In this document: in pieces, positions 1 through 64,000 of the stretch
Position numbering within the stretch: position 1 is the stretch's first letter
Layout: every line of letters begins with the position of its first letter
NCBI GenBank assembly: GCA_963718525.1
Contig: OY970355.1
Span: forward strand, 128,001-192,000
Reading direction: 5' to 3'
Source of the DNA: Candidatus Dormiibacterota bacterium
GTDB taxonomy: Bacteria > Chloroflexota > Dormibacteria > Aeolococcales > Aeolococcaceae
DNA length: 64,000 nt
Made by a program: the position numbers and the translations under genes
The notes under the pieces: model-generated
What the model was told of the DNA's origin: nothing
The model's input: the letters and a program-made list of their open reading frames with translations, nothing else
Databases searched by the model: none

Positions 1-14
1 TCGTACTGACAGTC

Positions 15-326
15 GTGGCTGCGCTTGGCGCAGTCGCAGCGATGGTCAGCCTCCTCCGCCCGCGAATCCTGCCGCTGGTACGTCTGTACCTCCGCGTCAC
101 AGTCGCTGTGATCGCGATTCAGGTTGTGATTGGGCTCGTGCTCGTCGCCTCTGGAAACCGACCTCACCAACTCCTCCACTGGCTGTACGGAGCGGCAACT
201 CTCGCCACGCTGCCGATCGCCATGGCGATCGGCAAGCGCCTTGGCGGCCGCGACGAGCTGATCTGGCTCGCCGGCGGTGCGGTGCTGACAGTGCTCTTCG
301 CAGTCCGGGCGCTGGCGACCGGCTGA
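15..326 (+). CDS. small multi-pass membrane protein (may be 5'-truncated by the window edge)
   Basis: Hydrophobic ORF with 3-4 TM-like segments; LHWLYG motif. Confidence 0.7.
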   Translation: MAALGAVAAMVSLLRPRILPLVRLYLRVTVAVIAIQVVIGLVLVASGNRPHQLLHWLYGAATLATLPIAMAIGKRLGGRDELIWLAGGAVLTVLFAVRALATG

Positions 327-389
327 CGTCACATCGAGGACCAACGGCACTGGCACGTCGTCCGACCGAACCCTGAACATTGACCATGG

Positions 390-620
390 ATGCTCACATC
401 AGATGAGGTGACGATGACCGAAGGAATCGATGGGGCTGTGGCGCTGCCGCTCGACAGCCGCCGACCCTGTCCGTACTCCGAGGAGACCGTCACCGGCTGC
501 CGCCACTACGCCCCGGTTTCCGTGCATGGTGGGTTCCCCGGTGCAGCTTGCTGTCACTGGGCGGTGAATCTGTCCACGCATGACTACATTCGTACTTTGA
601 TGTGCCGTCGTCCTGTTTAG
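390..620 (+). CDS. small Cys-rich hypothetical protein
   Basis: 76-aa ORF with CPY..GC..Y, CCH and C residues. Confidence 0.45.
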   Translation: MLTSDEVTMTEGIDGAVALPLDSRRPCPYSEETVTGCRHYAPVSVHGGFPGAACCHWAVNLSTHDYIRTLMCRRPV

Positions 621-695
621 TACCAGCCGCACCCAGCACACGGCGGAGTTAGTCGCCACGTGTGCGATCGCGCTTTGAGCCGGCGCCAGATTGCG

Positions 696-1817
696 TTAAC
701 CCGAGAGTCCGACGATTACCGAGGGTCGCTCCGCCTTCCAACCGGCACCCGTGAAGACCCAGAGAACGTTGAGCGTATTGGGGCGACCCGCGTTGCCGAT
801 CATCACGACTCGGCCGATACGCGGGTCGGCGAGCAACCAGGCGCCGTGGTAGTCCGTGTCGACAGCGGGCGAGATGCCATCCACCTCCTTCCACACCGCG
901 CCGCTCAGCGCCCACGTCGACCCCGCGCGTACGTCACCGCCGCCGATGTACATGAGCACGTCACCTGTTCGCGGATCGGCTGCCATCGACGCGGTGATCG
1001 GGTCGAAAGGCTCCACCTCATTCGCGGCCAGCGGCGACCACGTGGAACCGTCCCATGTCCACGTTTCTGCGCGGCTGTTCGCATTGCCCGTGAAGACCGC
1101 AATCACACGGTGATGCGCCGGGTCGGATACCACGATGGGGATCGATCCTTCGACTGGGAGCGCGGTGATGGGGGCGTCAAGGCGCCATGACGCTCCCGTC
1201 CATGTCCAGGTGTCGTCGCTCGTCAATTGTCCGCTGGCTGGTGCCGTGACCAGCACCAGCTCGTTGAGCGCCGGGAGCGCCGCCATTCCGACCAGGGTCT
1301 GTGAGGGATTCGGCACATCGCCGTGCTTCGTCCATGTCGAGCCGTCCCATGTCCACGTCTCGAGTTGCTGATAATTCGGTGGAACGCCACCGACCAGAAC
1401 GATGCTGCCCGTCGCAGGATCAGCAGTCATCCATCCGGCGTCGATGTCGGGGCTGGTGACCGGGTGGCGCAATAGCCAACCACTCGCGTCGAGGGTCCAC
1501 GTCTCGCGTGACGATGCCTGCGGACCACTCCCGAACCCGGTGCCACCATACATGAGGATATCGTTGTGCGCGGCGTCGAACGCCATCGCATCCAGTTCGC
1601 GCGGCGCCGGCAGTGGCGGGTCCAGTGTCACCGCCGGCGTCGGCCCCAGTGGCTCAGCTGTCGGCGTTGTGATGTGCGGCGTCGCGGGGAAGGACGGCTC
1701 GACCGGCGTGGAGGTGTGCAGCACGGCCCGGATGCCGTAGAACGCAGCCGGCCCGACGACGATGAGACCGAGCAGTCCCCACATGCGGCGTCGCGATGGG
1801 CCCATGAATCCCATCAT
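696..1817 (-). CDS. membrane-anchored Kelch-like beta-propeller repeat protein
   Basis: N-terminal TM, Pro-rich linker, repeated ETWTWDG..W and M..DP..G units. Confidence 0.8.
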   Translation of the reverse strand: MMGFMGPSRRRMWGLLGLIVVGPAAFYGIRAVLHTSTPVEPSFPATPHITTPTAEPLGPTPAVTLDPPLPAPRELDAMAFDAAHNDILMYGGTGFGSGPQASSRETWTLDASGWLLRHPVTSPDIDAGWMTADPATGSIVLVGGVPPNYQQLETWTWDGSTWTKHGDVPNPSQTLVGMAALPALNELVLVTAPASGQLTSDDTWTWTGASWRLDAPITALPVEGSIPIVVSDPAHHRVIAVFTGNANSRAETWTWDGSTWSPLAANEVEPFDPITASMAADPRTGDVLMYIGGGDVRAGSTWALSGAVWKEVDGISPAVDTDYHGAWLLADPRIGRVVMIGNAGRPNTLNVLWVFTGAGWKAERPSVIVGLSG

Positions 1818-1874
1818 CCGAGGATTGCGACCTGTGAAGGGCTTGGCAGCGCATCGGCAGCCAACGCTGCGTCC

Positions 1875-2492
1875 TCAGGCCTTGACCGCTCGACCCTCGA
1901 ATGTGTAGCCGAAGGCCTTGGGCTCGCCCTCGAAGTAGTAGGTGTCGAGGTGTTCAATGGCGAATCCGGCGTCGCTGATCATCTGCGGGATGTCGCGCGT
2001 GAGGTGGCACCCACCGGCCAGCCGCCTGTTGATCGGTTCGAGGCGCACCTGCCAGCGCGCCACCTTTGGATCCGGGGCATGGCCATGCTCGATGAAGTGG
2101 AACGAGCCGCCCGCCTTCAAAACGCGGTGCATCTCGCCAAGGGCGGCCGCGACGTCGGGGATCGTGCAGAGCGTCCACGTCGAGAGCACACCGTCGAACT
2201 GATCGGAGGGCAGGTCCAGGTGCTCCCCGTCGCCACCGGCGAGCTCGATCCGAGCTGAGGACTTGGCGATCCGTGGCTCGGCGAGCCGCATGCACGCAGC
2301 CGACGGCTCAACGGCGAACACCCTGACGACCTCGGGTGGGTAGTGGAGAGCGTTGAGCCCGGTACCGAAGCCGACTTCAACGACATCGCCGCTCAGGCCG
2401 GCACAGGCGCGGGCTCTGGGCTCCAGGGTCGACTTTCGAGCCATCGCCCGGTCCTGGAATCGCGGCAGTATTCGGTCCTGGTAGAAGCCCAA
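1875..2492 (-). CDS. class I SAM-dependent methyltransferase
   Basis: VVEVGFGTG motif I, FD.V.STWTLCTIPD, VLK.GG. Confidence 0.9.
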   Translation of the reverse strand: MGFYQDRILPRFQDRAMARKSTLEPRARACAGLSGDVVEVGFGTGLNALHYPPEVVRVFAVEPSAACMRLAEPRIAKSSARIELAGGDGEHLDLPSDQFDGVLSTWTLCTIPDVAAALGEMHRVLKAGGSFHFIEHGHAPDPKVARWQVRLEPINRRLAGGCHLTRDIPQMISDAGFAIEHLDTYYFEGEPKAFGYTFEGRAVKA

Positions 2493-2544
2493 CGACTACC
2501 TCCTGTCGCGGCCGTGCCCGAGTTTGCGCGCAAACGTCGTCAGG

Positions 2545-2980
2545 TCACGCTCGAGTCGCTGCAGCGGCCTCGCGCTCGTCAAGGAACTCCCACCAGGCAT
2601 CCGCGGCTGATCGAGCGGCTCCGATCACGCGGATCGCCGACGTTTCCATCGCCGTCAGCGCTTCCATCCCCCAGCGGGCGTGGTCGGTGTCCATCGTGGC
2701 GTGGAGATCCCAGAAGCGCGTTCCCTCTGCATCGATGCCGTAGTTGCGTCGCAGGCCGTCCGCCTTCGACGCCGCGATCAACGGGGCCTGCATCTCGTAC
2801 GCGACGACTGCCGCCAGTCCCTCGCTCGCACTCGATTCGACGATCTTCCTGTACGTGCTCAGCAGATGGCTCGTGGCCGTACTCGGCGGCGAGACACCGG
2901 CGACGGTAAAAGGGGTGCCGGAGGAGTTGCCGGTCGGCAAGAGCGACCGTGAGCTGGGCCTGGAGTTCATCCGGCGTCAT
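2545..2980 (-). pseudogene. CADD/PqqC/TenA-like heme-oxygenase-fold protein with internal deletion and frameshift
   Basis: N-terminus LLRHPFYRR (ATG 2980) is in one frame; C-terminus AYE.Q..FWDLH..MD..H..AWW.FLD is in another; the middle helices are missing. Confidence 0.7.
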
Positions 2981-3159
2981 GAGAGTCTCCCGTTTGGACG
3001 GATTCACGCCGAGCAAGAATACGCCGCCCACGAGCGGTCGCCGAACCTGCACCGTGCAACTCACCCGAGTCCTCACCGCCCTCCCGGCGTCGCGCGCGAG
3101 GGATCGGAACGTAACGAAACCGTGCTGACCCTCCGGCACGTCGCTTGTACCATCGATCA

Positions 3160-4779
3160 ATGATCGCGACCCCCCGCGAGTGGCGGGTCCGGACGCCGGC
3201 AGCGGTTCACGCTCAGGCGTCCCCCAAGCGGTGGTGGCTCGACCTCGGCATTGTCGTTCCGGTCCTGGCTGGCCTTGCATATGTCGCGGTGCTCGTGATC
3301 CGTCTCACGAGCACCCTCTCATCCTTCTATTGGTACAGCGATTTTCCAGAGGCGCTCCGGCTGGGCGACGCGGTCTTCCACCATGGCTACGGTCAGGGGC
3401 TCGCGGTACCGGCACAGACTGGTATCGGACCGCTGTGGGTGGTCGGCATGCTCGATCAGGTGACCGGCAACGACATTGTTGGGATGACCGTCGGAGCGCT
3501 GATGGTTGTGCTCGCGGTAGGCGTCATGGCGTGGACGGCATATCGAGTGATCGGTCGCCTCGGTGCGGTGGTGGTCGGCGTGGTCTGCGTTGCCGCGCCG
3601 CCGGTTGTGGCGTGGGAGATGCTGACCCCGGTCGCCCACGAGAGCACCGTGCTTCTGGCAGGGGTTGCCGCGTGGCAGCTCGTGTCACTTTCACAACCGG
3701 CTCGCGGCCGCGCGATTGCATCGTCCGCGCTTGTGGGTGCAGTCGCGGGCGTGAGCGTGATCTCCGACGCCCTGGCCATACCTGCAGCCGTGGCACCTTG
3801 GATCATCTGTGCGATCGTGCTCGTACGCCGCGACCACTCTCGACTTCTGCCGATTGCCATCACCGCCATAACTGGGGTCGCTTCGGCGGCATCGGTTGTG
3901 CTCCTGTCCAGTGCATCGGGGATCGCGGCGCGAGGAGGAGTCGGGCTCGCGCCGTCGATGGACGGCGTCACTGCCGGGCTGCATTCCGTTGCGACAACTC
4001 TGGGGCAAATGATCAGCGGCGCCTGGTACACCGCGACGGTCCCGGCTCTCGCGCTCGTCGGATTTCTTTTCTTCACGGCCGTGATTTTCATGGCAACTCG
4101 AGCTGCGCGACGGCATGTCAGCGACTCGGTCCGAGGGCGGGACGTGTATGCGTGGTTCTGGCTGTTGGTCTGTGCTGCGCTGATCGCCGCTTACTGCCTT
4201 TCAGGTCTCGGCCCTCAACGCAGTCCGGTCGCCTACCAAGGGCACTACGTCGACGAGCTGTGGTTCGCGATCGCAGCGCTGATGCCGCTCGGGTTCCTAT
4301 GGATTGGACGCGTTCCGCGTATTCTCGTCGTTGCATGCGCCGCGTCACTCGCGGTGGTGAGCACCGTCGGCGTCGCCACTGCCCCGTCATTTCTGCTCAA
4401 CGGCCCCGACTATGTGGACACAGCTCGACTCACATCGACGCTCGAGTCGGTTGGGACCACGCGCGGCTACGGCGGATACTGGGAGTCGTATGCGGTGGGG
4501 TGGCACACTGACAACCGAATCACGGCTCTGCCGCTGCAACAGTGCGCGTCCGGACTCTGCCGCTATGCCTTCGCCGCGCCGGCGTGGTATCAGCGCCAAC
4601 CCGGACCTGTATTCGTGATCGTACAGGTCAGCGGCTGCAGCCATGACCCGCTCTGCATCGACGCCGCCAACCTCGAGGGACTTCCGCCGCCCGAATCGGT
4701 CCATGCTGTCGGTCCACTGCGGGTCTACGTCTACCCTCACGACGTGTTCGCCGGCCTACCTTCGGCTCCAAGCCTCTAG
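3160..4779 (+). CDS. polytopic membrane protein (GT-C-like)
   Basis: About 12 TM-like segments; C-terminal GYGGYWES domain. Confidence 0.7.
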   Translation: MIATPREWRVRTPAAVHAQASPKRWWLDLGIVVPVLAGLAYVAVLVIRLTSTLSSFYWYSDFPEALRLGDAVFHHGYGQGLAVPAQTGIGPLWVVGMLDQVTGNDIVGMTVGALMVVLAVGVMAWTAYRVIGRLGAVVVGVVCVAAPPVVAWEMLTPVAHESTVLLAGVAAWQLVSLSQPARGRAIASSALVGAVAGVSVISDALAIPAAVAPWIICAIVLVRRDHSRLLPIAITAITGVASAASVVLLSSASGIAARGGVGLAPSMDGVTAGLHSVATTLGQMISGAWYTATVPALALVGFLFFTAVIFMATRAARRHVSDSVRGRDVYAWFWLLVCAALIAAYCLSGLGPQRSPVAYQGHYVDELWFAIAALMPLGFLWIGRVPRILVVACAASLAVVSTVGVATAPSFLLNGPDYVDTARLTSTLESVGTTRGYGGYWESYAVGWHTDNRITALPLQQCASGLCRYAFAAPAWYQRQPGPVFVIVQVSGCSHDPLCIDAANLEGLPPPESVHAVGPLRVYVYPHDVFAGLPSAPSL

Positions 4780-4857
4780 ACAACACTCCTGACCTCCACG
4801 TTGCGAACGGGCCGCGCCTTCAGTCATATATGGATCCATGCGGATCGCCCAACGACG

Positions 4858-5877
4858 TTGACCAGCCGCCACGACGCCATCGCAGCTCTGGAGCGCATTG
4901 CGTACCTTCTCGAACGCGAGCTCGAACCGTCGTTCCGCGTGCGTGCCTTTCGCAATGCGGCCGCCGTCGTTCGTGCGCTTCCCGATGAGGAGCTCGAAGA
5001 GCGGAGTAGGCGCGGAACACTGCACAGTCTCGCGGGGATCGGGCCGGTCACCGCTCGCGTCATCGAGGAGGCGCTTGCAGGGGCCACACCGGCCTACCTG
5101 CTGCGCCTCGAAACGGAGTCTCCGGCCATTGCGGAGGAGGCGTTGGCGCTGCGCCGGACACTGCGCGGTGACTGCCACGTCCACTCGGACTGGTCGGACG
5201 GCGGCAGCCCCATCGAAGAGATGGCTCGGACGGCGATCGCCCTTGGTCACGAGTACATCGTCCTCACCGATCACTCACCGCGCCTCACGGTGGCGCGCGG
5301 GTTGAGCGCCGAGCAACTCCTGGAGCAACTCGACATGGTGCGCGGCATCAACGAACGGCTCGCGCCGTTTCGGATCCTGACCGGCATCGAGGTCGACATC
5401 CTCGAAGACGGCTCGCTCGACCAGGAATCGGACCTCCTCGCGCAGCTGGACGTTGTGGTGGCGAGCGTGCACTCGAAGCTCCGGATGCCGCAGGCGGAGA
5501 TGACACCGCGGATGCTCGCCGCCATCCGCAACCCGCACATGGACATCCTCGGTCACTGTACCGGGCGGATCGTCGTCGGCCGGGGACGACCCGAGTCGGA
5601 GTTCGACGCGGATGCCGTCTTCGCGGAGTGCCGCGAGCATCAGGTCGCGGTTGAGATCAACTCACGTCCGGAGCGGCTCGATCCCCCAATGCGCTTGCTG
5701 AGGCTCGCGGTCGAGACCGGGTGCCGGCTCTCAGTCGACACCGACGCGCACGCGCCGGGGCAGCTCGAGTGGCAGCTGCGCGGCTGCGAACGCGCTGCCG
5801 CGTGCGGTGTTTCAGCCGACATGGTCATCAACACCATGACGGCGAGCGAGCTCGTCGCGTGGACGATGACGAAGTAG
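4858..5877 (+). CDS. PHP-domain protein with PolX-like N-terminal HhH (no polymerase domain)
   Basis: GIGP HhH motif; DCHVHSDWSDG, TDHS, GIEVDI, ASVHS, DTDAH. Confidence 0.9.
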   Translation: MTSRHDAIAALERIAYLLERELEPSFRVRAFRNAAAVVRALPDEELEERSRRGTLHSLAGIGPVTARVIEEALAGATPAYLLRLETESPAIAEEALALRRTLRGDCHVHSDWSDGGSPIEEMARTAIALGHEYIVLTDHSPRLTVARGLSAEQLLEQLDMVRGINERLAPFRILTGIEVDILEDGSLDQESDLLAQLDVVVASVHSKLRMPQAEMTPRMLAAIRNPHMDILGHCTGRIVVGRGRPESEFDADAVFAECREHQVAVEINSRPERLDPPMRLLRLAVETGCRLSVDTDAHAPGQLEWQLRGCERAAACGVSADMVINTMTASELVAWTMTK

Positions 5878-5911
5878 ATCAACCCCACATGGGGCGCCTG
5901 AAGGCAGGGCG

Positions 5912-6154
5912 CTAAGCCGGAGTTCCTTGCGCGAGCCAGCGTCGGAAGACATCGACACGATCCGCCGGCCAAGGACCGTCGCAAGGCATCTCGCCTTCCT
6001 CGAGCCGGGCGAGGATCGCGGGTGCGTGCTCAATGACGTCGTCTAATGACCACAAGTCGAAGTGGGACCGCATCGAGGCGCGATCCCTCTCACGAAAGAG
6101 AGGCCTGACATTAGCGGCGAAACTCACCGGATCACCGTTGCCATCTGAGGACAT
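5912..6154 (-). CDS. conserved hypothetical protein
   Basis: SF..DVRPLFRERD..SM..HFDLWS..MPCDGPWP-type pattern. Confidence 0.7.
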   Translation of the reverse strand: MSSDGNGDPVSFAANVRPLFRERDRASMRSHFDLWSLDDVIEHAPAILARLEEGEMPCDGPWPADRVDVFRRWLAQGTPA

Positions 6155-6366
6155 CGTTGGCCTCCCGTTCCCCGTGATGTTGACGTGAAGCACTGGACCC
6201 CACGGATGCGGCCATTATGCTGGGGTCGCACCAGCGATAGCCCCTAGCTCACGGGACACCTGCCCGAGGCGCACGTGCTTGCTTGGATCGCGGCCTCAGA
6301 CCTCGGTGTCGTGGGGCCTCTGGGGACATCACCCTCGCCTGGGCCGGCGTCTTCTCCCAGCGCGCT

Positions 6367-6510
6367 TCAGAGCCCGATCCAACCTGCGCCGCCGAAGACG
6401 TAGCTCAGGAGAAGGACTACCGCGATAAAACCGAGCGGCACGGCCACAACCACCAGCCAGAACACGCGATGGCGAGCTCGACGCACGTCATGATCGGTGG
6501 GGAAGGCCAC
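6367..6510 (-). CDS. putative single-TM microprotein (47 aa)
   Basis: GTG..TGA ORF read by hand: basic stretch followed by FWLVVVAVPLGFIAVVLLLSYVFGG. Confidence 0.4.
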   Translation of the reverse strand: MAFPTDHDVRRARHRVFWLVVVAVPLGFIAVVLLLSYVFGGAGWIGL

Positions 6511-6603
6511 GAGGCAATGGTAGACGCCGACGTCCGCGTTGCAAGCGCGTCAGGGGTGATTGACGGACCCTGGCCTGACCTGCCCACCCCTTCCTCGGCA
6601 ATC

Positions 6604-7123
6604 TCAGGGCGCGGTCGTCACGCTCACGTTCTGGATCGAAACGCCCCACCGATCGAAGATCGGCGTGATGAGTTCACTAACGGAGCTGGCGATACGCTCC
6701 GAATCGGTCGAGCCAGCGCCCGGCGTAGCTGCCCTCACAGCAACCCGAAGCTGCTGAATGATCGCAGTAGGTAAATCTGCAACTGCCATGGCAGCAACGC
6801 GTGGATCCTCCGCCTTGCGGCTTGCCCGCACCCAGTACGTCGGTTCCGCTTCCGGTGCACTCGACACTGGCCAGTCACCCGTGTCGATCTCCGCAGGCAC
6901 GACTGCCAGGCGACCATTTGGGAGGAAGTGCCACCCGGGAGATAGAACCGCTTTTGCCGACGGCGTGATCGAACGGTGATCGGGAACGACGCCGAACCAC
7001 CCGGTCGGAACATGGCGGACCGACCATCGAAAACTCGCTTGTCTTCTTATGTCGCGAGGCGACCGCAGGCGCAGCGGAGGATGCTGAGCACGAGGTTGCT
7101 GCGGTTCAGGGGTATCGCCCATG
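6604..7123 (-). CDS. hypothetical protein (cassette)
   Basis: ORF between two sites; probable start MGDTPEP. Confidence 0.5.
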
Positions 7124-7434
7124 CCGCGATGATGCATCAAGGAACAGAGATCTGCTCCAAGATACATTGCCGGATGCTGGCCTGTTCTGGTACGCCATCG
7201 CTTGACCGCTTATGTCTTCAGGTCAACCTCCGGCGTTCACCCCGGCGCCAAGTTGGGCAGCGTCTTCGAAATCCAGTCACACGGCGCAGCCGGTCCATCA
7301 TCAGCCTGCTCGCCAATGGATTAACAGCAACGATATGCTTGACGCACCGGCCTAGGAACTCGGTGGGTGGAGCTTCTAGCAATCCGCGCCGCGCTAAAGC
7401 CGGAATTGCTCCGGAATGGGGAGTTGACCGAGAC

Positions 7435-7635
7435 CTAGTGCGTCAAGAAGCTTTCGGCCCGCTTCTTACGCCGGTGCTCGTCTAAGAAGGATAGGGGCGC
7501 TGCAATCGCGAGGCATATCCCCCCGCCAAGGAAGAGAGACCGTATCGGTTCCAAATTCCCAAAGATAACCAGCACGAGAACCGCTACGCCGAACGCACCT
7601 GCCAGTACGGACAACCCCCGGGCTATGGCTCGCAT
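7435..7635 (-). CDS. small 2-TM membrane protein
   Basis: Two hydrophobic helices and a basic C-terminus. Confidence 0.6.
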   Translation of the reverse strand: MRAIARGLSVLAGAFGVAVLVLVIFGNLEPIRSLFLGGGICLAIAAPLSFLDEHRRKKRAESFLTH

Positions 7636-8080
7636 TCACACATCGTAGTCATTGGATCGTCCCCACGTCCACAGTTGTCCCTCGAACGGTGCGTCAGACC
7701 GGGGGCAAGGCTGGCGGCGCGGGAGGCGGTAGTGGTGGCGGCGGCGGGTTCGGCTTGCGCGTCGTGGCAATGGCGATCACTACCCCTACGATCGCCACGA
7801 CCACGATCACAAGCAGCAAGAAGAGGACGTAGTTCGGGGTTACTAAGGTGATCTCCGGATCCTAACCTACCGTTCCGACAACATAGGCAGGGTCATCGTA
7901 CGTAGCTACGTTACTGGCCTTCCGCTTCTCTCCATCGATGTGGACCCGACGGCATGCCCTCTGGGTACATTTGCCGATGCTCGCCTGCGGAACCTTTGCC
8001 TCCTTAAGCGTCTCCGAGTGGGCCAGGGCATTTACGGCGCCGAGTTGGTTGGTACTACCGTCGACCTGCCGCCCGCGCCC

Positions 8081-8521
8081 TTAAGTGTTGGACACCGGGC
8101 GAGGCGGGAGCGGAACCGTCGCTCCGTAGCTGCCGTCGACGATGGTGACATTCACTTGCTCGCTGGCATCGAGCGCTGTAGGGACCTGAATGATGGTCGT
8201 GGTCGCGGCTAGGTCGGCTGGACAGGCGGCGCCGTCGGGCGGGAGGTCGGTGGTCACCGTCACCGTGAGCGCGTCGTTCCCGGACACTTTGAGTCCACTT
8301 GGAAGGCCCGGGCACCCCGAGCTACCCCAAGTCAGCACCGCCATCTGGCCGGCTGTCACCCATAGGGCATTGTCGCGAACTCGCTCAGGAGACAACGTCA
8401 CGCCGGGTGGCAGACCGAGGTAGTGGCGCACCAGCCACGGAGGACTGGTTTCAGCACCGCAGGCGCCGGCGACAATTATCAGAACCGTCCCGGCTAGGAC
8501 GGACAAGAAACGCGGATTCAC
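8081..8521 (-). CDS. putative lipoprotein
   Basis: Signal peptide with AGAC lipobox; WGSSGCP and ACPADL motifs. Confidence 0.75.
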   Translation of the reverse strand: MNPRFLSVLAGTVLIIVAGACGAETSPPWLVRHYLGLPPGVTLSPERVRDNALWVTAGQMAVLTWGSSGCPGLPSGLKVSGNDALTVTVTTDLPPDGAACPADLAATTTIIQVPTALDASEQVNVTIVDGSYGATVPLPPRPVSNT

Positions 8522-8660
8522 GTGTGTAACGTATGCGAGACCAACCCATCGGCGAGGTTCAGGCGAGTGGATGACCCGTTGGCGAGCTAACTATGACTGC
8601 TATCGACCCCACGAAAGTGAGGTTGCGTAGCCCGGAACCTTCCAGGTTCGGCCTGCGCAG

Positions 8661-8689
8661 CTCAAGGTACATTTGCGGACACTGGCCTG
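8661..8689 (+). repeat. representative cassette-boundary motif
   Basis: CTCAAGGTACATTTGCGGACACTGGCCTG, preceded by a TGAG...CTCA hairpin starting near 8618. Confidence 0.9.
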
Positions 8690-8701
8690 AGGAGGACCCG
8701 C

Positions 8702-9055
8702 CTATCCGGCCTTACGCCGAAGGCCTGCTGGAATCGCTGTCCAGACCGCTTCCCGATCGCGCTTGCGGCAGACGAAGGTGAGTTGCCGCGGCCGAGCAAA
8801 GAGCCAAGTCCATGGACCCCACCGGTGATGCCCTTTCACCCGCGCGCCGAAGCGAAACCGAATTCCACCACGGAAGGAATCGACTGAGCGGACCTGCGCC
8901 CAATCGAAGGGGAAGGTCGGAAGGAAGATGCTCAGGATGACAGCGGATGGTCCGATGGTCCAGCCCGTTTCGCTGAGACTCAGCCTTACCAGTGGCCATG
9001 TTGCGGTGCGACCCCACGTGGCGCGAATGCCGCCCACGAACGATTGGCTGCTCAT
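8702..9055 (-). CDS. hypothetical protein (cassette)
   Basis: ORF MSSQSFVGG.. fills the interval between the 8661 and 9098 sites. Confidence 0.55.
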   Translation of the reverse strand: MSSQSFVGGIRATWGRTATWPLVRLSLSETGWTIGPSAVILSIFLPTFPFDWAQVRSVDSFRGGIRFRFGARVKGHHRWGPWTWLFARPRQLTFVCRKRDREAVWTAIPAGLRRKAG

Positions 9056-9233
9056 CGTCGTCCATTCTCCAGCGCCTTCGGGCCGCAGAGATCGCAATCC
9101 GGCGACATTGGCGGATGCTGGCGTGACCGAACGCCGCGTGTTCGGGAGTGGCGCTCCGCCAGCTCTCGCCACCCCTTCTTCCGCCGCGTCGATGGTTCGC
9201 TGTCCCCACGAGCCTATCGACCCATCGCTTCGC

Positions 9234-9519
9234 CTAGGTGCCTTGGTCACCGTTCCCAGGCGACAACATCCTGACGAGGAAAACGGCGCTCACTGCAAAT
9301 GATCCTATGGCCCATAGCACCCAGTTCTCTGGCTGCGCATAAATGAACGTGAACCCAGCTACAGCCGCGATGGTGCACGCCAGCCAAGGGTACTGACCAA
9401 CCCACCACATGACCAATTTCTCCGTTACTGGAGCCCGGTGGTTCCGCTCTTGCGCCTCCGAGCCTGGTAGGACGAAAGGAACCCCCACGCGCTCAGGACG
9501 AATGCTCCCACCATCCATG
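9234..9519 (-). CDS. small membrane protein
   Basis: Two TM-like segments at the C-terminus; start uncertain. Confidence 0.4.
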
Positions 9520-9634
9520 CGATCCAATTCGGGGGTTGCGTGTGTATGCGAACGCGCACCCGCCCAAGAAGGCGATGATCGCCATGAGGCCGGGGGTTTT
9601 ATACGCGAGGAACCACATAGAGAACTCCCCGCGC

Positions 9635-10327
9635 CTACGGGCAGGACTTCGGCTTCGTGATTGCTCCCGCCGCGCCCCATTCTGTGAAAGAGACGGTACT
9701 CGCAGAGACAGTACTGGTGGCATAGCGCATATAGCGAATCGGCAATCTCTGGCCGATCGGTACATCCAGCTCGCGACCTACACCCTTGAACACATTCACG
9801 TCTACGCCATTCACCTTGGATGTCCCTTGGAGTGTCATGCTTGGGGCGGCAGCGGAGATCACATTCGCGAGGCCACCCGGGCTGAACGAAGCATTGAGCT
9901 CACTCGCCGACAAACCCACCTGCTTCTGCATCGTCGATGGAAATGCGATACAGACGTTCGGCCGAATATGAAAGGGAGTGGCGAATCCGGCGTCGGGGAT
10001 TGCGTCGAACGTCGGAGCGGTGAGCCCTCCGTCGCTGGTAACGCCCAGGCGGGCGTAGATCTGGACTGAGCCGTCGCCGGTGATCGTGATCTTTCCTGCG
10101 ACCGCTCCCGATGTGTCGGTGCTAATGTCGCCAATTGCCCCGGTCCCGACGTTTGCGATCACATGCACGGACATCGCTGCGCTCATGGCGAGGATCACCT
10201 GGGCATATGTTGGTGGCGTTGTGCTTACGACCTGGGCCGGGTGGGACGCGGTTGACCCACACGCTGATGCTGCCACCGTGACGGCAGCGACGGCGAACCC
10301 ACGCCGTAGCACGGCCCTTCTTGCCAT
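9635..10327 (-). CDS. putative lipoprotein
   Basis: RR-rich signal peptide with ASAC lipobox. Confidence 0.75.
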   Translation of the reverse strand: MARRAVLRRGFAVAAVTVAASACGSTASHPAQVVSTTPPTYAQVILAMSAAMSVHVIANVGTGAIGDISTDTSGAVAGKITITGDGSVQIYARLGVTSDGGLTAPTFDAIPDAGFATPFHIRPNVCIAFPSTMQKQVGLSASELNASFSPGGLANVISAAAPSMTLQGTSKVNGVDVNVFKGVGRELDVPIGQRLPIRYMRYATSTVSASTVSFTEWGAAGAITKPKSCP

Positions 10328-10694
10328 CGGGCGAGAGCCTACTAGCCCAGATCGCAGGCCAGGGCACCCGTAGCGCTCCTCCGAACAGAGTTGTTACCGA
10401 GACGTCTGTCTGCTTTCGCCGATAGCGGCGGCCGCACGGCGGCGAGCATCTCGGCGGTCGCTAGGTCGGTGACGACGCAGCATTGCGCAGTCGTGCTGCC
10501 GGCCCGAGGAGGGCCAATGTCTTGCCGCTCAACCGCGACGAGCGGCCTGGCCGAGCAATGTGTCGTGGCCGCCTGGCAAGGCCGTAGAGGGCGACGGCCC
10601 TCGTCGAGACATTCACGGATGCTCGCGCGGGCGACCCTGCATGTCACTGGTGGGTGCCGGGCAAATTAAGGCTGAGATCGCTGAGCCGAAATGC

Positions 10695-11135
10695 TCAGGA
10701 GTTCAATGCCACACCCATTTCGTAAGCGTCGATCGAGGTCGTCTCTTGGAAATCGACCGGCAGTCGGACTAGGAGTGCGGCCGCCCTCAGGGCAGCGTCC
10801 GCGATGTCACTGACTGAGACCGGAGCCGAAGGAACGGTTAGACGAGCGTACGGTGGATTCTTGGTCAGGCCCCAGTCGAAGCCGAAGATCCCCCGCCGCG
10901 CCGGCTCGATCCACGAAGAGTAGTCACAGTCCCCTTCTGGACTTCGGGCGCAAGGGCCAAGGACGGGGAGCATGTCGAGACGCTCAACGGCGGCGTCGAC
11001 TTCGGTCAAATGATCGGCAACAGCTTTCGGTATAGGGCCATAACCTCCGGAGCTGAATAGCCCGACGTGGCCGCGAAAATCTACGCCAAGCCAGTCAAGT
11101 TCGAGGCCTTGTCTAGGATGCGTGAATTGAGGCAT
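10695..11135 (-). CDS. hypothetical protein (cassette)
   Basis: DWLGVD..GHVGLFSSGG..RRGIFGFDW motif; flanked by sites. Confidence 0.7.
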   Translation of the reverse strand: MPQFTHPRQGLELDWLGVDFRGHVGLFSSGGYGPIPKAVADHLTEVDAAVERLDMLPVLGPCARSPEGDCDYSSWIEPARRGIFGFDWGLTKNPPYARLTVPSAPVSVSDIADAALRAAALLVRLPVDFQETTSIDAYEMGVALNS

Positions 11136-11191
11136 CAGCGAAGCTGATCCTGTCACAGAAGTGACGGCTTAAGGCACGATTCCTCTGCCAT

Positions 11192-11220
11192 CTCAAGGTA
11201 CATTTGCGGATGCTGGCCTG
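11192..11220 (+). repeat. cassette-boundary motif (near consensus)
   Basis: CTCAAGGTACATTTGCGGATGCTGGCCTG. Confidence 0.9.
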
Positions 11221-11252
11221 CGTCGCCGTCGCGTCCCTAGCCGAGAAGGTCA

Positions 11253-11969
11253 TCAGTCTACGGTCCAGTTCGTGCGAGACAAGTCTTGGAGTGATCCGGA
11301 CACACTATCGGCATGGGAATCCAGGGGCATTGGCTCCTCGATCGCCACGCGGATAGCCGACATTCCCAATTGTTTCGCGGGAGCGATGTCGAAGCACTCG
11401 GAGTTCCCGATCATCAGACACGCTTTGGAAGGGACCCCTGCTCGTTGCAGGGTCAGGTCGAAGAATCCTTTGCTCGGCTTGCGCCACCGAATATCGACTG
11501 ATGAGGCGACGACGTCAATTAGGCCGTCAAGCTCAAACGACCGAAAATCCGCCCAGTAATCGGCTTCGGTTCGCCAGATGGCGTTCGAGGCGATCACAAT
11601 CCTCGCGCGTCGCGCCTTGAGGACTGTTAGCAAAGCTCGTGCCCCCGGCAACAGGTGGGTAAAGGCCCTAGCCGGCAGGCAACTAGCCGAGCGGATTCTG
11701 TCAGCCTCGATGCCGGTAACGTTGGCGCAGCCCGTCGCCTCGTCAATTGCTTCCCACACATCGAAATACGAGGCGCCTACTGCTCGATCAATCACACGAT
11801 TAAGCTGCCTGCAAAGTTCGGCAGCTCGGTCCTCCGGGACACCCGCGCGGACCAAGCTTAGTCTCCATTCCGCGCTGTCTCGATCGACTGGGTTCAGCAC
11901 CGGCTGCGACCAGAGGGTTCCGCCCACGTCGACCCGTACGGCTCGCGGACCCGAGCTCGTGTCTTGCAA
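11253..11969 (-). CDS. HAD-superfamily hydrolase
   Basis: DVGGTL motif I, ASN, RKP, MIGNS..DI. Confidence 0.85.
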   Translation of the reverse strand: MQDTSSGPRAVRVDVGGTLWSQPVLNPVDRDSAEWRLSLVRAGVPEDRAAELCRQLNRVIDRAVGASYFDVWEAIDEATGCANVTGIEADRIRSASCLPARAFTHLLPGARALLTVLKARRARIVIASNAIWRTEADYWADFRSFELDGLIDVVASSVDIRWRKPSKGFFDLTLQRAGVPSKACLMIGNSECFDIAPAKQLGMSAIRVAIEEPMPLDSHADSVSGSLQDLSRTNWTVD

Positions 11970-12256
11970 GGATTTCAGCGATTCTAGTCACCTGCTCGGC
12001 GAGCGCGAATTCCTCGCTGGACCGCCTCGCCTCGCACGCCGCGGTCGCAACGCCGGGTACATTCCCGGACCCTGGCCTGAGCGACGGTGGTCGGCTTGGT
12101 GGGAGGAACGGCCGGGCCCCGCTCAAGGCTCTCGGCAACACACGCGGCTCAGCGGAAACCGCTCTTCAAACCGGAACGTGATGAGCTCGATCCCAAGCCC
12201 TTCCTGAGAGTGACCGTTACCTTCTGGCCCCCTGCCGGGGTCATATGTGCAGAACA

Positions 12257-12798
12257 TGGCAACGGACGAGCAGGAACTGCCCATGGGGAGGTCGGTCGGC
12301 GTGAGTTCCGAGGAGACCGCGAGCCACGACGAGGCGGCTTTCGAGAAGGCGCTCCTCGCCGCCCTACGACCGGCATTTCGAAGTCTCCGTGCCATCGGCC
12401 TGTCCGAAGAGGACGCTGCCGACGTACTGCAGGATGCCTCGATCCGTGCGTGGCGGCACCGCTCCCAGCGACAGGGTGACTTCGCGGCGTGGTTCATTGC
12501 CATCGCCTATCACGAGGCGCGGCGCCCGCACCGCCGCTGGCCCGCAATCCCGGTCCTATGGCAAGGAGCGAGGAGCTCATCGGAGCAGGAGTGGCGAAAC
12601 GATGACCTCGACCGCGCTCTGGCGCGGCTGCCGACGCGGCAGCGGACCGCGATCTCCCTGCGCTACGGCAGCGACCTGACGATTCTCGATGTCGCCCGCA
12701 CATTGCGCATCAGTGAGCCTGCAGCGAAGCAGTTGCTTGCTAGAGCACGCGAGTCACTCCGTCGAACGCTGTCATCGATTCCGAGAGGTGAGCCATGA
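12257..12798 (+). CDS. ECF sigma factor
   Basis: DAADVLQD..RAW, FAAW, LARLP.RQR..LRY, region-4 HTH. Confidence 0.9.
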
Positions 12799-14081
12799 GC
12801 GATGACTTCGATGTGATGTTGGGGACACTGAATTCCCGCCCCCTCACTCCGGCTGAAGAGGGCGCGCTCGCTCGGGTGGAGCTGTTCGTGTCTCGGCACG
12901 ACTTCGCGACGCCCCGACATCCGAGACTTGCGCTCGAGCTCCTCGTTGCCGGCGTCGTCGCCGCGGTGGCGATCACGTTGATCGTGGCGCTCACCCATCA
13001 TTCGGTTCCAACGCCAGCGCCCGCGGGCCACACTCCGGTGCCCATAGCCTCCGCAACCGCGAGCCCTCCCGCTCCAACGAGCCCGCGTCTGGGGCCGGCT
13101 ATTCCGTTGCGCATCACGCAGCAACTGAGCCTTGGCAGCTTCCAGGCCAACGCGATAACCGTTGGTCTGGGCAGCGTGTGGGTTGCAGCTCATAGTCCGG
13201 TATATGGGGACACGGGCAGACTTTTTCGCGTCGATGCGTCGTCGTCTCGCCAGACTGGATACTGGACGGTCGGGGGAGACCCGGAGGCGGTTTCGGCCGC
13301 CGGCAGCTACGTCTGGGTGGCCAACGGCTTCGGCGATGGTTCGCGCGTGTTGCCCGATCAGAACACGGTCATGCAGTTCAACGCTGTCACCGGAGCTCTG
13401 GTGCACGTGTATCGAATCACGAGCCCCATCGCCCTGGTGGCGAATGGAAGCGGCGTACTCGTCGTGTCCTCGCGTACGCAAAATGGTCCGACCGACATAT
13501 ATCTCCTGACCGCCGGACGGTCATCGCTCGTCGCGACCGTGGCGGGGATCTTGCAGGGTCCTTCGCTGTCGGCTGAGGCCGCACTCGCCGTCTGTGGTGG
13601 CCAGGTATACCTGGGCGTGAGCGAGCTGTCTGCGAGCGGACTTCAGACCATCAACATCTACGCGGTCCGCCTGGGCGGCGGACCTGTGCGGAGCCTCGCG
13701 ACGATTCAGCGTGCGTACTGGCCGGTGATGACATGCGATACCAACGCCCTCTACGTCTTCGATGGGGCCGGAGATCTTCCGGTGCTGGTGAGCCCTGTGG
13801 ACGGCAGGACGCGCACGATGCCCGAAGGGTCGGGCGCTTCGGCAGCCGCATTCGAATCCGGGTTCATCTGGCAATTGCACAACGCTTATGGTCCCTCGGG
13901 ATCGCAGGGATCGCAGGGATACCTGTCCGCGCTGGACCCGAACACTGGCCTGGAGTCATCGTCCCGCCTCGCGATTCCGGGCACTGCGTCGTCCGAGGTG
14001 TTCCTACTCGCCCCGGTTGCGTCCGGCTTGTGGGTCGTCGGCGGCAACGAGGCCCTGCTTCTGCACGTGACTTTCGGCTAG
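12795..14081 (+). CDS. putative anti-sigma factor: TM plus extracellular beta-propeller
   Basis: ATGA overlap with the sigma gene; TM, Pro linker, SVWVA repeats. Confidence 0.75.
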   Translation: MSDDFDVMLGTLNSRPLTPAEEGALARVELFVSRHDFATPRHPRLALELLVAGVVAAVAITLIVALTHHSVPTPAPAGHTPVPIASATASPPAPTSPRLGPAIPLRITQQLSLGSFQANAITVGLGSVWVAAHSPVYGDTGRLFRVDASSSRQTGYWTVGGDPEAVSAAGSYVWVANGFGDGSRVLPDQNTVMQFNAVTGALVHVYRITSPIALVANGSGVLVVSSRTQNGPTDIYLLTAGRSSLVATVAGILQGPSLSAEAALAVCGGQVYLGVSELSASGLQTINIYAVRLGGGPVRSLATIQRAYWPVMTCDTNALYVFDGAGDLPVLVSPVDGRTRTMPEGSGASAAAFESGFIWQLHNAYGPSGSQGSQGYLSALDPNTGLESSSRLAIPGTASSEVFLLAPVASGLWVVGGNEALLLHVTFG

Positions 14082-14347
14082 GCCTCCTGAATCCCAACGC
14101 GGCGGACCACGCGTCCACGCCATGATGGCTCACTGTCTCATCGAGTATCCGGCCGACTTTGATCATGCTCTGCGCCACAATTGACGACCTTGCTCCTAGC
14201 GATGACGCCGGGCATCGTCCGTCAGCACCGTCGTGGTATGCCCGTGAACCCTTTAGGTTGGCCCACGGCAACTCACGTCCTCGAGGTACATTCGCGGACC
14301 CTCGCCTGTGCCAGCGTTGCCTGCTTCACGCCTTCCGATAGGCGAAT

Positions 14348-14629
14348 CTAGGCAGTCTGCCGCTCAGCGAGCTCTTCAAAAAGGAATCGCGACACGTGTC
14401 GGGCGCCGCGAATGCTACTCGGTACGAATGCACGATCGACCGCGAAAATTACGCCACAGAGCCCGACCGACAACACGCACCCGACCACGCAACTCTCCCA
14501 CGCCGCGAAGCGGGGAGGCGTGAAGGTGCACAAATCACAGGGATATCTCATCGAAGCCATCCAGAGGCCAGCCACGATGCCGGCGGCGATCACCGCCACC
14601 CATTGCATTGCCGTCTGAGCGCTTCTCAC
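14348..14629 (-). CDS. small 2-TM protein with Cys-loop (paralog family A)
   Basis: GLW..CDLC..RFAAWESC, similar to the ORFs at 26529, 29045 and 37684. Confidence 0.65.
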   Translation of the reverse strand: MRSAQTAMQWVAVIAAGIVAGLWMASMRYPCDLCTFTPPRFAAWESCVVGCVLSVGLCGVIFAVDRAFVPSSIRGARHVSRFLFEELAERQTA

Positions 14630-14678
14630 GGACTGGAATATACCCGACCGTGTCCAGCGCGTCCCAGCCGCTTGGACG

Positions 14679-15010
14679 GTGTCAGACGCTCAAAGCCGAC
14701 TTGGGGGCGGCGACGACATCAACACCCGGCGTTGGATGTCGGAAGCGGACCTCGCCAATCGTCCCGAACTTGCACGAATCGCAGTGATGAAGCTCGCTCG
14801 TCAGTGGGGCCCGGCAGATTGGGCGCGGGGCCTCGCCGCCTTCGTTACCGCTGGCAAGAGCATTCCTGAGGCCTTCGCCGGCATCGCCGAAGTGGCGATG
14901 CGCCTGTCGCAACGACTGGGCGCCAGCCCGGCGGTCACCGCTGCGATGGGTCACGCTTACGCTCGTTGGGACGGCAAGGTGTTCGCCGATCTGCCGTGCG
15001 GCGATGGAAA
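14679..15010 (+). pseudogene. fragment of an HD-GYP-type protein
   Basis: EVAMRLSQRLG..HAYARWDGK; truncated. Confidence 0.55.
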
Positions 15011-15075
15011 CTTCGCGCTGAGGTCTGAGGTTCGTCACTCTCGTCTCAATTGCACCGGAAGGAACGCGTGGCAAG

Positions 15076-15645
15076 ATGGAACGCATGCGTGACCGACTTG
15101 CCCGATGGAGCCAGGCAACCATCTACCCTGACATGTGGGCTGACCCGAATGACGATCCCCGCAGCAGCGAAGGAGTCGGTGGCGACGGCGAGCTAGCGAC
15201 GCTGCAGGACTACCTGACGAGGTACCGGATGACCCTGCGGATGAAGTGCGAGGGCCTCTCTCCGGAACAACTGGCCCGTCGGTCGGTTCCGCCGTCGACG
15301 ATGTCGCTGCTGGGGCTGCTCCGCCACCTCACCGAAGTGGAACGGGATTGGCGCAACTGGATCAGCGACGGCGATTCGCTACCGAAGCTGTACGGCGAGC
15401 GGGACGCGGACTTCGAGGGTGCTGTTGCCGAACAGGCGGAGGTCGATGCTGCATACTCCGCTCTCGCGCGCGAGCAGGCCGGGACCGACGCCGTGCTGGC
15501 CCGACACCTGGATCTCAGCGAGCGTCTGGGGAAGGACGGAATCGCCGTTCGCGAGCTGATGGTGCACAGGATCGAGGAGTACGCCCGTCACTGCGGGCAC
15601 GCCGACCTCTTGCGCGAGTGTATCGACGGAAGGGTCGGCCAGTGA
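15076..15645 (+). CDS. DinB/DUF664 family protein
   Basis: SLLGLLRHLTEVER.W and EEYARHCGHADLLRE.IDG. Confidence 0.9.
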   Translation: MERMRDRLARWSQATIYPDMWADPNDDPRSSEGVGGDGELATLQDYLTRYRMTLRMKCEGLSPEQLARRSVPPSTMSLLGLLRHLTEVERDWRNWISDGDSLPKLYGERDADFEGAVAEQAEVDAAYSALAREQAGTDAVLARHLDLSERLGKDGIAVRELMVHRIEEYARHCGHADLLRECIDGRVGQ

Positions 15646-15765
15646 CGAGGCGCGCGCGTTGCACCTGCCGTCGGAGACGCACCAGGGACCTCGTAGCGGT
15701 CCAGCGTTGTCGGCGCAGCATATCGTCGCCATCCTTTGGGCGCTGCACAAGGCCAAGATGAGCGG

Positions 15766-16410
15766 GTGACTCAGATTCCAGTAGGCCCTCAAGGCCAAGG
15801 CCGAGCGGCCGTGCTGTTCGCAGTGATTTCATCCGCGCTGGCTGTATTCGCTGCGATCCTGCTTGCCACTGAGTTGAGCCAGCCCGCCTACATCATGCCC
15901 GCCTGGGTTGTCGTTGTCGCTGCGATCTGTGTCGTACTGACGATGATCGGGGGTGGTGCCGCAGCGCGCCGCCGCCGAGTAACCCCCTGGCTGGCACCAG
16001 TTATCACATCCGTTCTGCTCCTGGCGAGTCTTGAGGTGTTCATCGTCGCTGTCCCGCTTGCCCTGATATTGCTGGTGCTCGTCGCCGTTCCTTCGCTGCG
16101 CCGGGTCTTAGGTCGCATTCCCTTCGATCAAACGGTGGGCGCCCCGGGCCTCCTGCTCACTGTGGGGCTCGTTCCGCTCTTTCTCCTGATCTTCCTCGGC
16201 CGTCCTGTCGTGGAGTGCACTCCCGGTGGGGTTAGCAGCAGCATCCCGGTCTGGGCTTGGTTCGGCAATGGTGTGGTCGGCGGCCCCGTCGCCAGCTCTG
16301 CCTCCGCCTCATCCGATTCGATCGTCTCAAGGGGCACAGCAACAGTGGGCGGGACCACGTACTCATGGATCTGCCGCGGCAGCACCGTTCAATTCAGTCC
16401 GCACGTGTAA
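15766..16410 (+). CDS. membrane protein
   Basis: About 5 TM segments plus a Cys-containing C-terminal domain. Confidence 0.65.
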   Translation: MTQIPVGPQGQGRAAVLFAVISSALAVFAAILLATELSQPAYIMPAWVVVVAAICVVLTMIGGGAAARRRRVTPWLAPVITSVLLLASLEVFIVAVPLALILLVLVAVPSLRRVLGRIPFDQTVGAPGLLLTVGLVPLFLLIFLGRPVVECTPGGVSSSIPVWAWFGNGVVGGPVASSASASSDSIVSRGTATVGGTTYSWICRGSTVQFSPHV

Positions 16411-16654
16411 TCACGGGCGGACACATGAGACCTCGCGTCCTCCAGCGACATGAGCGAATGCTCGCTTGCCCAAGCGCCACGACATGTGGCAACCGGCCGG
16501 CCGAATCTGCTCGCTCCCGGGAGTCCCCTTGACGTGGCGAGGCGGGACCGCTGACGCCGGCCCTGAGCATCCCTCAGCCCGTCTCAACCGCCTTGGTCGC
16601 CCGTGATCCCGCCGACGAGGCGCCGTCAGAACACGCGGTTGATAGATTCGCCAC

Positions 16655-17375
16655 ATGCCTGGCTTCAGCAGCGTCACCGGCTGGCTCCTCGACTCGGATC
16701 CGTCGATCCGTTGGCAGGTGATGCGCGATCTGCTCGACACCCAGGAGTCCGAGTGGCGCGCGGAGCGGTCCAAAGTGGAAACCGAAGGCTGGGGAGCCAA
16801 GCTCCTCTCCCACGAGGACGCAGATGGGCAATGGGCAGGGGGTGCCTTTCTCCCCAGTGATTTCGACGCCCGCGAGTGGGAGGAGGTGGGGCAGCCGTGG
16901 ACGGCCACGACTTTCTCGCTATCGCAGCTTCGCGAGTTCGGCCTCGATCCCTCCTCGGCCCGAGCTCAACGAGCCGTCGCCCTGATCGGGGCCAACTCAC
17001 GCTGGGATGAGGGCGGCCAGCCCTACTGGGAAGGCGAAGTCGAGGAGTGGCGAGGAATATCTGTTGGAGCGCAAGCTATTTCGCCGTCTCAGTACTGGCG
17101 AAGTAGCCGACGAAAGGTTTCTCCAGTTGTTGCATCCAAACCGATGGCGCTACGACATCCTGCGAGCGCTCAACTACTTCTGGTCGGCCGCCGCTCTCAC
17201 CAGTGCCGCGCCAGACCCAAGGCTCGGCGAAGCAATCGACCACGTTCGTCGCAAACGCCTGGAGGAAGGCGCCTGGCCCCTCGACTGGAGTCTGAACGGC
17301 CGCGTCTGGTTCGAAGTGGACGGACAACCTAGCGAGCCTTCTCGCTGGCTGACTCTGAGGCGATGCGAGTTCTGA
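16655..17375 (+). pseudogene. prenyltransferase/squalene-cyclase-repeat family protein with internal deletion
   Basis: WLLDSDPSIRWQVMRDL..WEGEVEE in one frame, GEEYLLERKLFRR..PSRWLTLR in another; junction near 17041-17056. Confidence 0.75.
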
Positions 17376-17499
17376 GATGGTGGGAGACGAAGCCGGGATC
17401 CCCCGTACGCCCGCAGCGACCGGGGCGTGCGCCTTCCTGACTGTCACAACCTGGTGCGCCGAAGGTGGCCGGCCAGTTCCGGCGAATATGGTCGAGGGC

Positions 17500-17961
17500 A
17501 TGCGAAAGGGACTGCCACTTCTCCTGACGGTCTCGTGCATTCTCGTAGGCGTTCAGGCGGCATCATTCCTCGCCTTCGCGGCATTTGGACTGACCCTGGC
17601 CACTAGTCAGCGCATGCTGATCGATGAGATCAGCGGAAGCGCACAGGGAGGATTGCCGTCTCTTACGATCGCTATCGGTTCGGGTGTGATTGGCCTCTTG
17701 CTGGCCGGACTGATCGTGATGCTGGCCCGTCGATCGCGCCTCGGCCGTTGGTTGACCGCGGCGCTCGAGTTGCTCATGCTCCTGTGCGGGCTTGTGTTAT
17801 TTCCCGAGAACATGGCGATCGGTTTCTTTGATCCGATCAGCCTTTGGTTCACTGCGGCCACCGCGGCAGCCGCCTTGATCCTCTTCAGTCTTATCGTCAA
17901 TCGCGGCGTGCGCAGGTACTTCACGTTTAGGAGCGCAACTGCGGCCTCACTTAGCCCCTAG
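17500..17961 (+). CDS. 4-TM membrane protein
   Basis: Hydrophobic ORF ending VRRYF. Confidence 0.65.
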   Translation: MRKGLPLLLTVSCILVGVQAASFLAFAAFGLTLATSQRMLIDEISGSAQGGLPSLTIAIGSGVIGLLLAGLIVMLARRSRLGRWLTAALELLMLLCGLVLFPENMAIGFFDPISLWFTAATAAAALILFSLIVNRGVRRYFTFRSATAASLSP

Positions 17962-18011
17962 TCGCCTCCTGCAGACACTCATCGACCTGGAGCCGCTCAA
18001 GGCACATTCGG

Positions 18012-18395
18012 CTAGGCCTGCTCGGGAAGAGGGATCGAATGCCACAGCACCAGCTTCCAGGCGCCGCCGTCGCGACGGAGAATCAGCGTGGTCGGAGCCG
18101 AGATGTGCTGCGGGGTGCCGTGCATCGTGTAGTCCTGATCGATCCAACAGGTGAGCAGCCCTATGTCCCCCCAAATGCGCTCCTCCGCATCTCGAAGTTG
18201 CGTTTCCACATGACTCACTGCGGGCATCAGCTCGCGAAGGAAACTGGCTACGTCGCCTCTGCCGCGCAGCCAGCGTCGCGAGCCCTCGTCGACACTCTGG
18301 ACGTCCTCCGTCAACATCTGCATCATCCGATCAGCATCCAAGGCATCAAGCGCCGCGAAGAAGTCGGTTGCGACACTATTCAGTTCGTCTGGCAT
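18012..18395 (-). CDS. SnoaL/NTF2-like protein
   Basis: FFAALDALD, T.ILRR.GG.WKLV.WHS. Confidence 0.8.
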   Translation of the reverse strand: MPDELNSVATDFFAALDALDADRMMQMLTEDVQSVDEGSRRWLRGRGDVASFLRELMPAVSHVETQLRDAEERIWGDIGLLTCWIDQDYTMHGTPQHISAPTTLILRRDGGAWKLVLWHSIPLPEQA

Positions 18396-18590
18396 CAAAC
18401 GGTTCCTCCATGGTGGTCGGCGGTTGCGAAGTGTCCATGTATCGGCATCGCCTGTCAATAGTGCTCGATGGTGGCGACTGCCATGACAGGCGACGACCTC
18501 CGGCATGACCGCGGGGCGAGCCACTCGGGCGGTCGCCGCCCGGGAGGTCGGCCCTGGTCGCGCGGCTATCGGGGCCTTCGGCCCAACGTC

Positions 18591-18857
18591 ATGCTTGGTA
18601 CTGTGCGGCATGCAACGCAGGAAGACCTTGATCAGGTCGAGCCACTACTGGTGGAGCTCCGCAAGCTTCCCCAGTTGCGAGAGCGCAAGCGTGGTTCCTT
18701 CTCGAGGGGCTCCCGGCCGTTTCTTCACTTCCACGAAGACGGCGGCGAGCTTTACGTCGACGTGAGACTCGACGGCGCGTTCCGTCGCGCGAAAGTCACC
18801 AGCGGCAAGGACCAGGCCGATCTCCTCGCACGTGTGCGCGGGGAGCCACTGGAGTGA
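18591..18857 (+). CDS. conserved hypothetical protein
   Basis: LRERKRGSF..FLHFHED..LYVDVR. Confidence 0.7.
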   Translation: MLGTVRHATQEDLDQVEPLLVELRKLPQLRERKRGSFSRGSRPFLHFHEDGGELYVDVRLDGAFRRAKVTSGKDQADLLARVRGEPLE

Positions 18858-18869
18858 TATCACTGACCG

Positions 18870-19859
18870 ATGGTGGCCGAAACGATGACCGGTGTCCGTG
18901 AAGAGCAACCATCCGGCAAGCCCCCGGCACTGATTGTCGACCACCTCACCAAACGCTTCGGCGACCGCATCGCGTTCGACGACGTTTCGTTCTCTGTGGC
19001 ACAGGGCGAGGTGTTCGGGTTCCTGGGACCCAACGGGGCCGGGAAGACGACCACGGTTCGCACCCTGGGGACGCTGATCGCACCAACGTCGGGCTCGGCG
19101 AGTGTCGCCGGCATTCCGTTGACCTCGGACAACGGGCCGGAGATCCGCCAGCGCATTGCGATCATGCCGGAAAACCCGGGCCTGTACCGGCGTCTCACGG
19201 TGATGGAGAACCTCCAACTCTTTGCCGGTCTCTACGAGCAGCACAACGCGGCTGCTCGGATCGGCGAGGCACTCGAAGCGGTCAACCTGACAGCGCGTGC
19301 ACACGATCTGTGCGGAAGTCTTTCCAAGGGACTGCTGCAACGGGTTGGACTGGCTCGGGCGTTGCTCAACGACCCTGCGGTCATGTTTCTCGACGAGCCA
19401 ACGTCCGGGTTGGATCCCGTCGCGACGCGTGAGGTGAACGACCTCATCAACGGACTCCGCCAGCGCGGGGTCACGGTGTTCCTCACCACCCACCGCCTCG
19501 AGGAGGCGGAGCGGCTGTGTGACCGCGTCGCGATCCTCAACACCACGCTCCGCCTGGTGGGGCGGCCCGACGAGCTCCGTGAGCGGCTTTTCAGCCGCTC
19601 GCTGGTTGTCGAGACGTTACATCCGCTCGGCGCGCCAGATGACGTCTTCAACAGCACCGACGGCGTCGAGAGCTGGCGAACCGATGGACCGAGCAGTTAT
19701 GTGCTGAGTGTCACCGATCCAAGGAAGATCGCCCCGCAGGTGGCCCGAGCACTCGTTGCCGCGGGTGCCGACGTGGTCTCGATCAGCGAGTCGCGTCACT
19801 CCCTCGAGGATGTCTACCTGCAGTTGATCGACGACGACCCGGAGGCATCACCTCGATGA
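18870..19859 (+). CDS. ABC transporter ATP-binding protein
   Basis: GPNGAGKTT, LSKG, FLDEPTSGLDP, TTH. Confidence 0.95.
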   Translation: MVAETMTGVREEQPSGKPPALIVDHLTKRFGDRIAFDDVSFSVAQGEVFGFLGPNGAGKTTTVRTLGTLIAPTSGSASVAGIPLTSDNGPEIRQRIAIMPENPGLYRRLTVMENLQLFAGLYEQHNAAARIGEALEAVNLTARAHDLCGSLSKGLLQRVGLARALLNDPAVMFLDEPTSGLDPVATREVNDLINGLRQRGVTVFLTTHRLEEAERLCDRVAILNTTLRLVGRPDELRERLFSRSLVVETLHPLGAPDDVFNSTDGVESWRTDGPSSYVLSVTDPRKIAPQVARALVAAGADVVSISESRHSLEDVYLQLIDDDPEASPR

Positions 19860-20677
19860 AGTTCAGCTTCAGACGTCTGGGGGCGGTGCTGCGCAAAGAG
19901 CTCCGAGAATACCGGCGCAGCCCCTTCATCCTCGTGACCATGGCGGTGCTCCCGCTCGTGTTTCTTATCGAACCCTTGTTGACCATCTTTCGCATCGGCC
20001 CGTTGGTCGCGGCTAGTACGGTGGATAAGGCCGTCAGCGCCACGTTTCTCGTACTGCTGATTGCGCCTGCTTTGCTGCCCGCTGTCATTGCCTCGTACTC
20101 CGTGGTCGGCGAGCGCGAGCAAGGCACCCTCGAACCCCTGTTGACCACCCCGCTGCGTCGCGAGGAGCTGCTGCTGGGCAAGGCGATCGGCGTGGTTGTT
20201 CCCGCGGTCGGTATCGCCTATGTGCTCTTCGCGATCATCCAAATCTGCGCCCAACTCTTCGCGAGCAATCCGGAAGTGGTGTCAGCTCTGGGACAAGGCC
20301 CACATATCGCGGCGGAGATTCTCTTCGCACCGCTGCTGGCGGGTTGGTCGATCTGGGTGGGCATCGGCATCTCGACGCGAGCGAGCGACGTTCGTGTCGC
20401 GCAGCAGTTGGGGACGTTGTCGAGCCTGCCGCCGCTCGCGGTCGTGGCCTTGGTGTCCTTCAACGTCTTCACTCCGAGCGTCACGCTCGCGGTGGTGTTC
20501 GCGCTTGTCCTCTTCGCGGCCGACGTCATTCTGTTTCGCTTCGTCGCGGCCCTGTTCGATCGCGAGCGGCTCATCACCGGCGCGTCGGCGCATCGAGGGC
20601 CGAGCGGCGGCGGTCAGGGCCCACCCTCCGGTGCGGTTCGACGGATACCACGCATGACAGGTAGCGGCGATGGGTGA
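19856..20677 (+). CDS. ABC-2 type permease
   Basis: GEREQGTLEPLLTTP; TM helices; overlaps the ATPase gene. Confidence 0.9.
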   Translation: MKFSFRRLGAVLRKELREYRRSPFILVTMAVLPLVFLIEPLLTIFRIGPLVAASTVDKAVSATFLVLLIAPALLPAVIASYSVVGEREQGTLEPLLTTPLRREELLLGKAIGVVVPAVGIAYVLFAIIQICAQLFASNPEVVSALGQGPHIAAEILFAPLLAGWSIWVGIGISTRASDVRVAQQLGTLSSLPPLAVVALVSFNVFTPSVTLAVVFALVLFAADVILFRFVAALFDRERLITGASAHRGPSGGGQGPPSGAVRRIPRMTGSGDG

Positions 20678-21198
20678 CGGCACCGGTGATCCTGCCCAAG
20701 ATCCGCGATCCGCGGTTCATCACAGTGCGTCGCGGCGGGATCCTCCAAGATGACGATCATCGCCTTCTCGCGATATGGGCGGCTGACTGCGCGGAGCATG
20801 TGCTGAAGCACTTCGAGCAGGCACGACCGAAGGACGATCGTCCGCGGCGGGCGATCGTCCTCGGGCGTGCCTGGGCGCGGGGTGAGATCACGTGGCAAGA
20901 GGCCCGCACCGCGGCTGGTCACGCAAACGCCGCGGCCAGGAAGCTGAGTGGTACAGCACGGTATGCCGCGTACGCTGCCGGCCAGGCCGCTGCGGTGGGC
21001 CATGTCGCAGCCCACGAACTCGGAGCCGCGGCGTACGCGATCAGGGCGGCGCGAGCGGCCGCGACTGACGACGACCGCGTCGAGGCAGGCCGTTTGGAGT
21101 GCCAGTGGCAGCGCGCTCGACTCCCCGACGAGATCCGAGAACTTGTGCTTGACGACCAGCGGCTGCGCAACGAGTTGTGCTGGTTTGCCTTCGACTGA
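20674..21198 (+). CDS. Imm5-like putative immunity protein
   Basis: WAADCAEHVL..DDRPR.AI..AAGQAAAVGHV.AH. Confidence 0.8.
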   Translation: MTAPVILPKIRDPRFITVRRGGILQDDDHRLLAIWAADCAEHVLKHFEQARPKDDRPRRAIVLGRAWARGEITWQEARTAAGHANAAARKLSGTARYAAYAAGQAAAVGHVAAHELGAAAYAIRAARAAATDDDRVEAGRLECQWQRARLPDEIRELVLDDQRLRNELCWFAFD

Positions 21199-21478
21199 CA
21201 CGGCGTTGGCGGGGCGCGTGTCGCGGGTTTGTGGAGAGAATGCTCGCCTGGGCAGGCGCTTTCTTGTTAGAGGCTCTCGATTCGGGTCGGACCGCATCAC
21301 CGATGCGGACGCCCGCCAGGATCGCGACCGTCTGCAGGTCCGACGGCTAGCGCTCCCAGCACCTCCTGACCTGGGTACAGTAGCGACCACTCGGAGCCTC
21401 GGGCATTGCCAAACCATCCCGCGACAGGGCAGATGACATCAGGCGGAGCCACACCATGGAGCACCATTTCGTATCACC

Positions 21479-22174
21479 GTGTTGATGGCGCTACTGGACG
21501 ACGCAGCATATCGCGCCCGTCGCGGACGATACTCAGACGCTGTAATTCAAGCGCAGGGCGCACGGATAGCTAAGGCCAACTCCCCCAAACTCAAAAAACT
21601 GTTGCCGGCGGATATCCTTTTCTTCCACACAAGGCCGTCTGTCGTAAGTTGGATGGTCATGTATGTCACGGGCAGCATCTGGAGCCATACGGCTATGTAT
21701 GTCGGCGATGAACTCGTGACCGATGCGACCTCTATCGGCGTAAGGAGGCATCCTCTGGCAGATTATTTCAACGGAGAGTCGTCTTTCTCTGCGCGTCGGC
21801 CTCCCTTCTCTGAAGGAGGCGCAGAACGTGCAGTGGATGCCATGAACTCAAAGATCGGCAAGCCCTACGGGTGGACCATGGTGCTACTGATCGGATGGCA
21901 ATCCATTGTAGGTGCGCGGCGAGAATTCGATGGGCGGCATGCGGTCGACGTGCTCTTCTCGCTTGCTGTCTTATCCGTCCCGGCGGCCTTATGGCGACCC
22001 TGGGCTTCCATCACCGGGCTCATCGCAACGTTGTATCTAGTTACGCTTGCCCGAAACCGCGCTGCCTGGCTCGCCGTTCGGAAGGAAACGTCATCCGATT
22101 CCAACTCCCGGCCCGTTCCCGTTGTATTGCCTCGGTATACCCGGCGGTGGAAGCAGCGTGCTCAGCGTGGATAG
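21479..22174 (+). CDS. permuted papain-like (YiiX/YebB NlpC/P60) domain membrane protein
   Basis: ADILFF, WSHTAMYVG, IGKPY; TM C-terminus; visibly lower GC. Confidence 0.7.
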   Translation: MLMALLDDAAYRARRGRYSDAVIQAQGARIAKANSPKLKKLLPADILFFHTRPSVVSWMVMYVTGSIWSHTAMYVGDELVTDATSIGVRRHPLADYFNGESSFSARRPPFSEGGAERAVDAMNSKIGKPYGWTMVLLIGWQSIVGARREFDGRHAVDVLFSLAVLSVPAALWRPWASITGLIATLYLVTLARNRAAWLAVRKETSSDSNSRPVPVVLPRYTRRWKQRAQRG

Positions 22175-22326
22175 CCTCGGTGAGGTCAAAGTACATTTCC
22201 GGATACTTGGCCTGGTGCGAGGGGCTCGTCTTCCAGCGGTTCACGAGCGTCGTAAACGTGTCCCACCGAAACCGGTGGTAGGGATGGCCGTGTAGCGTCG
22301 GATAGCAGTCGGATACTCCGCCCGTC

Positions 22327-22719
22327 CTAGCCCCGAGGTGCGAAGAACTCGAGTGCGATGTTGTCGGGGTCTCGAAATGACAATGCCGAGTAGGAAGGTG
22401 CGTCCACGATGCCACCGTTGGGGATGCCGAGCTCGTTCAGGCGGATTTCCCACACTTCTAACTCATCGCGGTTGGTACAGCCGAAAGCCAGATGATCGAG
22501 ACCCGGCCGGCGCTCGTTGAACGGCTGAGTGCTGTTCAAATCAGGGAACTGAGTTAGACCGACGAGTGTGCCGCTCGTAAGCCAAGCGACACGCTGGAAA
22601 GGACCTGTGTCCTCGTCAAGGATCGGGTCCGAGCCGAACAGGGCCTTGTACCAAGGCACACTCCGTTCGAGGCTCGTAACCGTTAGCGCCACGTGAGTAA
22701 TCGCAGGGAACTCTGGCAT
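22327..22719 (-). CDS. VOC/glyoxalase family protein
   Basis: HVALTV, GLDHLAF, FRDPDNIALE. Confidence 0.9.
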   Translation of the reverse strand: MPEFPAITHVALTVTSLERSVPWYKALFGSDPILDEDTGPFQRVAWLTSGTLVGLTQFPDLNSTQPFNERRPGLDHLAFGCTNRDELEVWEIRLNELGIPNGGIVDAPSYSALSFRDPDNIALEFFAPRG

Positions 22720-23046
22720 GTCTTTTCTGCACCTCGTGAAGGCAGCGAATGCCTCGTCTTTTGGCTGGCAACTCTCTGGGAGTAGAAGCTATCTGGCAGC
22801 ACAAGGCCCCGTCGGTATGGAGCCGACGCATCGCCAACCTCCCCCTTTTGACCTGCCGTCACGGACAGGTCCCCGCTCCGGACGGTAGCAGTTCAGCTCA
22901 GTGCTTTGCGCAGCCGTCCCTGCCACCTATGTGCCGGTCGGGGGCACCTTTCTCGGGTGACATTAACGAACCCTGCCATGAGAGAGAGTTGGCTCACTCG
23001 AGGTTCGGGGCATTCGCTGTTCGGGCAGAATGACTGACCTGCAGAT

Positions 23047-23565
23047 ATGGAGCCTGGTACCGGCGACGTCGTGGTGAGGCGGATACGTCCTGAGGATTGG
23101 GCGGTCACGCGATCCCTCCGTTTGCGCGCCCTCGCCGACGCCCCGTATGCCTTCGCCAGAACCTACCAGGAGGAGTCAGTGCGGCCGGATGCTTTCTGGA
23201 TCGATCGGGCGGTCGTCGCATGCACGGGCAAGAGCATCGCCACTTTCCTAGCGTTCGATGGTCACGAGCCAGCCGGAATCACGACGGGAATAGTGGACGA
23301 TGGCGGCCAGCCGCAACTCGTCTCTATGTGGGTCGATCCCGTTTTGCGCGGTCGCCGCCTCGGCGAATCGTTAGTCAACGCGGTAGTTCAGTGGGCGCTC
23401 GACGGTGGGTTCGAGCAACTCTCACTTTGGGTGAGCGAGGACAACGGTCCCGCAATCCGTCTGTACCAACGGGCGGGCTTCCAATCCACCGACCGGACAG
23501 ATGCGCTCCGACCGGGCTCAGAGGTCCGGATCAGGATGTGGGTGCGCCATCTCAACGCCGTCTGA
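23047..23565 (+). CDS. GNAT acetyltransferase
   Basis: SMWVDP..RGRRLG, N.PAIRLYQRAGF. Confidence 0.9.
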   Translation: MEPGTGDVVVRRIRPEDWAVTRSLRLRALADAPYAFARTYQEESVRPDAFWIDRAVVACTGKSIATFLAFDGHEPAGITTGIVDDGGQPQLVSMWVDPVLRGRRLGESLVNAVVQWALDGGFEQLSLWVSEDNGPAIRLYQRAGFQSTDRTDALRPGSEVRIRMWVRHLNAV

Positions 23566-23730
23566 TCTTTAGCCCGCCTCCGCCGACCTTCGCCAGCGGT
23601 TGCTCTGGCGACATTGGCGGACCCTGGCCTGCGCGAGGTTCATGTTTCTGGTTGCCGTGCTCGTGGGAAACGCGGCCACAGGTCGTCAGTTCCCGAGGCA
23701 TGCTCGGACCGTTGTGGGCCGTCCTGATCG

Positions 23731-24177
23731 ATGGCTGCGAGACTACGCTCCGTGTCCTCCACATGTCGGCCCTACCGGCTCAGCGACGCCGAAGCCCTCC
23801 TGTCGCTCTGGGCTCTTTGCGGGCTCACGCGCCCGTGGAATGATCCGTATCGGGACATCGAGCGCAAGATCGGGGTCGACCCCAACGGCCTTCTAGTGCT
23901 TGAGGATGGCAGTCGATTGGTCGGCGCCGTCATGGTCGGTTATGACGGCCATCGCGGATGGATCAACTACCTGGCGGTACATCCGGATCATCGCCGGTGT
24001 GGGTTGGGCAGTGTCCTTATGGCGGCCGCCGAGCAGCGGCTGGCAGAGCTCGGCTGCCCGAAAGTGAATCTGCAGGTTCGTGCCTCTAACCAGGAAGCGG
24101 TGGCCTTCTATCGCCGCATTGGCTACAGCGTGGATGACGTAGTGAGTATGGGACGACGTCTCGAGAACGACAGCTGA
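23731..24177 (+). CDS. GNAT acetyltransferase (YpeA-like)
   Basis: RPWNDP..DI.RK, GYDGHRGWINYL, GCPKVNLQVR. Confidence 0.9.
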   Translation: MAARLRSVSSTCRPYRLSDAEALLSLWALCGLTRPWNDPYRDIERKIGVDPNGLLVLEDGSRLVGAVMVGYDGHRGWINYLAVHPDHRRCGLGSVLMAAAEQRLAELGCPKVNLQVRASNQEAVAFYRRIGYSVDDVVSMGRRLENDS

Positions 24178-24289
24178 GACGGCGCACCGGCTCAAGGGAC
24201 ATTCGCAGACCCTGGCGTGAGGGAAAATGGTCGGCTTTCGGCTGCCGGACCCTCCTAGTGCGCGACCGTTAGGTCTGCCTCACCCTACG

Positions 24290-24526
24290 TCAGGCTAAGG
24301 GCTGATAGCCGGTCCATCGGGGTTTTCGACGGAGCCACCCGCGGGTTCGGTTGCTTGGGCGGGTACCCGGCGGAGGTGCCCCGTCAGCCGTTAGAACCTG
24401 AATACACAGGACGACGCACTCATCGCAAATGCAAGCGCCTTGCCCAGTAATCAACTTACCCACATGCTCCTCCGACCTGCCGCAGAAAGAGCACCGGGGC
24501 TGCCCGCGCCGTTCTCCAGGTCCCAT
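24290..24526 (-). CDS. standalone ClpX-type C4 zinc-finger protein
   Basis: CSFCGR..KLITG...ICDECV; no ATPase domain. Confidence 0.75.
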
Positions 24527-24811
24527 AACACAACGCTACACCACCGGTCGACCCGTCTCAACCCTACTGATTCGTGTGAGCCAGTCGTGCGCCGCGAAAG
24601 TGCCGCCGGAGCTGCCTGACTCAAGGTGGCTTTGCGGATATTGGCGTGAGGAGCCGCTGCCCCGTTCGGACAACTCACCGCAGCACATGTATGACCCATT
24701 AGCGCACCCCGCTCCGCTGAAGATGGCCTAACCCGCGTCGTCGACCTCCAAGCCGAACTAGCATCGACTTATGAGGTTGACCCTAACGATCAGGTCATCA
24801 ACCATCGCCAG

Positions 24812-25186
24812 GTGCGCCGTGGTGGTGAGCGGGAGCGACGGTCTTGCCCACCGGCCGGAGCCGTCTGGGTTGCGATCCTTGCAGCCGGTGGAGTTGCGGT
24901 GGCGTGTGCGTCCCCTCCGACTGGTTCGGTCACTGGCCTCGCCTGGGCATGCGCTGGAACCGCGCTCACGGCCGGTCAGATGGTCAATGTTGAGGCGTAT
25001 TCCGGCTCGGGGTTCATAGAGAGCGTGACGACGAACGCCAGCCACGTATACACGATGCACCTTCCGCCTGGGAACTACACCATTCGGGTTCCTGCGAACG
25101 CCCCGGAAGGCGTTGTCGATGCGGATCAGGTGACCGTGACAGCCAACCATGCAGTTGCCGCCTATTTCCCCAATTCTTGTAAGTAG
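24812..25186 (+). CDS. putative lipoprotein, carboxypeptidase-regulatory-like beta-sandwich
   Basis: VAVAC lipobox; LPPGNYTI. Confidence 0.65.
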   Translation: MRRGGERERRSCPPAGAVWVAILAAGGVAVACASPPTGSVTGLAWACAGTALTAGQMVNVEAYSGSGFIESVTTNASHVYTMHLPPGNYTIRVPANAPEGVVDADQVTVTANHAVAAYFPNSCK

Positions 25187-25298
25187 CGCTGGGCATCGGG
25201 AATATCCATGAATAGTGGGGCGCGTCCTCGAGGTACATTCGCGGATGCTCGCATGCGCAAGAGCCTTCCGCGTTCGGTGGAAAACAACGCTCCTACGA

Positions 25299-25892
25299 TC
25301 AGGGGCAAGTCCATTGCCCATCAATGCTGAGCGTAGGTGCAGGCACCCCCGGCACGGCAGATGTGCCGGTGGTGGCTTGCAGAGTGGCGCTCAGCGTGCC
25401 CGAGTGACCGTCGCTGCCGGTGATGGTCAGAACACCTGCAACTGACTGCCAGATCGTCTCTGTGCTGTACTCCTCGACCTCAACCTTTGGCACGCCATCC
25501 CTAACGCCCATTCCATGCGGCCACGGCGGCAGGTCGTACTTGCCAGCACCTGCAAAGAAGCCGTCGATTTCGATGTTGAGTCCGAACGTCTGCGTGCTCC
25601 CAGAAAAGCGAAGCAGAACAGCAAGCCCTTGGCTGCTGAGAGTGCAGATTGTCGGCGCATCTGGAGCCGCTGTGGCACATTCGTCGAATCCTCCAACAAC
25701 GTTCAGCTCGTGAGAGCCGCAGTTCGGCGGCGTCGGGGACGCCGTGACAGCAGGGGGATGGCTGGGCGTTGGCGACGCCCCGTGGCTACCGATTCGGCTG
25801 GTTACGAGCCATGACCCGAAGCCGACGACGATGACGACGCCAGCTAGCCAGCCGATGAACCCGGGCTGGTCTCGGTGGTCTGATGTGGCCAT
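25299..25892 (-). CDS. membrane-anchored protein (paralog family B)
   Basis: TM, Pro linker, 4 Cys; homologous to 48410-49039. Confidence 0.75.
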   Translation of the reverse strand: MATSDHRDQPGFIGWLAGVVIVVGFGSWLVTSRIGSHGASPTPSHPPAVTASPTPPNCGSHELNVVGGFDECATAAPDAPTICTLSSQGLAVLLRFSGSTQTFGLNIEIDGFFAGAGKYDLPPWPHGMGVRDGVPKVEVEEYSTETIWQSVAGVLTITGSDGHSGTLSATLQATTGTSAVPGVPAPTLSIDGQWTCP

Positions 25893-26071
25893 TTGTTGCT
25901 TCCTCGACGCGACTATACGGGTGCTTTTTCGAGGAAGACGCCGAAGTGCGATGTTGGTCGGTCTTCAGACCGTTCACGTGACACCCGGCGGCTCGTGGCC
26001 AGCACGGAGCGGCTTTCCGGGTACATTTGCGGATACTCGCCTGCGACACAGTTCTCAGGTTTGAGGCTGGT

Positions 26072-26369
26072 TCAAGCGAGCAAGAGCGCGTCGAGCTGTT
26101 CGGCAACGTCCGCCTTCAGTTGATCGACATCGCTACTTATCTTGCCGCCTAAGCACAACATAAAGACAAGCGCATCAACGACGTCACCCTCTCTGTACAC
26201 GAGGAGACTCACCTCAGAATCTACCCCCTTGAGCCCGCACCACACGCTCCACCCCCCTGGGTTCTGCTCGCAGTCCTGCTTGCAGTAGCCTCGGCGTGTA
26301 CTCCGTTAGGACCTCCTGAACGGCCGTCGGTGCCGCTTCCTCAAGATCTGTCAGGACGCTGTTGTCCAT
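26072..26369 (-). pseudogene. hypothetical protein with +1 frameshift
   Basis: MDNSVLTDLEE.. continues in another frame (DSEVSLLVY..LLLA*); the extra base is probably in a C homopolymer at 26224-26257. Confidence 0.5.
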
Positions 26370-26528
26370 CACCGGATCATTGTCCCTCCCTCCCGCTATC
26401 CGCGAGCACTCTGGGAACCTTGGCGGATGCTGGCATGCGCCAAGCGGCCCTCCTCTGGCCCAGATCCGCTTCCCCTGACTGCGAATAGGTAGTGTCGCTG
26501 AACTGGGTTGGCCACTAGGATCTGCTGT

Positions 26529-26777
26529 ATGAGCCGTTCCTTCTCCAATGCGCTCTTGGTCGCGTCGGTGCCAGTGGGAATTGGAGTTGGCATTTGGACG
26601 GCCCTGCTCAGGGTCGACGTCTCGGCCCAGGTCTGCGGCCATTTCCTATGTGCTGCCTTTGGAACTCCCTTCGCGCGGTGGCAGTCGGCACTGCTAGGGG
26701 CTGTTGCAGCCGCGGTGGTGGTACTAGCCTCCATCGCCGCATCCCGTCTCGGCAAAACCTCCCTGAGTCAGCACTAG
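26529..26777 (+). CDS. small 2-TM protein with Cys-loop (family A)
   Basis: ASVPVG..GIWTA..C....C..FARWQS. Confidence 0.7.
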   Translation: MSRSFSNALLVASVPVGIGVGIWTALLRVDVSAQVCGHFLCAAFGTPFARWQSALLGAVAAAVVVLASIAASRLGKTSLSQH

Positions 26778-26930
26778 CCTGAACGAGACACTGGCGGATG
26801 CTCGCGCGGCCCAGGCTCTAAGTTGTCGATGCGGGATACGCTCTGCCGATGAGTTCCACCGAATCGGACGACAGATAGGTGGATGCTGTCCTCGCTGCAG
26901 TCATAGAGACTCGGACACAAGGAGCCACCG

Positions 26931-27326
26931 ATGACGCTGCGTAAGCTCAATCCCTCTGCACTGCCGACCCCTACCGGCTATTCACAGGTTGTCGTGGCAG
27001 CCGGCTCCCGAACGGTCTTCATCGCCGGACAGGTGGCGCTCGATCGAGACGGCGGACTTGTCGCACCCGGGGACGTCGTCGGCCAGGCTCGCCAAGCGTT
27101 CGCGAATATGCGAATTGCGATCGAGGCAGCCGGAGCGGCAATCGACGATGTGACCAAGATAACCTGGTACGTGGTCGGCTACCGGCCGGAGTGGCTTCCC
27201 GAGCTGGCGGCCGCCCGCAATGAGGTGCTCGGCGGGCATATGCCAGCGAGCACATTGGTGGGTGTAGGCGCTCTCGCCCAGGACCACTTTCTCGTTGAGG
27301 TCGAAGCGGTAGCTGTGATCGACTAG
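26931..27326 (+). CDS. RidA/YjgF family protein
   Basis: GYSQVV, VFIAGQV, PASTLVGV.AL, LVEVEAVA; AAGGAG RBS. Confidence 0.92.
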   Translation: MTLRKLNPSALPTPTGYSQVVVAAGSRTVFIAGQVALDRDGGLVAPGDVVGQARQAFANMRIAIEAAGAAIDDVTKITWYVVGYRPEWLPELAAARNEVLGGHMPASTLVGVGALAQDHFLVEVEAVAVID

Positions 27327-27637
27327 ACGAAGAGACGCTGTACTGAAGCGACGTTCGGCCGATGAGGCGCATATGGGGCCCCCGTTGTTCGGTTTGCCCC
27401 GTGCACCGATGTATCTCCCACTGGTACCGCTCCAGCGACATTGGCGGATGCTCGCGTGTCCGCCCAACTTCTGCCTGCGGAGGTGAAATGTTGCCCTGCC
27501 AGGCGCGGGTAATAGCCTGACGGCGACAGCAGCGTGCACGCGCCCGATGGGCGAAAATGCGCCCGGGTCCGAGCTACTGAACCTCCGGCGAGGCCGTCCA
27601 GTTTCACTGACGACACCGGGCTGCCCCAGTCCTAGTC

Positions 27638-28129
27638 TCAACTCGCGGTTTCGTTGGTGGCGACTGCCCGAGCGAGCTGCCCGAGATGCTCTTGCTCATG
27701 CGACGCCATGTCGCCGGCGAGTCGCAACATCGACACCTCGCCAAAGTCCGTCTGGACGGAAGACGTCCACTCGTGGTTGGAGAGTCCGAGCAGGAGACCG
27801 ACCAGTTCGCGGCGCCGCAGAGTGAAGGCTCGGACCTGATCAGCCGCCGACAGGCCAGCCCTGGCCAGCAAGTCGCCGTATGTGCGCTCGTCCAGTCCGA
27901 GATGGACACCGTCGGGGCGTATCAGCCAGTTCCAAATCCGAGACGCAACGATCAGATCACTAGCGCGGACGTGCCTGAGGACTTCCAGCGGCGACCAGTC
28001 ATCGGGAGCTGGGCGACGACCGAACTCGGCCTCACCTAAGTGGGAAAGGGCAGCTTCGAATTGCTGGGGGCTTTCCGCCAGGATGGCGATACAGCCCTCG
28101 ACCGCATGCGACTCTGGCTCAGACCTCAC
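27638..28129 (-). CDS. DinB family protein
   Basis: DWSPLEVLRHV..HEQEHLGQL. Confidence 0.8.
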   Translation of the reverse strand: MRSEPESHAVEGCIAILAESPQQFEAALSHLGEAEFGRRPAPDDWSPLEVLRHVRASDLIVASRIWNWLIRPDGVHLGLDERTYGDLLARAGLSAADQVRAFTLRRRELVGLLLGLSNHEWTSSVQTDFGEVSMLRLAGDMASHEQEHLGQLARAVATNETAS

Positions 28130-28381
28130 TCGCTGATTCTGTCTGATCTTCTGCTATCAAAGATGGAACGCCGGATACGCCGCGGCCCGAAAACGTACCC
28201 GCCTCTGGGGACATTGGTGGATGCTGGCATGGGCGAGCGACCCGGAGATTGAACTCCGCCATCGCTGCGATCTTTCGCTGCCGCCACCGGAGACGGGATC
28301 GCGGTCGCGACGCGATAGCGGGGATGCAACACTTCAAGTGGGGCCGCATGGTTACGAGCGCGGCCGAACTAAGCTGGCGGG

Positions 28382-28861
28382 ATGGCCGAAGAGCGACCAG
28401 GTCGGCTGACCGCGCTTCGACGCGGTCTTCACCGCCTAACGCGGGAGCATCCAGCGGCGTGGGCCGGGCTCGGGATCACGTGCCTTGCTGGCCTGGTGAT
28501 CGTGGCAGCCTTCCCCGGCGCCTCTTCGGGTTCAAAACGCGTCAACCCTAAGGTTTCACTCCCGCCGGGTATGGGCGCCGTAGTCGGTGGCATCGAAGCG
28601 TGCTATGACAGCGGTCCTCCACCGGGCGGCTACCCGTGGGTGGCGGGTTCGGTTGCTCTGTATGCCGCGGGGGACCGCGATTTCCTCAAGCCAATCGCAA
28701 TTGGTACCGCAGCACCCAACGCAGATTTCGTCGTGCTGGCTTCGCCTGGTGACTACGAACTCGCGGCCTACGCGGGCCTTTCCAACCCGGCGGTCTCAGT
28801 GACTGTGCGGAGCGGGAACATTACCTTCCAAGATCTTCGCTCGAATGGTGGATGCATCTGA
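28382..28861 (+). CDS. membrane-anchored beta-sandwich protein
   Basis: TM followed by GAVVGGIEAC..PGDYEL; resembles the 24812 protein. Confidence 0.6.
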   Translation: MAEERPGRLTALRRGLHRLTREHPAAWAGLGITCLAGLVIVAAFPGASSGSKRVNPKVSLPPGMGAVVGGIEACYDSGPPPGGYPWVAGSVALYAAGDRDFLKPIAIGTAAPNADFVVLASPGDYELAAYAGLSNPAVSVTVRSGNITFQDLRSNGGCI

Positions 28862-29044
28862 GTTCGTGGCTCAAGGGACATCGGCGGATGCTGGCGTGCG
28901 CTGCGATCATCGTGTTTGGCCTCGATGCTGGTTCCTAAGCGCGGCCTCGTACACGCTTCCGACTGGAATCACCGTTGCTGCTACGGATCGCGTTCAGCCC
29001 CGCGTGGTTCGCGCTGGGGACCAGGCCCGAGCTAGCATCGACCC

Positions 29045-29308
29045 ATGGGCACACTCGCGAACATTCTTCGGGTAGCGTCCGTGCCGGTGGGTGTCTTGAT
29101 TGGTCTGTGGACCGCGCACCTTACAAGCCTTCCGAGCAGCTACCGATGCCCAGTTGACGCTTTCTGCCTCCCCTTGAATTTCTATTTGAGGCCCACCTTC
29201 GCGATGTGGCAATGCGTCTTGTTCGGTGCAGGCGCTGCTGCCGTCTTGCTCCTAATGTCCTTTGCGGTGGCGCGCTTGCCGAGCGCAAGGCCGCTCACCG
29301 CGGCCTGA
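29045..29308 (+). CDS. small 2-TM protein with Cys-loop (family A)
   Basis: LRVASVPVGVLIGLWTA..C.....C..TFAMWQCVLFGAGAAA. Confidence 0.75.
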   Translation: MGTLANILRVASVPVGVLIGLWTAHLTSLPSSYRCPVDAFCLPLNFYLRPTFAMWQCVLFGAGAAAVLLLMSFAVARLPSARPLTAA

Positions 29309-29553
29309 AGGCGTTATCCGTCGCCTCGTCTCGTCCAAACAGCCCAACTCCGTCTCGTCCAGCCACCTTGAGTGCGTTCATCTCTGCGGCATAGAACGGC
29401 TGGCCGACGTTGGCTCAAGATACATTCGCGGACCCTGGCTTGCGGTAGAGGGCTGTGCCTCGGGCGCATGGGCACGCCCCCCGCGTCGACCCACGCGGAG
29501 CCCAGCCAGTCAGCGTGGACCCTGGCGGCACGGCGATCGGCACAATCGGGATC

Positions 29554-30219
29554 ATGTCAACACCGGTAGCGTTCTCATGGAGTGCAGGGAAAGACTCAGC
29601 CTTCGGTCTTCGGACGCTGCTCCGTGATCCCAGGTACGAGGTCCGGGCGCTGATGACGACCATCACGGAGGGCTACGACCGGGTGAGCATATCGGGCGTG
29701 CGCGAGGAGCTTCTTGACCGGCAGGCCTCAGCGCTCCAGTTGCCATTGATCAAGGTGCGGATTCCCCCCGCTTGCACGACGGAGGAATACGAAGAGCGCT
29801 TGGCGACGGCGCTGGCCGGCGAAGAGCTCAGTGGCGTTGAGCACGTTGCTTTCGGGGACCTCTTTCTGGAGGACGTTCGGGCGCATCGGGAGGAGCGCCT
29901 GAGCCTGGCTGGCAAGCACGGTCTTTTCCCGCTCTGGGGCCGGGATACAAACGCGCTGGCTCGAGACATGATAGCCAACGGATTTCGCGCCTTCGTCGTA
30001 TGCGTCGATCCTGAGGCCCTCGATGCGTCCTTCGCGGGGAGACCGTTCGACGGCACGTTCCTACGCGACCTGCCCAAGGGCGTCGACCCTTGCGGCGAGA
30101 ACGGCGAGTTTCACACCTTCGTATGGGCGGCGCCGATGTATCAGAACCCGATTCCGTGCCGTACCGGTGAGGTGGTCATCCGCGACGGATTTGTGTTCTG
30201 CGACGTTATTCCACATTGA
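29554..30219 (+). CDS. PP-loop ATPase, diphthamide-synthase-like (Dph6/DUF71)
   Basis: SWSAGKDS, FGDLFLED, DPCGENGEFHTFV. Confidence 0.9.
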   Translation: MSTPVAFSWSAGKDSAFGLRTLLRDPRYEVRALMTTITEGYDRVSISGVREELLDRQASALQLPLIKVRIPPACTTEEYEERLATALAGEELSGVEHVAFGDLFLEDVRAHREERLSLAGKHGLFPLWGRDTNALARDMIANGFRAFVVCVDPEALDASFAGRPFDGTFLRDLPKGVDPCGENGEFHTFVWAAPMYQNPIPCRTGEVVIRDGFVFCDVIPH

Positions 30220-30466
30220 TGGGATCCGATAACAGGAGCTGCTTACCCACCACCGATGAGTGCGCCCGCAAGCGTCGTTTCGAGCCACGCAACGTATCGC
30301 GCCGTCCCCAGCCCAGCAGGACAGTCAGCAACTGATGCACCTCTGGATTGCTCACGGCCCAGACCCGTCTCAGCCGACACCGCCGATGAGGCGCCCTCCC
30401 GGAGCTGGCGTTGCTGCGGAGAGCCTCAAACGCTGTCGGGGCAGGCTGCCTCCGTCGGCGACGTTC

Positions 30467-30976
30467 TCATGACGAGCGTGGGACCCGTGGAGCTGACCGC
30501 ATCAGCCCCGCACCCAGCAGAACGGCCGGAATGAGCCCGACTGCGGCCGGAATGACCATCTCGGCTGCCGATGGATCGACAGCCGGGTAAGTCGCGAAGA
30601 GGAGTCGGACAAGGCCCGCGCCGTAACCGGCGAGGCACACGCCTACGGCGATCAACGCCGGCAGCCTTCTGCCCCTCTTCGCAAACACGCCCAGCACGAG
30701 TAGGACGGCGGGACCCGCAACGAGGGCCGTGAGCAGCACATCAATTCCATCGGGGATCCGCTGATGGCGCGCAACCGCTAGGCCGACACCGTAGAGATCA
30801 GCTGCGATAGCAACGATGAGGAGCACGACCGCAGCCGCAACGAGACTGGCGCCGCCGGCGGCCATGAGACGACGATCGGTTCCGACACCCTGCTGCGGGG
30901 AATACCACCCGTACGCCGCGGTGGCACCTACATACATAGCGAGAAGGAGGGTGAGGATGATCACGTCCCCCTCCAC
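30467..30976 (-). CDS. membrane protein
   Basis: About 5 TM segments. Confidence 0.6.
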   Translation of the reverse strand: MEGDVIILTLLLAMYVGATAAYGWYSPQQGVGTDRRLMAAGGASLVAAAVVLLIVAIAADLYGVGLAVARHQRIPDGIDVLLTALVAGPAVLLVLGVFAKRGRRLPALIAVGVCLAGYGAGLVRLLFATYPAVDPSAAEMVIPAAVGLIPAVLLGAGLMRSAPRVPRSS

Positions 30977-31242
30977 CTACGTATGGCATACGCCGCCGAT
31001 GCTTGCATCCGACTGCTCCGCGCATTGCGTGTCGCGCCGAGATGCAACGCACCGTCCACCGTGAAGGCTACGCCGCTTCGGAGAACGTGCAGCAGGGTCA
31101 CCACTGTCATCTTGCTGACAGTTGAGTGGTGGTTCAGCTCCCCCGTCTCCCGTCGAAGAATGGTCGGCGCGACCTTACAGTCGACAGCTGGCATCGTACA
31201 GACGTTCACTATCACGACGAACCGCCTTGTGGCTAGCATCTG

Positions 31243-31638
31243 GTGAGGCACATCCTTAGTCCGTTGACGAAGGGGATCATCCTCGTCCCGTTTGCAGGCT
31301 TCTTCCTGTGCGGCTGCGGAACTGGCTTCACACCGGTCACCTGCACCAATCAATATGGCGTGACGCGAACCTGGTCGTCGTTACCGTCCGGCATCTCCGG
31401 TGGGCTCTTTGGCGCATCGCAGGCGTCCATTCAGGGGTCAATCGACAAGAGCGCTGGACCGCCGCCGGTGAACATCAGATATCCCGTGCTAAGCGCCATC
31501 GCGGAGGGGGTCGATCCGGTCGATGCAGCCCGTATGTTCGGACTAATTACCATCGCGGACCCCGGCGTTCCGACCCCTGCTCAAATCGCCAAAGCCGAGG
31601 ATCCTGCCACCTACGGCTGGACCTGCCACGCCGCGTAG
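31243..31638 (+). CDS. putative lipoprotein
   Basis: LCGC lipobox. Confidence 0.6.
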   Translation: MRHILSPLTKGIILVPFAGFFLCGCGTGFTPVTCTNQYGVTRTWSSLPSGISGGLFGASQASIQGSIDKSAGPPPVNIRYPVLSAIAEGVDPVDAARMFGLITIADPGVPTPAQIAKAEDPATYGWTCHAA

Positions 31639-31811
31639 CGGAGACCGACCTACTCCTGTTCGACCCCGACCCTTCCGTCCAGGAAACCTCTGCTCGAGAG
31701 TGGTGCGCGTGGGAAGACACCCATGTCTCGCTCGCTCCGGGTCACCAGCCTAGGCGGTGGGAGGGGACCCGGATGGGCCCCCGTCCCGACCGCCAGTCAC
31801 GCCGACGGCGC

Positions 31812-33614
31812 TTAGACCTTGCCGATCAGCGTGTTCCAGTCGCCACTGACGCTGTATTGGGAAGCGACCCAGATGTGGTTCTGGTCGTGTCCGAAGCCGT
31901 CGTAGGACGCAGCCTCAAAGTCGCCCCACCTCGAGTCAAAGGTCGCTGACGGACCCTTGATCAGGAACTTGGGGGTGCCGAGCGCTCCGAGCGGGGAGCC
32001 AGCGGACTGCTGCGCGACCATGATGCTCGGATTGAGTGTGCCGCTCATGGTGTCGAAGACCATGACCAGGCGGCCCTTCTTGTCCTGCATCATCGCGCCA
32101 AACGACGCGGCCTGGTCACCGGCGAAGGCCAGGTATCCGTGCTGGTATAGGTTCGGAAACGGAATGGAAGAGAAGTGGGTGACCTGGATCTGTCCCCAGA
32201 GGATGCCGGCGACGAACGAGGAGCCGCCTGCGCCGCCGTTGTTCACCACCGTGTCCAGTGAGAAGGAGATCAGAGGTTGACCTCCCCCGACGCTGTAGAC
32301 CGGCGTGCCCGTGATTCGAGTGTCGATCGTTTCGACGCACTGCACGCAGCCGGGCTCGTCAGCATTGGGTGGAGACGCGTACGTCGGGCTGCCGACGGGC
32401 GGATCTGCCAGGTTCCCGCCGAGCGTCTGGTTGCTCGGGTCGTACGCCCACACGACGAACCCATGGCACGCCGTGAAGAAGCAGTCATCCCCGAACGGGT
32501 CCCCGAAGATGTTGAACGCGTTGACCAGGTACTGGACACCCGGGTCGTTCGCCGGAGTCGTCTCGGTCTCCACTGGCTGGACCGTGTCGACGGGAACGCT
32601 GCCGACCGTGAGGTCTGTGAAGGCGACAGACGTGACCGGGTTGCCGGCCTCCATGGTCGCCTTGTCAGCAAACTGGACTTCAGCGAAGTCGTAGTTGCCG
32701 GTTGTGAAGTCGAACATGTTGCCGGTGAACGAGATGGTCTTCCCGCTGAAACCGAACTGCGTGTAGTCCGCGCCGGCGTTGACCGTCCCGCCCAGAGTCA
32801 TGTCGAAGTGGTACACGTGCTGAACGCCGGTCGCAGGGTTGACGACCGCGACCCAGTAGATGGAAGTGTTCGGGCAGGATGAGCCCACGCCGAACGCGGC
32901 TGCCTCAACTTGGAGCGTCGCCGTCCAGAAGAGGCCGGTGTTGGGGTCGTAAAAGGCGCGCGGGTCACTCATGAACGGCCCAAGCGGGTCGCAATTACCA
33001 GGAAGGGGCGGAACCCCGTACCAGGTCAGGTCGTTGATCGGTCCGATCCACGGCGTGCCGTTCGTCTTGAAGATCTCGTAGGAGGTGTTGACTCCCTGCA
33101 GGACGTACTTCGGCGATGCGGCAAGTGCCATATCCGGCGGCTGGCAGCCACCGAAGTACGGGCAGATGGACGCAGAGTCGGCCATACCCTGGAATTTGAC
33201 GCCGCTGATCGTGCCTGCGCCGGCGCTCGATGCGCCGGCAAGGAGCTGCGTAGCGACCGGGGCGCGGAGTCCGGTCCTTGCCCAACTCTTGCTCGCCAGC
33301 GATCCTCGAACGGCCAGCGTTCGGGGCGCGGCTCTGAGCGCCGCCCCGGCCTTGACAGTGGGCAGATTGAAGATGTTTCTCGTCAGGGCCGGAACGGCGT
33401 AGTTGCCAGCGTGATGAGCCGTGGCCACCGCAGCCGAACCGCGTGCCGCAGCGGCGCCGCCGGCGCTGCTGAACATCGCGACGAGTACGGCGAGCGCGGC
33501 GCCGAGTGCCGGGACGACGCGCGCGCCTCTCGGCCGCGACGCAGCGCCCTGTCGATGACGGGCACCGCCTGCGGAAAGCGCAGGCAGCGTCGACCTATGC
33601 TTGAAGACCCCCAT
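31812..33614 (-). CDS. large secreted protein
   Basis: Signal-like segment; PPDMALA, SDPRAFYD, DY.QFG and SRWGDF motifs. Confidence 0.8.
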   Translation of the reverse strand: MGVFKHRSTLPALSAGGARHRQGAASRPRGARVVPALGAALAVLVAMFSSAGGAAAARGSAAVATAHHAGNYAVPALTRNIFNLPTVKAGAALRAAPRTLAVRGSLASKSWARTGLRAPVATQLLAGASSAGAGTISGVKFQGMADSASICPYFGGCQPPDMALAASPKYVLQGVNTSYEIFKTNGTPWIGPINDLTWYGVPPLPGNCDPLGPFMSDPRAFYDPNTGLFWTATLQVEAAAFGVGSSCPNTSIYWVAVVNPATGVQHVYHFDMTLGGTVNAGADYTQFGFSGKTISFTGNMFDFTTGNYDFAEVQFADKATMEAGNPVTSVAFTDLTVGSVPVDTVQPVETETTPANDPGVQYLVNAFNIFGDPFGDDCFFTACHGFVVWAYDPSNQTLGGNLADPPVGSPTYASPPNADEPGCVQCVETIDTRITGTPVYSVGGGQPLISFSLDTVVNNGGAGGSSFVAGILWGQIQVTHFSSIPFPNLYQHGYLAFAGDQAASFGAMMQDKKGRLVMVFDTMSGTLNPSIMVAQQSAGSPLGALGTPKFLIKGPSATFDSRWGDFEAASYDGFGHDQNHIWVASQYSVSGDWNTLIGKV

Positions 33615-33779
33615 GGCCCACCTCCTTGGTCGGGCAAAAAGCGCCCGTTTGACCAGATCGATACGGGTGACCCGCACGATCGGTTCGGAGTCATAGTCGT
33701 TCGAGTGGGCCTCTGTCAAGCATTCGGACGAGGTCTGTCCCCCATGGATTGAGCGCGGCGCGTGTCATTCTCGTGGAGA

Positions 33780-34291
33780 TGAGTCGAGCGATGGCGCGAC
33801 CCGCCACTCGAGCGGTTGATGACGCGTTCTTCGAACGCTTCTTCGCCGACACCTGCCAGATGGCGGTTGGGGCGGTCGCGGTGACCACTGGGGACGTCGG
33901 CGCCGCTGAAGACGCCGTCCAGGAGGCGTACCTTCGAGCCCATCGCCGCTGGGCGAGAGTCTCGACACTGGATCGCCCCGACCTTTGGATCGTCAGGATC
34001 GCCACGCGGATTGCGGTCTCCAACTGGCGGCGCCACCGGCGCGAGACTCACCTCAGTAGCGAGTTGCAAGCCGAGGTCGCCGACAGCATCACCCGGATCT
34101 GGACCGAGTGGGGGCTCGAGGCGCTCAGCCCCAAGCAGCGCCGAATGGTGATCCTCCACCACATGCATGGACTTCCCGTCGCCGACGTGGCGAGAGCTGC
34201 GGGGTCCTCGACAGAGACGGTGCGGACTCACCTGAAGCGTGCTCGCGTGCGCCTTCGCACCCGATTCTCCGATGAGGATCGTTATGACTGA
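33780..34291 (+). CDS. ECF sigma factor
   Basis: AEDAVQEAYLRA..RW, LSPKQR, TVRTHLKRAR. Confidence 0.9.
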
Positions 34292-34979
34292 CTTGAAGCG
34301 CGATCTGGAAGAGGTCGGGAGGGCCGTCTGGCCGGCCCCCGAACAGGTTCGGCGTCGCATGATCGACCGCGGCTCCAGGCGTTGGCGTTCTCGCAGGACC
34401 TTCGGGGCAATCCTGGCCACCGCTGCGATTGCAGCAGTGATCGGGGCCGTTTCTGCCCCAGCGATCATTGCTGTGGAGCACGATCTGACGTCGTTATCCA
34501 CGTCGGCGCACCCTGCGCCTAGTGTCGGCTCCGCCGCGCAAGGATCGAGTGGCCGCTTCACCGGTAGACAGGGTGCGACAGGTCCATCGACACCCACGGC
34601 ATCGGCAGGTCACAATGCGCCGCCGCCGGCGGTCACTGTCTCGCCGAGTCCCACCGTCCACTCGCCCTCGAGCGGCGTGTCACTCGTCCTCACGCAGCAA
34701 AGCAGGGGAACCTACTTTGTGACTCTGGGCTCCACGATCACCGTCACCTTGACCGGCGGCACGAGGAGTGACCCCTGGATGATGCCCACGAGCCGGCCCG
34801 ACCAGATCGTCCATTTCTCGCGCGGTGACCGGTCGAGCGGTGGTGATGCCACAGCGACGTTCGTCGCCACCGCCTTCGGCCAGGCGACGATCCAGGCGTC
34901 CCTCTCCCGCGAGTGCCCACCCTTGTGCGGCGGAGGACCCACGTACATTTGGCACGTCCAGGTCAGCGTCGTCGCGTGA
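34284..34979 (+). CDS. putative anti-sigma factor: TM plus chagasin/I42-like domain
   Basis: Overlaps the sigma gene; TM, S/P linker, beta-rich C-terminus. Confidence 0.65.
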   Translation: MTDLKRDLEEVGRAVWPAPEQVRRRMIDRGSRRWRSRRTFGAILATAAIAAVIGAVSAPAIIAVEHDLTSLSTSAHPAPSVGSAAQGSSGRFTGRQGATGPSTPTASAGHNAPPPAVTVSPSPTVHSPSSGVSLVLTQQSRGTYFVTLGSTITVTLTGGTRSDPWMMPTSRPDQIVHFSRGDRSSGGDATATFVATAFGQATIQASLSRECPPLCGGGPTYIWHVQVSVVA

Positions 34980-35099
34980 CCCCGGCCGTCTCGTGCCCAG
35001 TGCGTCGAGGGGCTCCTGAGGAGGCGACAGGACGGCAGTCTCGAGGACGTGACTTATCACCGGACTCGAGTTGGCACCTAGACACGGAGGTTAGTTCGA

Positions 35100-35381
35100 A
35101 TGGCCGACACCGACTTTCTTACTGCTGGTCAGGCGGCTGCGCTCATTGGCATTTCGCGATCCACTGTCCGCCGGGCTGTTGCTCAGGGACACCTGCTCGC
35201 GTGGCATACGCCTGGAAAGCATCTCCGTGTCGTCCGCGAAACGTGCCTCGAGTTTGCGCGCGACTTGGGGCGCGTTGACCTCGTGGGCCGCCCGAACGGT
35301 AACCCGTCGCCGGAGTGGCTTCCCGAGCTGGCGGCCGCCCGCAACGAGGTGCTCGGCGGGCATATCCCAGCGAGCACATAG
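35100..35381 (+). CDS. excisionase-type (HTH_17) DNA-binding protein fused to a RidA fragment
   Basis: LTAGQAAALIGISRSTVRR..TPGKHLR, then PEWLPELAAARNEVLGGH. Confidence 0.75.
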   Translation: MADTDFLTAGQAAALIGISRSTVRRAVAQGHLLAWHTPGKHLRVVRETCLEFARDLGRVDLVGRPNGNPSPEWLPELAAARNEVLGGHIPAST

Positions 35382-35582
35382 GTCGGTGTAGGCGCTCTCG
35401 CCCAGGACCACTTTCTCGTTGAGGTCGAAGCGGTAGCTGTCATCGACTAGACGAAGAGACCCTGTACTGAAGCGACGTTCGGCCGATGAGGCGCATATTG
35501 GGCACCCGCTGTTCGGCTTGCCCCGTGCACCGATGCACCTCCCACTGGTACCGCTCGAACGACATTGGCGGATGCTCGCGTG
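35309..35582 (+). repeat. near-identical copy of 27185-27458 (ridA 3' half, spacer and boundary site)
   Basis: 274-bp colinear match ending at the motif TG; TTG changed to TAG at 35379. Confidence 0.95.
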
Positions 35583-35625
35583 GACAACTCAGCCGTCATT
35601 CGGCTGCGAGCGGATTCTGTGGGCG

Positions 35626-36786
35626 TCAGCTGCTGAATATGTAAACGGCGCCGAAACCAGAGTTGGCGTTTGGAGCACCTACGAAGATGGCGCCCGTGGA
35701 CAACGCTACCGACAAGCCAAACTCATCTCCCGCCGCGAAGCCGTGAAGAGCGAGCCTCGGGGCGCTGTCCCATCCGGACCGAGACTTGGCAAACTCATAG
35801 GCCGCACCAGCGGTGAATCCGTTGATGGCGCCGACCCCAACGCGGCTTCCCAATACAGTGACCGAGGCCCCGAACTCGGACGCAGCCGTTCCGTAGACGG
35901 CAAGTGTCGGAGTAGTCGTCCATCCTGCAGCGCCCCTCGTATACACATACGCAGCACCGTCGTTATCGTTGTGAAATATCGCACCCACGACGAGGGTTGT
36001 GGCATCCATAGCTAACGAAGCGCCAAATTGAGAATATGTCGAGTGATCGGCGAGGGTTGCGGTCGGAGTCGTATCCCATCCCGCACTCGACTTGGTGAAG
36101 ATGTAAGCGGCTCCCTGACATGATTTAGCGCACGGAGCACCAACCGCGGCGAAGTTTCCGCTAAGAGCGACGGACATCCCGAAACCCGCAAACCCGGACC
36201 CGATACGGGGGAAGACTGCAGTCGGCGCCGTCTTCCAACCGGTGGAGGTGTTTATGAAGACATACGCTCCGTGACCAATCGTGCCGGCCAGGACGGTGCT
36301 CCCCGAAATCGCGACCGACCACCCGAAGCTCGCGAAGGTCTCAGGTCCTGTAAACACAACGGTCGGGGTCGTTTCCCATCCGCTCGCTGTCTGGGTGTAG
36401 AGATATACGGCCCCGGTACTGGAATTACGACCGGGTGCGCCGATCGCCACCGTCGCTCCCGAAATTGCGACAGATGCCCCGAACTCGTCACCCGCCGTAA
36501 CCCCGTGAAGCACTGCGGTTGGGGTCGTGTTCCATCCAAGCGAGGTCTTCGTGTAGAGATACGCCGCGCCGGCATTCGACCCTGCACCCGCGGCGCCGAT
36601 CACCGCGCTTGTACTTGACACCGCAACTGCGTTCCCAAAGTCGTCGCCAGTGGAGGCCCCGCTCAGCGTTGCGAGCAGGTGCCCAGGAACTGCGGTTGCA
36701 CCGGTCGCCGCGCTGGCAGACTGCGAGCCGCCGATGACGCCCATGGTCATCGACGCGGCAACACCGGCTGCGAGTAGAAACCGCAT
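35626..36786 (-). CDS. secreted FG-GAP repeat beta-propeller protein
   Basis: Signal peptide; repeated FG.SVA.SG..GAP..GAAY units. Confidence 0.9.
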   Translation of the reverse strand: MRFLLAAGVAASMTMGVIGGSQSASAATGATAVPGHLLATLSGASTGDDFGNAVAVSSTSAVIGAAGAGSNAGAAYLYTKTSLGWNTTPTAVLHGVTAGDEFGASVAISGATVAIGAPGRNSSTGAVYLYTQTASGWETTPTVVFTGPETFASFGWSVAISGSTVLAGTIGHGAYVFINTSTGWKTAPTAVFPRIGSGFAGFGMSVALSGNFAAVGAPCAKSCQGAAYIFTKSSAGWDTTPTATLADHSTYSQFGASLAMDATTLVVGAIFHNDNDGAAYVYTRGAAGWTTTPTLAVYGTAASEFGASVTVLGSRVGVGAINGFTAGAAYEFAKSRSGWDSAPRLALHGFAAGDEFGLSVALSTGAIFVGAPNANSGFGAVYIFSS

Positions 36787-37683
36787 GCCCATCCCCCTCA
36801 CTGCTTGAAAGAGGGTTCAGCCTATCAGGTTGCTGGATCGTTTCCTCCCATTGGCATGTCCTCCCCAAGAAGCTCGTGTTGGTAAAGCCGGGTGTCTTAG
36901 TGTCTGGGGTGCTGCTTCGAGCTATGAGTACATTCGCGGATGCTGGCGTGCGTCAGTGTCATTCGGTTCCGCGAACCGGCCCAGCCCCGCGCGGCCTATC
37001 GGAGGCCCGGGCGGCGCCGGTCCAACCGCAGATCGACGTTCTCGATCGGCTCGAGTGGCACATCCGCCGCCGCCGAGGCGAGCAGCGACGGGGGTGCAGG
37101 CGCTAGCGGGGACGGTCGTCCGGAGCCCTCGGCCCGGGAATCCGGGCCTATGTCCCAGGACCTGCCGAAGGATGGAAACTGGCGCGATCTAGCGCGAGCC
37201 ATCCGTAGGATCCGGTGAGCGCCGCGCGATATGCTGTGAACAGCTCCTCGCCGAAGGCGGCGCACAACCGTGTCAGGGTGCGAGAGGAGCGCATAACCCG
37301 TATATGGCATTCGCCAATTCTGACTCTTCTTAGAGTTTGCCGCTGTGTTGCGCTGCAGCCATCGAGGATCACTTCGGGATGCTGGCCTGGGCAGCGCTCC
37401 TCTCCGCAGTCGGTTGCGTTTCTTGCGGAATCAGCCGAAACCAGAGATACGATCCTGCGAGACCCGGACGCTCCCTTCGTCGGCGAGCTGACGTGTAAGA
37501 GTCGACACGTACCGGGGTGCCCGTCAAGGGATATTTGCGGACCCTGGCCTGGCCGATTTTCGCTTCCTCGGCCGGTCGCCGATGCGGCCAGTTGGTCACT
37601 CGATTGAGCGGGCCGAACGTGCCACGGCACGGCCTCGACCAAAGCCGCTCAAGCGGCATGGGGCAGCTGGCTGGTAAGGCCTC

Positions 37684-37944
37684 TCAGCCTGCCTTGTGTG
37701 ATCTCGCCGACGGCAGCCGCGTGATCGCGAAGGACAGTAGGAGCAAGAAGGCTGCGGCACCTGCACCAAACAAGGCGCATTGCCAGATCGCAAAGGTGGC
37801 CCTCTCCGAGAGTTTGTCGAGGCAGATCTCTCCCCCAAGGGAGCATTGGGTCGGGTAGGTCACGAGCTGCGCGGTCCACAGACCAATCGCGACCCCGACC
37901 GGCGCCGACGCCACCCGAAGGACAAGCGCGAGCAGGCGCCTCAT
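37684..37944 (-). CDS. small 2-TM protein with Cys-loop (family A)
   Basis: LRVASAPVGVAIGLWTA..C......C..TFAIWQCALFGAGAAA. Confidence 0.75.
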   Translation of the reverse strand: MRRLLALVLRVASAPVGVAIGLWTAQLVTYPTQCSLGGEICLDKLSERATFAIWQCALFGAGAAAFLLLLSFAITRLPSARSHKAG

Positions 37945-38186
37945 GCAGTAATGCTATCGCCGCGGCTCGTCTGCTGAGACCCCGGGGGGGAGTAACCCTG
38001 TGTTTGGGGTTTGCGTCCTCACGGTTTAGTGAGGCTGCGCAGCGCTCAGGGTACATTCACGGATGCTCGCCTGCGCGAAGGGCGCTTCGCTTCGACTAGG
38101 CTGACAGCCGAGCTAGAAGACTGGAACGAGGCGCAGTCCATGTCGACACCGTCGCTGCGTCACGTTGAAGCGCCACGTCCGCCGTA

Positions 38187-38738
38187 TTACTCCGCAGAGT
38201 TCTCGACAGGGTCGGGTCCGAACGTTTCCTCCATCCATGATCCGGTGCTCACCGATCCAACGCTTATAGACCTTGGGAGAGCTGGGCGGAAGCCAGTCAC
38301 CAGGCAGATAAATACCACGGTCCAGATCACCGAGAGCAAGCGCTCGATCATCAACACCCCGCCAGGTTCGGCAATGACGTTGACGACCGTCGCCGCTGCT
38401 TCCACCCCAAGCGCACTTGCGGTTAGCGCCACGCTCCACTGCATGCGGGCCGAAAGAGCAAGACCCCCCATGGCTGCAAACGCAGCAGCGCAGCTCACGA
38501 TGAACGCAGACGCCGCTTCAACTCGCACGGCGACGGGATAGGCAAACGGCTCGCTCGGAAAGCTGACAAACCCGCTGGGAGGTATGTTCAAGACCTCGCC
38601 GAGAGACACGTTTGCCAGCAGCAGTCCAGAAGTGGCGCTGAGCAGCGAGAATCCAAACACCACGAGGCCGAGCGTCACAGGATCTGGAGTCCACCCGTGA
38701 GTTGGGAATCGCCTCCACACAGCAGGGACTCTAGCGAC
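38187..38738 (-). CDS. membrane protein
   Basis: 4 TM segments; start uncertain. Confidence 0.55.
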   Translation of the reverse strand, partial: VARVPAVWRRFPTHGWTPDPVTLGLVVFGFSLLSATSGLLLANVSLGEVLNIPPSGFVSFPSEPFAYPVAVRVEAASAFIVSCAAAFAAMGGLALSARMQWSVALTASALGVEAAATVVNVIAEPGGVLMIERLLSVIWTVVFICLVTGFRPALPRSISVGSVSTGSWMEETFGPDPVENSAE

Positions 38739-38958
38739 CAGCGATTCTTCCGTGGGGGATGTCTGGTCGTTACGGAAGCGACTAAACCTGACCTGGGGCG
38801 TCGTTGCCTCGATGACTTCGGCCGTCGCTACGAGACATTTACGGATGCTGGCCCGAGCGAGCAGGTTGCCTCCAGGCCGACAGCGGCGGTTCCGCGAGAC
38901 AGCAGCGTGCACGCGCCACACGCGAGAGGGTGAGTCGTTCTCGCGGCGAGGGCCTGCG

Positions 38959-39489
38959 TCAGTGCCAGAGGAGACGGAGGGTCGCATTCATGCCCACTCG
39001 CGTGCCGCGAAAGCTCACCACCACCATTGCGAGCGCAGCGATTGCCGCTGCAAGTCCGCCACCAACAAAGGGATAGAAGCCGAAGGTGATCGGCGGTGGC
39101 GCTCCGACGCCAGTGAAGCTCCCTGGCCAGGTTACAGCCACGTACGTGGATATCAGGGAAGCTGCCAATGTAACCACGGCGGTGATCCGCCGGCAAATCC
39201 TGGCGAGATGAGTCGCGGAGGCTATCCCCACTACGACGAGAAGCACGAGGACAAGCTGCCCACGGCCACCGGCACTCGCAACGAGACTTTCCGTGAGGGG
39301 CGGCGCAGGGGGGCCGCACACCAGGCAGTCTCCCCAGGTGATCGCAACAAAAGGCAGGAATGCCGCCCAACTCATCACCGCGACCGCGCCCAGACAGACC
39401 GTCGCTGGGACGATGGCGGCCCACGTCGCTCGAGCACGCACCCGTGCATCATCGCGTCCCGTCTTCGGAGGACCAATCGGCGTAGCCAA
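38959..39489 (-). CDS. membrane protein
   Basis: 4 TM segments with a CLVC loop. Confidence 0.6.
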   Translation of the reverse strand: MATPIGPPKTGRDDARVRARATWAAIVPATVCLGAVAVMSWAAFLPFVAITWGDCLVCGPPAPPLTESLVASAGGRGQLVLVLLVVVGIASATHLARICRRITAVVTLAASLISTYVAVTWPGSFTGVGAPPPITFGFYPFVGGGLAAAIAALAMVVVSFRGTRVGMNATLRLLWH

Positions 39490-39692
39490 GATGTCACGAC
39501 ATTAGGGATGTCGACCGTTTTCGCCTACGACGCGGCGGCCGGCCGCGCACACTTCCGCGCGGGGGCACGCCCATGGGTGACGCGGCAGGGGTCGAGCTTC
39601 CCGGACCGTCAAGAGGCATTGGTGGACCCTGGCCGGGACAAACATCCTGGCGTCGGCAGAGGTAGGGTTCGCCAACTGTAGACTTGGCGTGA

Positions 39693-40298
39693 GTGCATGA
39701 CGACCCTTACGCCACAGGCGTATGCGCCTACTGGCACCTATCCACTCCACCACCAGAGCTGACCGGGGCCCTCTCCGATGGCTGGCTCACGCCACCTGGT
39801 CGGGCGCTCGATATCGGGTGTGGGCTCGGCGTCGAGGCTGCAACATTAAGTGAGGCTGGCTTCCGTGCTGTTGGGATGGATCTGTCATCCGTAGCGCTCA
39901 CACGCGCATCTGCCGCACATCCTGAGGTGTTGTTCGTGGAGGCGGATGTGCGATCGCTTCCCTTCGCGGACAGTCACTTCGCCGTGCTAATTGACCGTGG
40001 CTGCTTTCACTATCTGGAGACGGCAGATCGATCCAGGTACGCGAGCGAAGCCTTTCGGGTTATACGTCCCGGTGGACGCTTCCTGTTGAGGGCATGCCTT
40101 CGAGCGGCAGGTGTCCGCAATGACATCGGAATGGAGACGCTGTTGAGCGTCTTCGCCGCCTGGGACGTCATCGCGGCACGTGAAGCGGACGTACCGAGCG
40201 ATACCCGAACGATGAGGGCGCTGGTGATCCGTCTGCAGCGCCCAGCATCCATAAACACGGCGCATCAGGCCGGGCAGGGAGTCCTCCAGAGACCTTGA
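39693..40298 (+). CDS. class I SAM-dependent methyltransferase
   Basis: ALDIGCGLG, DRGCFH, IRPGG. Confidence 0.9.
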   Translation: MHDDPYATGVCAYWHLSTPPPELTGALSDGWLTPPGRALDIGCGLGVEAATLSEAGFRAVGMDLSSVALTRASAAHPEVLFVEADVRSLPFADSHFAVLIDRGCFHYLETADRSRYASEAFRVIRPGGRFLLRACLRAAGVRNDIGMETLLSVFAAWDVIAAREADVPSDTRTMRALVIRLQRPASINTAHQAGQGVLQRP

Positions 40299-40431
40299 CG
40301 GAGGCTCGCGTGCGCGCCCTGCACCCCCCCGGGGAGCGCGAGCAGCGCAAGGGTGTAATCCTCTCTCGCCAATCAAACTGAACGTCTCCGGCATGTGGCG
40401 TTGTGCCTGATGGCTGGTGAGAGCGCAGGGC

Positions 40432-40956
40432 TCACGCCCGGCGCAGCGTGATCCAGAGATCGGGCTTGACGAGTGCCGCCAGGAGTACTGGCCAGAACCT
40501 CGGACCGTAGCAAGTGAAGCCGGCGACCTCGTCCTGGGCGAGGTCGAACGAACGCTCCGTGCTGCGGTGCCTGCCGGACCCGAGACGCAACGTGTGGTGC
40601 CCGGGAGCTACGGCTACCTCGACTGTCTCCCTGTTGGCGATCGACCCCACCACGATGTCGTCGATCGCGATGTTCCACTGCTCACGCTGCGCACCGATAC
40701 CGATCCCACTCCACGCCCGAACCAACCTCACTGTTGCGTCGCTTGCAGCTTCCTCGTGTGCGCGGTGTGTGTTGCGCTGGTGTTGGCTGACATCGCCTGC
40801 AACAGCCCGGACCTCACCGCCGCCGCCCCGACCTCCCAAGCGCAACGCGAAATAGCCGATGAGCGCCAGCACCACCACGATGCCGATGATGATCTGGACG
40901 ACGTGGGTGCCAGAACCACCAAGGATGCCCGCCACCGACTCGCCGCCGCCAATCAC
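40432..40956 (-). CDS. membrane-anchored hypothetical protein
   Basis: TM plus VAPGHHTLR beta domain. Confidence 0.6.
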   Translation of the reverse strand: MIGGGESVAGILGGSGTHVVQIIIGIVVVLALIGYFALRLGGRGGGGEVRAVAGDVSQHQRNTHRAHEEAASDATVRLVRAWSGIGIGAQREQWNIAIDDIVVGSIANRETVEVAVAPGHHTLRLGSGRHRSTERSFDLAQDEVAGFTCYGPRFWPVLLAALVKPDLWITLRRA

Positions 40957-41083
40957 GAGGGTGTCCCGCCGATCCGTCTCATCGGCTCACTATGCCACCG
41001 CCAGCAACCTCAGCCTCACCAGCTGCGCAAGGGTTCTCCCGGGTCGCGGAGAACACCGCGACCGGCAGCGTCGAGTGAGATGT

Positions 41084-41557
41084 TCAAGACAGCTCGAGAA
41101 TCGTCTCCTCGATCTCGGCGTTCCGTGCTGGAGCAAAGGACACTTCCGTCGCGATCGGCTGGAAGCCCGCCTTCTGAAGCACTCGGAGCGACCCGGCGTT
41201 GTCGCTCGCAGCACGGGCTCGGATCGGCCGAACCGAGATCTCCTCGAGGAGCATGGCCAGCGCCCGCGTTGCAATCCCTTGCCCCCAACAAGTGCGATCG
41301 ATCCAGTAGGTGACCTCGGTCGTGCCCTCGGAGACGTAGCTGCCTATGGTGCCGACGAGCCGAGAATCGCGGATGATCGCCCGAAGCGTGTTCTCAGTGG
41401 AGGACAAGATCTTGGCCATATGGGCGTCGAAGCCGCTTCGATCGCTCGGGTCTTCAGCTGTGAATGCCGCCATGCGCACTGACTCCGGGTCGCGCATCTC
41501 CTCGAAGATCGCGTCGAGATCTGAAACCTCCACCGGACGAAGCACAACCTGCGACAT
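41084..41557 (-). CDS. GNAT (RimJ/RimL-like) acetyltransferase
   Basis: YWI...WGQGIAT, DNAGSLRVLQKAGF. Confidence 0.9.
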   Translation of the reverse strand: MSQVVLRPVEVSDLDAIFEEMRDPESVRMAAFTAEDPSDRSGFDAHMAKILSSTENTLRAIIRDSRLVGTIGSYVSEGTTEVTYWIDRTCWGQGIATRALAMLLEEISVRPIRARAASDNAGSLRVLQKAGFQPIATEVSFAPARNAEIEETILELS

Positions 41558-41610
41558 GCGGACGGTCCTCCTGGTTCCGACACTTCCGAGCGACTCACCA
41601 ACCCTTGTCG

Positions 41611-42216
41611 TCACTGGGACCGCGCAAGCAAGAAATCGAACGTGGTCCGAATGAATTCATCCATTGGAGCGCGATCACTGATCAACTTCGCGCGCGTTGC
41701 CGCGCCCTCGTAGCCGTCGACGAGATAACGCCCGAGTGCATCGACATCTGCGCCCTCGTCGAGCTCCCCCGCTTCCTGCGCCTGAACGAGCGCCTTGCTG
41801 ACTGCCGCGCTCCAATTGTCGAGGGCTTCGGTCACGGCGTTCGTAATCTGGGTGCTGTGTGGAGCGAGCTCGGTCGCGAAGTTGCCGAGCAAGCAGCCCC
41901 TTCGGACACCGCAGCTGACGTTCTGCTCGATGACCGCTTCGAAATACCTTCGGATCCGCTCGAGTGTGGTGCCATCGCCTGAGAAGATGTCGCTCGCGCC
42001 GGCCTCGACCACGTAGGCGCCGACGAGGCGGCTGTAGGCGTGCACGACCTCGATCCCCAGCGCCTCCTTGCTCGCAAAGTGGTTGTAGAAGGATCCCTTC
42101 GGTACGCCGGCCGCCTCGACGATGTCCTGGACGCTGGAGCCGTTGAACCCGCGGGTGTGGAACACGTCCACGGCGCTCTCGATGAGCTGATCCCTGACGC
42201 TGGCTCGCGGCACCAC
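41611..42216 (-). CDS. TetR family regulator (NemR-like)
   Basis: AGVPKGSFYNHFASKE, GCLLGN. Confidence 0.92.
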   Translation of the reverse strand: MVPRASVRDQLIESAVDVFHTRGFNGSSVQDIVEAAGVPKGSFYNHFASKEALGIEVVHAYSRLVGAYVVEAGASDIFSGDGTTLERIRRYFEAVIEQNVSCGVRRGCLLGNFATELAPHSTQITNAVTEALDNWSAAVSKALVQAQEAGELDEGADVDALGRYLVDGYEGAATRAKLISDRAPMDEFIRTTFDFLLARSQ

Positions 42217-42314
42217 CCCACTATCTCAGGTTTGGATAAGATGACCGGTCATATTGCCGATCGGGACATCCCATCCGGCTCCAGCGCCATTCATCGACCG
42301 CAAGGAGGTCTCCC

Positions 42315-42743
42315 ATGCCGATGATCGACGTCTTCGCCTCAGAAGGCACCTTCAAGGACAAGCACCTGCTCGCCCAGGATCTCGCCAGGGCGGTCATGCG
42401 CTGGGAGAAGGTGCCCGAGATCCCCTTGTTCTTCGAGAACACCGCCGCGTTCATCCACGACCTGCCTGCTGCGGCGATCTCGAATGCGGCCGGCGACAGT
42501 AATTACGTCCGCGTCCAGGTGCTCACGCCGGTCCACGTCCTTGATCGCGAGAAGCAACTCGGCGTCGTCAAGGAGCTCACGGAGATCGTCGTCGCAGCCG
42601 CCGGCGACCCGAGCCTGACCGATCGTACGTGGGTATTGATCACGGAATCGCCGGAGGGCGGGTGGGGCATCGACGGTCATGCCAACACCAGCGACGACAT
42701 CGTTGCTTCGGCACGGGCGGCGCTGCAGGCGAAGGCAGGCTGA
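42315..42743 (+). CDS. tautomerase family protein
   Basis: N-terminal Pro; TWVLITE..GGWGI; divergent from the TetR gene. Confidence 0.85.
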   Translation: MPMIDVFASEGTFKDKHLLAQDLARAVMRWEKVPEIPLFFENTAAFIHDLPAAAISNAAGDSNYVRVQVLTPVHVLDREKQLGVVKELTEIVVAAAGDPSLTDRTWVLITESPEGGWGIDGHANTSDDIVASARAALQAKAG

Positions 42744-42753
42744 GCCACCGTGA

Positions 42754-44601
42754 TCAACTCGGGGTGGATCCCACATACACGCCGTCCAGATCAAGCGCGG
42801 TTCCGCCTTCGCACGCAAGCCGCAGCGAGCCCGCTCGATCGTCCCCCGACGCCACCACGACGGTGCTCGCCGCGGGGATCCACTGCCCATTGATGGCGAG
42901 GCTGTCATGGGCCGCGGCGGCGGGCGTTGCAAACTGCATGGTGACGGTGCTGCCAATCGCGACAGCGATGTCCGTCGTCACTCCATCGCAGCTCATCATC
43001 TTTGGTGCGGGGATGAGTGATACGGATCCCGCCGCGGGCTCGAACGGTGTGGCCGTCGCGGCGATCCCTGCACTGTCAACGCTGGCGTAGCTGGAACCGA
43101 GGTGGAACAGATCCTGGCTCACCTCGCCGAACCACGCCCAGCGTTCCAGCACCGCACGCGCCGTGGATGAGAAGCGGACGTTCTGTGGAGCGGTGTAAAG
43201 ATACGTGTACCCCTGCGCCGGCAGGGCATCCAGGAGCCGGGTCGTGACGATGATGGGGAGGAGCATCATCCCGCGTCGCCGTGCGTAGTACGGTACCGCC
43301 GGCGACCACGTCAGACCGTCGAACACAATCAGGTCTTGCGGCTTCGTGCCTGCGTCGATCTCGCGTGCCTGCGGTAACACGTTCTCGGGATCGGCCACGT
43401 GGTTTGTGTAGATGGGCGCAAGGAAGTCGCGCTGAGCAACCAGTGCAGAACCCAACGATGCGAGGATGGCGAGCACGGCCACGACCCGCACCGGGGTAGG
43501 ACGCCAGTAGCGGATGACCCCGTCGAGCGAGTAGCCCAGGACAGCCGCAACGGCGGGAGTCACCGCAGCAAGGTAGTACTGCTGGACGACATAGAGATTG
43601 AAGAACACAAGCACCGGCAGGGCGCCGGCCAGGAGGATGCCGATCCACACCGCCCGCCGCTCACGGAGCCACGCAATGCCGCAGAGGATCGCGAATGCCC
43701 ACAGCGGCAGCCCGGTCACGAGGGTGTCGAATGGGTGAATGACGTCGTACCAGGCGTGGACGCTGAAGCGCTGAGCGATGGTGCCGAAGTTCCAGATGAA
43801 CAGTGCCTCGCTGGTGAGCCAGCTGGTGGCAGGGTTCGACGCCTTGATGTCGTCGGCGTGGTGCGTCCAGAGCACGCACGCAATCAGTGGAATCAGGAAC
43901 AGCACCAGGGAGACATTCAGTCGATCACGAAGCCAGATCCGCAGGGGCGGCCTCGGTCCGCGAGACCAATACAGCAACAGTGGCACCATCCAGAAGATCG
44001 CGCTGGTCACCTTGACGACCATCGCGAGCGTGCCGAGAACAATGGCGAGCGCTGCAAAACGCTTGTGACGTTTGTCGATCCAGATCATCCCGGCCCAGAC
44101 GTACGCGACCGAGAAGGCCGTCGCCATGTATTCGATCATCGACGACCGGCTCCACCAGATATTGAACGGTGACAGCAGGAAGACAAGGAGCGCGATCACC
44201 GCGGCAGTCCGCGTCGAGAGGTGGCGAACCAGCCCCCACAGCGCGAACGCAGTTGCCATGAAACAGATCAGCCCGCTCGCTCGCAGCGCAATGTCGGTGG
44301 CCACGCCCAGGTTCATGACGAGAGCAGCCATGGCCTGGAACAGCGGGAACTCGAACGGGACCTGCCATGGGCTGCCCGACACCGGGAGCTGAGGGTTGAG
44401 CAGATTGATCCCCTGCTGGTGATAGATGAGAGCCGGATACGCCGTCTCGGTCTGCCGAAACGACGAGATCGCGGTCAACGGCTGGCTCAGATGCGGCAGG
44501 CGTATGAGGAGTCCGATCGCCAGGAGTCCCAGCACGATTCCTGCCTCTTGGAGACCGGGATCGGCCCAGACGCTCCGACCCCTTCCTGCGAATCGCTGCA
44601 T
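42754..44601 (-). CDS. GT-C (family 39/ArnT-like) membrane glycosyltransferase
   Basis: FRQTET, PFEFPLFQ; many TM segments. Confidence 0.8.
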   Translation of the reverse strand: MQRFAGRGRSVWADPGLQEAGIVLGLLAIGLLIRLPHLSQPLTAISSFRQTETAYPALIYHQQGINLLNPQLPVSGSPWQVPFEFPLFQAMAALVMNLGVATDIALRASGLICFMATAFALWGLVRHLSTRTAAVIALLVFLLSPFNIWWSRSSMIEYMATAFSVAYVWAGMIWIDKRHKRFAALAIVLGTLAMVVKVTSAIFWMVPLLLYWSRGPRPPLRIWLRDRLNVSLVLFLIPLIACVLWTHHADDIKASNPATSWLTSEALFIWNFGTIAQRFSVHAWYDVIHPFDTLVTGLPLWAFAILCGIAWLRERRAVWIGILLAGALPVLVFFNLYVVQQYYLAAVTPAVAAVLGYSLDGVIRYWRPTPVRVVAVLAILASLGSALVAQRDFLAPIYTNHVADPENVLPQAREIDAGTKPQDLIVFDGLTWSPAVPYYARRRGMMLLPIIVTTRLLDALPAQGYTYLYTAPQNVRFSSTARAVLERWAWFGEVSQDLFHLGSSYASVDSAGIAATATPFEPAAGSVSLIPAPKMMSCDGVTTDIAVAIGSTVTMQFATPAAAAHDSLAINGQWIPAASTVVVASGDDRAGSLRLACEGGTALDLDGVYVGSTPS

Positions 44602-44729
44602 GGGGCGGATTGTATGGACTTTTGCCCTGCGCGACGATCATCGTTTGCGTAGTAGGGCTGTGTCCGCCCTTCAGCTGAAACTGGACCCGAACACGAGTTT
44701 GCCCCACTCCTATGAGGTACGCCCCCACC

Positions 44730-45074
44730 ATGGCTAAGCCCGAGCGCGAATTCTTCGCCACCAACACCGTCGACTTCACCCCCTGCGCCGGCGACGTCGT
44801 GACTCTCACTGAATCCATCCTTGCCGCCGATCCTGAAACCGGCGTCGCCACCTCGCTGATGCGCTTCGCGCCCGGTGCCGACACCACGCCCAACGGAGTC
44901 CAGACACACGAGTTCTGGGAAGAGGTGTACATCGTCGAGGGCTCGATCACCGATCTGCGGTTGAATGAAACCTTCACCGCCGGTATGTACGCCTGCCGTC
45001 CGCCGGGCATGCCCCACGGACCATGGCGTAGCGATGACGGGTGTCTGACCTTCCAGGTGCGCTACCGGGCTTGA
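44730..45074 (+). CDS. cupin (ChrR-like) protein
   Basis: HEFWEEVYIVEG, YACRPPGMPHGP. Confidence 0.85.
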   Translation: MAKPEREFFATNTVDFTPCAGDVVTLTESILAADPETGVATSLMRFAPGADTTPNGVQTHEFWEEVYIVEGSITDLRLNETFTAGMYACRPPGMPHGPWRSDDGCLTFQVRYRA

Positions 45075-45119
45075 TGGTTCCAGCTGGCCCGACGGTCGGA
45101 CGGTGCGCGCGCAGCGTAT

Positions 45120-45640
45120 CTATGCCTCGAGCTGCGGGGCAACTTCACGCTCGCGTCGCCCCGCCGGCTCTGGATCGCCAGCGTCACGTTCGAGCGCCTG
45201 CCACGCTTCCCCTCGCACGATGTACCCCACGTTTGCGTGGCTGACTCCAAATGCTGATGCGATGGAACGGTAAGTGACTCCATAGCGCGCCATGCGCCTG
45301 ATCGATAACACGTCAATGACGGTGAGCTTCGCATTGGGATGGCGTTCGCCGCGGTATGTGCGGCGATTGAGCACCTGCTGCTCCCAAGTCGTCCAACGAC
45401 AGTTGCCCGGTTCGTAATTGCCGTCGTTGTTGATCCGATCCAGCGTCAGGTGGTCAGGACACGACCCCATGTCGGCGAGGAAGGCCTCGAACCGATGCCA
45501 GCGACGGCAATGGTGATTCCGCGACCGCCATAGCGCACCCAGTCGGCGCTCGAGGGATTCGTGCAGCGCCTCAACATGTCCCTCCAGGCGTGGTATGTGC
45601 GCGTTCCGCTGCCTGCTGCTTGTCCGTGACTGCGCGACAT
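45120..45640 (-). pseudogene. phage-type HNH endonuclease with C-terminal HTH, -1 frameshift near 45509
   Basis: TY.AW..M..RC.NP..YGGRGI | C.RW..F..F..DMG..TLDRINNDGNYEPGNCRW..GERHPNAKLT. Confidence 0.8.
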
Positions 45641-45872
45641 ACACGAATCGAACCAGGACGTCGGGCACGTTTCGCGGACTGTCGAGCGCCGGGGCAGGAA
45701 GGTTCGCCGCCCAGGGTCACAGTCCGCGTGGGTTCACGACGATGGCCCCTTGTGTGATGCGAGCCAAGACGACCCCGGCCTCCTCATCGCGAGACGGGTT
45801 TTCGACGCCGTACGCGGTCCCTGCAACCGATCATGTGCACATTAACGCCCGGGGACACATAGACTCCGAGCT

Positions 45873-46820
45873 GTGCAGCACTTGCGACGGCGGCCTCTCG
45901 GTGCCTCGGGGATCGAGGTCTCGACGCTTGCACTCGGATCCTGGCGCACGTACGAGCGGATTCCGCGAGAGCAGGGCATCGGCGTCATGCGTGCAGCGCG
46001 AGAGCGCGGGATCATCTTCTTCGACGATGCCCGCTACGACGACGAAAGCGGAGGAGCGCCGATCCGGACCGGATATTCAGAGGTCTTGTTCGGGGAGCTG
46101 TTTCGCGCCACAGGATGGAGACGCGACGAGGTCGTCGTCGCCAACAAGCTCTGGTGGGAGTTTTGGCCTGATCAGTCAGCTGCCCAGGAGCTCGACGACT
46201 CCCTGGGTCGAATGGGCTTTGACTACATCGATCTCGCGTATTCCTGGGCGACGCCCGGCGGGCCGCCCATCGAGACGATCGTCACCTCCATCGGAGCGTT
46301 GATCACATCCGGAAAACTGCGCGCGTGGGGCACCGGAAATTGGCAGCCGGCGGATCACGAAAGGGCAGCTGGACTTGCCCTTGAACAGGGGATACCACCG
46401 CCGTGTGCCGCACAGCTACCCTACAACCTCGGCGTCCGTGACTATGTCGAGTCTCCGGCTGCGGTTCAGGCTCTCGACCACTCAGGTGCTGCTGTTGTCG
46501 CCTCCTTCGTCCTTCACGGAGGCGTGCTCACCGGCAAGTACGCAAAGCACCTCGCGTCTGGCCGCATGGCCGACGAGCTCGAGGATCCAGAACTGCAGCC
46601 GCTCCTGCAGGCTGCCAGTGATCTGCGCACACTCGCCACCAAGCTCGACTCGACGCCCGCCATGCTCGCGATCGCATTCGCGATGGCCAATGAACGCGTG
46701 GCGACAGTGCTCTTCGGCGCCACAACCCCCGAGCAGGTCGCTGAAAACGTTCGAGCCATCGAGCTTCTAGATCGCCTTGACGCCGCAAGTCTTGCCGAGC
46801 TGCGGGCGATTGGCACTTGA
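45873..46820 (+). CDS. aldo/keto reductase
   Basis: LG.SGIEVS.LALG, FFDDA..Y, SL.RMG.DYID, GAT.PEQV.EN. Confidence 0.92.
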   Translation: MQHLRRRPLGASGIEVSTLALGSWRTYERIPREQGIGVMRAARERGIIFFDDARYDDESGGAPIRTGYSEVLFGELFRATGWRRDEVVVANKLWWEFWPDQSAAQELDDSLGRMGFDYIDLAYSWATPGGPPIETIVTSIGALITSGKLRAWGTGNWQPADHERAAGLALEQGIPPPCAAQLPYNLGVRDYVESPAAVQALDHSGAAVVASFVLHGGVLTGKYAKHLASGRMADELEDPELQPLLQAASDLRTLATKLDSTPAMLAIAFAMANERVATVLFGATTPEQVAENVRAIELLDRLDAASLAELRAIGT

Positions 46821-47127
46821 TGAGTTGATTTAGAACCGACCTACTCGAGACGCGCTGACGCAGACAGTCGGTTGCGCCGTGACTCGGCTCCGATGCGCTA
46901 CATCGCTCGGATCTTCACCTCACTTCCCGCAGCTTTTGGCGCCAGTCACCACCACACGGATCAGTGCCTCCGGCACGGTGCTCCCGGTGCCCCCCCGACA
47001 GGAATCGTACCGGCGACCAACTTGCCACCCGGCGCGCCGCAATCGCTGGCAACGATGCCGGACCGGAGACTCAAGCTCACCGCCATACCGCGCGGCGGAT
47101 GGCAGCGCTTCTTTCAAGTATTCGTAC

Positions 47128-47202
47128 TGGAGCGGGAGACGGGGCTCGAACCCGCAACTTCAACCTTGGGAAGGTTGTACTCTACCATTGAGTTACTCCC
47201 GC
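47128..47202 (-). tRNA. tRNA-Gly(CCC)
   Basis: GCGGGAG acceptor stem, CAACC-TTCCCAA-GGTTG anticodon arm, TTCGA T-loop, encoded CCA; 75 nt. Confidence 0.97.
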
Positions 47203-47222
47203 ACGGGATTTGATCTCGGTTA

Positions 47223-47279
47223 GAGTGTTTCCCTTACAAAAGTGAAGTAGTGGATCAACTCCCCAAGGTTGGGGGAAAC
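47223..47279. repeat. recombinase-flanking repeat cluster (tRNA side)
   Basis: GAGTGTTTCCC plus ACAAAAGTGAAGTAGTGGA; inverted GGGGAAAC at 47272. Confidence 0.65.
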
Positions 47280-47399
47280 GCTCGGCGAGGAGGCCATGGT
47301 AGACGACGCGTGAACCACCGCACGCACACGGCATCTGCGGAATGCGTCAGGCGTGTGAGAGCTCGGGAGATCGGCACGAAGCAAATGCTGAATTTCGGG

Positions 47400-48329
47400 C
47401 TAACGCTCCGCCCGGAGAACCTCCATCAGACGGTCGTGGGCATCGTCACTCCCGAGGTTGTTGTAGTGCTCGCGGATCATCGCCTCCGATCCGTGGCCCA
47501 TGATCTTCTCCACCACGATCGTGCTCTGTCCGCTCATCAGCAGCCAGCGGCACGCGCTGTGGCGGAGGACGTACGGGTTGACGACCTTGCGCACGCCGGC
47601 ATCAATCGCCAACGCGCCGACCATCTGACGAACGCCGGGGACAGTAAGCCCCTCGCGCTCCCCCGTGCGCCGGTTACGACGCAGGCCAACGAAGATCGGA
47701 TCGTTGTCATCACCACGAGCGAGCGCCCGCAAGCGGTCGTACATTTCGCCGGTGATCGGGACGTCGCGCTCGTCGGCCTTGCCACCGATGCGCACGTAAT
47801 GACGACGTCCGACGTGGCGAAGGTCACCCTTCGTAATCGAGATGAGTTCGCCCGGCCTCATGCCGGTGTCGGCGAACAGCCGAATGATCACGCGGTCTCG
47901 CTCAGTGGCGGCGGTGCGCTCCAGCAGCGCGATCTGGTCCCGCTCCAAGGTGTCCACCTTGCGTCCCGGCACCTTGTGCAACGTGACCTTCGGCGCGACG
48001 GCCGCGTGCTCGTCGGCGTACCACTTGAGGAGCTGGTTGGCGGCCTTGTGGTAGGTCTTGACGGTGTTATCCGACAGCGGCGCGTCAGATCGCGTCAGGC
48101 GGTCGCGGATGTCAGCGGCAAAGCGCTCCAGGGTGCCCTGGTCGATGTCGGCGACGCTGGTGATGTCTTGCTCCCGGCACCATGGCAGGAGCACCGCATG
48201 CAGGGAGTACCCGTAGGAGTGCTTGATCGTGCTCGGCTTGACTCCCCGCGAGCGGCACGCGATCAAGTAGTCGCCGATCTCGGTGGCGAGGTCGGGGCGC
48301 GCACCCTTGGCAACCTTGATCCTCGCCAC
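47400..48329 (-). CDS. tyrosine recombinase (XerC/D-size, non-IntI)
   Basis: TGMR(R), GGK(K), PYVLRH (Y in place of H), MGH, HY; GTG at 48329 with GAGGA RBS. Confidence 0.92.
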   Translation of the reverse strand: MARIKVAKGARPDLATEIGDYLIACRSRGVKPSTIKHSYGYSLHAVLLPWCREQDITSVADIDQGTLERFAADIRDRLTRSDAPLSDNTVKTYHKAANQLLKWYADEHAAVAPKVTLHKVPGRKVDTLERDQIALLERTAATERDRVIIRLFADTGMRPGELISITKGDLRHVGRRHYVRIGGKADERDVPITGEMYDRLRALARGDDNDPIFVGLRRNRRTGEREGLTVPGVRQMVGALAIDAGVRKVVNPYVLRHSACRWLLMSGQSTIVVEKIMGHGSEAMIREHYNNLGSDDAHDRLMEVLRAER

Positions 48330-48342
48330 AGTGCCTGTCCTC

Positions 48343-48380
48343 ACAAAGGGAAGTAGTGGAGTGTTTCCCCCATTAAAAGG
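48343..48380. repeat. recombinase-flanking repeat cluster (upstream side)
   Basis: ACAAAGGGAAGTAGTGGA plus GAGTGTTTCCC: the same boxes as at 47223 in swapped order. Confidence 0.65.
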
Positions 48381-48409
48381 GTTTTGGTGGCTATCCGCCA
48401 GTCGCGGCC

Positions 48410-49039
48410 TCAGCTGCAATGCCAGGGCCCTACAGCGCTGATTGTCGAGCTGGACACCGTCGTGTTGTGACCCACAGACAATTGAAGAGTCGCGGCGACC
48501 ATCCCTGACCGACCATCGCCACCCGTAATGGTCAACACCCCCGCGACCGATTGCCACAACTCATCCGTACCGTATCGCAGGATTGGGCCGCCATTCACGT
48601 ACTGCCAGATTGCGCCCGTGCCGTCCTGCTGGATGGCAACCTTTGGCTCGCCATCACCTGCACCGAGTGGTCCAGGCCACGGTGGTAGGTCGTATCTCCC
48701 CGGGCCGGTATAGGCGCCCATGATTTCGATGTAGAGCCAAGCGCCAAGGTCGCCACCCGAAAGACGGAGCACGGCGTCGAGGGTGTGACCGGATACTGAG
48801 CATGTCGACGACGCATCAGGGACCGCCTTGACACACTCGTTAAGACCTCCGACGAGTGCGAGGTGATCAAACGGGCAGTCCATGGGTATTGGCGTTGGTT
48901 CCGAAAACGCGGTGACCGGATGAGCCAGTCTGGTGTCGCGCAGTCCGCTGATGAGCCAGGACGCACCGCCGACCACGACCACGAAGCCCGCCAACCCGAG
49001 CAGGACCGCGCGCCGGAGGTTTCGTTCGGACATGCCCAT
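48410..49039 (-). CDS. membrane-anchored protein (paralog family B)
   Basis: Shares GG..EC, YDLPPWP and WQSVAGVLTITG.DG.SG with 25299-25892. Confidence 0.8.
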   Translation of the reverse strand: MGMSERNLRRAVLLGLAGFVVVVGGASWLISGLRDTRLAHPVTAFSEPTPIPMDCPFDHLALVGGLNECVKAVPDASSTCSVSGHTLDAVLRLSGGDLGAWLYIEIMGAYTGPGRYDLPPWPGPLGAGDGEPKVAIQQDGTGAIWQYVNGGPILRYGTDELWQSVAGVLTITGGDGRSGMVAATLQLSVGHNTTVSSSTISAVGPWHCS

Positions 49040-49124
49040 GGAGGACTCCTCGAACTCGACTATAGGCACTCGGATGGAGGTGCGCGACGCACCCGATCAC
49101 GCGCCAGCCAGCACTTCCTCGCAC

Positions 49125-49913
49125 TCACGGAAGAAACTCCGCCGGCTGAAATGGACTGATGAAGATCGTGTCTGGCTGGCACCCTGGTCCTCCTGCGAGA
49201 GTCAGCCTCACCGTGAAGGTGCCGCCGCCGACACGGATTCGGATTGCCGCTATCGCGCTGTTGCATCCGCCATCCTGGTACTGAATTGGTAGCGATGCCT
49301 GCCCGCGAATGCCCCCTTCGGGGTTCGGTCCAGGCGCCGCGCCCTCGTTGCTGAGCGGCAGAAGACCGACACCTCCATTGGGAAGCGTCGGGACATAGCC
49401 GGAAGCGCGGTCAACGGTCGCTGGTGTCGACAGTGGCCGGCCACGAGCGTCCAGCAATTGGACGCTCGGTGTGCCGCGCAGCGTGCATCGTCGCGTTCCA
49501 CGGTCGGTGAAGATCACGTAGGTGATCCCATTGCCCAATGCACCAAAGCTGCTACCCAAACGGACCTCGAGTTGCGACGCGGTGCACGGCGGTCCCACCG
49601 CAGGCAGGAACGAAGTGGGAACGGGCGCCGGAGTCGGCAACGGCGTGGATGCGGGTGTGGGTGTGGGCTGAACGGCGAAGGTCGGGGCGATGGATGCGGT
49701 CGCACGCGGCGGCGTTGTGGCGACGCTTGCGGGGCGGCGCAGCAGCAGCGCGACCGTGAGCACCCCGGCAAGCAACAGGACAGTCGCCATGACCAGTGCA
49801 AACCGTCCGATCCACGGGACCGGGCGCACCGGCGCGCTGTCCCGTGACGGCGGATCCATGGTGACCAGACCGCGCAATCCACCACGGAGGCGTTCCTCGT
49901 CGATCTCAGCCAC
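49125..49913 (-). CDS. putative anti-sigma factor, TM plus DUF4232-like domain
   Basis: PCTASQL, CTLRGTPSVQLLD; overlaps the sigma stop. Confidence 0.75.
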   Translation of the reverse strand: MAEIDEERLRGGLRGLVTMDPPSRDSAPVRPVPWIGRFALVMATVLLLAGVLTVALLLRRPASVATTPPRATASIAPTFAVQPTPTPASTPLPTPAPVPTSFLPAVGPPCTASQLEVRLGSSFGALGNGITYVIFTDRGTRRCTLRGTPSVQLLDARGRPLSTPATVDRASGYVPTLPNGGVGLLPLSNEGAAPGPNPEGGIRGQASLPIQYQDGGCNSAIAAIRIRVGGGTFTVRLTLAGGPGCQPDTIFISPFQPAEFLP

Positions 49914-50418
49914 GATCGTCCCCGACGTGCAGGCGCAAGCTCGCCAGTGCGCGGGCAAGGTGACTCCGCACCGTGCCACCTCGCAACTTGAGGATCACCG
50001 CGACTTCATCGAGCGTGAAACCGTGGCCGTAGTGCAGCGTGATCACCGCTCGCTGCCGGGTGCTGAGCTGCCCAATCGCAGCGCCCAACTCGGCATCCCA
50101 CTGCATCACCGATGAGAGCTCGGATGCCTCGGAAAACGGCACGTGAAGGCGGCTGGACAACGCATGGCGCCGGCGTACGCGGATCGCCGAACGCGCAGCA
50201 ATCGACGCCAACCACGACCGCCGTTTCGAGACGTCGCGGATCCGGGTCCAATTCCTGAGCGCGTCGAACCATGCCGTCTGATAGGCGTCCTCGGCGTCGT
50301 GGAGGTTCGCGGTTATCGCCAGCGCCAGCCCGTACATCTCAGATCCAAACCGTGCCACGGCTTCCTCGACGTCATCCTTCCCGGGGAGCGGGGTCTTGGT
50401 GTGCCCCATGGTTGACAT
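49906..50418 (-). CDS. ECF sigma factor
   Basis: DAEDAYQ, LSTRQRAVITLHY, GTVRSHLARA. Confidence 0.9.
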   Translation of the reverse strand: MSTMGHTKTPLPGKDDVEEAVARFGSEMYGLALAITANLHDAEDAYQTAWFDALRNWTRIRDVSKRRSWLASIAARSAIRVRRRHALSSRLHVPFSEASELSSVMQWDAELGAAIGQLSTRQRAVITLHYGHGFTLDEVAVILKLRGGTVRSHLARALASLRLHVGDDRG

Positions 50419-50582
50419 CTCTACAGCGTTTAGAGGTTCAGCAGGGGCAAACGGTTTACATCGACCGCGACACGGGCGACGGCCACGGGTCGTGACTGGC
50501 TCGTCACGATCAACCCGGCCGGCGGGGGGATGCTTCGGAGGTGATCCGCTTACGAGCAGAGGCGACGAGCCTCCGGCTGGGC

Positions 50583-51647
50583 ATGGCACTGGTGGGCTCA
50601 CTGATCGTTGTGAGCGCCTGCAGCGACCCATCCGCCCAGGCCGTCCCGTCACCGTCCGGAGGAGTCGTCCTCAGCGCCCTGCCGCACCTCCCCGGTTCGC
50701 CCGCGCCGTCGGCGTCATCGCGAGCCGTAGCAACGGCGCAGGCTGTCGCACGGTCGACCCCGAAGCCGGCCACCCGCACGACGTCGACGAAATCAACGAC
50801 CTCCACAGGGCCGCGAACCATGCTCGGCGGTTGCCAGGTCTTCCCCACCAACAACCCGTGGAACGAGAACATCGCCAACGCACCGGTCAACCCGATGTCC
50901 GCAACGTACATCGCGGCGATTGACGCGACCAAGCAATTCCTGCACCCGGACTTCGGGTCGAATCCGACGTATGGCATTCCGTACACCGTCGTTCCGGCGT
51001 CGCAGAAGTTCGTGCCGATCACGTTCAACGCGTATGGCACTGAGAGCAATCCGGGGCCGTATCCCGTGCCACTCAACGCGCCCGTCGAGTCGGGCAGCGA
51101 TCACCACGTGCTCGTCCTCGACTCCGGCAACTGCCATCTCTACGAGATGTACAACGCACAGCAGTCCGGCAACGGCTGGGTCTGCGCGTCCGGCGCAATC
51201 TTCAACTTGAGCAGCAACGCCCTGCGACCTGATGGCTGGACGTCCGCCGACGCAGCGGGCTTGCCGATTCTGCCAGGGCTCGCCACCTACAGCGAGGTTG
51301 CCTCCGGCGTCATCAACCACGCGCTTCGCTTCACGGTTGCGGAGACCCAGAACGGCTTCATTCATCCCGCGACCCACCAGGCCGGCATCAGCGACCCGAG
51401 CCTTCCTCCGATGGGACTTCGCCTGCGGCTCAACGCGTCGTTCAGCCTCGGGGGATTCACAGGTGAGGCGCTGGTGATCCTGAAGGCGCTCAAGACCTAC
51501 GGCATGATCGTCGCCGACAACGGAAGCAGCTGGTACATCAGTGGCGCGACCGATCCGCGCTGGGACGACAACAACCTCGACGAGCTGAAATCAGTCCCGG
51601 GCAACGCGTTCCAGGTCGTCGAGACCGGGTCGATCCTGCACGGCTAG
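50583..51647 (+). CDS. putative lipoprotein (conserved secreted family)
   Basis: VSAC lipobox; FP.NNPWN, DGWTSADAAGLP, INHALRF. Confidence 0.8.
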   Translation: MALVGSLIVVSACSDPSAQAVPSPSGGVVLSALPHLPGSPAPSASSRAVATAQAVARSTPKPATRTTSTKSTTSTGPRTMLGGCQVFPTNNPWNENIANAPVNPMSATYIAAIDATKQFLHPDFGSNPTYGIPYTVVPASQKFVPITFNAYGTESNPGPYPVPLNAPVESGSDHHVLVLDSGNCHLYEMYNAQQSGNGWVCASGAIFNLSSNALRPDGWTSADAAGLPILPGLATYSEVASGVINHALRFTVAETQNGFIHPATHQAGISDPSLPPMGLRLRLNASFSLGGFTGEALVILKALKTYGMIVADNGSSWYISGATDPRWDDNNLDELKSVPGNAFQVVETGSILHG

Positions 51648-51663
51648 ATCGCGTCGATGCGAC

Positions 51664-53292
51664 CTACTTCTGCGCCGCCTCGAGCGCGACCACCGAGAAC
51701 TTCTGCTGTGCGTAGTCGGACCTGATCAGCTTCTTGTCGAGCTTGCCGACGCTCGTCTTCGGCAGCTCGTCGACGAACGCCCAGCGCTCGGGCAGCCACC
51801 ACCGTGCCACCTTCGGAGCCAGGAATTCGCGCAGCTCGTTGGGTGTCGCCGTCGCCCCCGGTTTCAGCACGACGAGGGCCAGCGGGCGCTCCGCCCACCG
51901 ATCGTCGGGCACGCCGACCACGGCGGCATCCGCAACTGCCGGATGCCCCACCAGCAGGGTCTCGAGCTCGACCGACGAGATCCATTCGCCGCCCGACTTG
52001 ATCACGTCCTTGGACCGGTCGGTGATCTGCACGTAGTTGCGCGCGTCGATGTTGCCGACGTCGCCGGTGCGCAGCCACCCGTCGTGGAATTTCTCTGGCG
52101 TTTCGGCCTTGTAGTAGGAGGCCGTGATCCACGGTCCGCGCACCTCGATCTCTCCGACCGCCTCGCCGTCGTGCGGAATCTCGGCACCGCTGTCATCGAC
52201 GAGTCGCAGCTCGACACCCGGGACAGCCCGACCGGTCTTTGACCGGTAGTACATCTCGCCCTCCGGCGCCGTGCCCTTGGGCGGCCGGGCGATGGTGGCG
52301 ATCGGGCTCGTCTCGGTCATTCCCCACGCCTGCCACAGCTCGATGCCGAGCACGTCTCGATAGGCGGTAATCAACGTCGCGGGCACGGCGGACCCTCCGC
52401 AGACCGCGGTCTTGATGCTCGACACGTCCCCACCGTTCGCCTGCACGTGGTTGAGCACCGCGGTGAGGATGGTCGGCACGCCGCCGGTGAACGTCGGCCG
52501 CTCCTGCCGGATGAAGTCACAGAGTCCCTGCGGCTGCAGGAACCGCCCCGGGAGCAGCAGAGCGCTGCCCACCATCCAGCCCGCATACGGTGTCCCCCAC
52601 GCGTTGACGTGGAACATCGGCACGATGATCAGCAGGCGACCGCGGTCGTCGAGATGGAACGCTCCCCACACAGCGAACGAGTGCAGGTATACCGAGCGAT
52701 GGCTGTACGCAACACCCTTGGGATCGCCCGTGGTCCCTGTCGTGTAGCACATGGACGCAGCACTGCGTTCGTCGATCGCCGGCCAATCGAAGGTCGATGA
52801 TTCCGCGGCCAGCAAGGTTTCGTAGGCAAGAGATTCGCCAAGACCGGCCACGGCTCCCGAGCCGACCACGATCACCTTCTCGACACTCGGGCACTGGTCC
52901 AGCACCGACGCGAGCAGCGGCGCGAGCAAGTCGTCGACGATCACGACACGATCCTCGGCGTGCTTGATGATCTGTGCCAGCTGCGACGGTGGCAGCCGCA
53001 GGTTGAGCGTGTGCAGGACCGCTCCCATGCAGGGGATGGCGAAGTACGCCTCGAGGTGCTCCTGGTGGTTCCAGCAGAGCGTCCCCACGCGATCACCGGG
53101 GACGATCCCGAGCGTTCGCAACGCGCCGGCCAGGCGGTTGACCCGCTCCGCCACGGTGGCGTAGCTCGTGTGCCGTGCCCGCTCGCCCTCGAACGTGATG
53201 ATCTCGCTGTCCGGATACACCTGGGCACCATGGCGAAAGAGCTCCGTGATGCTCAGCGGCGCGTCCTGCATGGTCGAGTTCATGGGTTCCAT
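51664..53292 (-). CDS. long-chain fatty-acid-CoA ligase
   Basis: YTTGTTGDPKG, WGMTET, GWLRTGD, LPKTSVGK. Confidence 0.95.
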   Translation of the reverse strand: MEPMNSTMQDAPLSITELFRHGAQVYPDSEIITFEGERARHTSYATVAERVNRLAGALRTLGIVPGDRVGTLCWNHQEHLEAYFAIPCMGAVLHTLNLRLPPSQLAQIIKHAEDRVVIVDDLLAPLLASVLDQCPSVEKVIVVGSGAVAGLGESLAYETLLAAESSTFDWPAIDERSAASMCYTTGTTGDPKGVAYSHRSVYLHSFAVWGAFHLDDRGRLLIIVPMFHVNAWGTPYAGWMVGSALLLPGRFLQPQGLCDFIRQERPTFTGGVPTILTAVLNHVQANGGDVSSIKTAVCGGSAVPATLITAYRDVLGIELWQAWGMTETSPIATIARPPKGTAPEGEMYYRSKTGRAVPGVELRLVDDSGAEIPHDGEAVGEIEVRGPWITASYYKAETPEKFHDGWLRTGDVGNIDARNYVQITDRSKDVIKSGGEWISSVELETLLVGHPAVADAAVVGVPDDRWAERPLALVVLKPGATATPNELREFLAPKVARWWLPERWAFVDELPKTSVGKLDKKLIRSDYAQQKFSVVALEAAQK

Positions 53293-53420
53293 GCTCCTCT
53301 GCACGTTCTGGCGCTGACCGGCGCCGATCCCACGGGCACCAAGTCGTCGAGATCGTACTTGGCATCCTGCCCGCAGTGCAGCATCCGTGCGGGGTTGTTG
53401 CTTCGCTACCCTCGGTACCG

Positions 53421-54479
53421 ATGGCAACGATCCAGGCCGGCCCGATGACCGGAGCCGAGCGCATGCTCGCCACCGCGCGCAGCCAGCCCGCCGATCGCAC
53501 CCCGATCTGGTTCATGCGCCAGGCCGGCCGCTGCCTCGCGGGCTATCGCGCCCTTCGCGAGACCTACGACATCCTCACGATCACCAGGACCCCGGAGCTC
53601 TGCGCCCGCGTGACACTCATGCCGGTGGAGGAATTCGGCGTCGACGCAGCGGTGATGTACGCCGACATCATGCTGCCCCTGATCGGCATGGGAGTCCCGT
53701 TCTCGATCGACCCTGGGATCGGCCCTCTGATCCATGCGCCGGTGCGCTCCGAGGCGGACATCGCAGCGCTGCGAATCGTCGACCCGCGCGACGCGACCCC
53801 GGAGCTGTTCGAGGCCATCAAGCTCGTGCGTCAAGAGCTGGATGGGAAGACGGCGGTGGTCGGGTTCGCCGGAGGGCCCTTCACCGTCGCCTCGTACATG
53901 ATCGAGGGCAGGCCGACCAAGGAGTTCTCGCGCACCAAGGCCATGCTCCATGGCGAGCCCGAGCTCTGGCACCGTCTCATGACCACGCTCACCGAGGTCA
54001 CGATCGGCTATCTGCGCGCTCAGGTGGAGTCCGGGGCGCAGATCATCCAGCTCTTCGATTCCTGGGCCGGCGCACTTTCGCTCCGGGCATACGACGCGAT
54101 GGTGCTGCCCTACAGCCAGCGCATCCTGGCGGCGGTCTCGGAGACCGGCGTGCCGACCATCCACTTCGGCACGACCACCACGCATCTTCTCGAGGCGATG
54201 GCGCGCTGCGGATCAGACGTCATCAGCGTCGACTGGCGCCTGCCCCTCGATGTGGCCTGGGACCGGATCGGTGACCGCGGCATCCAGGGCAACCTCGATC
54301 CCGGCGTGATGCTCGCACCGTTCGACGTCGTCGCCCGGGAGGCGCGGCAGATCCTCGCGCTCGCCGGAGGCAGACCGGGTCACATCTTCAACCTGGGCCA
54401 CGGGGTGCTCCCCGAGACCTCGAGCGACCACCTGCGCCGCCTGGCGGACCTGGTCCACGAGGACACGGCCCGAAGCTGA
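53421..54479 (+). CDS. hemE: uroporphyrinogen decarboxylase
   Basis: PIWFMRQAGR, GFAGGPFT.ASY, QLFDSWAG, FNLGHG. Confidence 0.97.
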   Translation: MATIQAGPMTGAERMLATARSQPADRTPIWFMRQAGRCLAGYRALRETYDILTITRTPELCARVTLMPVEEFGVDAAVMYADIMLPLIGMGVPFSIDPGIGPLIHAPVRSEADIAALRIVDPRDATPELFEAIKLVRQELDGKTAVVGFAGGPFTVASYMIEGRPTKEFSRTKAMLHGEPELWHRLMTTLTEVTIGYLRAQVESGAQIIQLFDSWAGALSLRAYDAMVLPYSQRILAAVSETGVPTIHFGTTTTHLLEAMARCGSDVISVDWRLPLDVAWDRIGDRGIQGNLDPGVMLAPFDVVAREARQILALAGGRPGHIFNLGHGVLPETSSDHLRRLADLVHEDTARS

Positions 54480-54515
54480 CCACGCGGCCGCGCAGCCAGC
54501 CTCTACCCTTGCGAG

Positions 54516-55463
54516 ATGGCTCAGCTCGGCGTCGTCCTCGCCACCTTCGGCTCGGCGGTGACTGCCGACGATGTTCCCGCGTATCTCTCGTCGGTGCGCG
54601 ACGGCCGCGAGGTACCCGAGGATCTGATCGAGGAGTTCCGGCGCCGGTACGACCTCATCGGCCGATCCCCGCTCATCGACATCACCCAGGCGCAGTGCGC
54701 TGCGCTGCGGGCGGCGCTCAACCCGGACGGCGGCCCGGATGCGACCGAAGTGGTTGCGGGGATGCTCCACTCGGAACCGTCGCTCACCGATGCGCTCGAC
54801 GGTCTGGCGGCGGGCGGCACGTCTCGCATCGTCGTGATCGCGCTCGCGCCCCAGTACTCGCCGATCATCCTGGCCGGGTACGAGCGAACCGTGGCTGCGT
54901 GGCGCGCCGTGCATCCCGACGTGGACGTGCACATCGCAGGCGCCTGGCACCTCATCCCGGAGTGGATCGCAGCGCTCGCCGAACGCGTTTCGGAGGCGCT
55001 CGCCGGCCTCGATCCCACGGTTCGCTCCCGGATTCCGATCATCTTCACCGCCCACAGCCTTCCCCGTCCTGTCGTCGATCGGGACCCCGGCTACATCACG
55101 CAACTTCGTGAGACGGCCACGGCGGTCGCGACACGGCTCGGCCTCGAGCCCGAGCGATGGAGCTTCGCCTACCAGAGCGCCGGGCACACGCCCGAGGAAT
55201 GGCTGACCCCCGACGTGAAGGATCTCTTCCCCGGGTTTCGAGCCGAGGGATTCAACGAGATCCTCATCGTGCCGCTGCAGTTTCTGGCAGATCACCTCGA
55301 GATCCTGTACGACATCGATATCGCCGCCGGGGACGAGGCCACGGCAGCGGGCATGACCATGCATCGAATCGAGTTGCCGAACACGCAGCCGGCCTTTATC
55401 CGCGCGCTCGCCGCGGTCGTCGAGCGTGAACGCTCGGGAACTGCATCGACCGCTGTGTCCTGA
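54516..55463 (+). CDS. hemH: ferrochelatase
   Basis: IG.SPL, LAPQYS, FTAHSLP, YQSAG, DHLEILYDID. Confidence 0.95.
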   Translation: MAQLGVVLATFGSAVTADDVPAYLSSVRDGREVPEDLIEEFRRRYDLIGRSPLIDITQAQCAALRAALNPDGGPDATEVVAGMLHSEPSLTDALDGLAAGGTSRIVVIALAPQYSPIILAGYERTVAAWRAVHPDVDVHIAGAWHLIPEWIAALAERVSEALAGLDPTVRSRIPIIFTAHSLPRPVVDRDPGYITQLRETATAVATRLGLEPERWSFAYQSAGHTPEEWLTPDVKDLFPGFRAEGFNEILIVPLQFLADHLEILYDIDIAAGDEATAAGMTMHRIELPNTQPAFIRALAAVVERERSGTASTAVS

Positions 55464-55483
55464 CGGCGCCGGTCGATCCACCG

Positions 55484-56364
55484 TCAGGCGGGACGGGGCA
55501 CCCCGATCGGGTTCGGATAACGGATGCCGTCGGAAGACTCCAGGAGTCCGGCCAGAGGCCGGAGCCGCGCGAACAGGAGCTCCCGTGACGCGTCATCCAT
55601 GGCCTCCCAGACCTCGCCCGCAAGCCGGTCGGTTGTGTCCTCGACGGCCGTGCGCAGCCCCTGTCCACGATCGGTGAGCGCTCCGGCTGCGTCAAGGATT
55701 CCGCGGCTGCGAAGACCGTCCACCCCCTGCTCCCACTCCGCTTCGGTCCAGCCGCGAAACCGGCGCATCGTGGTGGCGTCGTTACCGCTGCCCGCGGCAA
55801 TCGCGGTCACGAGCGATTCCAATCCGTCGAGACCGTGAACGGTGAGCGCCGCGACGTGGCCGTCGAATCGATGCTCGCGCAGGAGCATGCACGCGTGCCA
55901 GAGCTGGAGGTGCGGCGGCACGGGCGTCTCGAGCGCCGCGTTGGCCGCGAACAGCGGGCGGCCATCGCCGCGCTGGCCCCGGGCCACGGCCAGGGCACTG
56001 CGTGCCGCCGCGGCGACCTCGACGGATTCGACCTCGGCGCCCCAGAGGCGTCGCAACGCGGAGTCCGCAACCGCGATTCGCGCCGCCAGCGCGAGCTCCG
56101 GGCTGGAGTAGTGCCACGCATCGGGAATTGCCCGCGCGACCATCGCCGGCTGGAAGTTGTGGAACACCGCGGTGACCACACTCGCGGGCACCGCGCCCAT
56201 CGCCCCGGCACGGGAGGCGAAGTAGCCCATCCATCCACCCGGAGCCCCGCTGCCGTGTAGTGCTCGCTCGCCTCCGGGACGAAATACACGATCGCATGGA
56301 TGGGCTCGAAGAGGGTCCAGGCGCGGCGTGCAATGCTCAGGGTCTCACTCGTGGTATCGGCCAT
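55484..56364 (-). pseudogene. SCO6745-like conserved protein with -1 frameshift near 56239 (possibly a sequencing error)
   Basis: EPIHAIVYF.PE | WMGYFASRA..LREHRFDGH. Confidence 0.75.
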
Positions 56365-57482
56365 CAGCGATGGAGTGCGCCCGCCGGGGTCAGGGTGCCG
56401 TGGAAGATCCCCGAATGCGTGAAGGTTGGCGACGTTCCCGGGCTGAGCACCGTACCGGTGAGCTCTGACGAAGGCATGAACTGCACGAAGCGGGGGTCGG
56501 CTCGCGCGGGATCGACGATCAATTTCTCGAGCACGCACGAGTTGTACTGGCGTGCGGTGTCCTCGAGCGTGTTCGCATTGAGCACGACCTCCTGATCCCA
56601 GATGCGTGCGTGGCGGCGCACTCCGGGAATCCGGCTGTGCTCCGGTGTCAGACATTCGGCGGCGATCACATTCTCGCTGCTCGCCCAGATGCCGGTTTCG
56701 GTGTTGACCACGAGGGTCTGATTTCCGATCGTGTGCCCCGGCGTCGCGAGCAATGCGACGCCGGGTCCGATCAGCACATCGCCGTCGATCGGGAACACTG
56801 CCTGCTGCGGCAGCGCCGCAAACGTGGACGCCTGGTACCACGGCACCTGCAACGGATGCAGCGCAGCGAGCGACTCCAGCTCGGCACGCTGCACGATCAG
56901 GCGCGCGTTCGGCAGCGCCGCCGGGACCGGGGCCGCGGGCGACAGATCATGAGCGGGCTCGGTGGTTCCGAGCCACCGGCGCACGTCCTGTGAGTGCAGG
57001 TGATCGAAGGTGATCCAGTCGACGTCGCCGGCATCGATGCCGACGCTGCGCAGATGGCTCAGCACATCCCCGAGTGGTCGCGCGAACGCGCGCTCGAACG
57101 CCGCGGGCCTCGAATCGCGCAACCGCGCGAAATATGGTGTGTGGCGCGCAAGCTCCACGTCGGTCGGCTCGAAGAGCAGCACGCGCGGCTTGCCGTCGGT
57201 CTCGCGCCAGCGCACCACGATCAGTCGGTGTGTCAGGGACAGAAACGGTGCCGGAGTAACCGCCGCGCGAAAGAGGCCGAATCGGGTGGGGTACGGCAGC
57301 GCCACGAGGTCGAAGGTTCCAATCCAGTCCGGCATCCCGGTCGTCCGGAACCATTCTCGGAATCCGGGCGCCGCCTGACGTATGAGGTCCAGTTGACGTC
57401 CCGGCTGCGGCTCGCGGGCGGCCGGAGCGAAATGCGAGATCGTGTGGATCTCCCCGACCGGGGGTGGGACATGCGTTGCCAT
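56364..57482 (-). CDS. metallo-beta-lactamase-fold protein
   Basis: FDHLHSQD, TPGHT.GN. Confidence 0.85.
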   Translation of the reverse strand: MATHVPPPVGEIHTISHFAPAAREPQPGRQLDLIRQAAPGFREWFRTTGMPDWIGTFDLVALPYPTRFGLFRAAVTPAPFLSLTHRLIVVRWRETDGKPRVLLFEPTDVELARHTPYFARLRDSRPAAFERAFARPLGDVLSHLRSVGIDAGDVDWITFDHLHSQDVRRWLGTTEPAHDLSPAAPVPAALPNARLIVQRAELESLAALHPLQVPWYQASTFAALPQQAVFPIDGDVLIGPGVALLATPGHTIGNQTLVVNTETGIWASSENVIAAECLTPEHSRIPGVRRHARIWDQEVVLNANTLEDTARQYNSCVLEKLIVDPARADPRFVQFMPSSELTGTVLSPGTSPTFTHSGIFHGTLTPAGALHR

Positions 57483-57559
57483 CGCGGTCCTCGGCAGTGT
57501 ACGCGGTGCAGAAACCTCGGGTCGATATACTCGATTGCGGTGATCGAAGGAGCATCACG

Positions 57560-59788
57560 GTGAGGCGTTGGGGACATTTCGTCTACCACCGCCGCAAAGT
57601 GGTGCTCGCCGCGTCACTCGGGTGTTTCGTGCTCTCGATCATCGGGCTGCTCACCGGCGGCCAGCCGATCAATGCGAGCAACTACGACGTCGAGTCGGTG
57701 CGTGCCGCCAACCTCGAGAGTGCGCAACTGCCGTCGACGACAGGCTCGTCGTTCACGCTCGTTCTCACCAGCTCGCAGCTGACGTACGGGTCACCGGCGT
57801 TTGCGTCTGCGGTCAACGCCGCGGTGGCGCCACTGCGCGGTGACTCGCGGGTGAGCGCGCTGGTCACACCGTTCACCGTCCCAGCACCGGCGAGCGCATC
57901 GATGGTCTCCACCGACAAGCACAGCGTGCTGGTGCAGGTGGGTCTGAAGATCGACTTCTCGCAGGCTCGCGCCCAATACGGGACGATTCGCGGCGAGGTG
58001 CAGTCGCCGTCGCTCAGCGTGACCTCCACCGGCGACGTTCCGCTCGCCTACGACTTCGACACGTACCTCGCGAGCGACCTGCGCAGGTCCGAGGTGGTGT
58101 CGCTGCCGCTGGCGCTCATCCTCCTCGTCATCGTGTTCACCACCGGGGTGGCCGCGCTGTTGTGCCTCGGAGTCGGCGTGTTCGCGGTGCTCGGTGGTGT
58201 TGGTGCGGCGCTCGCGCTTGCACACGCCATCGACGTCTCGACCTATGCGGTCAACGTCGTCACATTGGTGGGGCTCGGCATCGCCATCGACTACTCGCTC
58301 TTCATCGTGACTCGTTTCCGCGAGGAGCTCGCAGCGGGTCACACGGTTGAGGATTCAGTCGCCACCACCATGGCGACGGCCGGCCGGGCGATCATGTTCA
58401 GCGGCCTCACCGTCGCGATCGGCCTGTCCGGCCTGCTCTTCTACACCGGGACCGCGCTTGTCTCGATGGGGGTCGCGGGCGCGATCGTCGTGGCCGTCTC
58501 CGTGCTCTACGCAGTCACGTTGTTGCCATCGATGCTGGCAGTCCTCGGCCCGCGTATCAACAGCATCAGGATCCCCATCCTGCAACCCAAGCCGTTCGGC
58601 CAGGGCGCGTGGCATCGCCTCGCCACATGGGTGATGCGCCGCCCCTGGACCGTGCTCATCCCCACGATCGCGATTCTCCTTATCGCCGGATCGCCGTTCC
58701 TCGACCTGCAACTCGCCAACAGCGACGTGAACCAGCTGCCGCCGTCCGCCGAGGCGCGTCGAGGTGCTGATCTTCTCCAGGCCCAGTTTCCGAAGGTCGG
58801 GCAGAACACGATCGCGGTGGTCGTTGACTTCCAGCACGGCGCACCAACTAGCCCCGCCAACGTCGCCGCGGCATACAACCTCGCGCAACGGATCTCCTCT
58901 CTCAAGGGCGTTACCGGAGTGCGCAGCTACGTCACGGGCGATCCGTCGCTCACGCTCACCTCGTATCAGACCCTGTACTCGAAGCCGAAGAGCGCACTGC
59001 CCGCGTCGGTGCAGTCGCTGCTCACGAACCTGACGGGCTCGAGCATCGCCGTCCTCGATGTCGCCAACCCGTACTTTGTCACCAGCGACCAGGCACATAA
59101 CCTCGTGCGCAGCATCCGCTCCACCAACTCGGTGCCGGGAGCAACCGTCGAGGTCACCGGCGACACCGCCTTCGACATCGACCTCGTCAACTACATGATC
59201 GACCACACACCACTCGCCATCGGCTTCGTGCTGATCACCACCCTGATCGTGCTGACCGTCCTGCTCCGTTCGCTGGTGCTCCCATTCAAGGCAGTGCTGA
59301 TGAATGCGCTCTCACTCAGCGCCGCGTTCGGCGCGCTGGTGTGGGTGTTCGACCAGGGCCACCTGTCGAACATCCTCGGCTTCACCGCCGGACCGCTTGA
59401 TCCGACCATCCCGGTGTTGCTGTTCTGCGTTGTCTTCGGACTGTCGATGGACTATGAGGTGTTCCTGCTGACCCGCATGCAGGAAGCGTGGGTTCGCACC
59501 GGCGACAACACCACTGCGGTGGCCGACGGGCTCGAACGCAGTGGTCGCCTCGTCACCGGAGCCGCGGCGATCATGGCGTGTGTCTTTCTCGCCTTTGCGC
59601 TCGCGAGTGTCGTCACCATCAAATCCATCGGCGTCGGCATGGCGGTCGCCGTCATCGTCGACGCGACCCTCGTTCGTGCACTCGTGGTGCCGGCGGTGAT
59701 GCGCCTGCTCGGCACAATGAACTGGTGGGCGCCTCGCTGGCTCCGTCCTCCGGAGCCGGAACGCCAGGAGATCGCTCCAGCTGCCTGA
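57560..59788 (+). CDS. MMPL/RND-family transporter
   Basis: GIAIDYSLF..RFREE, GLSMDYEVFL, DATLVR. Confidence 0.95.
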   Translation: MRRWGHFVYHRRKVVLAASLGCFVLSIIGLLTGGQPINASNYDVESVRAANLESAQLPSTTGSSFTLVLTSSQLTYGSPAFASAVNAAVAPLRGDSRVSALVTPFTVPAPASASMVSTDKHSVLVQVGLKIDFSQARAQYGTIRGEVQSPSLSVTSTGDVPLAYDFDTYLASDLRRSEVVSLPLALILLVIVFTTGVAALLCLGVGVFAVLGGVGAALALAHAIDVSTYAVNVVTLVGLGIAIDYSLFIVTRFREELAAGHTVEDSVATTMATAGRAIMFSGLTVAIGLSGLLFYTGTALVSMGVAGAIVVAVSVLYAVTLLPSMLAVLGPRINSIRIPILQPKPFGQGAWHRLATWVMRRPWTVLIPTIAILLIAGSPFLDLQLANSDVNQLPPSAEARRGADLLQAQFPKVGQNTIAVVVDFQHGAPTSPANVAAAYNLAQRISSLKGVTGVRSYVTGDPSLTLTSYQTLYSKPKSALPASVQSLLTNLTGSSIAVLDVANPYFVTSDQAHNLVRSIRSTNSVPGATVEVTGDTAFDIDLVNYMIDHTPLAIGFVLITTLIVLTVLLRSLVLPFKAVLMNALSLSAAFGALVWVFDQGHLSNILGFTAGPLDPTIPVLLFCVVFGLSMDYEVFLLTRMQEAWVRTGDNTTAVADGLERSGRLVTGAAAIMACVFLAFALASVVTIKSIGVGMAVAVIVDATLVRALVVPAVMRLLGTMNWWAPRWLRPPEPERQEIAPAA

Positions 59789-60446
59789 GACGACACTGAC
59801 CGCCGCCGCGTCCCGTCCATCGCTGCGCGGGTGGAGTCATCTCGCGACGATTCCACTCGCTCTGGCCGGCGCGATCACGCTCGTCGCGATCAGCGGTGGC
59901 AACTCGGCTCGTCAGATCTCCCTTGGTGTCTACGGTGTCTGCATCGTGCTGCTGTTCGCCGTGAGCGCCACGTACCATCGCGGGCCGTGGTCACCGCGGA
60001 CGCGCGGCGTCTGGCGACGTCTCGACCATGCGACGATCTTCCTCGCCATCGCGGGCACCTACACACCGGTCGTCGTCAACGTGCTGCGGGGCTGGCCGTC
60101 AGTCGTGTTGCTGGTGGTCATCTGGACCCTGGCGATCAGCGGGGTGGTGGTCGCGACCACCGGGATCCCACTGCCACGCTGGGTGACCGTGGTGCTGTAT
60201 GCCGGCGTGGCTTGCACGGTCGTTTTCTTCCTTCCGGCACTCGGGGATCGCATCCACGCGAGTGGTCTGCTGGTGCTGGCGATCGGCGGCGCCCTGTACG
60301 GTGCCGGGGCGTTCGTCTACGCATTCAAACGTCCGCGGCTCTGGCCCAATGTGTTCGGATACCACGAGGTGTTTCACGTCCTCGTGATCGCCGCCACGTC
60401 GGTCTATTTCGTATTCATCCTGGCGACGGTCGCACTGCCGCGGTAG
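59781..60446 (+). CDS. hemolysin III/PAQR family membrane protein
   Basis: RPSLRGWSH, SATYH, LDHATIFLAIAGTYTP, FGYHEVFH; probable CTG start. Confidence 0.9.
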   Translation: MPETTLTAAASRPSLRGWSHLATIPLALAGAITLVAISGGNSARQISLGVYGVCIVLLFAVSATYHRGPWSPRTRGVWRRLDHATIFLAIAGTYTPVVVNVLRGWPSVVLLVVIWTLAISGVVVATTGIPLPRWVTVVLYAGVACTVVFFLPALGDRIHASGLLVLAIGGALYGAGAFVYAFKRPRLWPNVFGYHEVFHVLVIAATSVYFVFILATVALPR

Positions 60447-60492
60447 TTACGCCCGACCGCGGAGCACGTTCGTCGGGGTGGCGGCTCCCTGA

Positions 60493-63003
60493 CTACTCGG
60501 CTACGGCCGCCGCCTCAACAGGGACACGCGCACCGTTGGTCCCCTGCGCCTCGCGCACCTCGGCAAGATACTCGTCGACGAGCTGACGTCCACGCTCGGG
60601 GTCGGCAACGGAGGCCACAACGTGATACGCGGGCTCGTCGGGATCAGGGCGCACCAGCACGAAGCCGTCGTCGACGTACACCTTGATGCCGTCGACGAGG
60701 TCCACGGAGTCGGTGCGGTGACGATCGAGGAGCAGGCGCATCACCCGTCCCTTCGCCTCCCACGGGCAGAACTCGGTGGCGGTGATGTACGCGACCTGCG
60801 GCAGCGCCGCGCGCGCCTGGCTCAACGGGATACCGAGCTTGGCGCGCAGCTCGAGCAGCTTCACGAGCGTGTACATGGCGTCAAAGGCGCCGAGGTGACC
60901 CGGCCATGCGAATCCGCCCTCACCGTCCGACGCGAGGCTGGTCCCCGGCGTGCTCGAGGCGCGGAGCACCGCGGCAGGCTCGCCGGGAGTGGCGCTGAAG
61001 GTGCCTCCTTCCTTGCGTACCAGCTCACTGATCCACATCGGCGTCGCCGCGGGCGCGAGCACGGCTCCAGGACTCGAGCGCACCCACCACGACGCCAGCA
61101 CCGCCAGGCACTCGTGCGGGGTGAGCACCACGCCCTTGTCGTCGATGATCCAGATGCGCTCCCCCGTCGGGTTGATCATGCAGCCGACGTCGGCGCGCAC
61201 CGTCTTGCTGATCAACGCAGTCTCGTCGGGCACGGTGCGGTGGTGCTCGCCCTCGCGCATGCCGGCGTTGAGCGGGATGGTGGTGACGCCGAGGTCGTTG
61301 AGGATCGTTGGCAGGACCGCCGATGCGTCGCTGTAGTCGTAGTCGATCAGCACGCGGAACCCTGCGTTGCGAATGCTCTCCGCATCCACCGACTTGAACA
61401 GGTGCTGGATGTACCCGGGGATGGGCTCGCCGTACTCGATGTCCCCCATCTCGTAGAAGCCGGCACGCCGGAAGTCCTCACGAAACAGCAGGTTCTCGAG
61501 CTTTCGCTCGGCCCGCTTGTCGATCTGCAGGCCTTCAGTGTCGAAAAAGCGAATGTCGGCGCTGCGCTGGTCGAGCGGTGACACCAGCACATGAATGCCC
61601 GCGGCGCACTCGGCGTCCAGCGTCGCCCACTGCGTGACCGGAACCGGTAGCTCGCGCACGTCGCGTGCCTTGGCTCCGGCGCTGACGATCCCGCTGACGA
61701 TGGCGCGTTTGATCATGCGGGACGAGCGCGCATGATCCTGACCGACGACGACACACGCGCCCTTCGACAGCGTCGCGCCGAACGCCGCGCCGAGACGTGC
61801 GCAGAACTCGGGTGTGAGCTCAACGTTGATCAGTCCGCCGAGCCCGTACGACGAAAACAGCCCGCTTCGCCACTCTCCGGCCCAGATCACCAACTCGTTC
61901 ACCGTGGATCCCGGTTCGACGGTCTTGCTCGGCCAGATCTTGACTCCGGCACGTACCTGCGAGCCTCTGCCGAGCACGCACTCGTCGGCGATCACCGAGT
62001 TCTCCTCGAGCAGCGAATCATTCTTGATGGTCACGTTGCGGCAGACGATGGCCTGGCGCAGCCGGCAGCGCTCGCCGATGTACGAGTGCGGCCAGATCAC
62101 GCTGTTGCTGACCTTGGTGTTGTCGTCGATGACGCTGTATCGGTCGATGACACCGTGCTCGTTGACGTGCGTGCCGGCCTTGAGCTTCACCTCGTCGCCG
62201 ATGAACGCGGGGCCGTCAAGCTGCACGCCGATACCGATCTCCACGTTGTCGCCCATCCAGACGGTGCCCTCGCGGCGCCCCGAGATGTGGCAGCGCACCT
62301 TGCCGTCGAGCGCGTCCCAGTTCGCCTGCATGTACGACTGGATTGAGCCGATGTCGCACCAGTAGTCGTCGACCACGATGCCGTGCAGTGGCTCGTGACG
62401 TCGGAGCATCGTGGGAAACACGTCCTGCGACCAGTCCGCGTTGGAGCCCTCCTTGATGTGATCGAGCACCTTCGGCTCGATCACGTAGATGCCGGTGTTC
62501 GCGTGGTCACTGAAGACCTCACCCCATGACGGCTTTTCCAGGAAGCGCTTGATGTTCCCCTCGTCGTCGGTGACCACCACCCCGTACTCGAGAGGATTCG
62601 GCACCGAGTGGAGCACGATCGTCGCGTGCGAGCCGCGTTCGGCGTGGGCGCGCATCACGCTGGTGAGGTCGATGTCGGTGAGCGCGTCGCCGCTGATCAC
62701 CAGGAAGGTGTCGTCGAGGAGGTGGGCGGCGTTGCGCACGCTCCCCGCCGTGCCCAGCGGCCGGTCCTCGACGACGTACTCGATCTCCATGTCGAGCTCC
62801 GAGCCGTCGCCAAGGCGGTTGCGGATCTCCGCACCGAGGTAGGCGAGCGTCACCACGACCTGGGTGATCCCGTGCTCCCTGAGGAGACGAAGGATGTGCT
62901 CGAGCACCGGCGTGCCGACCACCGGGACGAGCGGTTTGGGAAGGCGGCTGGTCAGCGGACGCAGTCGCGCCCCTTCACCTCCCGCCATGACCACTGCCTT
63001 CAC
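60493..63003 (-). CDS. mannose-1-phosphate guanylyltransferase / phosphohexomutase-like fusion
   Basis: [15 protein letters not shown], hexapeptide region, C-terminal PGM/PMM-like domains. Confidence 0.92.
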
Positions 63004-63061
63004 ACGGCCACCTCCTCGGCACCGGCCTCGTGGTTCAGATCATATGGTGCGAGGCGACGAA

Positions 63062-64000
63062 TTACGCGCGTGAGCTTGCTCCGGGGGCCGGCAGGATCAC
63101 GCGCTGATGCAGGCACATGAAGCGGAGGCGCTCAAGCAACCCGTCGATGACGACCGGCCAGGCGAAGTCGGCCGCGTCGCGGCGAGCCGCAACGCGCAGC
63201 CGCTCTCCCAGCGCCGGCTGCTCGACGAGCCCGCGAAGCGCGCTGGCGATCTCGGACGGATCGTCGGTCTCGATGACGATCGCATTGCCGTACGGGCGGG
63301 CATACTCCTCACCCGTGGCGCCCACCATCGCAACGCCGCCCGCGGCCATCGCCTCGAGCCCGACGAGCCCGAACGGCTCGTGCCCCGAGTTGGCGAGCAC
63401 GGCCGACACCCCGACGTTGATCTCGGTGATCACCCGGTCGGGGAGGAATCGTCGCAGGTGCACGATGGGAGCGCCCTCCGTCTCGGTGAGCGCACGAACG
63501 ATCCCACCCACGTCCGCCACCGGTTCGTACCAGTCGGTGACCACCAGCCCGGACGCAGCCGCAAAGTCGAGCACGGTGGCGCCGTAGGGCTCGATGCCGC
63601 CGCGCATGAGCATGCGAGCCGGCAGACCGTCGGAACGCATCTCGGCGATGGCCGCGACGGCCTGGTTCCAGCGCTTGTCCGGGCTGAAGCGGCCGATCTT
63701 GAAGGTGAGACATGGCGTGCCCGCTGCGGCCCGGATCGCCTTCGCGGCGGACTCATCCACCGTGGCGAGCGCACCCTCCGGAATGCCATTCGGGATGACC
63801 ACCGGATTGACCCCATACGGCCACATGAGGTGCTTCATGTATTTGCTGACGGTGGTGATCGACGCCACGAAGTCGAGCACCGGCCAGTCGATGGCCTCGA
63901 ACCCGAACAGATTGTTGGCGTTCCAGAGCAGCACCGCGTTGCGCCGGAGTCCGAGGGTGTGGAGGCGGTCGCTCAGCGCCTTGCAGAACCACGCCGTGTG
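63062..64000 (-). CDS. GT4 family glycosyltransferase (5'-partial)
   Basis: IPNGI, GRF..DK, EPFGLVGLEAMAAG. Confidence 0.9.
   Translation of the reverse strand, partial: HTAWFCKALSDRLHTLGLRRNAVLLWNANNLFGFEAIDWPVLDFVASITTVSKYMKHLMWPYGVNPVVIPNGIPEGALATVDESAAKAIRAAAGTPCLTFKIGRFSPDKRWNQAVAAIAEMRSDGLPARMLMRGGIEPYGATVLDFAAASGLVVTDWYEPVADVGGIVRALTETEGAPIVHLRRFLPDRVITEINVGVSAVLANSGHEPFGLVGLEAMAAGGVAMVGATGEEYARPYGNAIVIETDDPSEIASALRGLVEQPALGERLRVAARRDAADFAWPVVIDGLLERLRFMCLHQRVILPAPGASSRA

Follow-up and report, generated by a model that had tools for sequence, protein, structure and literature searches.

Integrons carry gene cassettes that are co-oriented with their recombination sites and exchange them through attI × attC reactions. 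Characterised serine integrases recombine attP with attB, or attL with attR together with a directionality factor; they do not pair a hybrid site with attB, nor two identical hybrid sites with each other. The locus examined here lies in a 64-kb stretch of a Candidatus Dormibacterota chromosome (the window). It is integron-like in outline and differs from integrons in that its genes lie in both orientations.

The pattern ACATTNNCGGANNCTSGCNTG, taken from an earlier sequence-only reading of the window and searched with up to two mismatches, occurs 27 times between 6557 and 40312, 27 of 27 on the + strand; 100 dinucleotide-preserving shuffles gave a mean of 0.11 matches and a maximum of 1. A profile built from these copies and scanned over the window retrieved the same 27 (E 1e-10 to 1.4e-5) and added weak + strand candidates at 6318, 21238, 22186, 24630, 37377 and 39608 (E 0.006–0.16), so that about five or six weaker copies stand beyond the 27. 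The − strand gave very weak profile matches only (E 0.067 or worse), and pattern, profile and position weight matrix (PWM) scans found no strong copy in 1–6300 or 40400–64000. The motif array is real, and the earlier description of about 25 clear and 7 degenerate + strand copies, with housekeeping flanks free of clear ones, is confirmed. Its proposed extent, 6262–39517, covers nearly all of the array but stops slightly short of the true end, the first site starting at 6317 and the last ending at 40334; likewise the proposed motif of about 29 bp was recovered, but conservation is wider, from about −9 to +42 counted from the A of ACATT. Neighbouring sites in the window are 162 nt to 6.1 kb apart, with a median inter-site interval of 702 nt (n = 215; window and related loci, among the matches listed).

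Each array site spans about 50 bp, in which a long arm is followed by a central TG and then by a short arm. The long arm is strongly conserved (CTCRRGKTACATTNGCGGAYSCTSGCN) and near-invariant over 292 copies from many species (among the matches listed), while the short arm is weakly conserved (NGCSAG..TCCYCTCCCYNG). The short arm resembles a looser, inverted long arm in which the outer box sits 5 bp nearer the centre. Inner-arm complementarity about axis +19.5 is 0.417 versus a mean of 0.268 (sd 0.036), although a competing axis at +14.5 reaches 0.449, slightly above the 0.417 at the TG, and another lies at +16.5. Between the outer long arm and the right arm, complementarity stands out at a 5-bp shift only (0.369, against 0.21–0.29 at each of the 23 other shifts tested). 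Positions +15 and +18 vary freely in column conservation, and the alignment of copies tested held no internal hairpin or covariation. Because the 5-bp offset of the outer box matches the signature that Rutherford et al. give for attP/attB half-sites of large serine recombinases (LSRs), an LSR is the likely class of enzyme, an assignment that goes beyond the sequence-only reading. An IS110-family element targets the site.

Sites were typed with four PWM models (long-short, short-short, short-long and long-long). Among the matches listed, 292 sites are long-short, 23 short-short, 2 short-long (overlap-filtered) and 0 long-long, the short-arm PWM being the long-arm PWM minus five columns and not an independent model. 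No long-long, or attP-type, site was found among all sites typed with the four PWMs. The sites of the window are as follows; a score given in bits is from the PWM, and sites were found by pattern, profile and PWM unless stated otherwise.

6317..6363, +, head site, attB-like: short B-type left arm, TG 6340-6341, short B'-type right arm; profile (weak), PWM
6548..6599, +, array site 1, TG 6576, ACATT box degenerate, 31.9 bits
7155..7206, +, array site, TG 7183, 42.9 bits; L067 homology begins
7958..8009, +, array site, TG 7986, 49.4 bits; left edge of L096-shared cassette
8660..8711, +, array site, TG 8688, 45.0 bits; right edge of L096-shared cassette
9096..9147, +, array site, TG 9124, 38.4 bits
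10600..10651, +, array site, centre CG not TG, 22.5 bits
11191..11242, +, array site, TG 11219, 54.2 bits
12050..12101, +, array site, TG 12078, 38.6 bits
14279..14330, +, array site, TG 14307, 48.1 bits
16439..16490, +, degenerate array site, TG 16467, 31.0 bits; L080 homology stops
21226..21272, +, weak internal site, only inner arm conserved, best as short-arm type; profile, PWM 14.9 bits; L007 homology from 21240
22183..22237, +, weak array site with 1-nt insertions; profile; L025, L011, L040 homology from 22191
22951..23002, +, array site, TG 22979, 27.6 bits
23602..23653, +, array site, TG 23630, 50.2 bits; 99.2% L096 block stops at 23634
24190..24241, +, array site, TG 24218, 40.0 bits
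24619..24670, +, weak array site, TG 24647; profile, PWM 17.5 bits; divides L104-shared from L086-shared block
25226..25277, +, array site, TG 25254, 46.9 bits
26014..26065, +, array site, TG 26042, 44.8 bits
26408..26459, +, array site, TG 26436, 43.7 bits
26779..26830, +, array site, centre CG; pattern (2 mismatches), profile E 1.4e-5; under PWM threshold
27429..27480, +, array site, TG 27457, 40.6 bits; internal duplicate 27185-27458 stops here
28202..28253, +, array site, TG 28230, 47.2 bits; left edge of L007-shared cassette
28869..28920, +, array site, TG 28897, 45.4 bits; right edge of L007-shared cassette
29413..29464, +, array site, TG 29441, 42.9 bits
35553..35604, +, array site, TG 35581, 44.6 bits; long arm plus the preceding 250 nt are a duplicate of the RidA cassette's end
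36921..36972, +, array site, TG 36949, 38.1 bits
37360..37411, +, weak array site, TG 37388, long-arm type, outer part degenerate; profile, PWM 21.5 bits
37522..37573, +, array site, TG 37550, 41.0 bits
38044..38095, +, array site, TG 38072, 51.4 bits
38826..38877, +, array site, centre CG, 27.1 bits
39607..39658, +, weak array site; profile, PWM 22.3 bits
40283..40334, +, last detectable array site, TG 40311, 27.8 bits; overlaps methyltransferase stop codon

Compared with the array sites, the head site has a left arm shorter by 5 nt. PWM typing ranks this head site first among the B-B' sites (33.9 bits), and it is followed by 29 co-oriented array sites downstream, with 0 upstream. Of the 22 short-short sites of at least 16 bits among the matches listed, 20 share this placement ahead of co-oriented array sites, with no such site upstream of them; the two exceptions are at 3641 in L065 and 6956 in L001. 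PWM typing found no short-short site in 35 control loci. An ordinary host attB was considered for the head site and rejected, because its short left arm is conserved at no fewer than 20 different chromosomal places and, although present in L001 and L110, is absent from the corresponding place in the window.

Between the sites lie the following genes, assigned by Pfam where a family other than TIGR01764 is named with an E value.

11253..11966, −, HAD-family hydrolase, cassette; HAD_2, E 2.3e-10
12247..14078, +, ECF-type sigma factor (12247-12795; Sigma70_r4_2, Sigma70_r2 in Pfam) then 428-aa ORF with no Pfam or NCBIfam match, cassette
15076..15642, +, mycothiol S-transferase / DinB-family, cassette; MST, E 5.9e-37
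18012..21195, mixed strands, multi-gene segment (Pfam), comprising the next four genes
18012-18608, −, SnoaL-like protein (Pfam)
18870-19856, +, ABC ATPase (Pfam)
19856-20674, +, ABC-2 permease (Pfam)
20674-21195, +, Imm5-like protein (Pfam)
22327..22716, −, VOC/glyoxalase-family, cassette common to L025, L011 and L040 (~95% identity)
23047..23562, +, GNAT acetyltransferase, cassette 99.2% identical to one in L096
23731..24174, +, GNAT acetyltransferase, cassette
24290..24523, −, small ClpX-type C4 zinc finger protein, cassette; family in at least 8 loci
25299..25889, −, member of a recurrent ~218-aa family without Pfam match, cassette
26931..27323, +, RidA / L-PSP family, cassette; homologous cassette in L082
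27638..28126, −, DinB_2 family, cassette
29455..30216, +, Diphthami_syn_2 family, cargo
33749..34288, +, ECF sigma factor, cargo
35100..35378, +, HTH_17 / excisionase-family DNA-binding protein, cargo; TIGR01764, E 9.5e-10
35626..36798, −, FG-GAP repeat protein, cassette
39693..40295, +, SAM-dependent methyltransferase, cassette

As first described, genes between the sites lie in either orientation: 60 of 177 cassette genes share the strand of their site, 67 are opposite and 50 are unclear. Since they face both ways, cassette genes would bring their own promoters.

A genome scan yielded at least 115 further stretches, here called related loci and given L numbers, which are 8-kb blocks of metagenome-assembled sequence. 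The profile detected at least 211 copies in at least 80 of them, and at least 32 assemblies titled Dormibacterota, Dormibacteraeota or Dormibacteria are among the matches listed. Copies are co-oriented within 78 of the 80 loci with matches, the exceptions among those listed being L028 and L066. Within related Dormibacterota genomes the sites form multiple distinct arrays as well as short runs, in either contig orientation. The clustering and strand bias that were to be looked for in relatives are present locally, but the motif also occurs outside this locus. Scatter in both orientations had been named as an argument against a capture system; the several arrays on either contig strand touch on that argument, and local co-orientation and the head sites oppose it.

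Whole inter-site units of the window reappear in other Dormibacterota species at 81–99% identity with different neighbours and in a different order, and homology blocks between species begin and stop at sites. Window 7967-8690 (88.7% identity) and 22841-23634 (99.2%) are common to L096, and 21240-22215 (95.6%) and 28209-28901 (81%) to L007. Similarly, 22191-22775 is shared with L025, L011 and L040 at ~95% identity, and 24631-25255 with L086 and L025. For housekeeping DNA in common with other species, identity is ~80%. Comparison of L113 with L041 revealed two additional cassettes inserted between sites. Linkage analysis of 266 copies placed the junction directly after the TG, at +19/+20. In pairs related upstream and unrelated downstream (n = 29, few and non-independent), variable positions from −14 to +12 match at 0.69–1.0 against a background of 0.3–0.6, and from +21 onward these pairs are at background. 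In pairs related downstream and unrelated upstream (n = 17, likewise few and non-independent), +21 onward matches at 0.76–0.94, with +15 and +18 at background; these two positions are partly linked to the left flank (0.66). Together, the site-bounded units shared in a new order and the junction after the TG support the proposal of non-attC, integron-like, site-specific gene capture and shuffling.

In three related genomes (L105, L082 and L019) the array head is instead occupied by a 2.6–3.4 kb element bearing an LSR gene. The left boundary of the element reads short arm, TG, inverted long arm, and abuts the LSR start codon in all three; the right boundary is an ordinary array site. These boundaries match the attL ... 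attR arrangement expected from attP × attB integration. Two of the three elements, those of L105 and L082, also contain a rolling-circle Rep gene. The LSR of L019 (4170-5585) has the Pfam domains Resolvase, Recombinase and Zn_ribbon_recom, matches solved serine integrases and, across 94% of its length, shares 33% identity with actinophage integrases. Its homologues are in L105 (70% identity), L082 (frameshifted) and L092 (40%, divergent, with a degenerate arm), and all four genes are co-oriented with the adjacent sites. An LSR was found in 4 of 81 site-bearing sources among the matches listed, and the 64-kb window holds no serine recombinase gene.

We consider it probable, judging from sequence comparison, that the region comprises about 30 mobile cassettes on an LSR-driven, integron-like platform with LSR-type sites of ~50 bp. 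An LSR encoded elsewhere in the genome, or brought by a small element, would cut at the TG and exchange DNA between sites, and the head site would gain cassettes along either of two routes. A long-short cassette circle may recombine with the short-short head and regenerate the head site, which would resemble attI × attC recombination in integrons. Alternatively, an LSR element may dock at the head, excise with neighbouring cassettes via a more distal array site and leave them at another head. Array growth by hybrid-site reactions, which characterised serine integrases do not carry out, would be new enzymology. Against this platform, neither a circle nor an empty/occupied strain pair was observed among the loci compared.

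The array sites may instead be fossil scars, attR-type right-end junctions left by serial integration of small LSR replicons whose recombinase part was later lost. Cassettes would then no longer be singly mobile, and differences in their order between genomes would stem solely from descent, deletions and homologous exchange between the 50-bp repeats. The array sites indeed all belong to a single hybrid type, and canonical serine integrases do not recombine such sites with each other; LSR genes are rare among the loci and several window sites are degenerate or CG-centred. We regard this as unlikely, as the same two genomes share one cassette at 99.2% and another at 88.7% with housekeeping DNA at ~80% to other species, the near-invariance of the long arm in the 292 listed copies argues for selection on the site, and the head sites are conserved and come first in 20 of the 22 listed cases. 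A tyrosine recombinase, Xer-like or dedicated, with a 6–8 bp central region at about +13 to +22, comparable to dif modules or to elements that exploit Xer and are stacked at dif, would fit direct repeats of ~30 bp with partial dyad symmetry, the further axes at +14.5 and +16.5 and the partial left linkage of +15 and +18. Tyrosine recombinase genes occur in the window and, among the matches listed, in four loci, but the window's gene adjoins tRNA-Gly 7 kb past the array, and its relatives in L029, L036, L039 and L068 lie at varying distances from sites. Tyrosine recombinases normally require identical overlap, yet +15 and +18 vary freely within the putative one. Features of serine integrases, namely the 5-bp offset between the arms, the existence of three site types and the LSR gene next to an inverted long arm, make a tyrosine enzyme decidedly improbable.

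Two further readings concern the nature of the repeat. A dispersed, self-spreading REP-, BIME- or MITE-like intergenic repeat would mark gene boundaries and not delimit mobile units. The motif does sit in intergenic DNA at many places per related genome, on either contig strand, and IS110-family elements, one of which targets this site, target REPs in other bacteria. The site, however, lacks an internal hairpin, covariation, terminal inverted repeats and a uniform element length, and its copies are co-oriented within loci as counted above. Transfer of whole inter-site units with their right-hand site, the break of homology at one site position and the fixed positions of head and LSR-proximal site types already largely refute this reading, which is very improbable. 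A canonical integron array or CALIN (an attC cluster without integrase) with unusually divergent attC would explain an array of small co-oriented sites, the 702-nt median cassette and typical cargo such as GNAT, VOC, DinB and RidA. We find it scarcely credible: the consensus has no conserved AAC/GTT core, second upstream partner box or covarying paired columns, in agreement with the sequence-only reading, and gene strand does not follow site strand. No integron integrase was found in the window, whose sole tyrosine recombinase scores 22 bits on the integron-integrase model (cutoff 265).

The literature searched yielded no description of an LSR cassette platform of this kind. If the LSR interpretation is true, the locus would be an integron-like gene-cassette array running on different machinery, in the little-studied phylum Dormibacterota.

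The + strand motif that the sequence-only reading had described was recovered with that reading's own pattern as 27 matches with at most two mismatches, all on the + strand, between 6557 and 40312 of the window. One hundred dinucleotide-preserving shuffles of the window gave a mean of 0.11 matches and a maximum of 1, and a profile built from the 27 copies found the same 27 again (E 1.4e-5 or better). The degenerate copies that had also been claimed appear in the profile search as weak + strand candidates at 6318, 21238, 22186, 24630, 37377 and 39608, and the housekeeping flanks indeed lack strong copies on either side of the array. Conservation spans about −9 to +42, counted from the A of ACATT, and the whole array site is a repeat of ~50 bp composed of a long arm, a central TG and a short arm. 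The array has a G+C content of 0.62–0.65, slightly under that of the flanks.

A genome scan with a 24-position pattern returned at least 115 eight-kb stretches of other genomes, numbered with the prefix L. The predicted clustering and strand bias in relatives were borne out, as the window profile finds at least 211 copies in at least 80 loci, co-oriented within a locus and reaching 9 copies per 8 kb in the densest listed loci. The other 35 stretches are single chance pattern matches in unrelated bacteria such as Burkholderia and were used as controls. Real matches come from at least 32 assemblies named Candidatus Dormibacterota, Dormibacteraeota or Dormibacteria, and the site also turns up in a few assemblies labelled otherwise (Acidimicrobiales, Chloroflexi, Thermoleophilia, Saccharimonadales, Acidiferrales and Solirubrobacterales). 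The sequences of relatives all come from metagenome assemblies, viewed as 8-kb blocks. The site is a repeat that is widespread in Dormibacterota and clustered locally. Co-orientation holds within the listed loci but fails in L028 and L066, where two runs converge, and one genome can hold several separate runs. The 2.18-Mb contig that contains L018, L042 and L100 has two copies on the + strand around 0.8 Mb and no fewer than nine on the − strand around 2.17 Mb. GC skew on the site-bearing strand is negative in 60 of 78 single-orientation loci (binomial p 2e-6), and also in the window, suggesting that arrays are oriented relative to replication. Such an orientation is surprising for a recombinase working on double-stranded DNA.

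The point at which one cassette, the DNA between successive sites, gives way to the next was mapped from all pairs among the 266 listed copies, of which the informative pairs are few and not independent. When upstream DNA is related and downstream DNA unrelated (29 pairs), the variable positions from −14 to +12 agree at 0.69–1.0 against a background of 0.3–0.6, +15 and +18 agree at 0.66, and agreement is at background from +21 onward. When downstream DNA is related and upstream DNA unrelated (17 pairs), agreement is 0.76–0.94 from +21 onward and at background at +15 and +18. Both linkage patterns therefore place the junction between +18 and +21, at a near-invariant TG (T at +19 in 254 and G at +20 in 257 of the 266 copies). 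A cassette ends, on its 3′ side, in the strongly conserved part of the site, and the next one begins, on its 5′ side, with the weakly conserved part. Three otherwise good array sites in the window, at 10628, 26807 and 38854, have CG rather than TG at the centre. If the centre is the crossover dinucleotide, these sites would be unable to recombine with TG sites and their neighbours would be locked together.

Inner-arm complementarity about an axis at +19.5 is 0.417, compared with a mean of 0.268 (sd 0.036, about 4 sd), and a second dyad axis at +14.5 scores higher, 0.449. The outer left arm shows complementarity to the right arm only when displaced by 5 bp (0.369 versus 0.21–0.29 at 23 other shifts), and the best-supported outer-arm pairs are −6C/+40G, −3G/+37C and 0A/+34T. 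Rutherford et al. 2013 (PMC3783163) give 25 bp for an attP half-site, compose attL and attR each of one half-site of each kind, and describe half-site types of serine integrases that differ by 5 bp in the position of the outer (zinc-ribbon-domain) motif. The 5-bp arm offset matches this description, so that the array site reads as a long (P-type) arm, TG and a short (B′-type) arm. As far as sequence can tell, the sites would belong to a serine-integrase att system, having a central non-palindromic dinucleotide on a dyad axis, two half-site types and hybrid sites.

Every position of the window and the listed loci was scored with long-short, short-short, short-long and long-long models. Unfiltered counts are 294 long-short, 23 short-short, 25 short-long and 0 long-long sites; without overlaps they are 292, 23, 2 and 0, the overlap filter having removed mostly opposite-strand echoes, but also the short-long site of L019 (18.4 bits); short-long sites are counted as 2–3 overall. 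A complete lack of long-long sites in chromosomal data is expected if that type is restricted to circles. The short-arm model is the long-arm model minus five columns and hence not an independent one; the head-position result is independent of how it was built. Among the 22 short-short sites scoring at least 16 bits in the listed loci and the window, 20 are followed by co-oriented array sites and, within the locus, preceded by none. The other two are L065 3641, without a co-oriented array site on either side, and L001 6956, with co-oriented array sites upstream only. The 35 control loci contain neither short-short nor short-long sites. The top-scoring short-short site among the listed loci and the window is the one that heads the window array (6317–6363), where the left arm is visibly 5 nt shorter and 29 array sites follow downstream. 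This short left arm has its own consensus across 22 head sites at different chromosomal places and also occurs in three recombinase-proximal sites, discussed below. In L001 and L110 the head lies about 40 nt past the stop codon of an HlyIII-family gene. The window has neither head nor array at its HlyIII-downstream position, which indicates that the head is part of the variable DNA and not a host gene target; the window head is located 440 nt downstream of a PHP-domain gene.

Pfam searches with representatives of recurrent ORF families identified a large serine recombinase (LSR) at 4170–5585 of L019, with Resolvase, Recombinase and Zn_ribbon_recom domains. It matches solved serine integrases (9iu2, TP901-1) and shares 33% identity with actinophage integrases across 94% of its length. 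Homologues are found in L105 (70% identity), L082 (frameshifted) and L092 (40%). The LSR is encoded by one gene (about 470 aa), and all four genes point the same way as the adjoining sites. In L105, L082 and L019 an inverted long arm immediately precedes the start codon, as part of a short-TG-long site whose left arm is 5 nt shorter than that of the array sites; L092 has a degenerate version of this site. From the short-TG-long site to the next ordinary array site, the LSR elements measure 2.6–3.4 kb, and they occupy the head in three genomes, a layout that would be expected from attP × attB integration. In L105 and L082 the element also has a gene for a rolling-circle Rep (PF23343, E 2e-16), whose translation shows HUH and YxxK motifs, making these elements integrative mini-replicons. 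The rep genes, L105 374–1153 (+) and L082 4314–5056 (−), lie on the strand opposite to the LSR gene, and in L082 both Rep and LSR are frameshifted. Apart from Rep, the remaining cargo of the LSR elements has no Pfam match, the small ORF that follows the LSR shows no conservation between L019 and L105, and no candidate for a directionality factor was found. The 64-kb window has no homologue of the LSR or of Rep.

No recombinase lies to the left of the window's head site, and the sole tyrosine recombinase of the window, at 47400–48554, was rejected as the array enzyme. It adjoins tRNA-Gly(ccc) at 47128–47202, 7 kb past the last site, reaches 22 bits on TIGR02249 (cutoff 265) and 15.7 on NF011946 (cutoff 435), and has weak relatives that are placed inconsistently in four loci. 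A tRNA-integrase pairing is also present in L068. Just right of the array, the stretch 47128–50650 comprises the tRNA-Gly(ccc), the tyrosine integrase, a 218-aa ORF, a DUF4232 protein and an ECF sigma factor, and appears to be an island of its own that targets the tRNA.

The sequence-only reading had proposed gene capture and shuffling by units. BLASTN of the window against the loci agrees with this proposal, since inter-site blocks common to other species start and end at sites.

Inter-site units of the window with counterparts in other genomes (BLASTN; L-numbers denote eight-kb stretches of those genomes)
7967–8690, counterpart in L096, 88.7% identity
21240–22215, counterpart in L007, 95.6% identity
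22191–22775, counterparts in L025, L011 and L040, about 95% identity
22841–23634, counterpart in L096, 99.2% identity
24227–24650, counterpart in L104, 83.6% identity
24631–25255, counterpart in L086 and L025 (adjacent blocks of one contig), 81–88% identity
26919–27338, counterpart in L082, 78.6% identity
28209–28901, counterpart in L007, 81% identity

Housekeeping DNA of the window is only about 80% identical to that of other species, and the 99.2% identity of unit 22841–23634 therefore points to a probable recent transfer. Compared across species, the order of units differs between genomes. On the L086/L025 contig the counterpart of 24631–25255 is followed by a VOC unit that in the window lies 2.4 kb to the left, and in L007 the counterparts of 37005–37390 and 28209–28901 adjoin. 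Collinear BLAST blocks revealed an empty/occupied pair only for L113/L041 among the listed loci, L041 having two additional units between sites. The comparison also gave a 310-nt indel inside the IS110 gene of L069, which is unrelated. The cassettes are discrete units swapped at a fixed point of the site, as is asked of integron cassettes.

The GC3-based gene filter performed poorly inside the array, and all ORFs of at least 75 aa were run against Pfam. The cargo types listed from sequence (HAD, VOC, GNAT, DinB and RidA) were all found, on both strands: the window array encodes a HAD hydrolase, a VOC protein, RidA, two GNAT acetyltransferases and two DinB-type proteins, together with two ECF sigma factors, an ABC transporter, an Imm5-like protein, a ClpX-type zinc-finger, an excisionase-family HTH, an FG-GAP protein and a methyltransferase. 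Genes in the flanks are of a housekeeping type (PHP/PolX-like, URO-D, ferrochelatase, MMPL and an AMP-binding enzyme). Clustering of 3660 ORFs from the listed loci gave no family common to most arrays. By a rough GC3 call, the best ORF in 177 cassettes of 300–1500 nt is on the site strand in 60 and on the opposite strand in 67, with no clear ORF in 50. Since cassette genes occur in either orientation, a single array promoter is not implied, and the genes presumably carry their own promoters.

Several further features of the cargo were observed. Members of a ~218-aa family without Pfam or NCBIfam match are located at 25299–25889 (−) and 48410–49066 (−) of the window, and the family is cassette cargo in at least eight loci (L018, L109, L104, L068, L066, L009, L024 and L033). 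Positions 27185–27458 and 35309–35582 are 94.9% identical, the second being a copy of the RidA cassette's 3′ portion and site. The duplicate closes a 6.1-kb segment, adjoining the excisionase-family gene, and suggests cassette rearrangement or fusion. Two small ORF paralogues with ~72% nucleotide identity, at 29045–29308 (+) and 37684–37944 (−), are opposite relative to the sites of their own cassettes, meaning that one gene family is packaged both ways. Past the last detectable site, a TetR regulator and a tautomerase-like gene (41611–42744) are 91% identical to positions 266–1402 of L111, a 2-kb contig labelled Solirubrobacterales with an array site 165 nt after this stretch. The DNA between 40.3 and 47 kb of the window may be an old stretch of the array, now decayed.

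Several other identities of the repeat were considered. Inter-site intervals in the window and listed loci range from 69 to 6512 nt, with a median of 702 nt, and bear genes, which excludes a CRISPR array. REP/BIME or MITE repeats do not fit a site that has no self-complementary unit or terminal inverted repeats, is locally co-oriented and shows linkage to its flanks. The only Rfam match above gathering thresholds within 5000–48000 is tRNA-Gly, against an RNA family, and inspection by eye gave no consistent reading frame through the motif, against a coding explanation. The sites had been called non-attC, and the consensus of the 266 listed copies has no conserved AAC or GTT. An attC-like fold was rejected as well, as there is no covariation of base pairs between site columns, where only neighbouring positions correlate, and no second box enriched within 120 nt upstream that could serve as a conserved partner. 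On either side of the motif, hairpins noticed by eye are variable.

The array nonetheless shares much with integrons. It is a long array of small, mostly single-gene cassettes (median 702 nt), nearly the whole recombination site is at the cassette 3′ end with the crossover at its far edge, a distinct site heads the array, cassettes are common to species and reordered, and the cargo families are similar. An insertion sequence family that inserts specifically into sites is a further likeness. IS1111-type elements target attC sites; here, an IS110-family element (DEDD_Tnp_IS110 and Transposase_20) is found between GGTAC and ATT of the long arm at no fewer than four independent sites (L069 ~6503, L103 ~1335 and ~3750, L109 ~573) and appears to target array sites specifically. 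Unlike integrons, however, the array has no IntI, its conserved sites are of a double-strand type without attC core boxes or a hairpin partner, their architecture is that of serine-integrase sites, genes are not co-oriented with the sites, and related genomes hold several arrays each. An integron was rejected on the lack of IntI and of attC sites and on gene orientation. Prophages and integrative elements of serine integrases likewise have sites with a non-palindromic dinucleotide at the centre and with long and short half-sites that differ by a 5-bp offset, hybrid sites that flank the integrated element and the integrase gene at one end. A prophage, however, leaves one attL and one attR, whereas here there are up to ~30 successive attR-type sites with cargo, and the attB-type site is not within a host gene.

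By analogy, the SCC/SCCmec composite islands would be the nearest described relatives in logic. In staphylococci and enterococci, SCC/SCCmec and ECC are direct-repeat-flanked modules stacked at one docking site and moved by the LSRs CcrAB/CcrC (PMC7029739, PMC6222049). Likenesses to the array are the LSR-class recombinase, the tandem co-oriented repeat-flanked modules with variable content and the mobilisation in trans of modules that lack a recombinase. SCC modules, in contrast, are kilobases to tens of kilobases long and few per island, compared with ~30 units of ~0.7 kb here. SCC docks in rlmH/orfX, whereas the heads are intergenic, themselves conserved and found at many chromosomal places, and a single ~470-aa LSR gene on a 2.6–3.4 kb element is encoded, in another phylum. 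With the window head near a PHP-domain gene, the L001 and L110 heads near HlyIII and the LSR a single gene, an SCC-type island was rejected. ICE/IME/CIME composites in streptococci are also stacked at one att site, keep internal att sites and mobilise recombinase-less neighbours in cis. Stacking and internal att sites are thus shared with accretion of this kind. These composites comprise two or three large elements, and we know of no described arrays of dozens of single-gene units like those seen here. In pdif modules, too, short recombination sites, of chromosomal type, delimit small cargo, but they alternate in orientation and use XerC/XerD, whereas the sites here are co-oriented and have LSR-type arm geometry.

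Together, arm geometry, head sites and LSR elements argue that the region is probably a type of serine-integrase element that forms an integron-like cassette array. An LSR of this family would cut at TG, and cassettes could be gained at the head by either of two routes. In one, a cassette circle with a long-short site would recombine with the short-short head, giving a new head and a long-short site. In the other, the LSR element would dock at the head, exit with neighbouring cassettes through a more distal array site and unload them at another head. The second route needs only reactions known for serine integrases, whereas the first would be new enzymology (PMC3783163). A bolder model, given a little less than even confidence, is that Dormibacterota have evolved a general serine-integrase gene-capture platform independently of integrons. 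A conserved head site would be remade at every insertion, and single-gene circles with a hybrid long-short site would be inserted and excised by an LSR of relaxed pairing, able to pair hybrid sites with the head or with each other, unlike all characterised serine integrases. The 2.6–3.4 kb LSR and Rep replicon would ferry the enzyme and cassettes between arrays and species.

Full-text literature searches brought up no account of cassette arrays built on serine recombinases, nor of these sites, in Dormibacterota; judging from titles and abstracts, the papers found to contain both ‘Dormibacter’ and ‘integron’ seem unrelated. Integrons are regarded as the sole dedicated bacterial platform for stockpiling and reshuffling single-gene cassettes, and the IntegronFinder 2.0 paper reports them as nearly absent from several large phyla (PMC9024848). 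If true, the platform model would mean that there is a second kind of integron, unrelated in mechanism, and a naturally occurring serine integrase whose site pairing is relaxed. Serine integrases are widely used in genome engineering, and confirmation could provide one with unusual pairing rules together with a natural set of site variants. It would also provide a testable case of array growth without folded single-stranded sites. For the organisms themselves, confirmation would mean that an uncultured soil phylum arrived at the cassette strategy by way of a serine recombinase, its genomes having several arrays each and cassettes passing between its species, and that a large mobile pool of accessory genes would escape standard integron finders.

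What the first reader, a model, noticed from the sequence alone, without database searches (positions are those of the whole stretch)
6262..39517. Integron-like gene-cassette array delimited by about 30 co-oriented non-attC sites
Seen: a ~29-bp motif (core ACATT-NN-CGGA-NN-CT-S-GC-N-TG) recurs about 25 times clearly and about 7 times degenerately. It is always on the + strand, lies at or near gene boundaries, and is spaced about 130 bp to several kb apart. No clear copy was seen in the housekeeping flanks. The intervals mostly hold one or a few unrelated small genes in either orientation (GNAT, VOC, DinB, RidA, HAD, lipoproteins). Known: these families are typical integron-cassette cargo, but attC sites have RYYYAAC/GTTRRRY cores, which are absent here, and the spacers are too long and gene-bearing for CRISPR. 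Inference: a possibly undescribed site-specific gene capture and shuffling system.
Basis: partly seen in the sequence, partly recalled or inferred. Interest (0 to 1): 0.95.

Follow-up and report, generated by a model that had tools for sequence, protein, structure and literature searches.

The report
Serine-integrase single-gene cassette arrays
In an uncultured soil bacterium, about 30 small swappable gene cassettes are joined by the attachment sites of a tiny mobile element (a large serine recombinase plus a rolling-circle replication gene) that has since left this genome, which gives an integron-like gene library built from different parts.

Summary
The repeat is real: 31 co-oriented sites at 6549-40333, none on the minus strand, none in 20 null copies. 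It is not attC. It is a ~50-bp hybrid attachment site (P half, TG, B' half; attR type) of a large serine recombinase (LSR), with the 5-bp box offset known for LSR attP versus attB. In relatives, the same cassettes recur with new neighbours and break at this site. In 6 of 41 genus genomes, a specific LSR gene starts inside the mirror hybrid (B-TG-P', attL type). It is mostly followed by a rolling-circle Rep gene and up to 15 sites. This predicted empty attB-type sites at the heads of LSR-less arrays. They were found at 6319 and 21228, and at 20 of 28 such heads. This genome lacks the cognate LSR and Rep, so the array is an orphan. Likely mechanism: the LSR-Rep element docks at the head and excises with or without cassettes (inferred, no circle seen). 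Closest known: staphylococcal SCC composites, Dehalococcoides ssrA islands and CIME accretion. I found no description of this single-gene form. The scan noted similar LSR arrays on other DNA (unchecked notes).

The parts
6319..16489 (+). Array 1: head site plus 10 P-TG-B' sites, 10 cassettes
21228..40333 (+). Array 2: head site plus 21 P-TG-B' sites, 21 cassettes
6319..6362 (+). Head site of array 1, attB type (B-TG-B'), TG at 6340-6341; score 27.1
   Evidence: one of 6 sites scoring 25 or more on both strands of the genome
21228..21271 (+). Head site of array 2, attB type, TG at 21249-21250; score 28.6
6549..6598 (+). attR-type site (P-TG-B') 1
7156..7205 (+). attR-type site 2
7959..8008 (+). 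attR-type site 3
8661..8710 (+). attR-type site 4
9097..9146 (+). attR-type site 5
10601..10650 (+). attR-type site 6 (central pair CG, probably decayed)
11192..11241 (+). attR-type site 7
12051..12100 (+). attR-type site 8
14280..14329 (+). attR-type site 9
16440..16489 (+). attR-type site 10, end of array 1
22185..22234 (+). attR-type site 11 (degenerate, out of register by one base)
22952..23001 (+). attR-type site 12
23603..23652 (+). attR-type site 13
24191..24240 (+). attR-type site 14
24620..24669 (+). attR-type site 15
25227..25276 (+). attR-type site 16
26015..26064 (+). attR-type site 17
26409..26458 (+). attR-type site 18
26780..26829 (+). attR-type site 19 (central pair CG)
27430..27479 (+). 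attR-type site 20
28203..28252 (+). attR-type site 21
28870..28919 (+). attR-type site 22
29414..29463 (+). attR-type site 23
35554..35603 (+). attR-type site 24
36922..36971 (+). attR-type site 25
37361..37410 (+). attR-type site 26
37523..37572 (+). attR-type site 27
38045..38094 (+). attR-type site 28
38827..38876 (+). attR-type site 29 (central pair CG)
39608..39657 (+). attR-type site 30 (central pair GG)
40284..40333 (+). attR-type site 31, end of array 2
11253..11969 (-). Cassette gene: HAD-like hydrolase
12247..14081 (+). Two-gene cassette: ECF sigma factor and a downstream 428-aa ORF (anti-sigma role inferred)
15076..15645 (+). Cassette gene: DinB-superfamily / mycothiol transferase
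21479..22174 (+). Head cassette of array 2: permuted papain-like C92 match (below cut-off)
22327..22719 (-). Cassette gene: VOC/glyoxalase; same cassette start and gene in G003 and G012, gene in G022
23047..23565 (+). Cassette gene: GNAT acetyltransferase
23731..24177 (+). Cassette gene: GNAT; whole cassette 95.7% identical in G011 (L028) between other neighbours
24647..25255 (+). Cassette shared full length with G012 (L040), 84%
26931..27326 (+). Cassette gene: RidA/YjgF family
27638..28129 (-). Cassette gene: DinB_2
29441..35582 (+). Longest unit (6.1 kb): diphthamide-synthase-like gene, ECF sigma factor, HTH_17 gene and others; its last 274 bp are 94.9% identical to the end of the RidA cassette
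35626..36801 (-). Cassette gene: FG-GAP repeat protein
37550..38073 (+). Cassette shared full length with G022 (L034), 84%; small membrane-protein ORF on -
39693..40298 (+). Last cassette gene: class I methyltransferase
16490..21227 (.). Site-free stretch between the two arrays (ABC transporter, Imm5-like gene); probably host hotspot DNA, not cassette
   Evidence: the Imm5-like gene lies near the PHP gene without sites in G010 and G052

Best explanation
The repeats are attR-type hybrid sites (P half - TG - B' half) of a large serine recombinase. Each half has a distal box (TCNRGGKASA) and a proximal box (GGATGCTSGCN); the P half has 5 more bases between them. The enzyme is carried by a ~2.6-kb mobile core: attL (B-TG-P') overlapping the LSR start codon, the LSR gene, a convergent HUH rolling-circle Rep gene, then a P half. 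Each cassette is B' - gene(s) - P. Proposed cycle, using only canonical LSR reactions: (1) the core excises by attL x any downstream attR, taking the cassettes in between as a circle with attP and leaving an attB at the head of what remains; (2) Rep copies the circle; (3) the circle integrates by attP x attB at the head of another array, or at a loose attB-like chromosomal site, adding its cassettes in front. Repeated visits stack and reorder cassettes, all in one direction because TG is not symmetric. The window holds two orphan arrays left by such visits. Shown by sequence comparison: site anatomy, cassette mobility, crossover position, link of site to LSR, attB at heads. Inferred: the reaction order, the circles, the role of Rep, transfer between cells, and how a new gene first gets between B' and P.
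For: Cassette mobility: of 194 inter-site units from the window and relatives (median 643 bp), 22 pairs match over at least 80% of their length (21 at 80-99% identity). In 23 left-junction and 19 right-junction pairs the neighbour always differs, and identity switches between positions +15 and +21. Symmetry: the only positive inversion axis among 30 tested is +17, placing the distal boxes 17 and 12 bp from the TG. This is the 5-bp offset reported for LSR attP versus attB (PMC3783163, passages). Enzyme link: a Resolvase+Recombinase+Zn-ribbon protein starts inside a mirror site in G006, G003, G010, G020, G047 and G057 and in metagenome contigs. For 15 of 15 such sites, chosen on the P' half and the central pair only, the left half has B spacing. 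Two 99%-identical LSR copies in G020 differ from the base before the TG leftwards (L112, L149). Complete platforms: L162 has LSR, Rep and 14 sites; L217 has LSR and 15 sites with no Rep hit. Rep: PF23343 and phrog_3419 in 4 of 4 tested. Prediction noted before the test and met: attB-type sites lie at both window heads and at two other G000 clusters. 17 of 39 rows score 16 or more within 1.5 kb, against 0 of 39 on the opposite strand and 0.2% of random windows. Without 6 LSR-linked rows and 5 internal gaps this is 17 of 28, and 20 of 28 within 6 kb. Four head cassettes occur as internal cassettes elsewhere. Parallel arrays follow related LSRs with other central pairs: GA in Chloroflexia MAGs (24 and 9 exact matches in 2 of 5 genomes) and CA in Thermoleophilia.
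Against: No circle or attP junction was seen: all LSR-adjacent sites examined had a B half on the left, and contigs of 4 runs gave no trustworthy joint. No directionality factor was recognised in the core (ORF lists), although most LSRs need one for attL x attR. G000 lacks the cognate LSR (best 44-45% identity, different upstream half-site) and the Rep, and only 6 of 41 genus genomes hold it, so action in this genome is in the past or in trans. 8 of 28 LSR-less heads have no good attB. Position +18 followed the downstream cassette somewhat more often (0.78 against 0.58; expected 0.54), so cassette pairs alone do not pin the TG. The core's own first P site is weak, or destroyed in L113, L126 and L145. 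A few loci hold clusters in both orientations (L029, L032). The geometry counts for array and head sites are partly circular, because the models were trained on or selected for them.
Confidence: 0.7

Rival explanations
1. Same LSR, but working like a true integron integrase: single cassettes excise by attR x attR as non-replicating circles and re-enter at any site, with attL next to the LSR as the attI equivalent.
For: Single cassettes change both neighbours. P halves stay highly conserved deep inside arrays. Ccr recombinases excise tandem SCC-like cassettes independently, in pairs or all together (PMC11470126, passages).
Against: The LSR structural model allows attR x attR only in the antiparallel alignment (PMC3783163), which an asymmetric TG cannot resolve. 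This reading does not predict B-TG-B' sites at orphan heads, which were found. Change of both neighbours also follows from the best model over two rounds.
Confidence: 0.2
2. Passive accretion only: each unit is the decayed remnant of a whole LSR-Rep element that inserted at the head and then lost its core by deletion (CIME-type decay), with no later re-mobilisation.
For: Accretion by integration, decay and new integration is the published model for IME/CIME tandems (PMC5704250, passages). Five of 31 window sites have lost the TG.
Against: No LSR or Rep remnants occur inside the window arrays. Units start cleanly at a B' half. The same cassettes recur at up to 99% identity in different arrays and genomes.
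Confidence: 0.07
3. The sites belong to another enzyme (a tyrosine recombinase such as the one at window 47400-48557, an IntI, or a transposase), or are regulatory motifs.
For: A tyrosine recombinase gene lies 7 kb from the array, and others lie near two of the small G000 clusters.
Against: Those three genes sit beside tRNA genes. None of 5 tested reaches the integron-integrase cut-off. No recombinase family recurs beside arrays in 25 loci. The sites lack hairpins and attC cores. Site orientation is independent of gene orientation. The mirror site overlaps the start of one LSR clade only.
Confidence: 0.03

Closest known systems
SCC / SCCmec composite islands of staphylococci (CcrAB, CcrC large serine recombinases); PMC11470126 and PMC13739063, passages read
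   Same: An LSR-bearing element and recombinase-less cassettes lie in tandem between att sites, and the recombinase of one element moves its neighbours.
   Different: SCC cassettes are tens of kb with many genes, number a few per locus and sit at rlmH. Here units are mostly one gene (median 643 bp), up to 35 sites in a 33-kb stretch, arrays lie at many unrelated loci, and the core is one LSR plus an HUH Rep.
Dehalococcoides ssrA genomic islands (DsiB serine recombinase); PMC3146451, passages read
   Same: Tandem islands, many without an integration module, proposed to be cis-mobilised; also a Chloroflexota-related host group.
   Different: Bounded by a 20-bp copy of the ssrA end at one fixed gene, with a six-gene integration module and large cargo. 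Here only a 2-bp crossover is shared, there is no anchor gene, and the core has two genes.
CIME / IME accretion (review PMC5704250, passages read)
   Same: Site-specific accretion and cis-mobilisation of elements that lack their own recombinase.
   Different: CIMEs keep attL and attR and arise by decay of whole elements at a gene end. These cassettes have B' and P ends only, with no trace of a lost core.
Integrons and CALINs (IntI, attI, attC); defining features recalled, search listings only
   Same: Long rows of small, mostly single-gene cassettes with co-oriented sites, similar cargo (GNAT, VOC, DinB, RidA), orphan arrays without the enzyme, and growth at the head.
   Different: Serine rather than tyrosine recombinase, a double-stranded 50-bp site with no hairpin, genes in both orientations, and a mobile, self-replicating core instead of a fixed intI-attI platform.
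Phage serine integrase att sites (A118/LI integrase; PMC3783163, passages read) and LSRs that target the Mg-chelatase/ATP-dependent-protease gene (PMC10083194, passages read)
   Same: Half-site layout with a 5-bp shift of the distal box and a central dinucleotide. Related LSR-Rep elements here sit in the HGVLFLDE-coding stretch of that gene, and the B halves resemble that stretch.
   Different: Those make one attL and one attR per insertion. Here dozens of attR-type sites follow one attL or attB, and the targets are no longer that gene.

Membership tests
Integron / CALIN | IntI tyrosine recombinase | tested here: not met
   11 PF00589 matches in G000; 5 of them scanned against NCBIfam, best TIGR02249 score 76 against a cut-off of 265. 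The others (three phage-like integrases and fragments) were not scanned.
Integron / CALIN | attC: RYYYAAC...GTTRRRY cores and a bottom-strand hairpin | tested here: not met
   2 core pairs in the 34-kb array against 2 in the 23-kb flank; mean folding z of the 31 sites 0.04, 2 of 31 below -2. IntegronFinder itself could not be run.
Integron / CALIN | Mobile cassettes in co-oriented arrays | tested here: met
Integron / CALIN | Cassette genes nearly all in one orientation | tested here: not met
   11 on + and 4 on - among Pfam-matched cassette genes; one gene family occurs in both orientations
Large serine recombinase att system | Enzyme with Resolvase, Recombinase and zinc-ribbon domains next to a site | tested here: met
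   In relatives; not in this genome
Large serine recombinase att system | 40-50-bp sites with the distal box 5 bp further out in P than in B halves | tested here: met
   reference PMC3783163
Large serine recombinase att system | Crossover at a central dinucleotide | tested here: met
   Breakpoint between +15 and +21 in cassette pairs; L112 and L149 diverge at the base before TG; clade-specific pairs TG, CA, GA
Large serine recombinase att system | All four site types (attB, attP, attL, attR) | tested here: inconclusive
   attL, attR and attB types found; no attP junction seen
Large serine recombinase att system | Recombination activity and directionality factor | not testable with these tools
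   Needs an assay; no RDF recognised among core ORFs
SCC composite islands | CcrAB/CcrC and insertion at rlmH | tested here: not met
   Single LSR; arrays lie at varied loci. The enzyme was not compared with Ccr directly.
SCC composite islands / CIME accretion | Recombinase-less cassettes in tandem with a recombinase-bearing element | tested here: met
   L162, L217
REP / MITE / CRISPR | Genome-wide dispersal in both orientations, or short constant spacers | tested here: not met
   38 sites in four places of the genome; spacing 162 bp to 6.1 kb with genes; Rfam finds only a tRNA in the window

The most novel reading that the evidence does not exclude
A family of minimal self-replicating LSR-Rep elements, related to those that insert in the comM-like gene, has turned into a dedicated integron analogue. 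It shuttles single-gene cassettes between chromosomal libraries in at least three soil lineages (Dormibacterota, Chloroflexia, Thermoleophilia), each with its own central dinucleotide that keeps the cassette pools apart, and it may recombine attR-type sites without a directionality factor.
Probability: 0.4. Interest if true: 0.92.

Novelty: new variant of a known kind. Interest (0 to 1): 0.8.

Why it matters
It shows that integron-like libraries of single genes can be built with a different enzyme class, so attC-based surveys would miss them. All parts are identified and short, so the system can be tested directly: a 466-aa recombinase, 50-bp sites with a clear P/B code, and natural variants with different central pairs. 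Natural tolerance of many B halves and serial stacking are of interest for genome-engineering integrases. It also marks a pool of accessory genes in an abundant uncultured soil group.

Tried and rejected
Tyrosine recombinase at 47400-48557 as the enzyme: it is tRNA-Gly-linked and not IntI-like, and no tyrosine recombinase recurs beside arrays. IS110 (2 copies) and Y1 transposase (0) in G000 are not near sites. The first LSR seen next to an array (L038) has no P' half at its start, and a weak genus-wide hit to it was a RadC-like gene (label recalled). The LSRs of G000 at 2467627 and 1001826 have different upstream half-sites. A P-half hit with CA near genome position 1113200 lies inside a long ORF and is treated as chance. 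Read laying: contigs of 4 runs from 1 study cover all 30 bins of 21100-41000. Two of three joints fall at sites but have only 21-28 letters on the short side, which the motif alone explains, so they are not evidence of excision. Viral contigs: 0 motif matches and only 4 distant LSRs. Rep structure: pLDDT 61, no Foldseek match at E 0.001. PADLOC: 3 partial matches among 35 cassette ORFs, no sign of a defence array. Exact empty site for either array: not found; 0 of 13 loci around the flanking PHP/TetR homologues hold a P site. Literature: ten full-text searches showed no paper on LSR-built single-gene arrays among the listed results. 'Serine integron' gave 0 papers. The library lacks most subscription papers, and no supplements were read.

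Full report
Observation. A weight matrix gives 31 sites between 6549 and 40333, with none on - and none in 20 Markov copies; 26 of the 31 keep the central TG. In the rest of the 3.34-Mb genome there are seven more: five in a row at 2747509-2750054 and two singles. The exact pattern occurs in 20 of 24 same-genus genomes and 0 of 16 of the sister family. In a phylum-wide draw it occurs in 3 of 17 genomes of the family (one of them, G328, is flagged unpublished) and 0 of 383 outside it. Records holding the same loci as genus members are titled Candidatus Dormibacteraeota. The block is an insertion: in G017 the flanking PHP and TetR homologues are about 260 bp apart, against 35.7 kb here. None of 13 loci around these homologues holds a P site.

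The units are mobile cassettes. I cut the window and the G000 and relative loci at the sites into 194 units (median 643 bp). Twenty-two pairs match over at least 80% of their length, 21 of them at 80-99% identity, including three window cassettes. In 23 left-junction and 19 right-junction pairs the neighbouring cassette always differs. Positions up to +15 (A of ACATT = 0) travel with the upstream cassette and positions from +21 with the downstream one. Position +18 is ambiguous and leans downstream. Cargo includes GNAT, VOC, DinB, RidA, HAD, ECF sigma and methyltransferase genes, 11 on + and 4 on -.

The site is an LSR hybrid site. In 172 sites from relatives a weak consensus continues to +41. 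Of 30 inversion axes tested only +17 scores above zero, pairing -7..+2 with +32..+41. These boxes lie 17 and 12 bp from the TG at +19/+20. Rutherford et al. (PMC3783163, passages) report that the zinc-domain box is shifted 5 bp towards the central dinucleotide in attB relative to attP. So each array site reads as P half, TG, B' half, that is attR type. The sites do not fold (mean z 0.04), and attC cores are no more common than in the flank.

The enzyme. No recombinase recurs next to arrays in 25 loci. A search with an LSR found beside one array led to a clade whose start codon lies inside a mirror site, B-TG-P'. The proteins have Resolvase, Recombinase and zinc-ribbon domains. Such genes occur in 6 of 41 genus genomes (one frameshifted) and in metagenome contigs. 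Their left halves vary and lack the 5-bp linker in 15 of 15 cases. Two 99%-identical copies in G020 differ from the base before the TG leftwards. Downstream most carry a convergent rolling-circle Rep gene (PF23343, phrog_3419; HUH and YxxK motifs visible in the alignment, motif names recalled) and a first P half about 2.6 kb from the LSR start, which is often weak. L162 has 14 sites behind the core, and L217 has 15 with no Rep hit. G000 has neither the cognate LSR (best 44-45%) nor the Rep.

A tested prediction. If the core leaves by attL x attR, orphan arrays should begin with a B-TG-B' site (noted). A model built from attL left halves and array right halves finds such sites at window 6319 and 21228 and ahead of two other G000 clusters; only six sites in the genome score 25 or more. 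Over 39 rows, 17 score 16 or more within 1.5 kb, against 0 of 39 on the opposite strand and 0.2% of 2000 random windows. Six rows are LSR-linked and five are internal gaps. Of the other 28, 17 have the site within 1.5 kb and 20 within 6 kb, and 8 have none. Four head cassettes are internal cassettes in other arrays. The window thus holds two arrays of 10 and 21 cassettes.

Mechanism. Most likely (0.7) the core excises with the cassettes up to any attR, replicates as a circle and integrates at an attB head, so arrays grow and reshuffle at the head with canonical chemistry. The structural model allows attR x attR only antiparallel, which argues against free single-cassette circles (0.2). Ccr enzymes do excise tandem cassettes singly (PMC11470126, passages), so that rival stays open. 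Not shown: any circle, an attP junction, a directionality factor, or transfer between cells. TndX-type enzymes work without a factor (PMC5704250, passage). How cassettes arise is open. Partial matches that share only a start or an end, and a 274-bp cassette end present twice in the window, suggest that ends are reused.

Breadth and origin. In a tree of 74 rows the TG-type enzymes form a clade (98/97, including long-branched L038, which lacks the site). It lies inside a 38-row group (95/96) whose inner order is unresolved (rows L152 and L154 are probably mistranslated). That group holds elements whose left flank encodes HGVLFLDE, in a gene I take to be comM/YifB (label recalled, not scanned). 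Durrant et al. report this gene class as the target of 12.4% of site-specific LSRs (PMC10083194, passages). The same stretch of the G000 gene scores 22.2 as attB but has TT in the centre. The group also holds Chloroflexia elements with GA and Thermoleophilia elements with CA, each followed by co-oriented sites with that pair. One Chloroflexia genome has 24 exact matches in five clusters and another has 9 (2 of 5 genomes with several; the pattern came from four sites of the first). Descent from comM-targeting elements is an inference; the tree does not give the direction.

Comparison with what is known. It works like an integron but is not one: no IntI among 5 tested, no attC, and genes in both orientations. 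It belongs with LSR accretion systems: SCC composites, Dehalococcoides ssrA islands (PMC3146451, passages) and CIME accretion. It differs from them in single-gene units, tens of sites, no anchor gene and a two-gene replicating core. Ten searches showed no description of this form, within a library that lacks most subscription papers. The scan's own unchecked notes record similar serine-recombinase arrays in other lineages and other cassette arrays in this genome. My LSR reading predates those look-ups; they supplied the comM lead and the ssrA and CIME papers.

Verdict. New variant of a known kind; interest 0.8.

Noticed in passing
window 47128-47202 and 47400-48557: tRNA-Gly(CCC) with a Xer-like tyrosine recombinase gene just upstream. 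Partial copies of this tRNA end lie near the homologous genes in G045, G050 and G020, so the arrays sit in a tRNA-linked variable region.
   Followed up: partly
G000:C1:2746614-2750103 (L021): A five-site array with its own attB head lies inside a ~7-kb island bounded by tRNA-Gly(GCC) and what reads as a copy of its end, with a tyrosine recombinase fragment.
   Followed up: partly
L068 (G016:C20) and L025/L026/L226 (G016:C12): In G016 a comM-like gene is split by a different LSR. One half lies on C20 next to that LSR and a short site cluster at the contig end; the other lies on C12 beyond a 35-site array that starts at the contig end. The large array may be cargo of a comM-inserted island.
   Followed up: no
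G000:C1:1870631, 1871821, 2196466, 2212637, 1397822: Further attB-type sites scoring 21-32 without adjacent P sites. Some fall in regions where earlier notes describe other cassette arrays.
   Followed up: no
G000:C1:2463400-2473000 (L066): Another LSR with cassette-like neighbours (ECF sigma pair, IS256-like, IS110 and a replication-initiator-like ORF; labels recalled except IS110). Its upstream half-site differs, so it may have its own site family.
   Followed up: no
LSR start in L112, L113, L126, L162: The P' half contains TAATGT six bases before the ATG, which looks like the -10 box of a leaderless promoter (recalled pattern); circle formation could change its upstream part.
   Followed up: no
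window 27185-27458 and 35309-35582: 274-bp repeat at 94.9% identity; both copies end at the TG of a site.
   Followed up: partly
L029 and L032: Clusters of sites in opposite orientations meet within 1 kb.
   Followed up: no
L036, L037, L038, L041: IS110-like and IS3-like insertions inside arrays (IS3 label recalled).
   Followed up: no
window 18010-18537: 91.7% identical copy at genome 2189823-2190351.
   Followed up: no

Follow-up and report, generated by a model that had tools for sequence, protein, structure and literature searches.

A chromosomal array of small gene cassettes with co-oriented, one-sided 28-nt sites in Candidatus Dormibacterota

The 64-kb stretch of DNA analyzed here (the window) carries, between positions 6318 and 40312 of the forward strand, an array of 31 directly oriented 28-nt sites and two degenerate ones, bounding cassettes of mostly 0.4-0.9 kb. 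The site consensus is TCWRGGKACATTnGCGGAYSCTSGCSTG. A PWM scan of the window (threshold of at least 8 bits) yields 31 sites on the forward strand, 0 on the reverse strand and none outside 6577-40312, and nhmmer reports 33 matches in the window, all on the forward strand. The array opens with a degenerate site that lacks the motif centre (6318-6341; nhmmer E 0.14), followed by sites at 6550-6577 (31.5 bits), 7157-7184 (37.5), 7960-7987 (39.0), 8662-8689 (42.6), 9098-9125 (36.4), 10602-10629 (23.4; ending in CG), 11193-11220 (44.7), 12052-12079 (31.7), 14281-14308 (39.5), 16441-16468 (27.7), 22186-22214 (with a 1-nt insertion), 22953-22980 (weak, 16.2), 23604-23631 (37.8), 24192-24219, 24621-24648 (28.4), 25228-25255 (40.7), 26016-26043 (37.3), 26410-26437 (35.4) and 26781-26808 (weak, 20.0; ending in CG). 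Beyond the site at 27431-27458 (39.3), the series continues at 28204-28231 (39.0), 28871-28898 (38.9), 29415-29442 (39.8), 35555-35582, 36923-36950 (34.7), 37362-37389 (23.8), 37524-37551 (37.6), 38046-38073 (41.7), 38828-38855 (27.1; ending in CG) and 39609-39636 (28.2; ending in GG), and closes at 40285-40312 (32.0).

The only long direct repeat within the window lies in this array. Its two copies, at 27185-27458 and 35309-35582 of the forward strand, are identical at 260/274 positions (94.9%) without gaps (blastn, E 2e-120), which confirms the near-identity reported by the sequence-only reading and rules out a chance origin of the repeat. In coordinates of copy 1, the 14 mismatches fall at 27221, 27242, 27256, 27260, 27317, 27337, 27375, 27380, 27385, 27393, 27412, 27414, 27433 and 27435. 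Copy 1 comprises the last 142 nt of a RidA gene (identified by Pfam), a 104-nt spacer and the site at 27431-27458, while copy 2 ends in the site at 35555-35582, the last 22 nt of which are those of its counterpart; each copy terminates in one of the 31 same-strand sites. The last shared bases are ...GATGCTCGCGTG, both copies having ...GACATTGGCGGATGCTCGCGTG as their 3' end, and similarity is lost directly after the terminal TG, where TCCG in copy 1 faces GACA in copy 2 and 3/15 following positions match. The contents of the copies and this abrupt end had thus been read correctly from the letters. The left edge of similarity is at 27184/35308, and the preceding 30 bases are unrelated between the copies. 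Judging from the sequence, a collapsed or duplicated contig end would fit poorly with copies that diverge by 5% and whose four flanks are all unique.

The complete ridA cassette spans 650 nt (26809-27458, forward), from the weak site ending at 26808, its left border, to the TG at 27458, and its cargo is a RidA/L-PSP family gene (26931-27326, forward; Pfam Ribonuc_L-PSP, 1.2e-23). Copy 2 keeps an intact site but only the last 274 nt of this cassette, and on the left it is bounded not by a site but by an illegitimate junction within ridA; the earlier claim that the same cassette entered the array twice goes beyond what the sequence shows. An excisionase-type HTH ORF (35100-35381, forward; Pfam HTH_17, 5.7e-8; NCBIfam 'excise', 9.5e-10) reads in frame over the junction 35308/35309 into the ridA remnant and stops at a TAG (35379-35381) created by the TTG>TAG difference at 27256. 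Each 274-nt copy would be the 3' end of one ridA cassette present in two copies or alleles, a common origin that would explain why identity stops exactly at the TG. Because they differ by 5%, they may represent two alleles acquired separately, one of them truncated afterwards. We infer truncation of a full cassette: an ordinary deletion would later have removed the 5' 376 nt of copy 2 together with the preceding site, and it is probably through this event that the excisionase-like ORF became joined to mid-ridA. The site-free 6.1-kb 'cassette' that ends in copy 2 (29443-35582, forward) contains a diphthamide-synthase-like gene, a 635-aa secreted protein, an ECF sigma factor and the HTH_17 ORF, and we read it as several cassettes merged via loss of internal sites.

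A motif scan of 185,579 species genomes, using a pattern derived from the sites of this window, matched at least 146 loci, at least 113 of which belong to Candidatus Dormibacterota MAGs and often form arrays. The Dormibacterota loci listed derive from at least 34 assemblies and at least 67 contigs; a single contig has as many as 18 co-oriented sites among the matches listed, and a genome holds several arrays plus lone sites. All comparison genomes besides the window's own are MAGs. Cassettes of the window are directly seen again in other MAGs, which represent related soil bacteria, at 81-98% identity, with homology ending at the sites. The cassette at 6331-6577 is 89.6% identical to one locus (L079) up to the TG of site 6550-6577, the GNAT cassette at 23632-24219, closed by site 24192-24219, is shared whole (95%) with CAWHLW010000003.1, and the glyoxalase cassette that follows site 22186-22214 is common to at least five loci from four other assemblies. 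In one genome pair, cassette identity reaches 94.7% (L011) versus 80.4% for the core (L016). The 151 cassettes among the matches listed have a median size of 616 nt (interquartile range 441-803). Their cargo includes GNAT, glyoxalase, DinB, methyltransferases and immunity proteins, and gene orientation relative to the sites is the same in 55 cases versus opposite in 58 among the matches listed. This kind of cassette array appears to be specific to Candidatus Dormibacterota, and a literature search found no published description of such a hairpin-free cassette system.

The position at which homology breaks was mapped on pairs of sites with only the upstream (U) or only the downstream (D) cassette homologous. 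The 37,675 evaluable site pairs among the matches listed comprise 19 U pairs, 18 D pairs and 0 pairs homologous on both sides, the U and D pairs being few and not all independent. The former (e.g. site 8662-8689 with JBIOIZ010000094.1) span 17 families and the latter (e.g. site 23604-23631 with CAWHLW010000003.1) 11 families, with 15 between-assembly pairs in each class. The other 7/37 pairs lie within one assembly, so the presence of the same cassette twice per genome is not unique to this window. Identity in U pairs drops to random level from +1 in 19/19 pairs (6/19 at +1). In D pairs, identity is no better than random at the variable positions -3 (11/18), -6 (10/18), -9 (8/18) and -16 (4/18) of the site, and it jumps to 0.78-1.0 at +1 and beyond in 18/18 pairs (15/18 from +1). 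Since pairs share only one side and downstream homology begins at +1, the unit is indeed the cargo plus its site, as had been proposed and as other genomes strongly support, and cassettes move singly; the suggested check, that other shared cassettes lose homology at the same TG, holds in 18/18 D and 19/19 U pairs. The accompanying idea of a crossover at the 3' end of the motif stands as to position, but the junction is somewhat blurred: over the final ~10 nt of the site, linkage to the upstream cassette is only partial. U pairs mismatch in 19/76 cases at -10, -9, -6 and -3 versus 50/570 in the flank from -60 to -31, one U pair that is 100% identical upstream has CC/TG exchanged en bloc in the exchange zone, and D pairs mismatch in this zone in 27/72 cases versus about 45% at random.

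These pairs largely refute the notion of the motif as a non-mobile repeat (a REP-like, regulatory or termination signal), with the 274-nt repeat an ordinary segmental duplication or assembly artefact that only by chance ends at the motif. Such a scheme would accommodate the absence of a detected enzyme and the illegitimate left junction of copy 2, but a random duplication would end on the last base of the motif with a chance well under 1%, and at least 35 further site pairs in other genomes break at the same place. Homology runs past the motif in only 2 pairs among the matches listed, both chance matches in orthologous genes of unrelated taxa. Moreover, the motif is not a palindrome, and a strand bias of 31 to 0 with genes in both orientations is unlike a promoter or terminator. 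We thus regard this explanation as most improbable, and consider it probable instead that about 31 small mobile gene cassettes form a chromosomal array in the window and are moved singly by site-specific recombination after the TG. In each unit, a single 28-nt site would follow the cargo, which is usually one small gene in either orientation; all sites point the same way. Cassettes would be excised and inserted one at a time, and the join would lie immediately 3' of the terminal TG, so that the site would travel with the cargo upstream of it.

Conservation of the site is one-sided. In 251 sites among the matches listed, information content is 1-2.4 bits at most positions from -28 to -1 and at most 0.9 bit after +1. 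No complementary partner was found within about 110-230 nt on either side: the partner score of 29 window sites averages 14.8 upstream versus a control of 16.1, and 239 sites among the matches listed score 12.6 and 12.9 versus controls of 12.4 and 12.7. Likewise, minimum-energy folds reveal no common stem around the sites. If the array were an ordinary integron or CALIN, its motif would form the 3' part of a taxon-specific attC, and an IntI encoded elsewhere would recombine the folded single strands. As in sedentary chromosomal integrons, the array is co-oriented, and median cassette size and cargo agree as well; the break, too, lies where the site ends on its 3' side and leaves the next cassette a few weakly conserved bases. 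Nonetheless, the missing partner and stem, the bases at the break (TG before it, nGC after it), which differ from the attC R' core (GTTRRRY), the balanced gene orientation and the absence of an integron integrase from the window make this reading very improbable.

One-sided conservation would suit a nick-and-join enzyme of the HUH type that acts on a single strand, known from rolling-circle transposition of IS91/ISCR and from relaxases at T-DNA borders; it would nick after the TG, displace the strand up to the next co-oriented site and join the ends. Such enzymes need conservation wholly 5' of the break and almost none 3' of it, a pattern awkward for a dimeric duplex recombinase. The location of all sites on one strand and the exactness of both cassette ends also fit, the multi-gene 'cassettes' with degenerate internal sites (16469-22214 and 29443-35582) resemble read-through of a weak terminator site, and the last bases before the break presumably resemble the nick sites of one relaxase family. 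On the other hand, Pfam detects no HUH, Y1, Y2, Rep or relaxase domain in 287 ORFs of the window or in 199 locus ORFs among the matches listed, the hairpin beside the cut is absent, and the scheme predicts that the whole site is kept with the upstream cassette, whereas -10 to -1 are partly unlinked. An HUH-type mechanism is therefore unlikely.

Pfam identifies no recombinase or transposase linked to the array among 220 ORFs of window positions 1-46000, and there is no tyrosine recombinase among 199 ORFs of the loci with 2-kb flanks among the matches listed. The only recombinase in the 64 kb lies at 47403-48557, 7 kb past the last site (Pfam Phage_integrase, 5.5e-20). Among NCBIfam models it scores best on 'site-specific tyrosine recombinase/integron integrase' (86 bits), and all family scores are far under cut-off, with 22 bits versus 265 on the integron-integrase model and 53 bits versus about 330 on the XerC/XerD models. 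As a simple Xer/IntI-like tyrosine recombinase 7 kb from the array end, it might be the cassette recombinase, and the array a tandem accretion of its miniature integrative elements. However, it sits 200 nt from a tRNA-Gly(CCC) (47128-47202), as is typical of an unrelated island integrase, and at the distal end of the array, not its start; no site or half-site occurs between 40312 and 64000, and no relative is found in the 146 loci among the matches listed. We hence deem this role quite improbable.

For this cassette array, we favour as the most likely enzyme a tyrosine recombinase that is encoded away from the array and acts in trans on a duplex site. The last ~8-10 nt of the site would then be the strand-exchange (overlap) zone, the weakly conserved bases that open the next cassette (nGCnR) would serve as a degenerate second arm, and the site would resemble a simple integron attI-type site, not a folded attC. 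Tyrosine recombinases normally require two inverted arms. Against this model, the axis of the candidate dyad, between -7 and -6, comes only second among 72 axes, and the dyad is a possible, not an established, reading of the site; furthermore, scrambling of the overlap should partly link this zone to the downstream cassette, and the D pairs show little of that.

Among known systems, sedentary chromosomal integrons and CALINs share with this array its long co-oriented layout, its small, mostly single-gene cassettes with their own site at the 3' end, the break at the 3' edge of that site, the weak conservation of the few bases that open the next cassette, the kinds of cargo and the occurrence of single cassettes in different genomes. 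The present site, in contrast, is linear and has no inverted partner, and therefore no folded attC; its break bases differ, no IntI, attI or Pc is seen, genes lie about equally in both orientations, genomes hold several arrays and lone sites, and the host phylum is Dormibacterota. Xer/dif elements (IMEX arrays at dif and the pdif modules of Acinetobacter plasmids) offer a second parallel, in that the conserved block has a length of exactly 28 nt, divisible as 11-6-11, modules without their own recombinase are bounded by short sites, and the only recombinase of the window is Xer-like. Unlike in those elements, the break maps to the right of -9 instead of within the central six bases, one dif gives way to 31 direct copies and to several arrays in a genome, the sites do not alternate in orientation as in pdif modules, the arms form no clear dyad and the recombinase falls far short of the XerC/XerD models. 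Similarly, IS91, ISCR and T-DNA borders bound their units by one-strand direct repeats, have their recognition sequence only 5' of the cut and could give rise to occasional multi-gene units by read-through; here, however, dozens of tandem units occur without a transposase, an HUH enzyme or a hairpin, and the final 10 nt of the site undergo partial exchange. Finally, as with IS1111-attC and other IS110-family elements at repeated sites, IS110-family transposase genes adjoin the sites, co-oriented with them, in 2 loci among the matches listed (L044 and L060). Ordinary cassettes nonetheless lack conserved IS-end sequences, and such transposases occur in only 2 of about 150 cassettes among the matches listed; they look like parasites of the site, and not its recombinase.

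The sequence-only reading held that this array is built from mobile units of cargo plus a terminal site, and pointed to a 274-bp duplication that stops at the TG closing that site. The duplication and its end point are borne out as stated. The two copies (27185-27458 and 35309-35582) align without gaps and are identical at 260 of 274 bases; both terminate in ...GACATTGGCGGATGCTCGCGTG, and past the terminal TG they agree at just 3 of the next 15 bases. No second long direct repeat is present within the window. On the left, the 30 bases preceding 27185 and 35309 are unrelated between copies. The first copy is the end of a complete ridA unit, in which the RidA/L-PSP gene (26931-27326; Pfam 1.2e-23) lies between a weak site ending at 26808 (20 bits) and the full site at 27431-27458 (39 bits), so that the unit measures 650 nt. 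Of such a unit the second copy has just the last 274 nt; it begins inside ridA (35308/35309), away from any site, and closes a site-free stretch of 6.1 kb (29443-35582). The simplest history for this copy is a ridA cassette that lost its 5' part and the preceding site by deletion. An excisionase-type HTH ORF (35100-35381; Pfam HTH_17, NCBIfam 'excise') crosses the junction in frame, and its TAG stop (35379-35381) stems from one of the 14 differences between copies (TTG at 27255-27257 in the first). The repeat is a valid internal marker of a cassette boundary, and most of the weight now rests on cross-genome data.

Within the window, the 28-nt sites form a single directional series. A search with nhmmer and a model of the motif returned 33 matches, every one on the plus strand, and a 30-column weight matrix at a threshold of at least 8 bits located 31 sites on the plus strand and 0 on the minus strand, all between 6577 and 40312. 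Two degenerate sites (6318-6341 and about 17996-18020) retain both ends of the motif and miss its middle, around GCGGA; these may be inactivated sites that fuse adjacent cassettes. The cassettes of the array are mostly 0.4-0.9 kb long and carry one small gene or none that is clear, and over 151 cassettes the median length is 616 nt (interquartile range 441-803). According to Pfam, the cargo of the array includes GNATs, a glyoxalase, DinB and mycothiol-S-transferase proteins, HAD, methyltransferase, RidA and Imm5 proteins, ECF sigma factors and an ABC transporter. In two of the units an ECF sigma factor gene is followed by a longer ORF whose family is unknown and which may code for an anti-sigma factor (12247-14078 and 33749-34976). 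Immunity-type proteins of polymorphic toxin systems also occur as orphan cargo with no adjoining toxin gene, as seen for Imm5 in the window (20674-21195) and, among loci found by scanning other genomes for the motif, for Imm74 (L004:2090-2509), WapI (L008:2368-2871 and L068:1534-1956) and Imm26 (L030:3429-4019).

The orientation of the cargo shows no preference relative to the site. Among 149 cassettes of at most 2.5 kb, in which ORFs were called by a GC3 heuristic, the best ORF lies on the strand of the site in 55, on the opposite strand in 58 and is unclear in 36; the Pfam-supported single-gene cassettes of the window divide into 5 with the same orientation and 4 with the opposite one. One small gene is found in two different cassettes (29066-29281, 87 aa, and 37711-37920, 86 aa; 83-86% DNA identity) in opposite orientation to their sites and with homology confined to the ORF, and therefore either end of a gene can acquire a site.

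The conserved block of the site, as derived from 251 sites, spans exactly positions -28 to -1 (-1 being the last base of the terminal TG) and reads TCWRGGKACATTnGCGGAYSCTSGCSTG. Beyond the TG merely a weak nGCnR is conserved, and the consensus at the break point, GCSTG|nGCnR, is unlike the R' core of attC sites, in which the crossover takes place at GTTRRRY. The possibility of an attC-like hairpin was addressed by taking the reverse complement of the site and aligning it locally with 110-230 nt of flanking sequence. For 29 window sites no flank partner was detected (mean score of 14.8 upstream versus 16.1 for the control), and the same holds for hairpin partners among 239 sites (12.63 and 12.88 versus 12.38 and 12.69 for the controls). 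DNA folds of the 29 sites lack a common stem, and a search of the whole window with Rfam at gathering thresholds yielded tRNA-Gly alone. With no signal in flank alignments or folds, the attC-like hairpin is rejected. A reading of the motif as a sigma-54 or other reverse-strand promoter was likewise dropped, because its spacing is wrong by one position and genes run both ways. A candidate dyad axis lies between -7 and -6, about 1.6 sd above the mean. With this axis the site might be read as ACATTnGCGGA (one arm), YSCTSGCS (a spacer of 8 nt) and TGnGCnR... (a second, degenerate arm), a reading that stays a suggestion because the axis ranks only second among 72.

The distribution of the motif was analyzed by scanning one genome per species across 185,579 species with a pattern that was seeded with the window's own motif and fits 11 of the 29 sites by then identified in the window. 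At least 146 loci were found. Among the matches listed, 113 of 146 belong to records named Candidatus Dormibacterota, Dormibacteraeota or Dormibacteria, where they are spread over 67 contigs and 34 assemblies. The Dormibacterota sites are co-oriented inside each cluster and arranged as arrays, which among the matches listed reach 18 sites in PMOL01000007.1, 11 in CAVWEG010000003.1 and 10 in CAVWRW010000015.1, and some assemblies hold several arrays. Most of the other 33 listed loci fit only the part of the motif forced by the pattern; outside Dormibacterota, agreement with the motif extends to the 7 bases left of the pattern at 6 sites, on 4 contigs that carry the labels Chloroflexi, Acidiferrales, Saccharimonadales and Actinomycetes. 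No match to 26000-29500 came up in blastn searches of the PLSDB plasmid and INPHARED phage collections. All the comparison genomes are MAGs, and locus flanks extend for 2 kb in 80 loci and 300 nt in the remainder, so array ends are rarely visible. The region encoding MMPL and HlyIII proteins (59132-60451) lies 19 kb from the array in the window and at most about 1-2 kb from sites in two other Dormibacterota MAGs (loci L016 and L001); since this distance differs among MAGs, arrays occupy different chromosomal places in different genomes. The sites make up a phylum-wide family, co-oriented and delimiting small units.

Comparison between genomes shows that these units are shared singly and that their homology breaks no more than a few bases from the terminal TG. 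Eight stretches of the window array recur in other MAGs with 81-98% identity, and their homology ends at sites. A GNAT cassette (23632-24219), for instance, is found whole and 95% identical in CAWHLW010000003.1, with unrelated DNA outside both ends. To generalize this comparison, 281 unique sites (30 from the window, 221 from Dormibacterota loci and 30 from elsewhere) were compared in all 37,675 pairs with enough flank. Pairs were classed as upstream-only when identity was at least 75% in -95 to -36 and at most 45% in +13 to +72, as downstream-only in the reverse case, and as both-sides when identity reached at least 75% on each side. The outcome, few as the classified pairs are, was 19 upstream-only pairs (17 families), 18 downstream-only pairs (11 families) and 0 both-sides pairs among the 37,675. 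The shared cassettes of other genomes hence lose homology at the same TG as the repeat in the window. In both one-sided classes identity switches between -3 and +1. Upstream-only pairs drop to 6/19 at +1; downstream-only pairs stand at 15/18 at +1 and then at 0.78-1.0 through +26, with a single dip (12/18) at +27, and their variable site positions are at the random level (11/18 at -3, 10/18 at -6, 8/18 at -9 and 4/18 at -16, for a random expectation of 0.35-0.54). Two extra pairs, in orthologous genes of Vampirovibrionales and Steroidobacteraceae, show 55-65% homology that continues past the motif; both are chance motif matches and illustrate what ordinary synteny looks like. Of the 37 pairs, 7 lie within a single assembly, and the presence of a cassette twice per genome is therefore not peculiar to the window. 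In the one comparable genome pair, a cassette is 94.7% identical (locus L011), versus 80.4% for the core MMPL/HlyIII region (locus L016).

The last bases of the site behave differently from the remainder. Upstream-only pairs mismatch at 50 of 570 bases (8.8%) in -60 to -31 and at 28 of 380 (7.4%) in -30 to -11, versus 19 of 76 (25%) at the variable positions -10, -9, -6 and -3, where about 45% would be expected at random. At the same four positions the downstream-only pairs differ in 27 of 72 comparisons, that is, these positions are unlinked to the downstream cassette, and the first six cassette bases of these pairs mismatch at 15 of 108 versus 29 of 432 deeper inside. An en-bloc CC/TG swap at -10/-9 distinguishes the members of one pair whose upstream 60 nt are 100% identical. 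In another case, at CAWBSL010000002.1:485543, relatives of both adjacent cassettes occur in PMOL01000007.1, separated there by about 12 kb; the site agrees with the relative of the upstream cassette at -29, -16, -10 and -9 and with that of the downstream one at -3. From these patterns we read positions -10 to -1 as a probable zone of strand exchange or conversion. A serine-recombinase crossover at the dyad centre is ruled out, because -6 and -3 are not tied to the downstream cassette. Single cassettes would be excised and inserted by a site-specific recombinase acting in trans. The favoured candidate is a tyrosine recombinase that would act on duplex DNA at an attI-like simple site, and it is favoured because a zone of 8-10 nt appears partly exchanged. 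The main rival, a nick-and-join HUH enzyme that would move the cassettes, owes its standing to the fact that conservation lies entirely on the 5' side of the break; Pfam searches revealed no HUH enzyme, Y2 transposase or relaxase in 287 window ORFs or in 199 ORFs from Dormibacterota loci with 2-kb flanks, but such a gene may be located in another part of the genome.

The same searches bear on the tyrosine recombinase. Pfam found no tyrosine recombinase in the 199 locus ORFs, no recombinase in the 220 ORFs of window positions 1-46000 and none linked to the array in the full set of 287 (220 plus 67); NCBIfam was further applied to 22 ORFs, and lenient Pfam thresholds to 12 unexplained window ORFs. 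The sole recombinase identified by Pfam in the window is a Xer-like tyrosine recombinase (47403-48557, minus strand), located 7 kb beyond the last site and 200 nt from a tRNA-Gly(CCC) gene (47128-47202, minus strand). Its best NCBIfam match is an archaeal XerA / 'integron integrase' model (86 bits, for a cut-off of 220); it scores 22 and 15.7 bits on two integron-integrase models (cut-offs of 265 and 435) and reaches 53.0 bits with the XerC model and 52.5 bits with the XerD model (cut-offs of 335 and 330), the host Xer genes lying outside the window. This gene looks like an ordinary island integrase, and a link to the arrays was rejected: tblastn detected no relative in the 146 loci listed, the weight-matrix scan of the window placed no site near it, and the tRNA-Gly region has no copy of 14 nt or more elsewhere in the window. 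The 199 locus ORFs contain one split large serine recombinase, two IS110-family transposases and one IstB, and no recombinase type recurs with the arrays among the window and locus ORFs searched. The serine recombinase (L078:2270-2779 and 2931-3614, plus strand; Resolvase at 8e-30, then a weak Zn_ribbon_recom) begins 250 nt downstream of a lone site ending at 2021. The IS110-family genes (DEDD_Tnp_IS110 plus Transposase_20; L044:818-2074 and L060:2894-3460, both on the minus strand) are cassette-like and co-oriented with the sites. The former takes up a unit of 1753 nt delimited by sites whose ends are at 2512 and 759, and the latter abuts a half site ending at 2855, a placement reminiscent of IS1111 elements, whose targets are integron attC sites.

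Dormibacterota are a barely studied and so far uncultured phylum of soil bacteria. To our knowledge, integrons are so far the sole well-understood system for keeping and rearranging individual genes as cassettes, a logic thought to rest on a folded attC site and IntI. We consider it an even proposition that Dormibacterota possess a phylum-wide gene-capture system performing the job of the integron with other parts, namely a duplex 28-nt site, orientation-indifferent cassettes, scattered arrays and lone sites, and a putative dedicated recombinase acting in trans, possibly of a new kind; it would then constitute an independent second invention of cassette arrays. If so, cassette capture can be built another way, with a plain 28-nt site, and tools based on attC and IntI miss such systems. 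The cassettes, 81-98% identical between MAGs whose core genes are about 80% identical in the one pair compared, would also make gene flow in Dormibacterota directly accessible, and a short duplex site with a break mapped to a few bases would provide a concrete substrate for the recombinase search. A full-text literature search, with bioRxiv supplements outside its scope, returned no description of cassette arrays or of the motif in Dormibacterota; an earlier description elsewhere is possible. The same kind of MAGs has been screened with IntegronFinder in a study of mobile elements in permafrost soils, the consulted parts of which do not mention Dormibacterota (PMC13323075).

When set against known systems, the classical integron, the Xer/dif system and the non-mobile repeat are each contradicted by at least one tested defining feature. 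REP/BIME repeats are palindromic, occur in both orientations and do not delimit mobile units, whereas the sites described here contain no palindrome, lie on one strand in 31 of 31 cases and bound cassettes common to several genomes. Xer/dif sites, as found in IMEX and pdif modules, are 28 bp long with an 11-6-11 layout and exchange strands where the arms meet the central 6 bp. The 28-nt block shares their length, but its break falls to the right of what would be the central region, since -10, -9, -6 and -3 are unlinked downstream. Moreover, dif sites are present once per replicon or, in pdif modules, in alternating orientation, in contrast to the 31 direct and 0 inverted sites of the window and the several arrays of some assemblies. 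With HUH rolling-circle elements (IS91/ISCR, relaxase borders) the arrays have in common a conservation restricted to one side of the break and the use of one-strand direct repeats as unit borders. As regards integrons, attC folds as single-stranded DNA by virtue of an imperfect palindrome (R''-L''...L'-R'), and cassette genes are mostly co-oriented with the site and served by a common promoter. The Dormibacterota site departs from this scheme in having neither a palindromic fold nor an R' core at the break, in the indifferent orientation of its cargo and, within the window, in the absence of an IntI-clade integrase with attI adjoining the array, although the genome may encode an IntI outside the window. 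On the other hand, it shares with integrons the fixed crossover at the 3' end of the site, the cassette composed of gene plus site, and the accumulation of small cassettes in long arrays.
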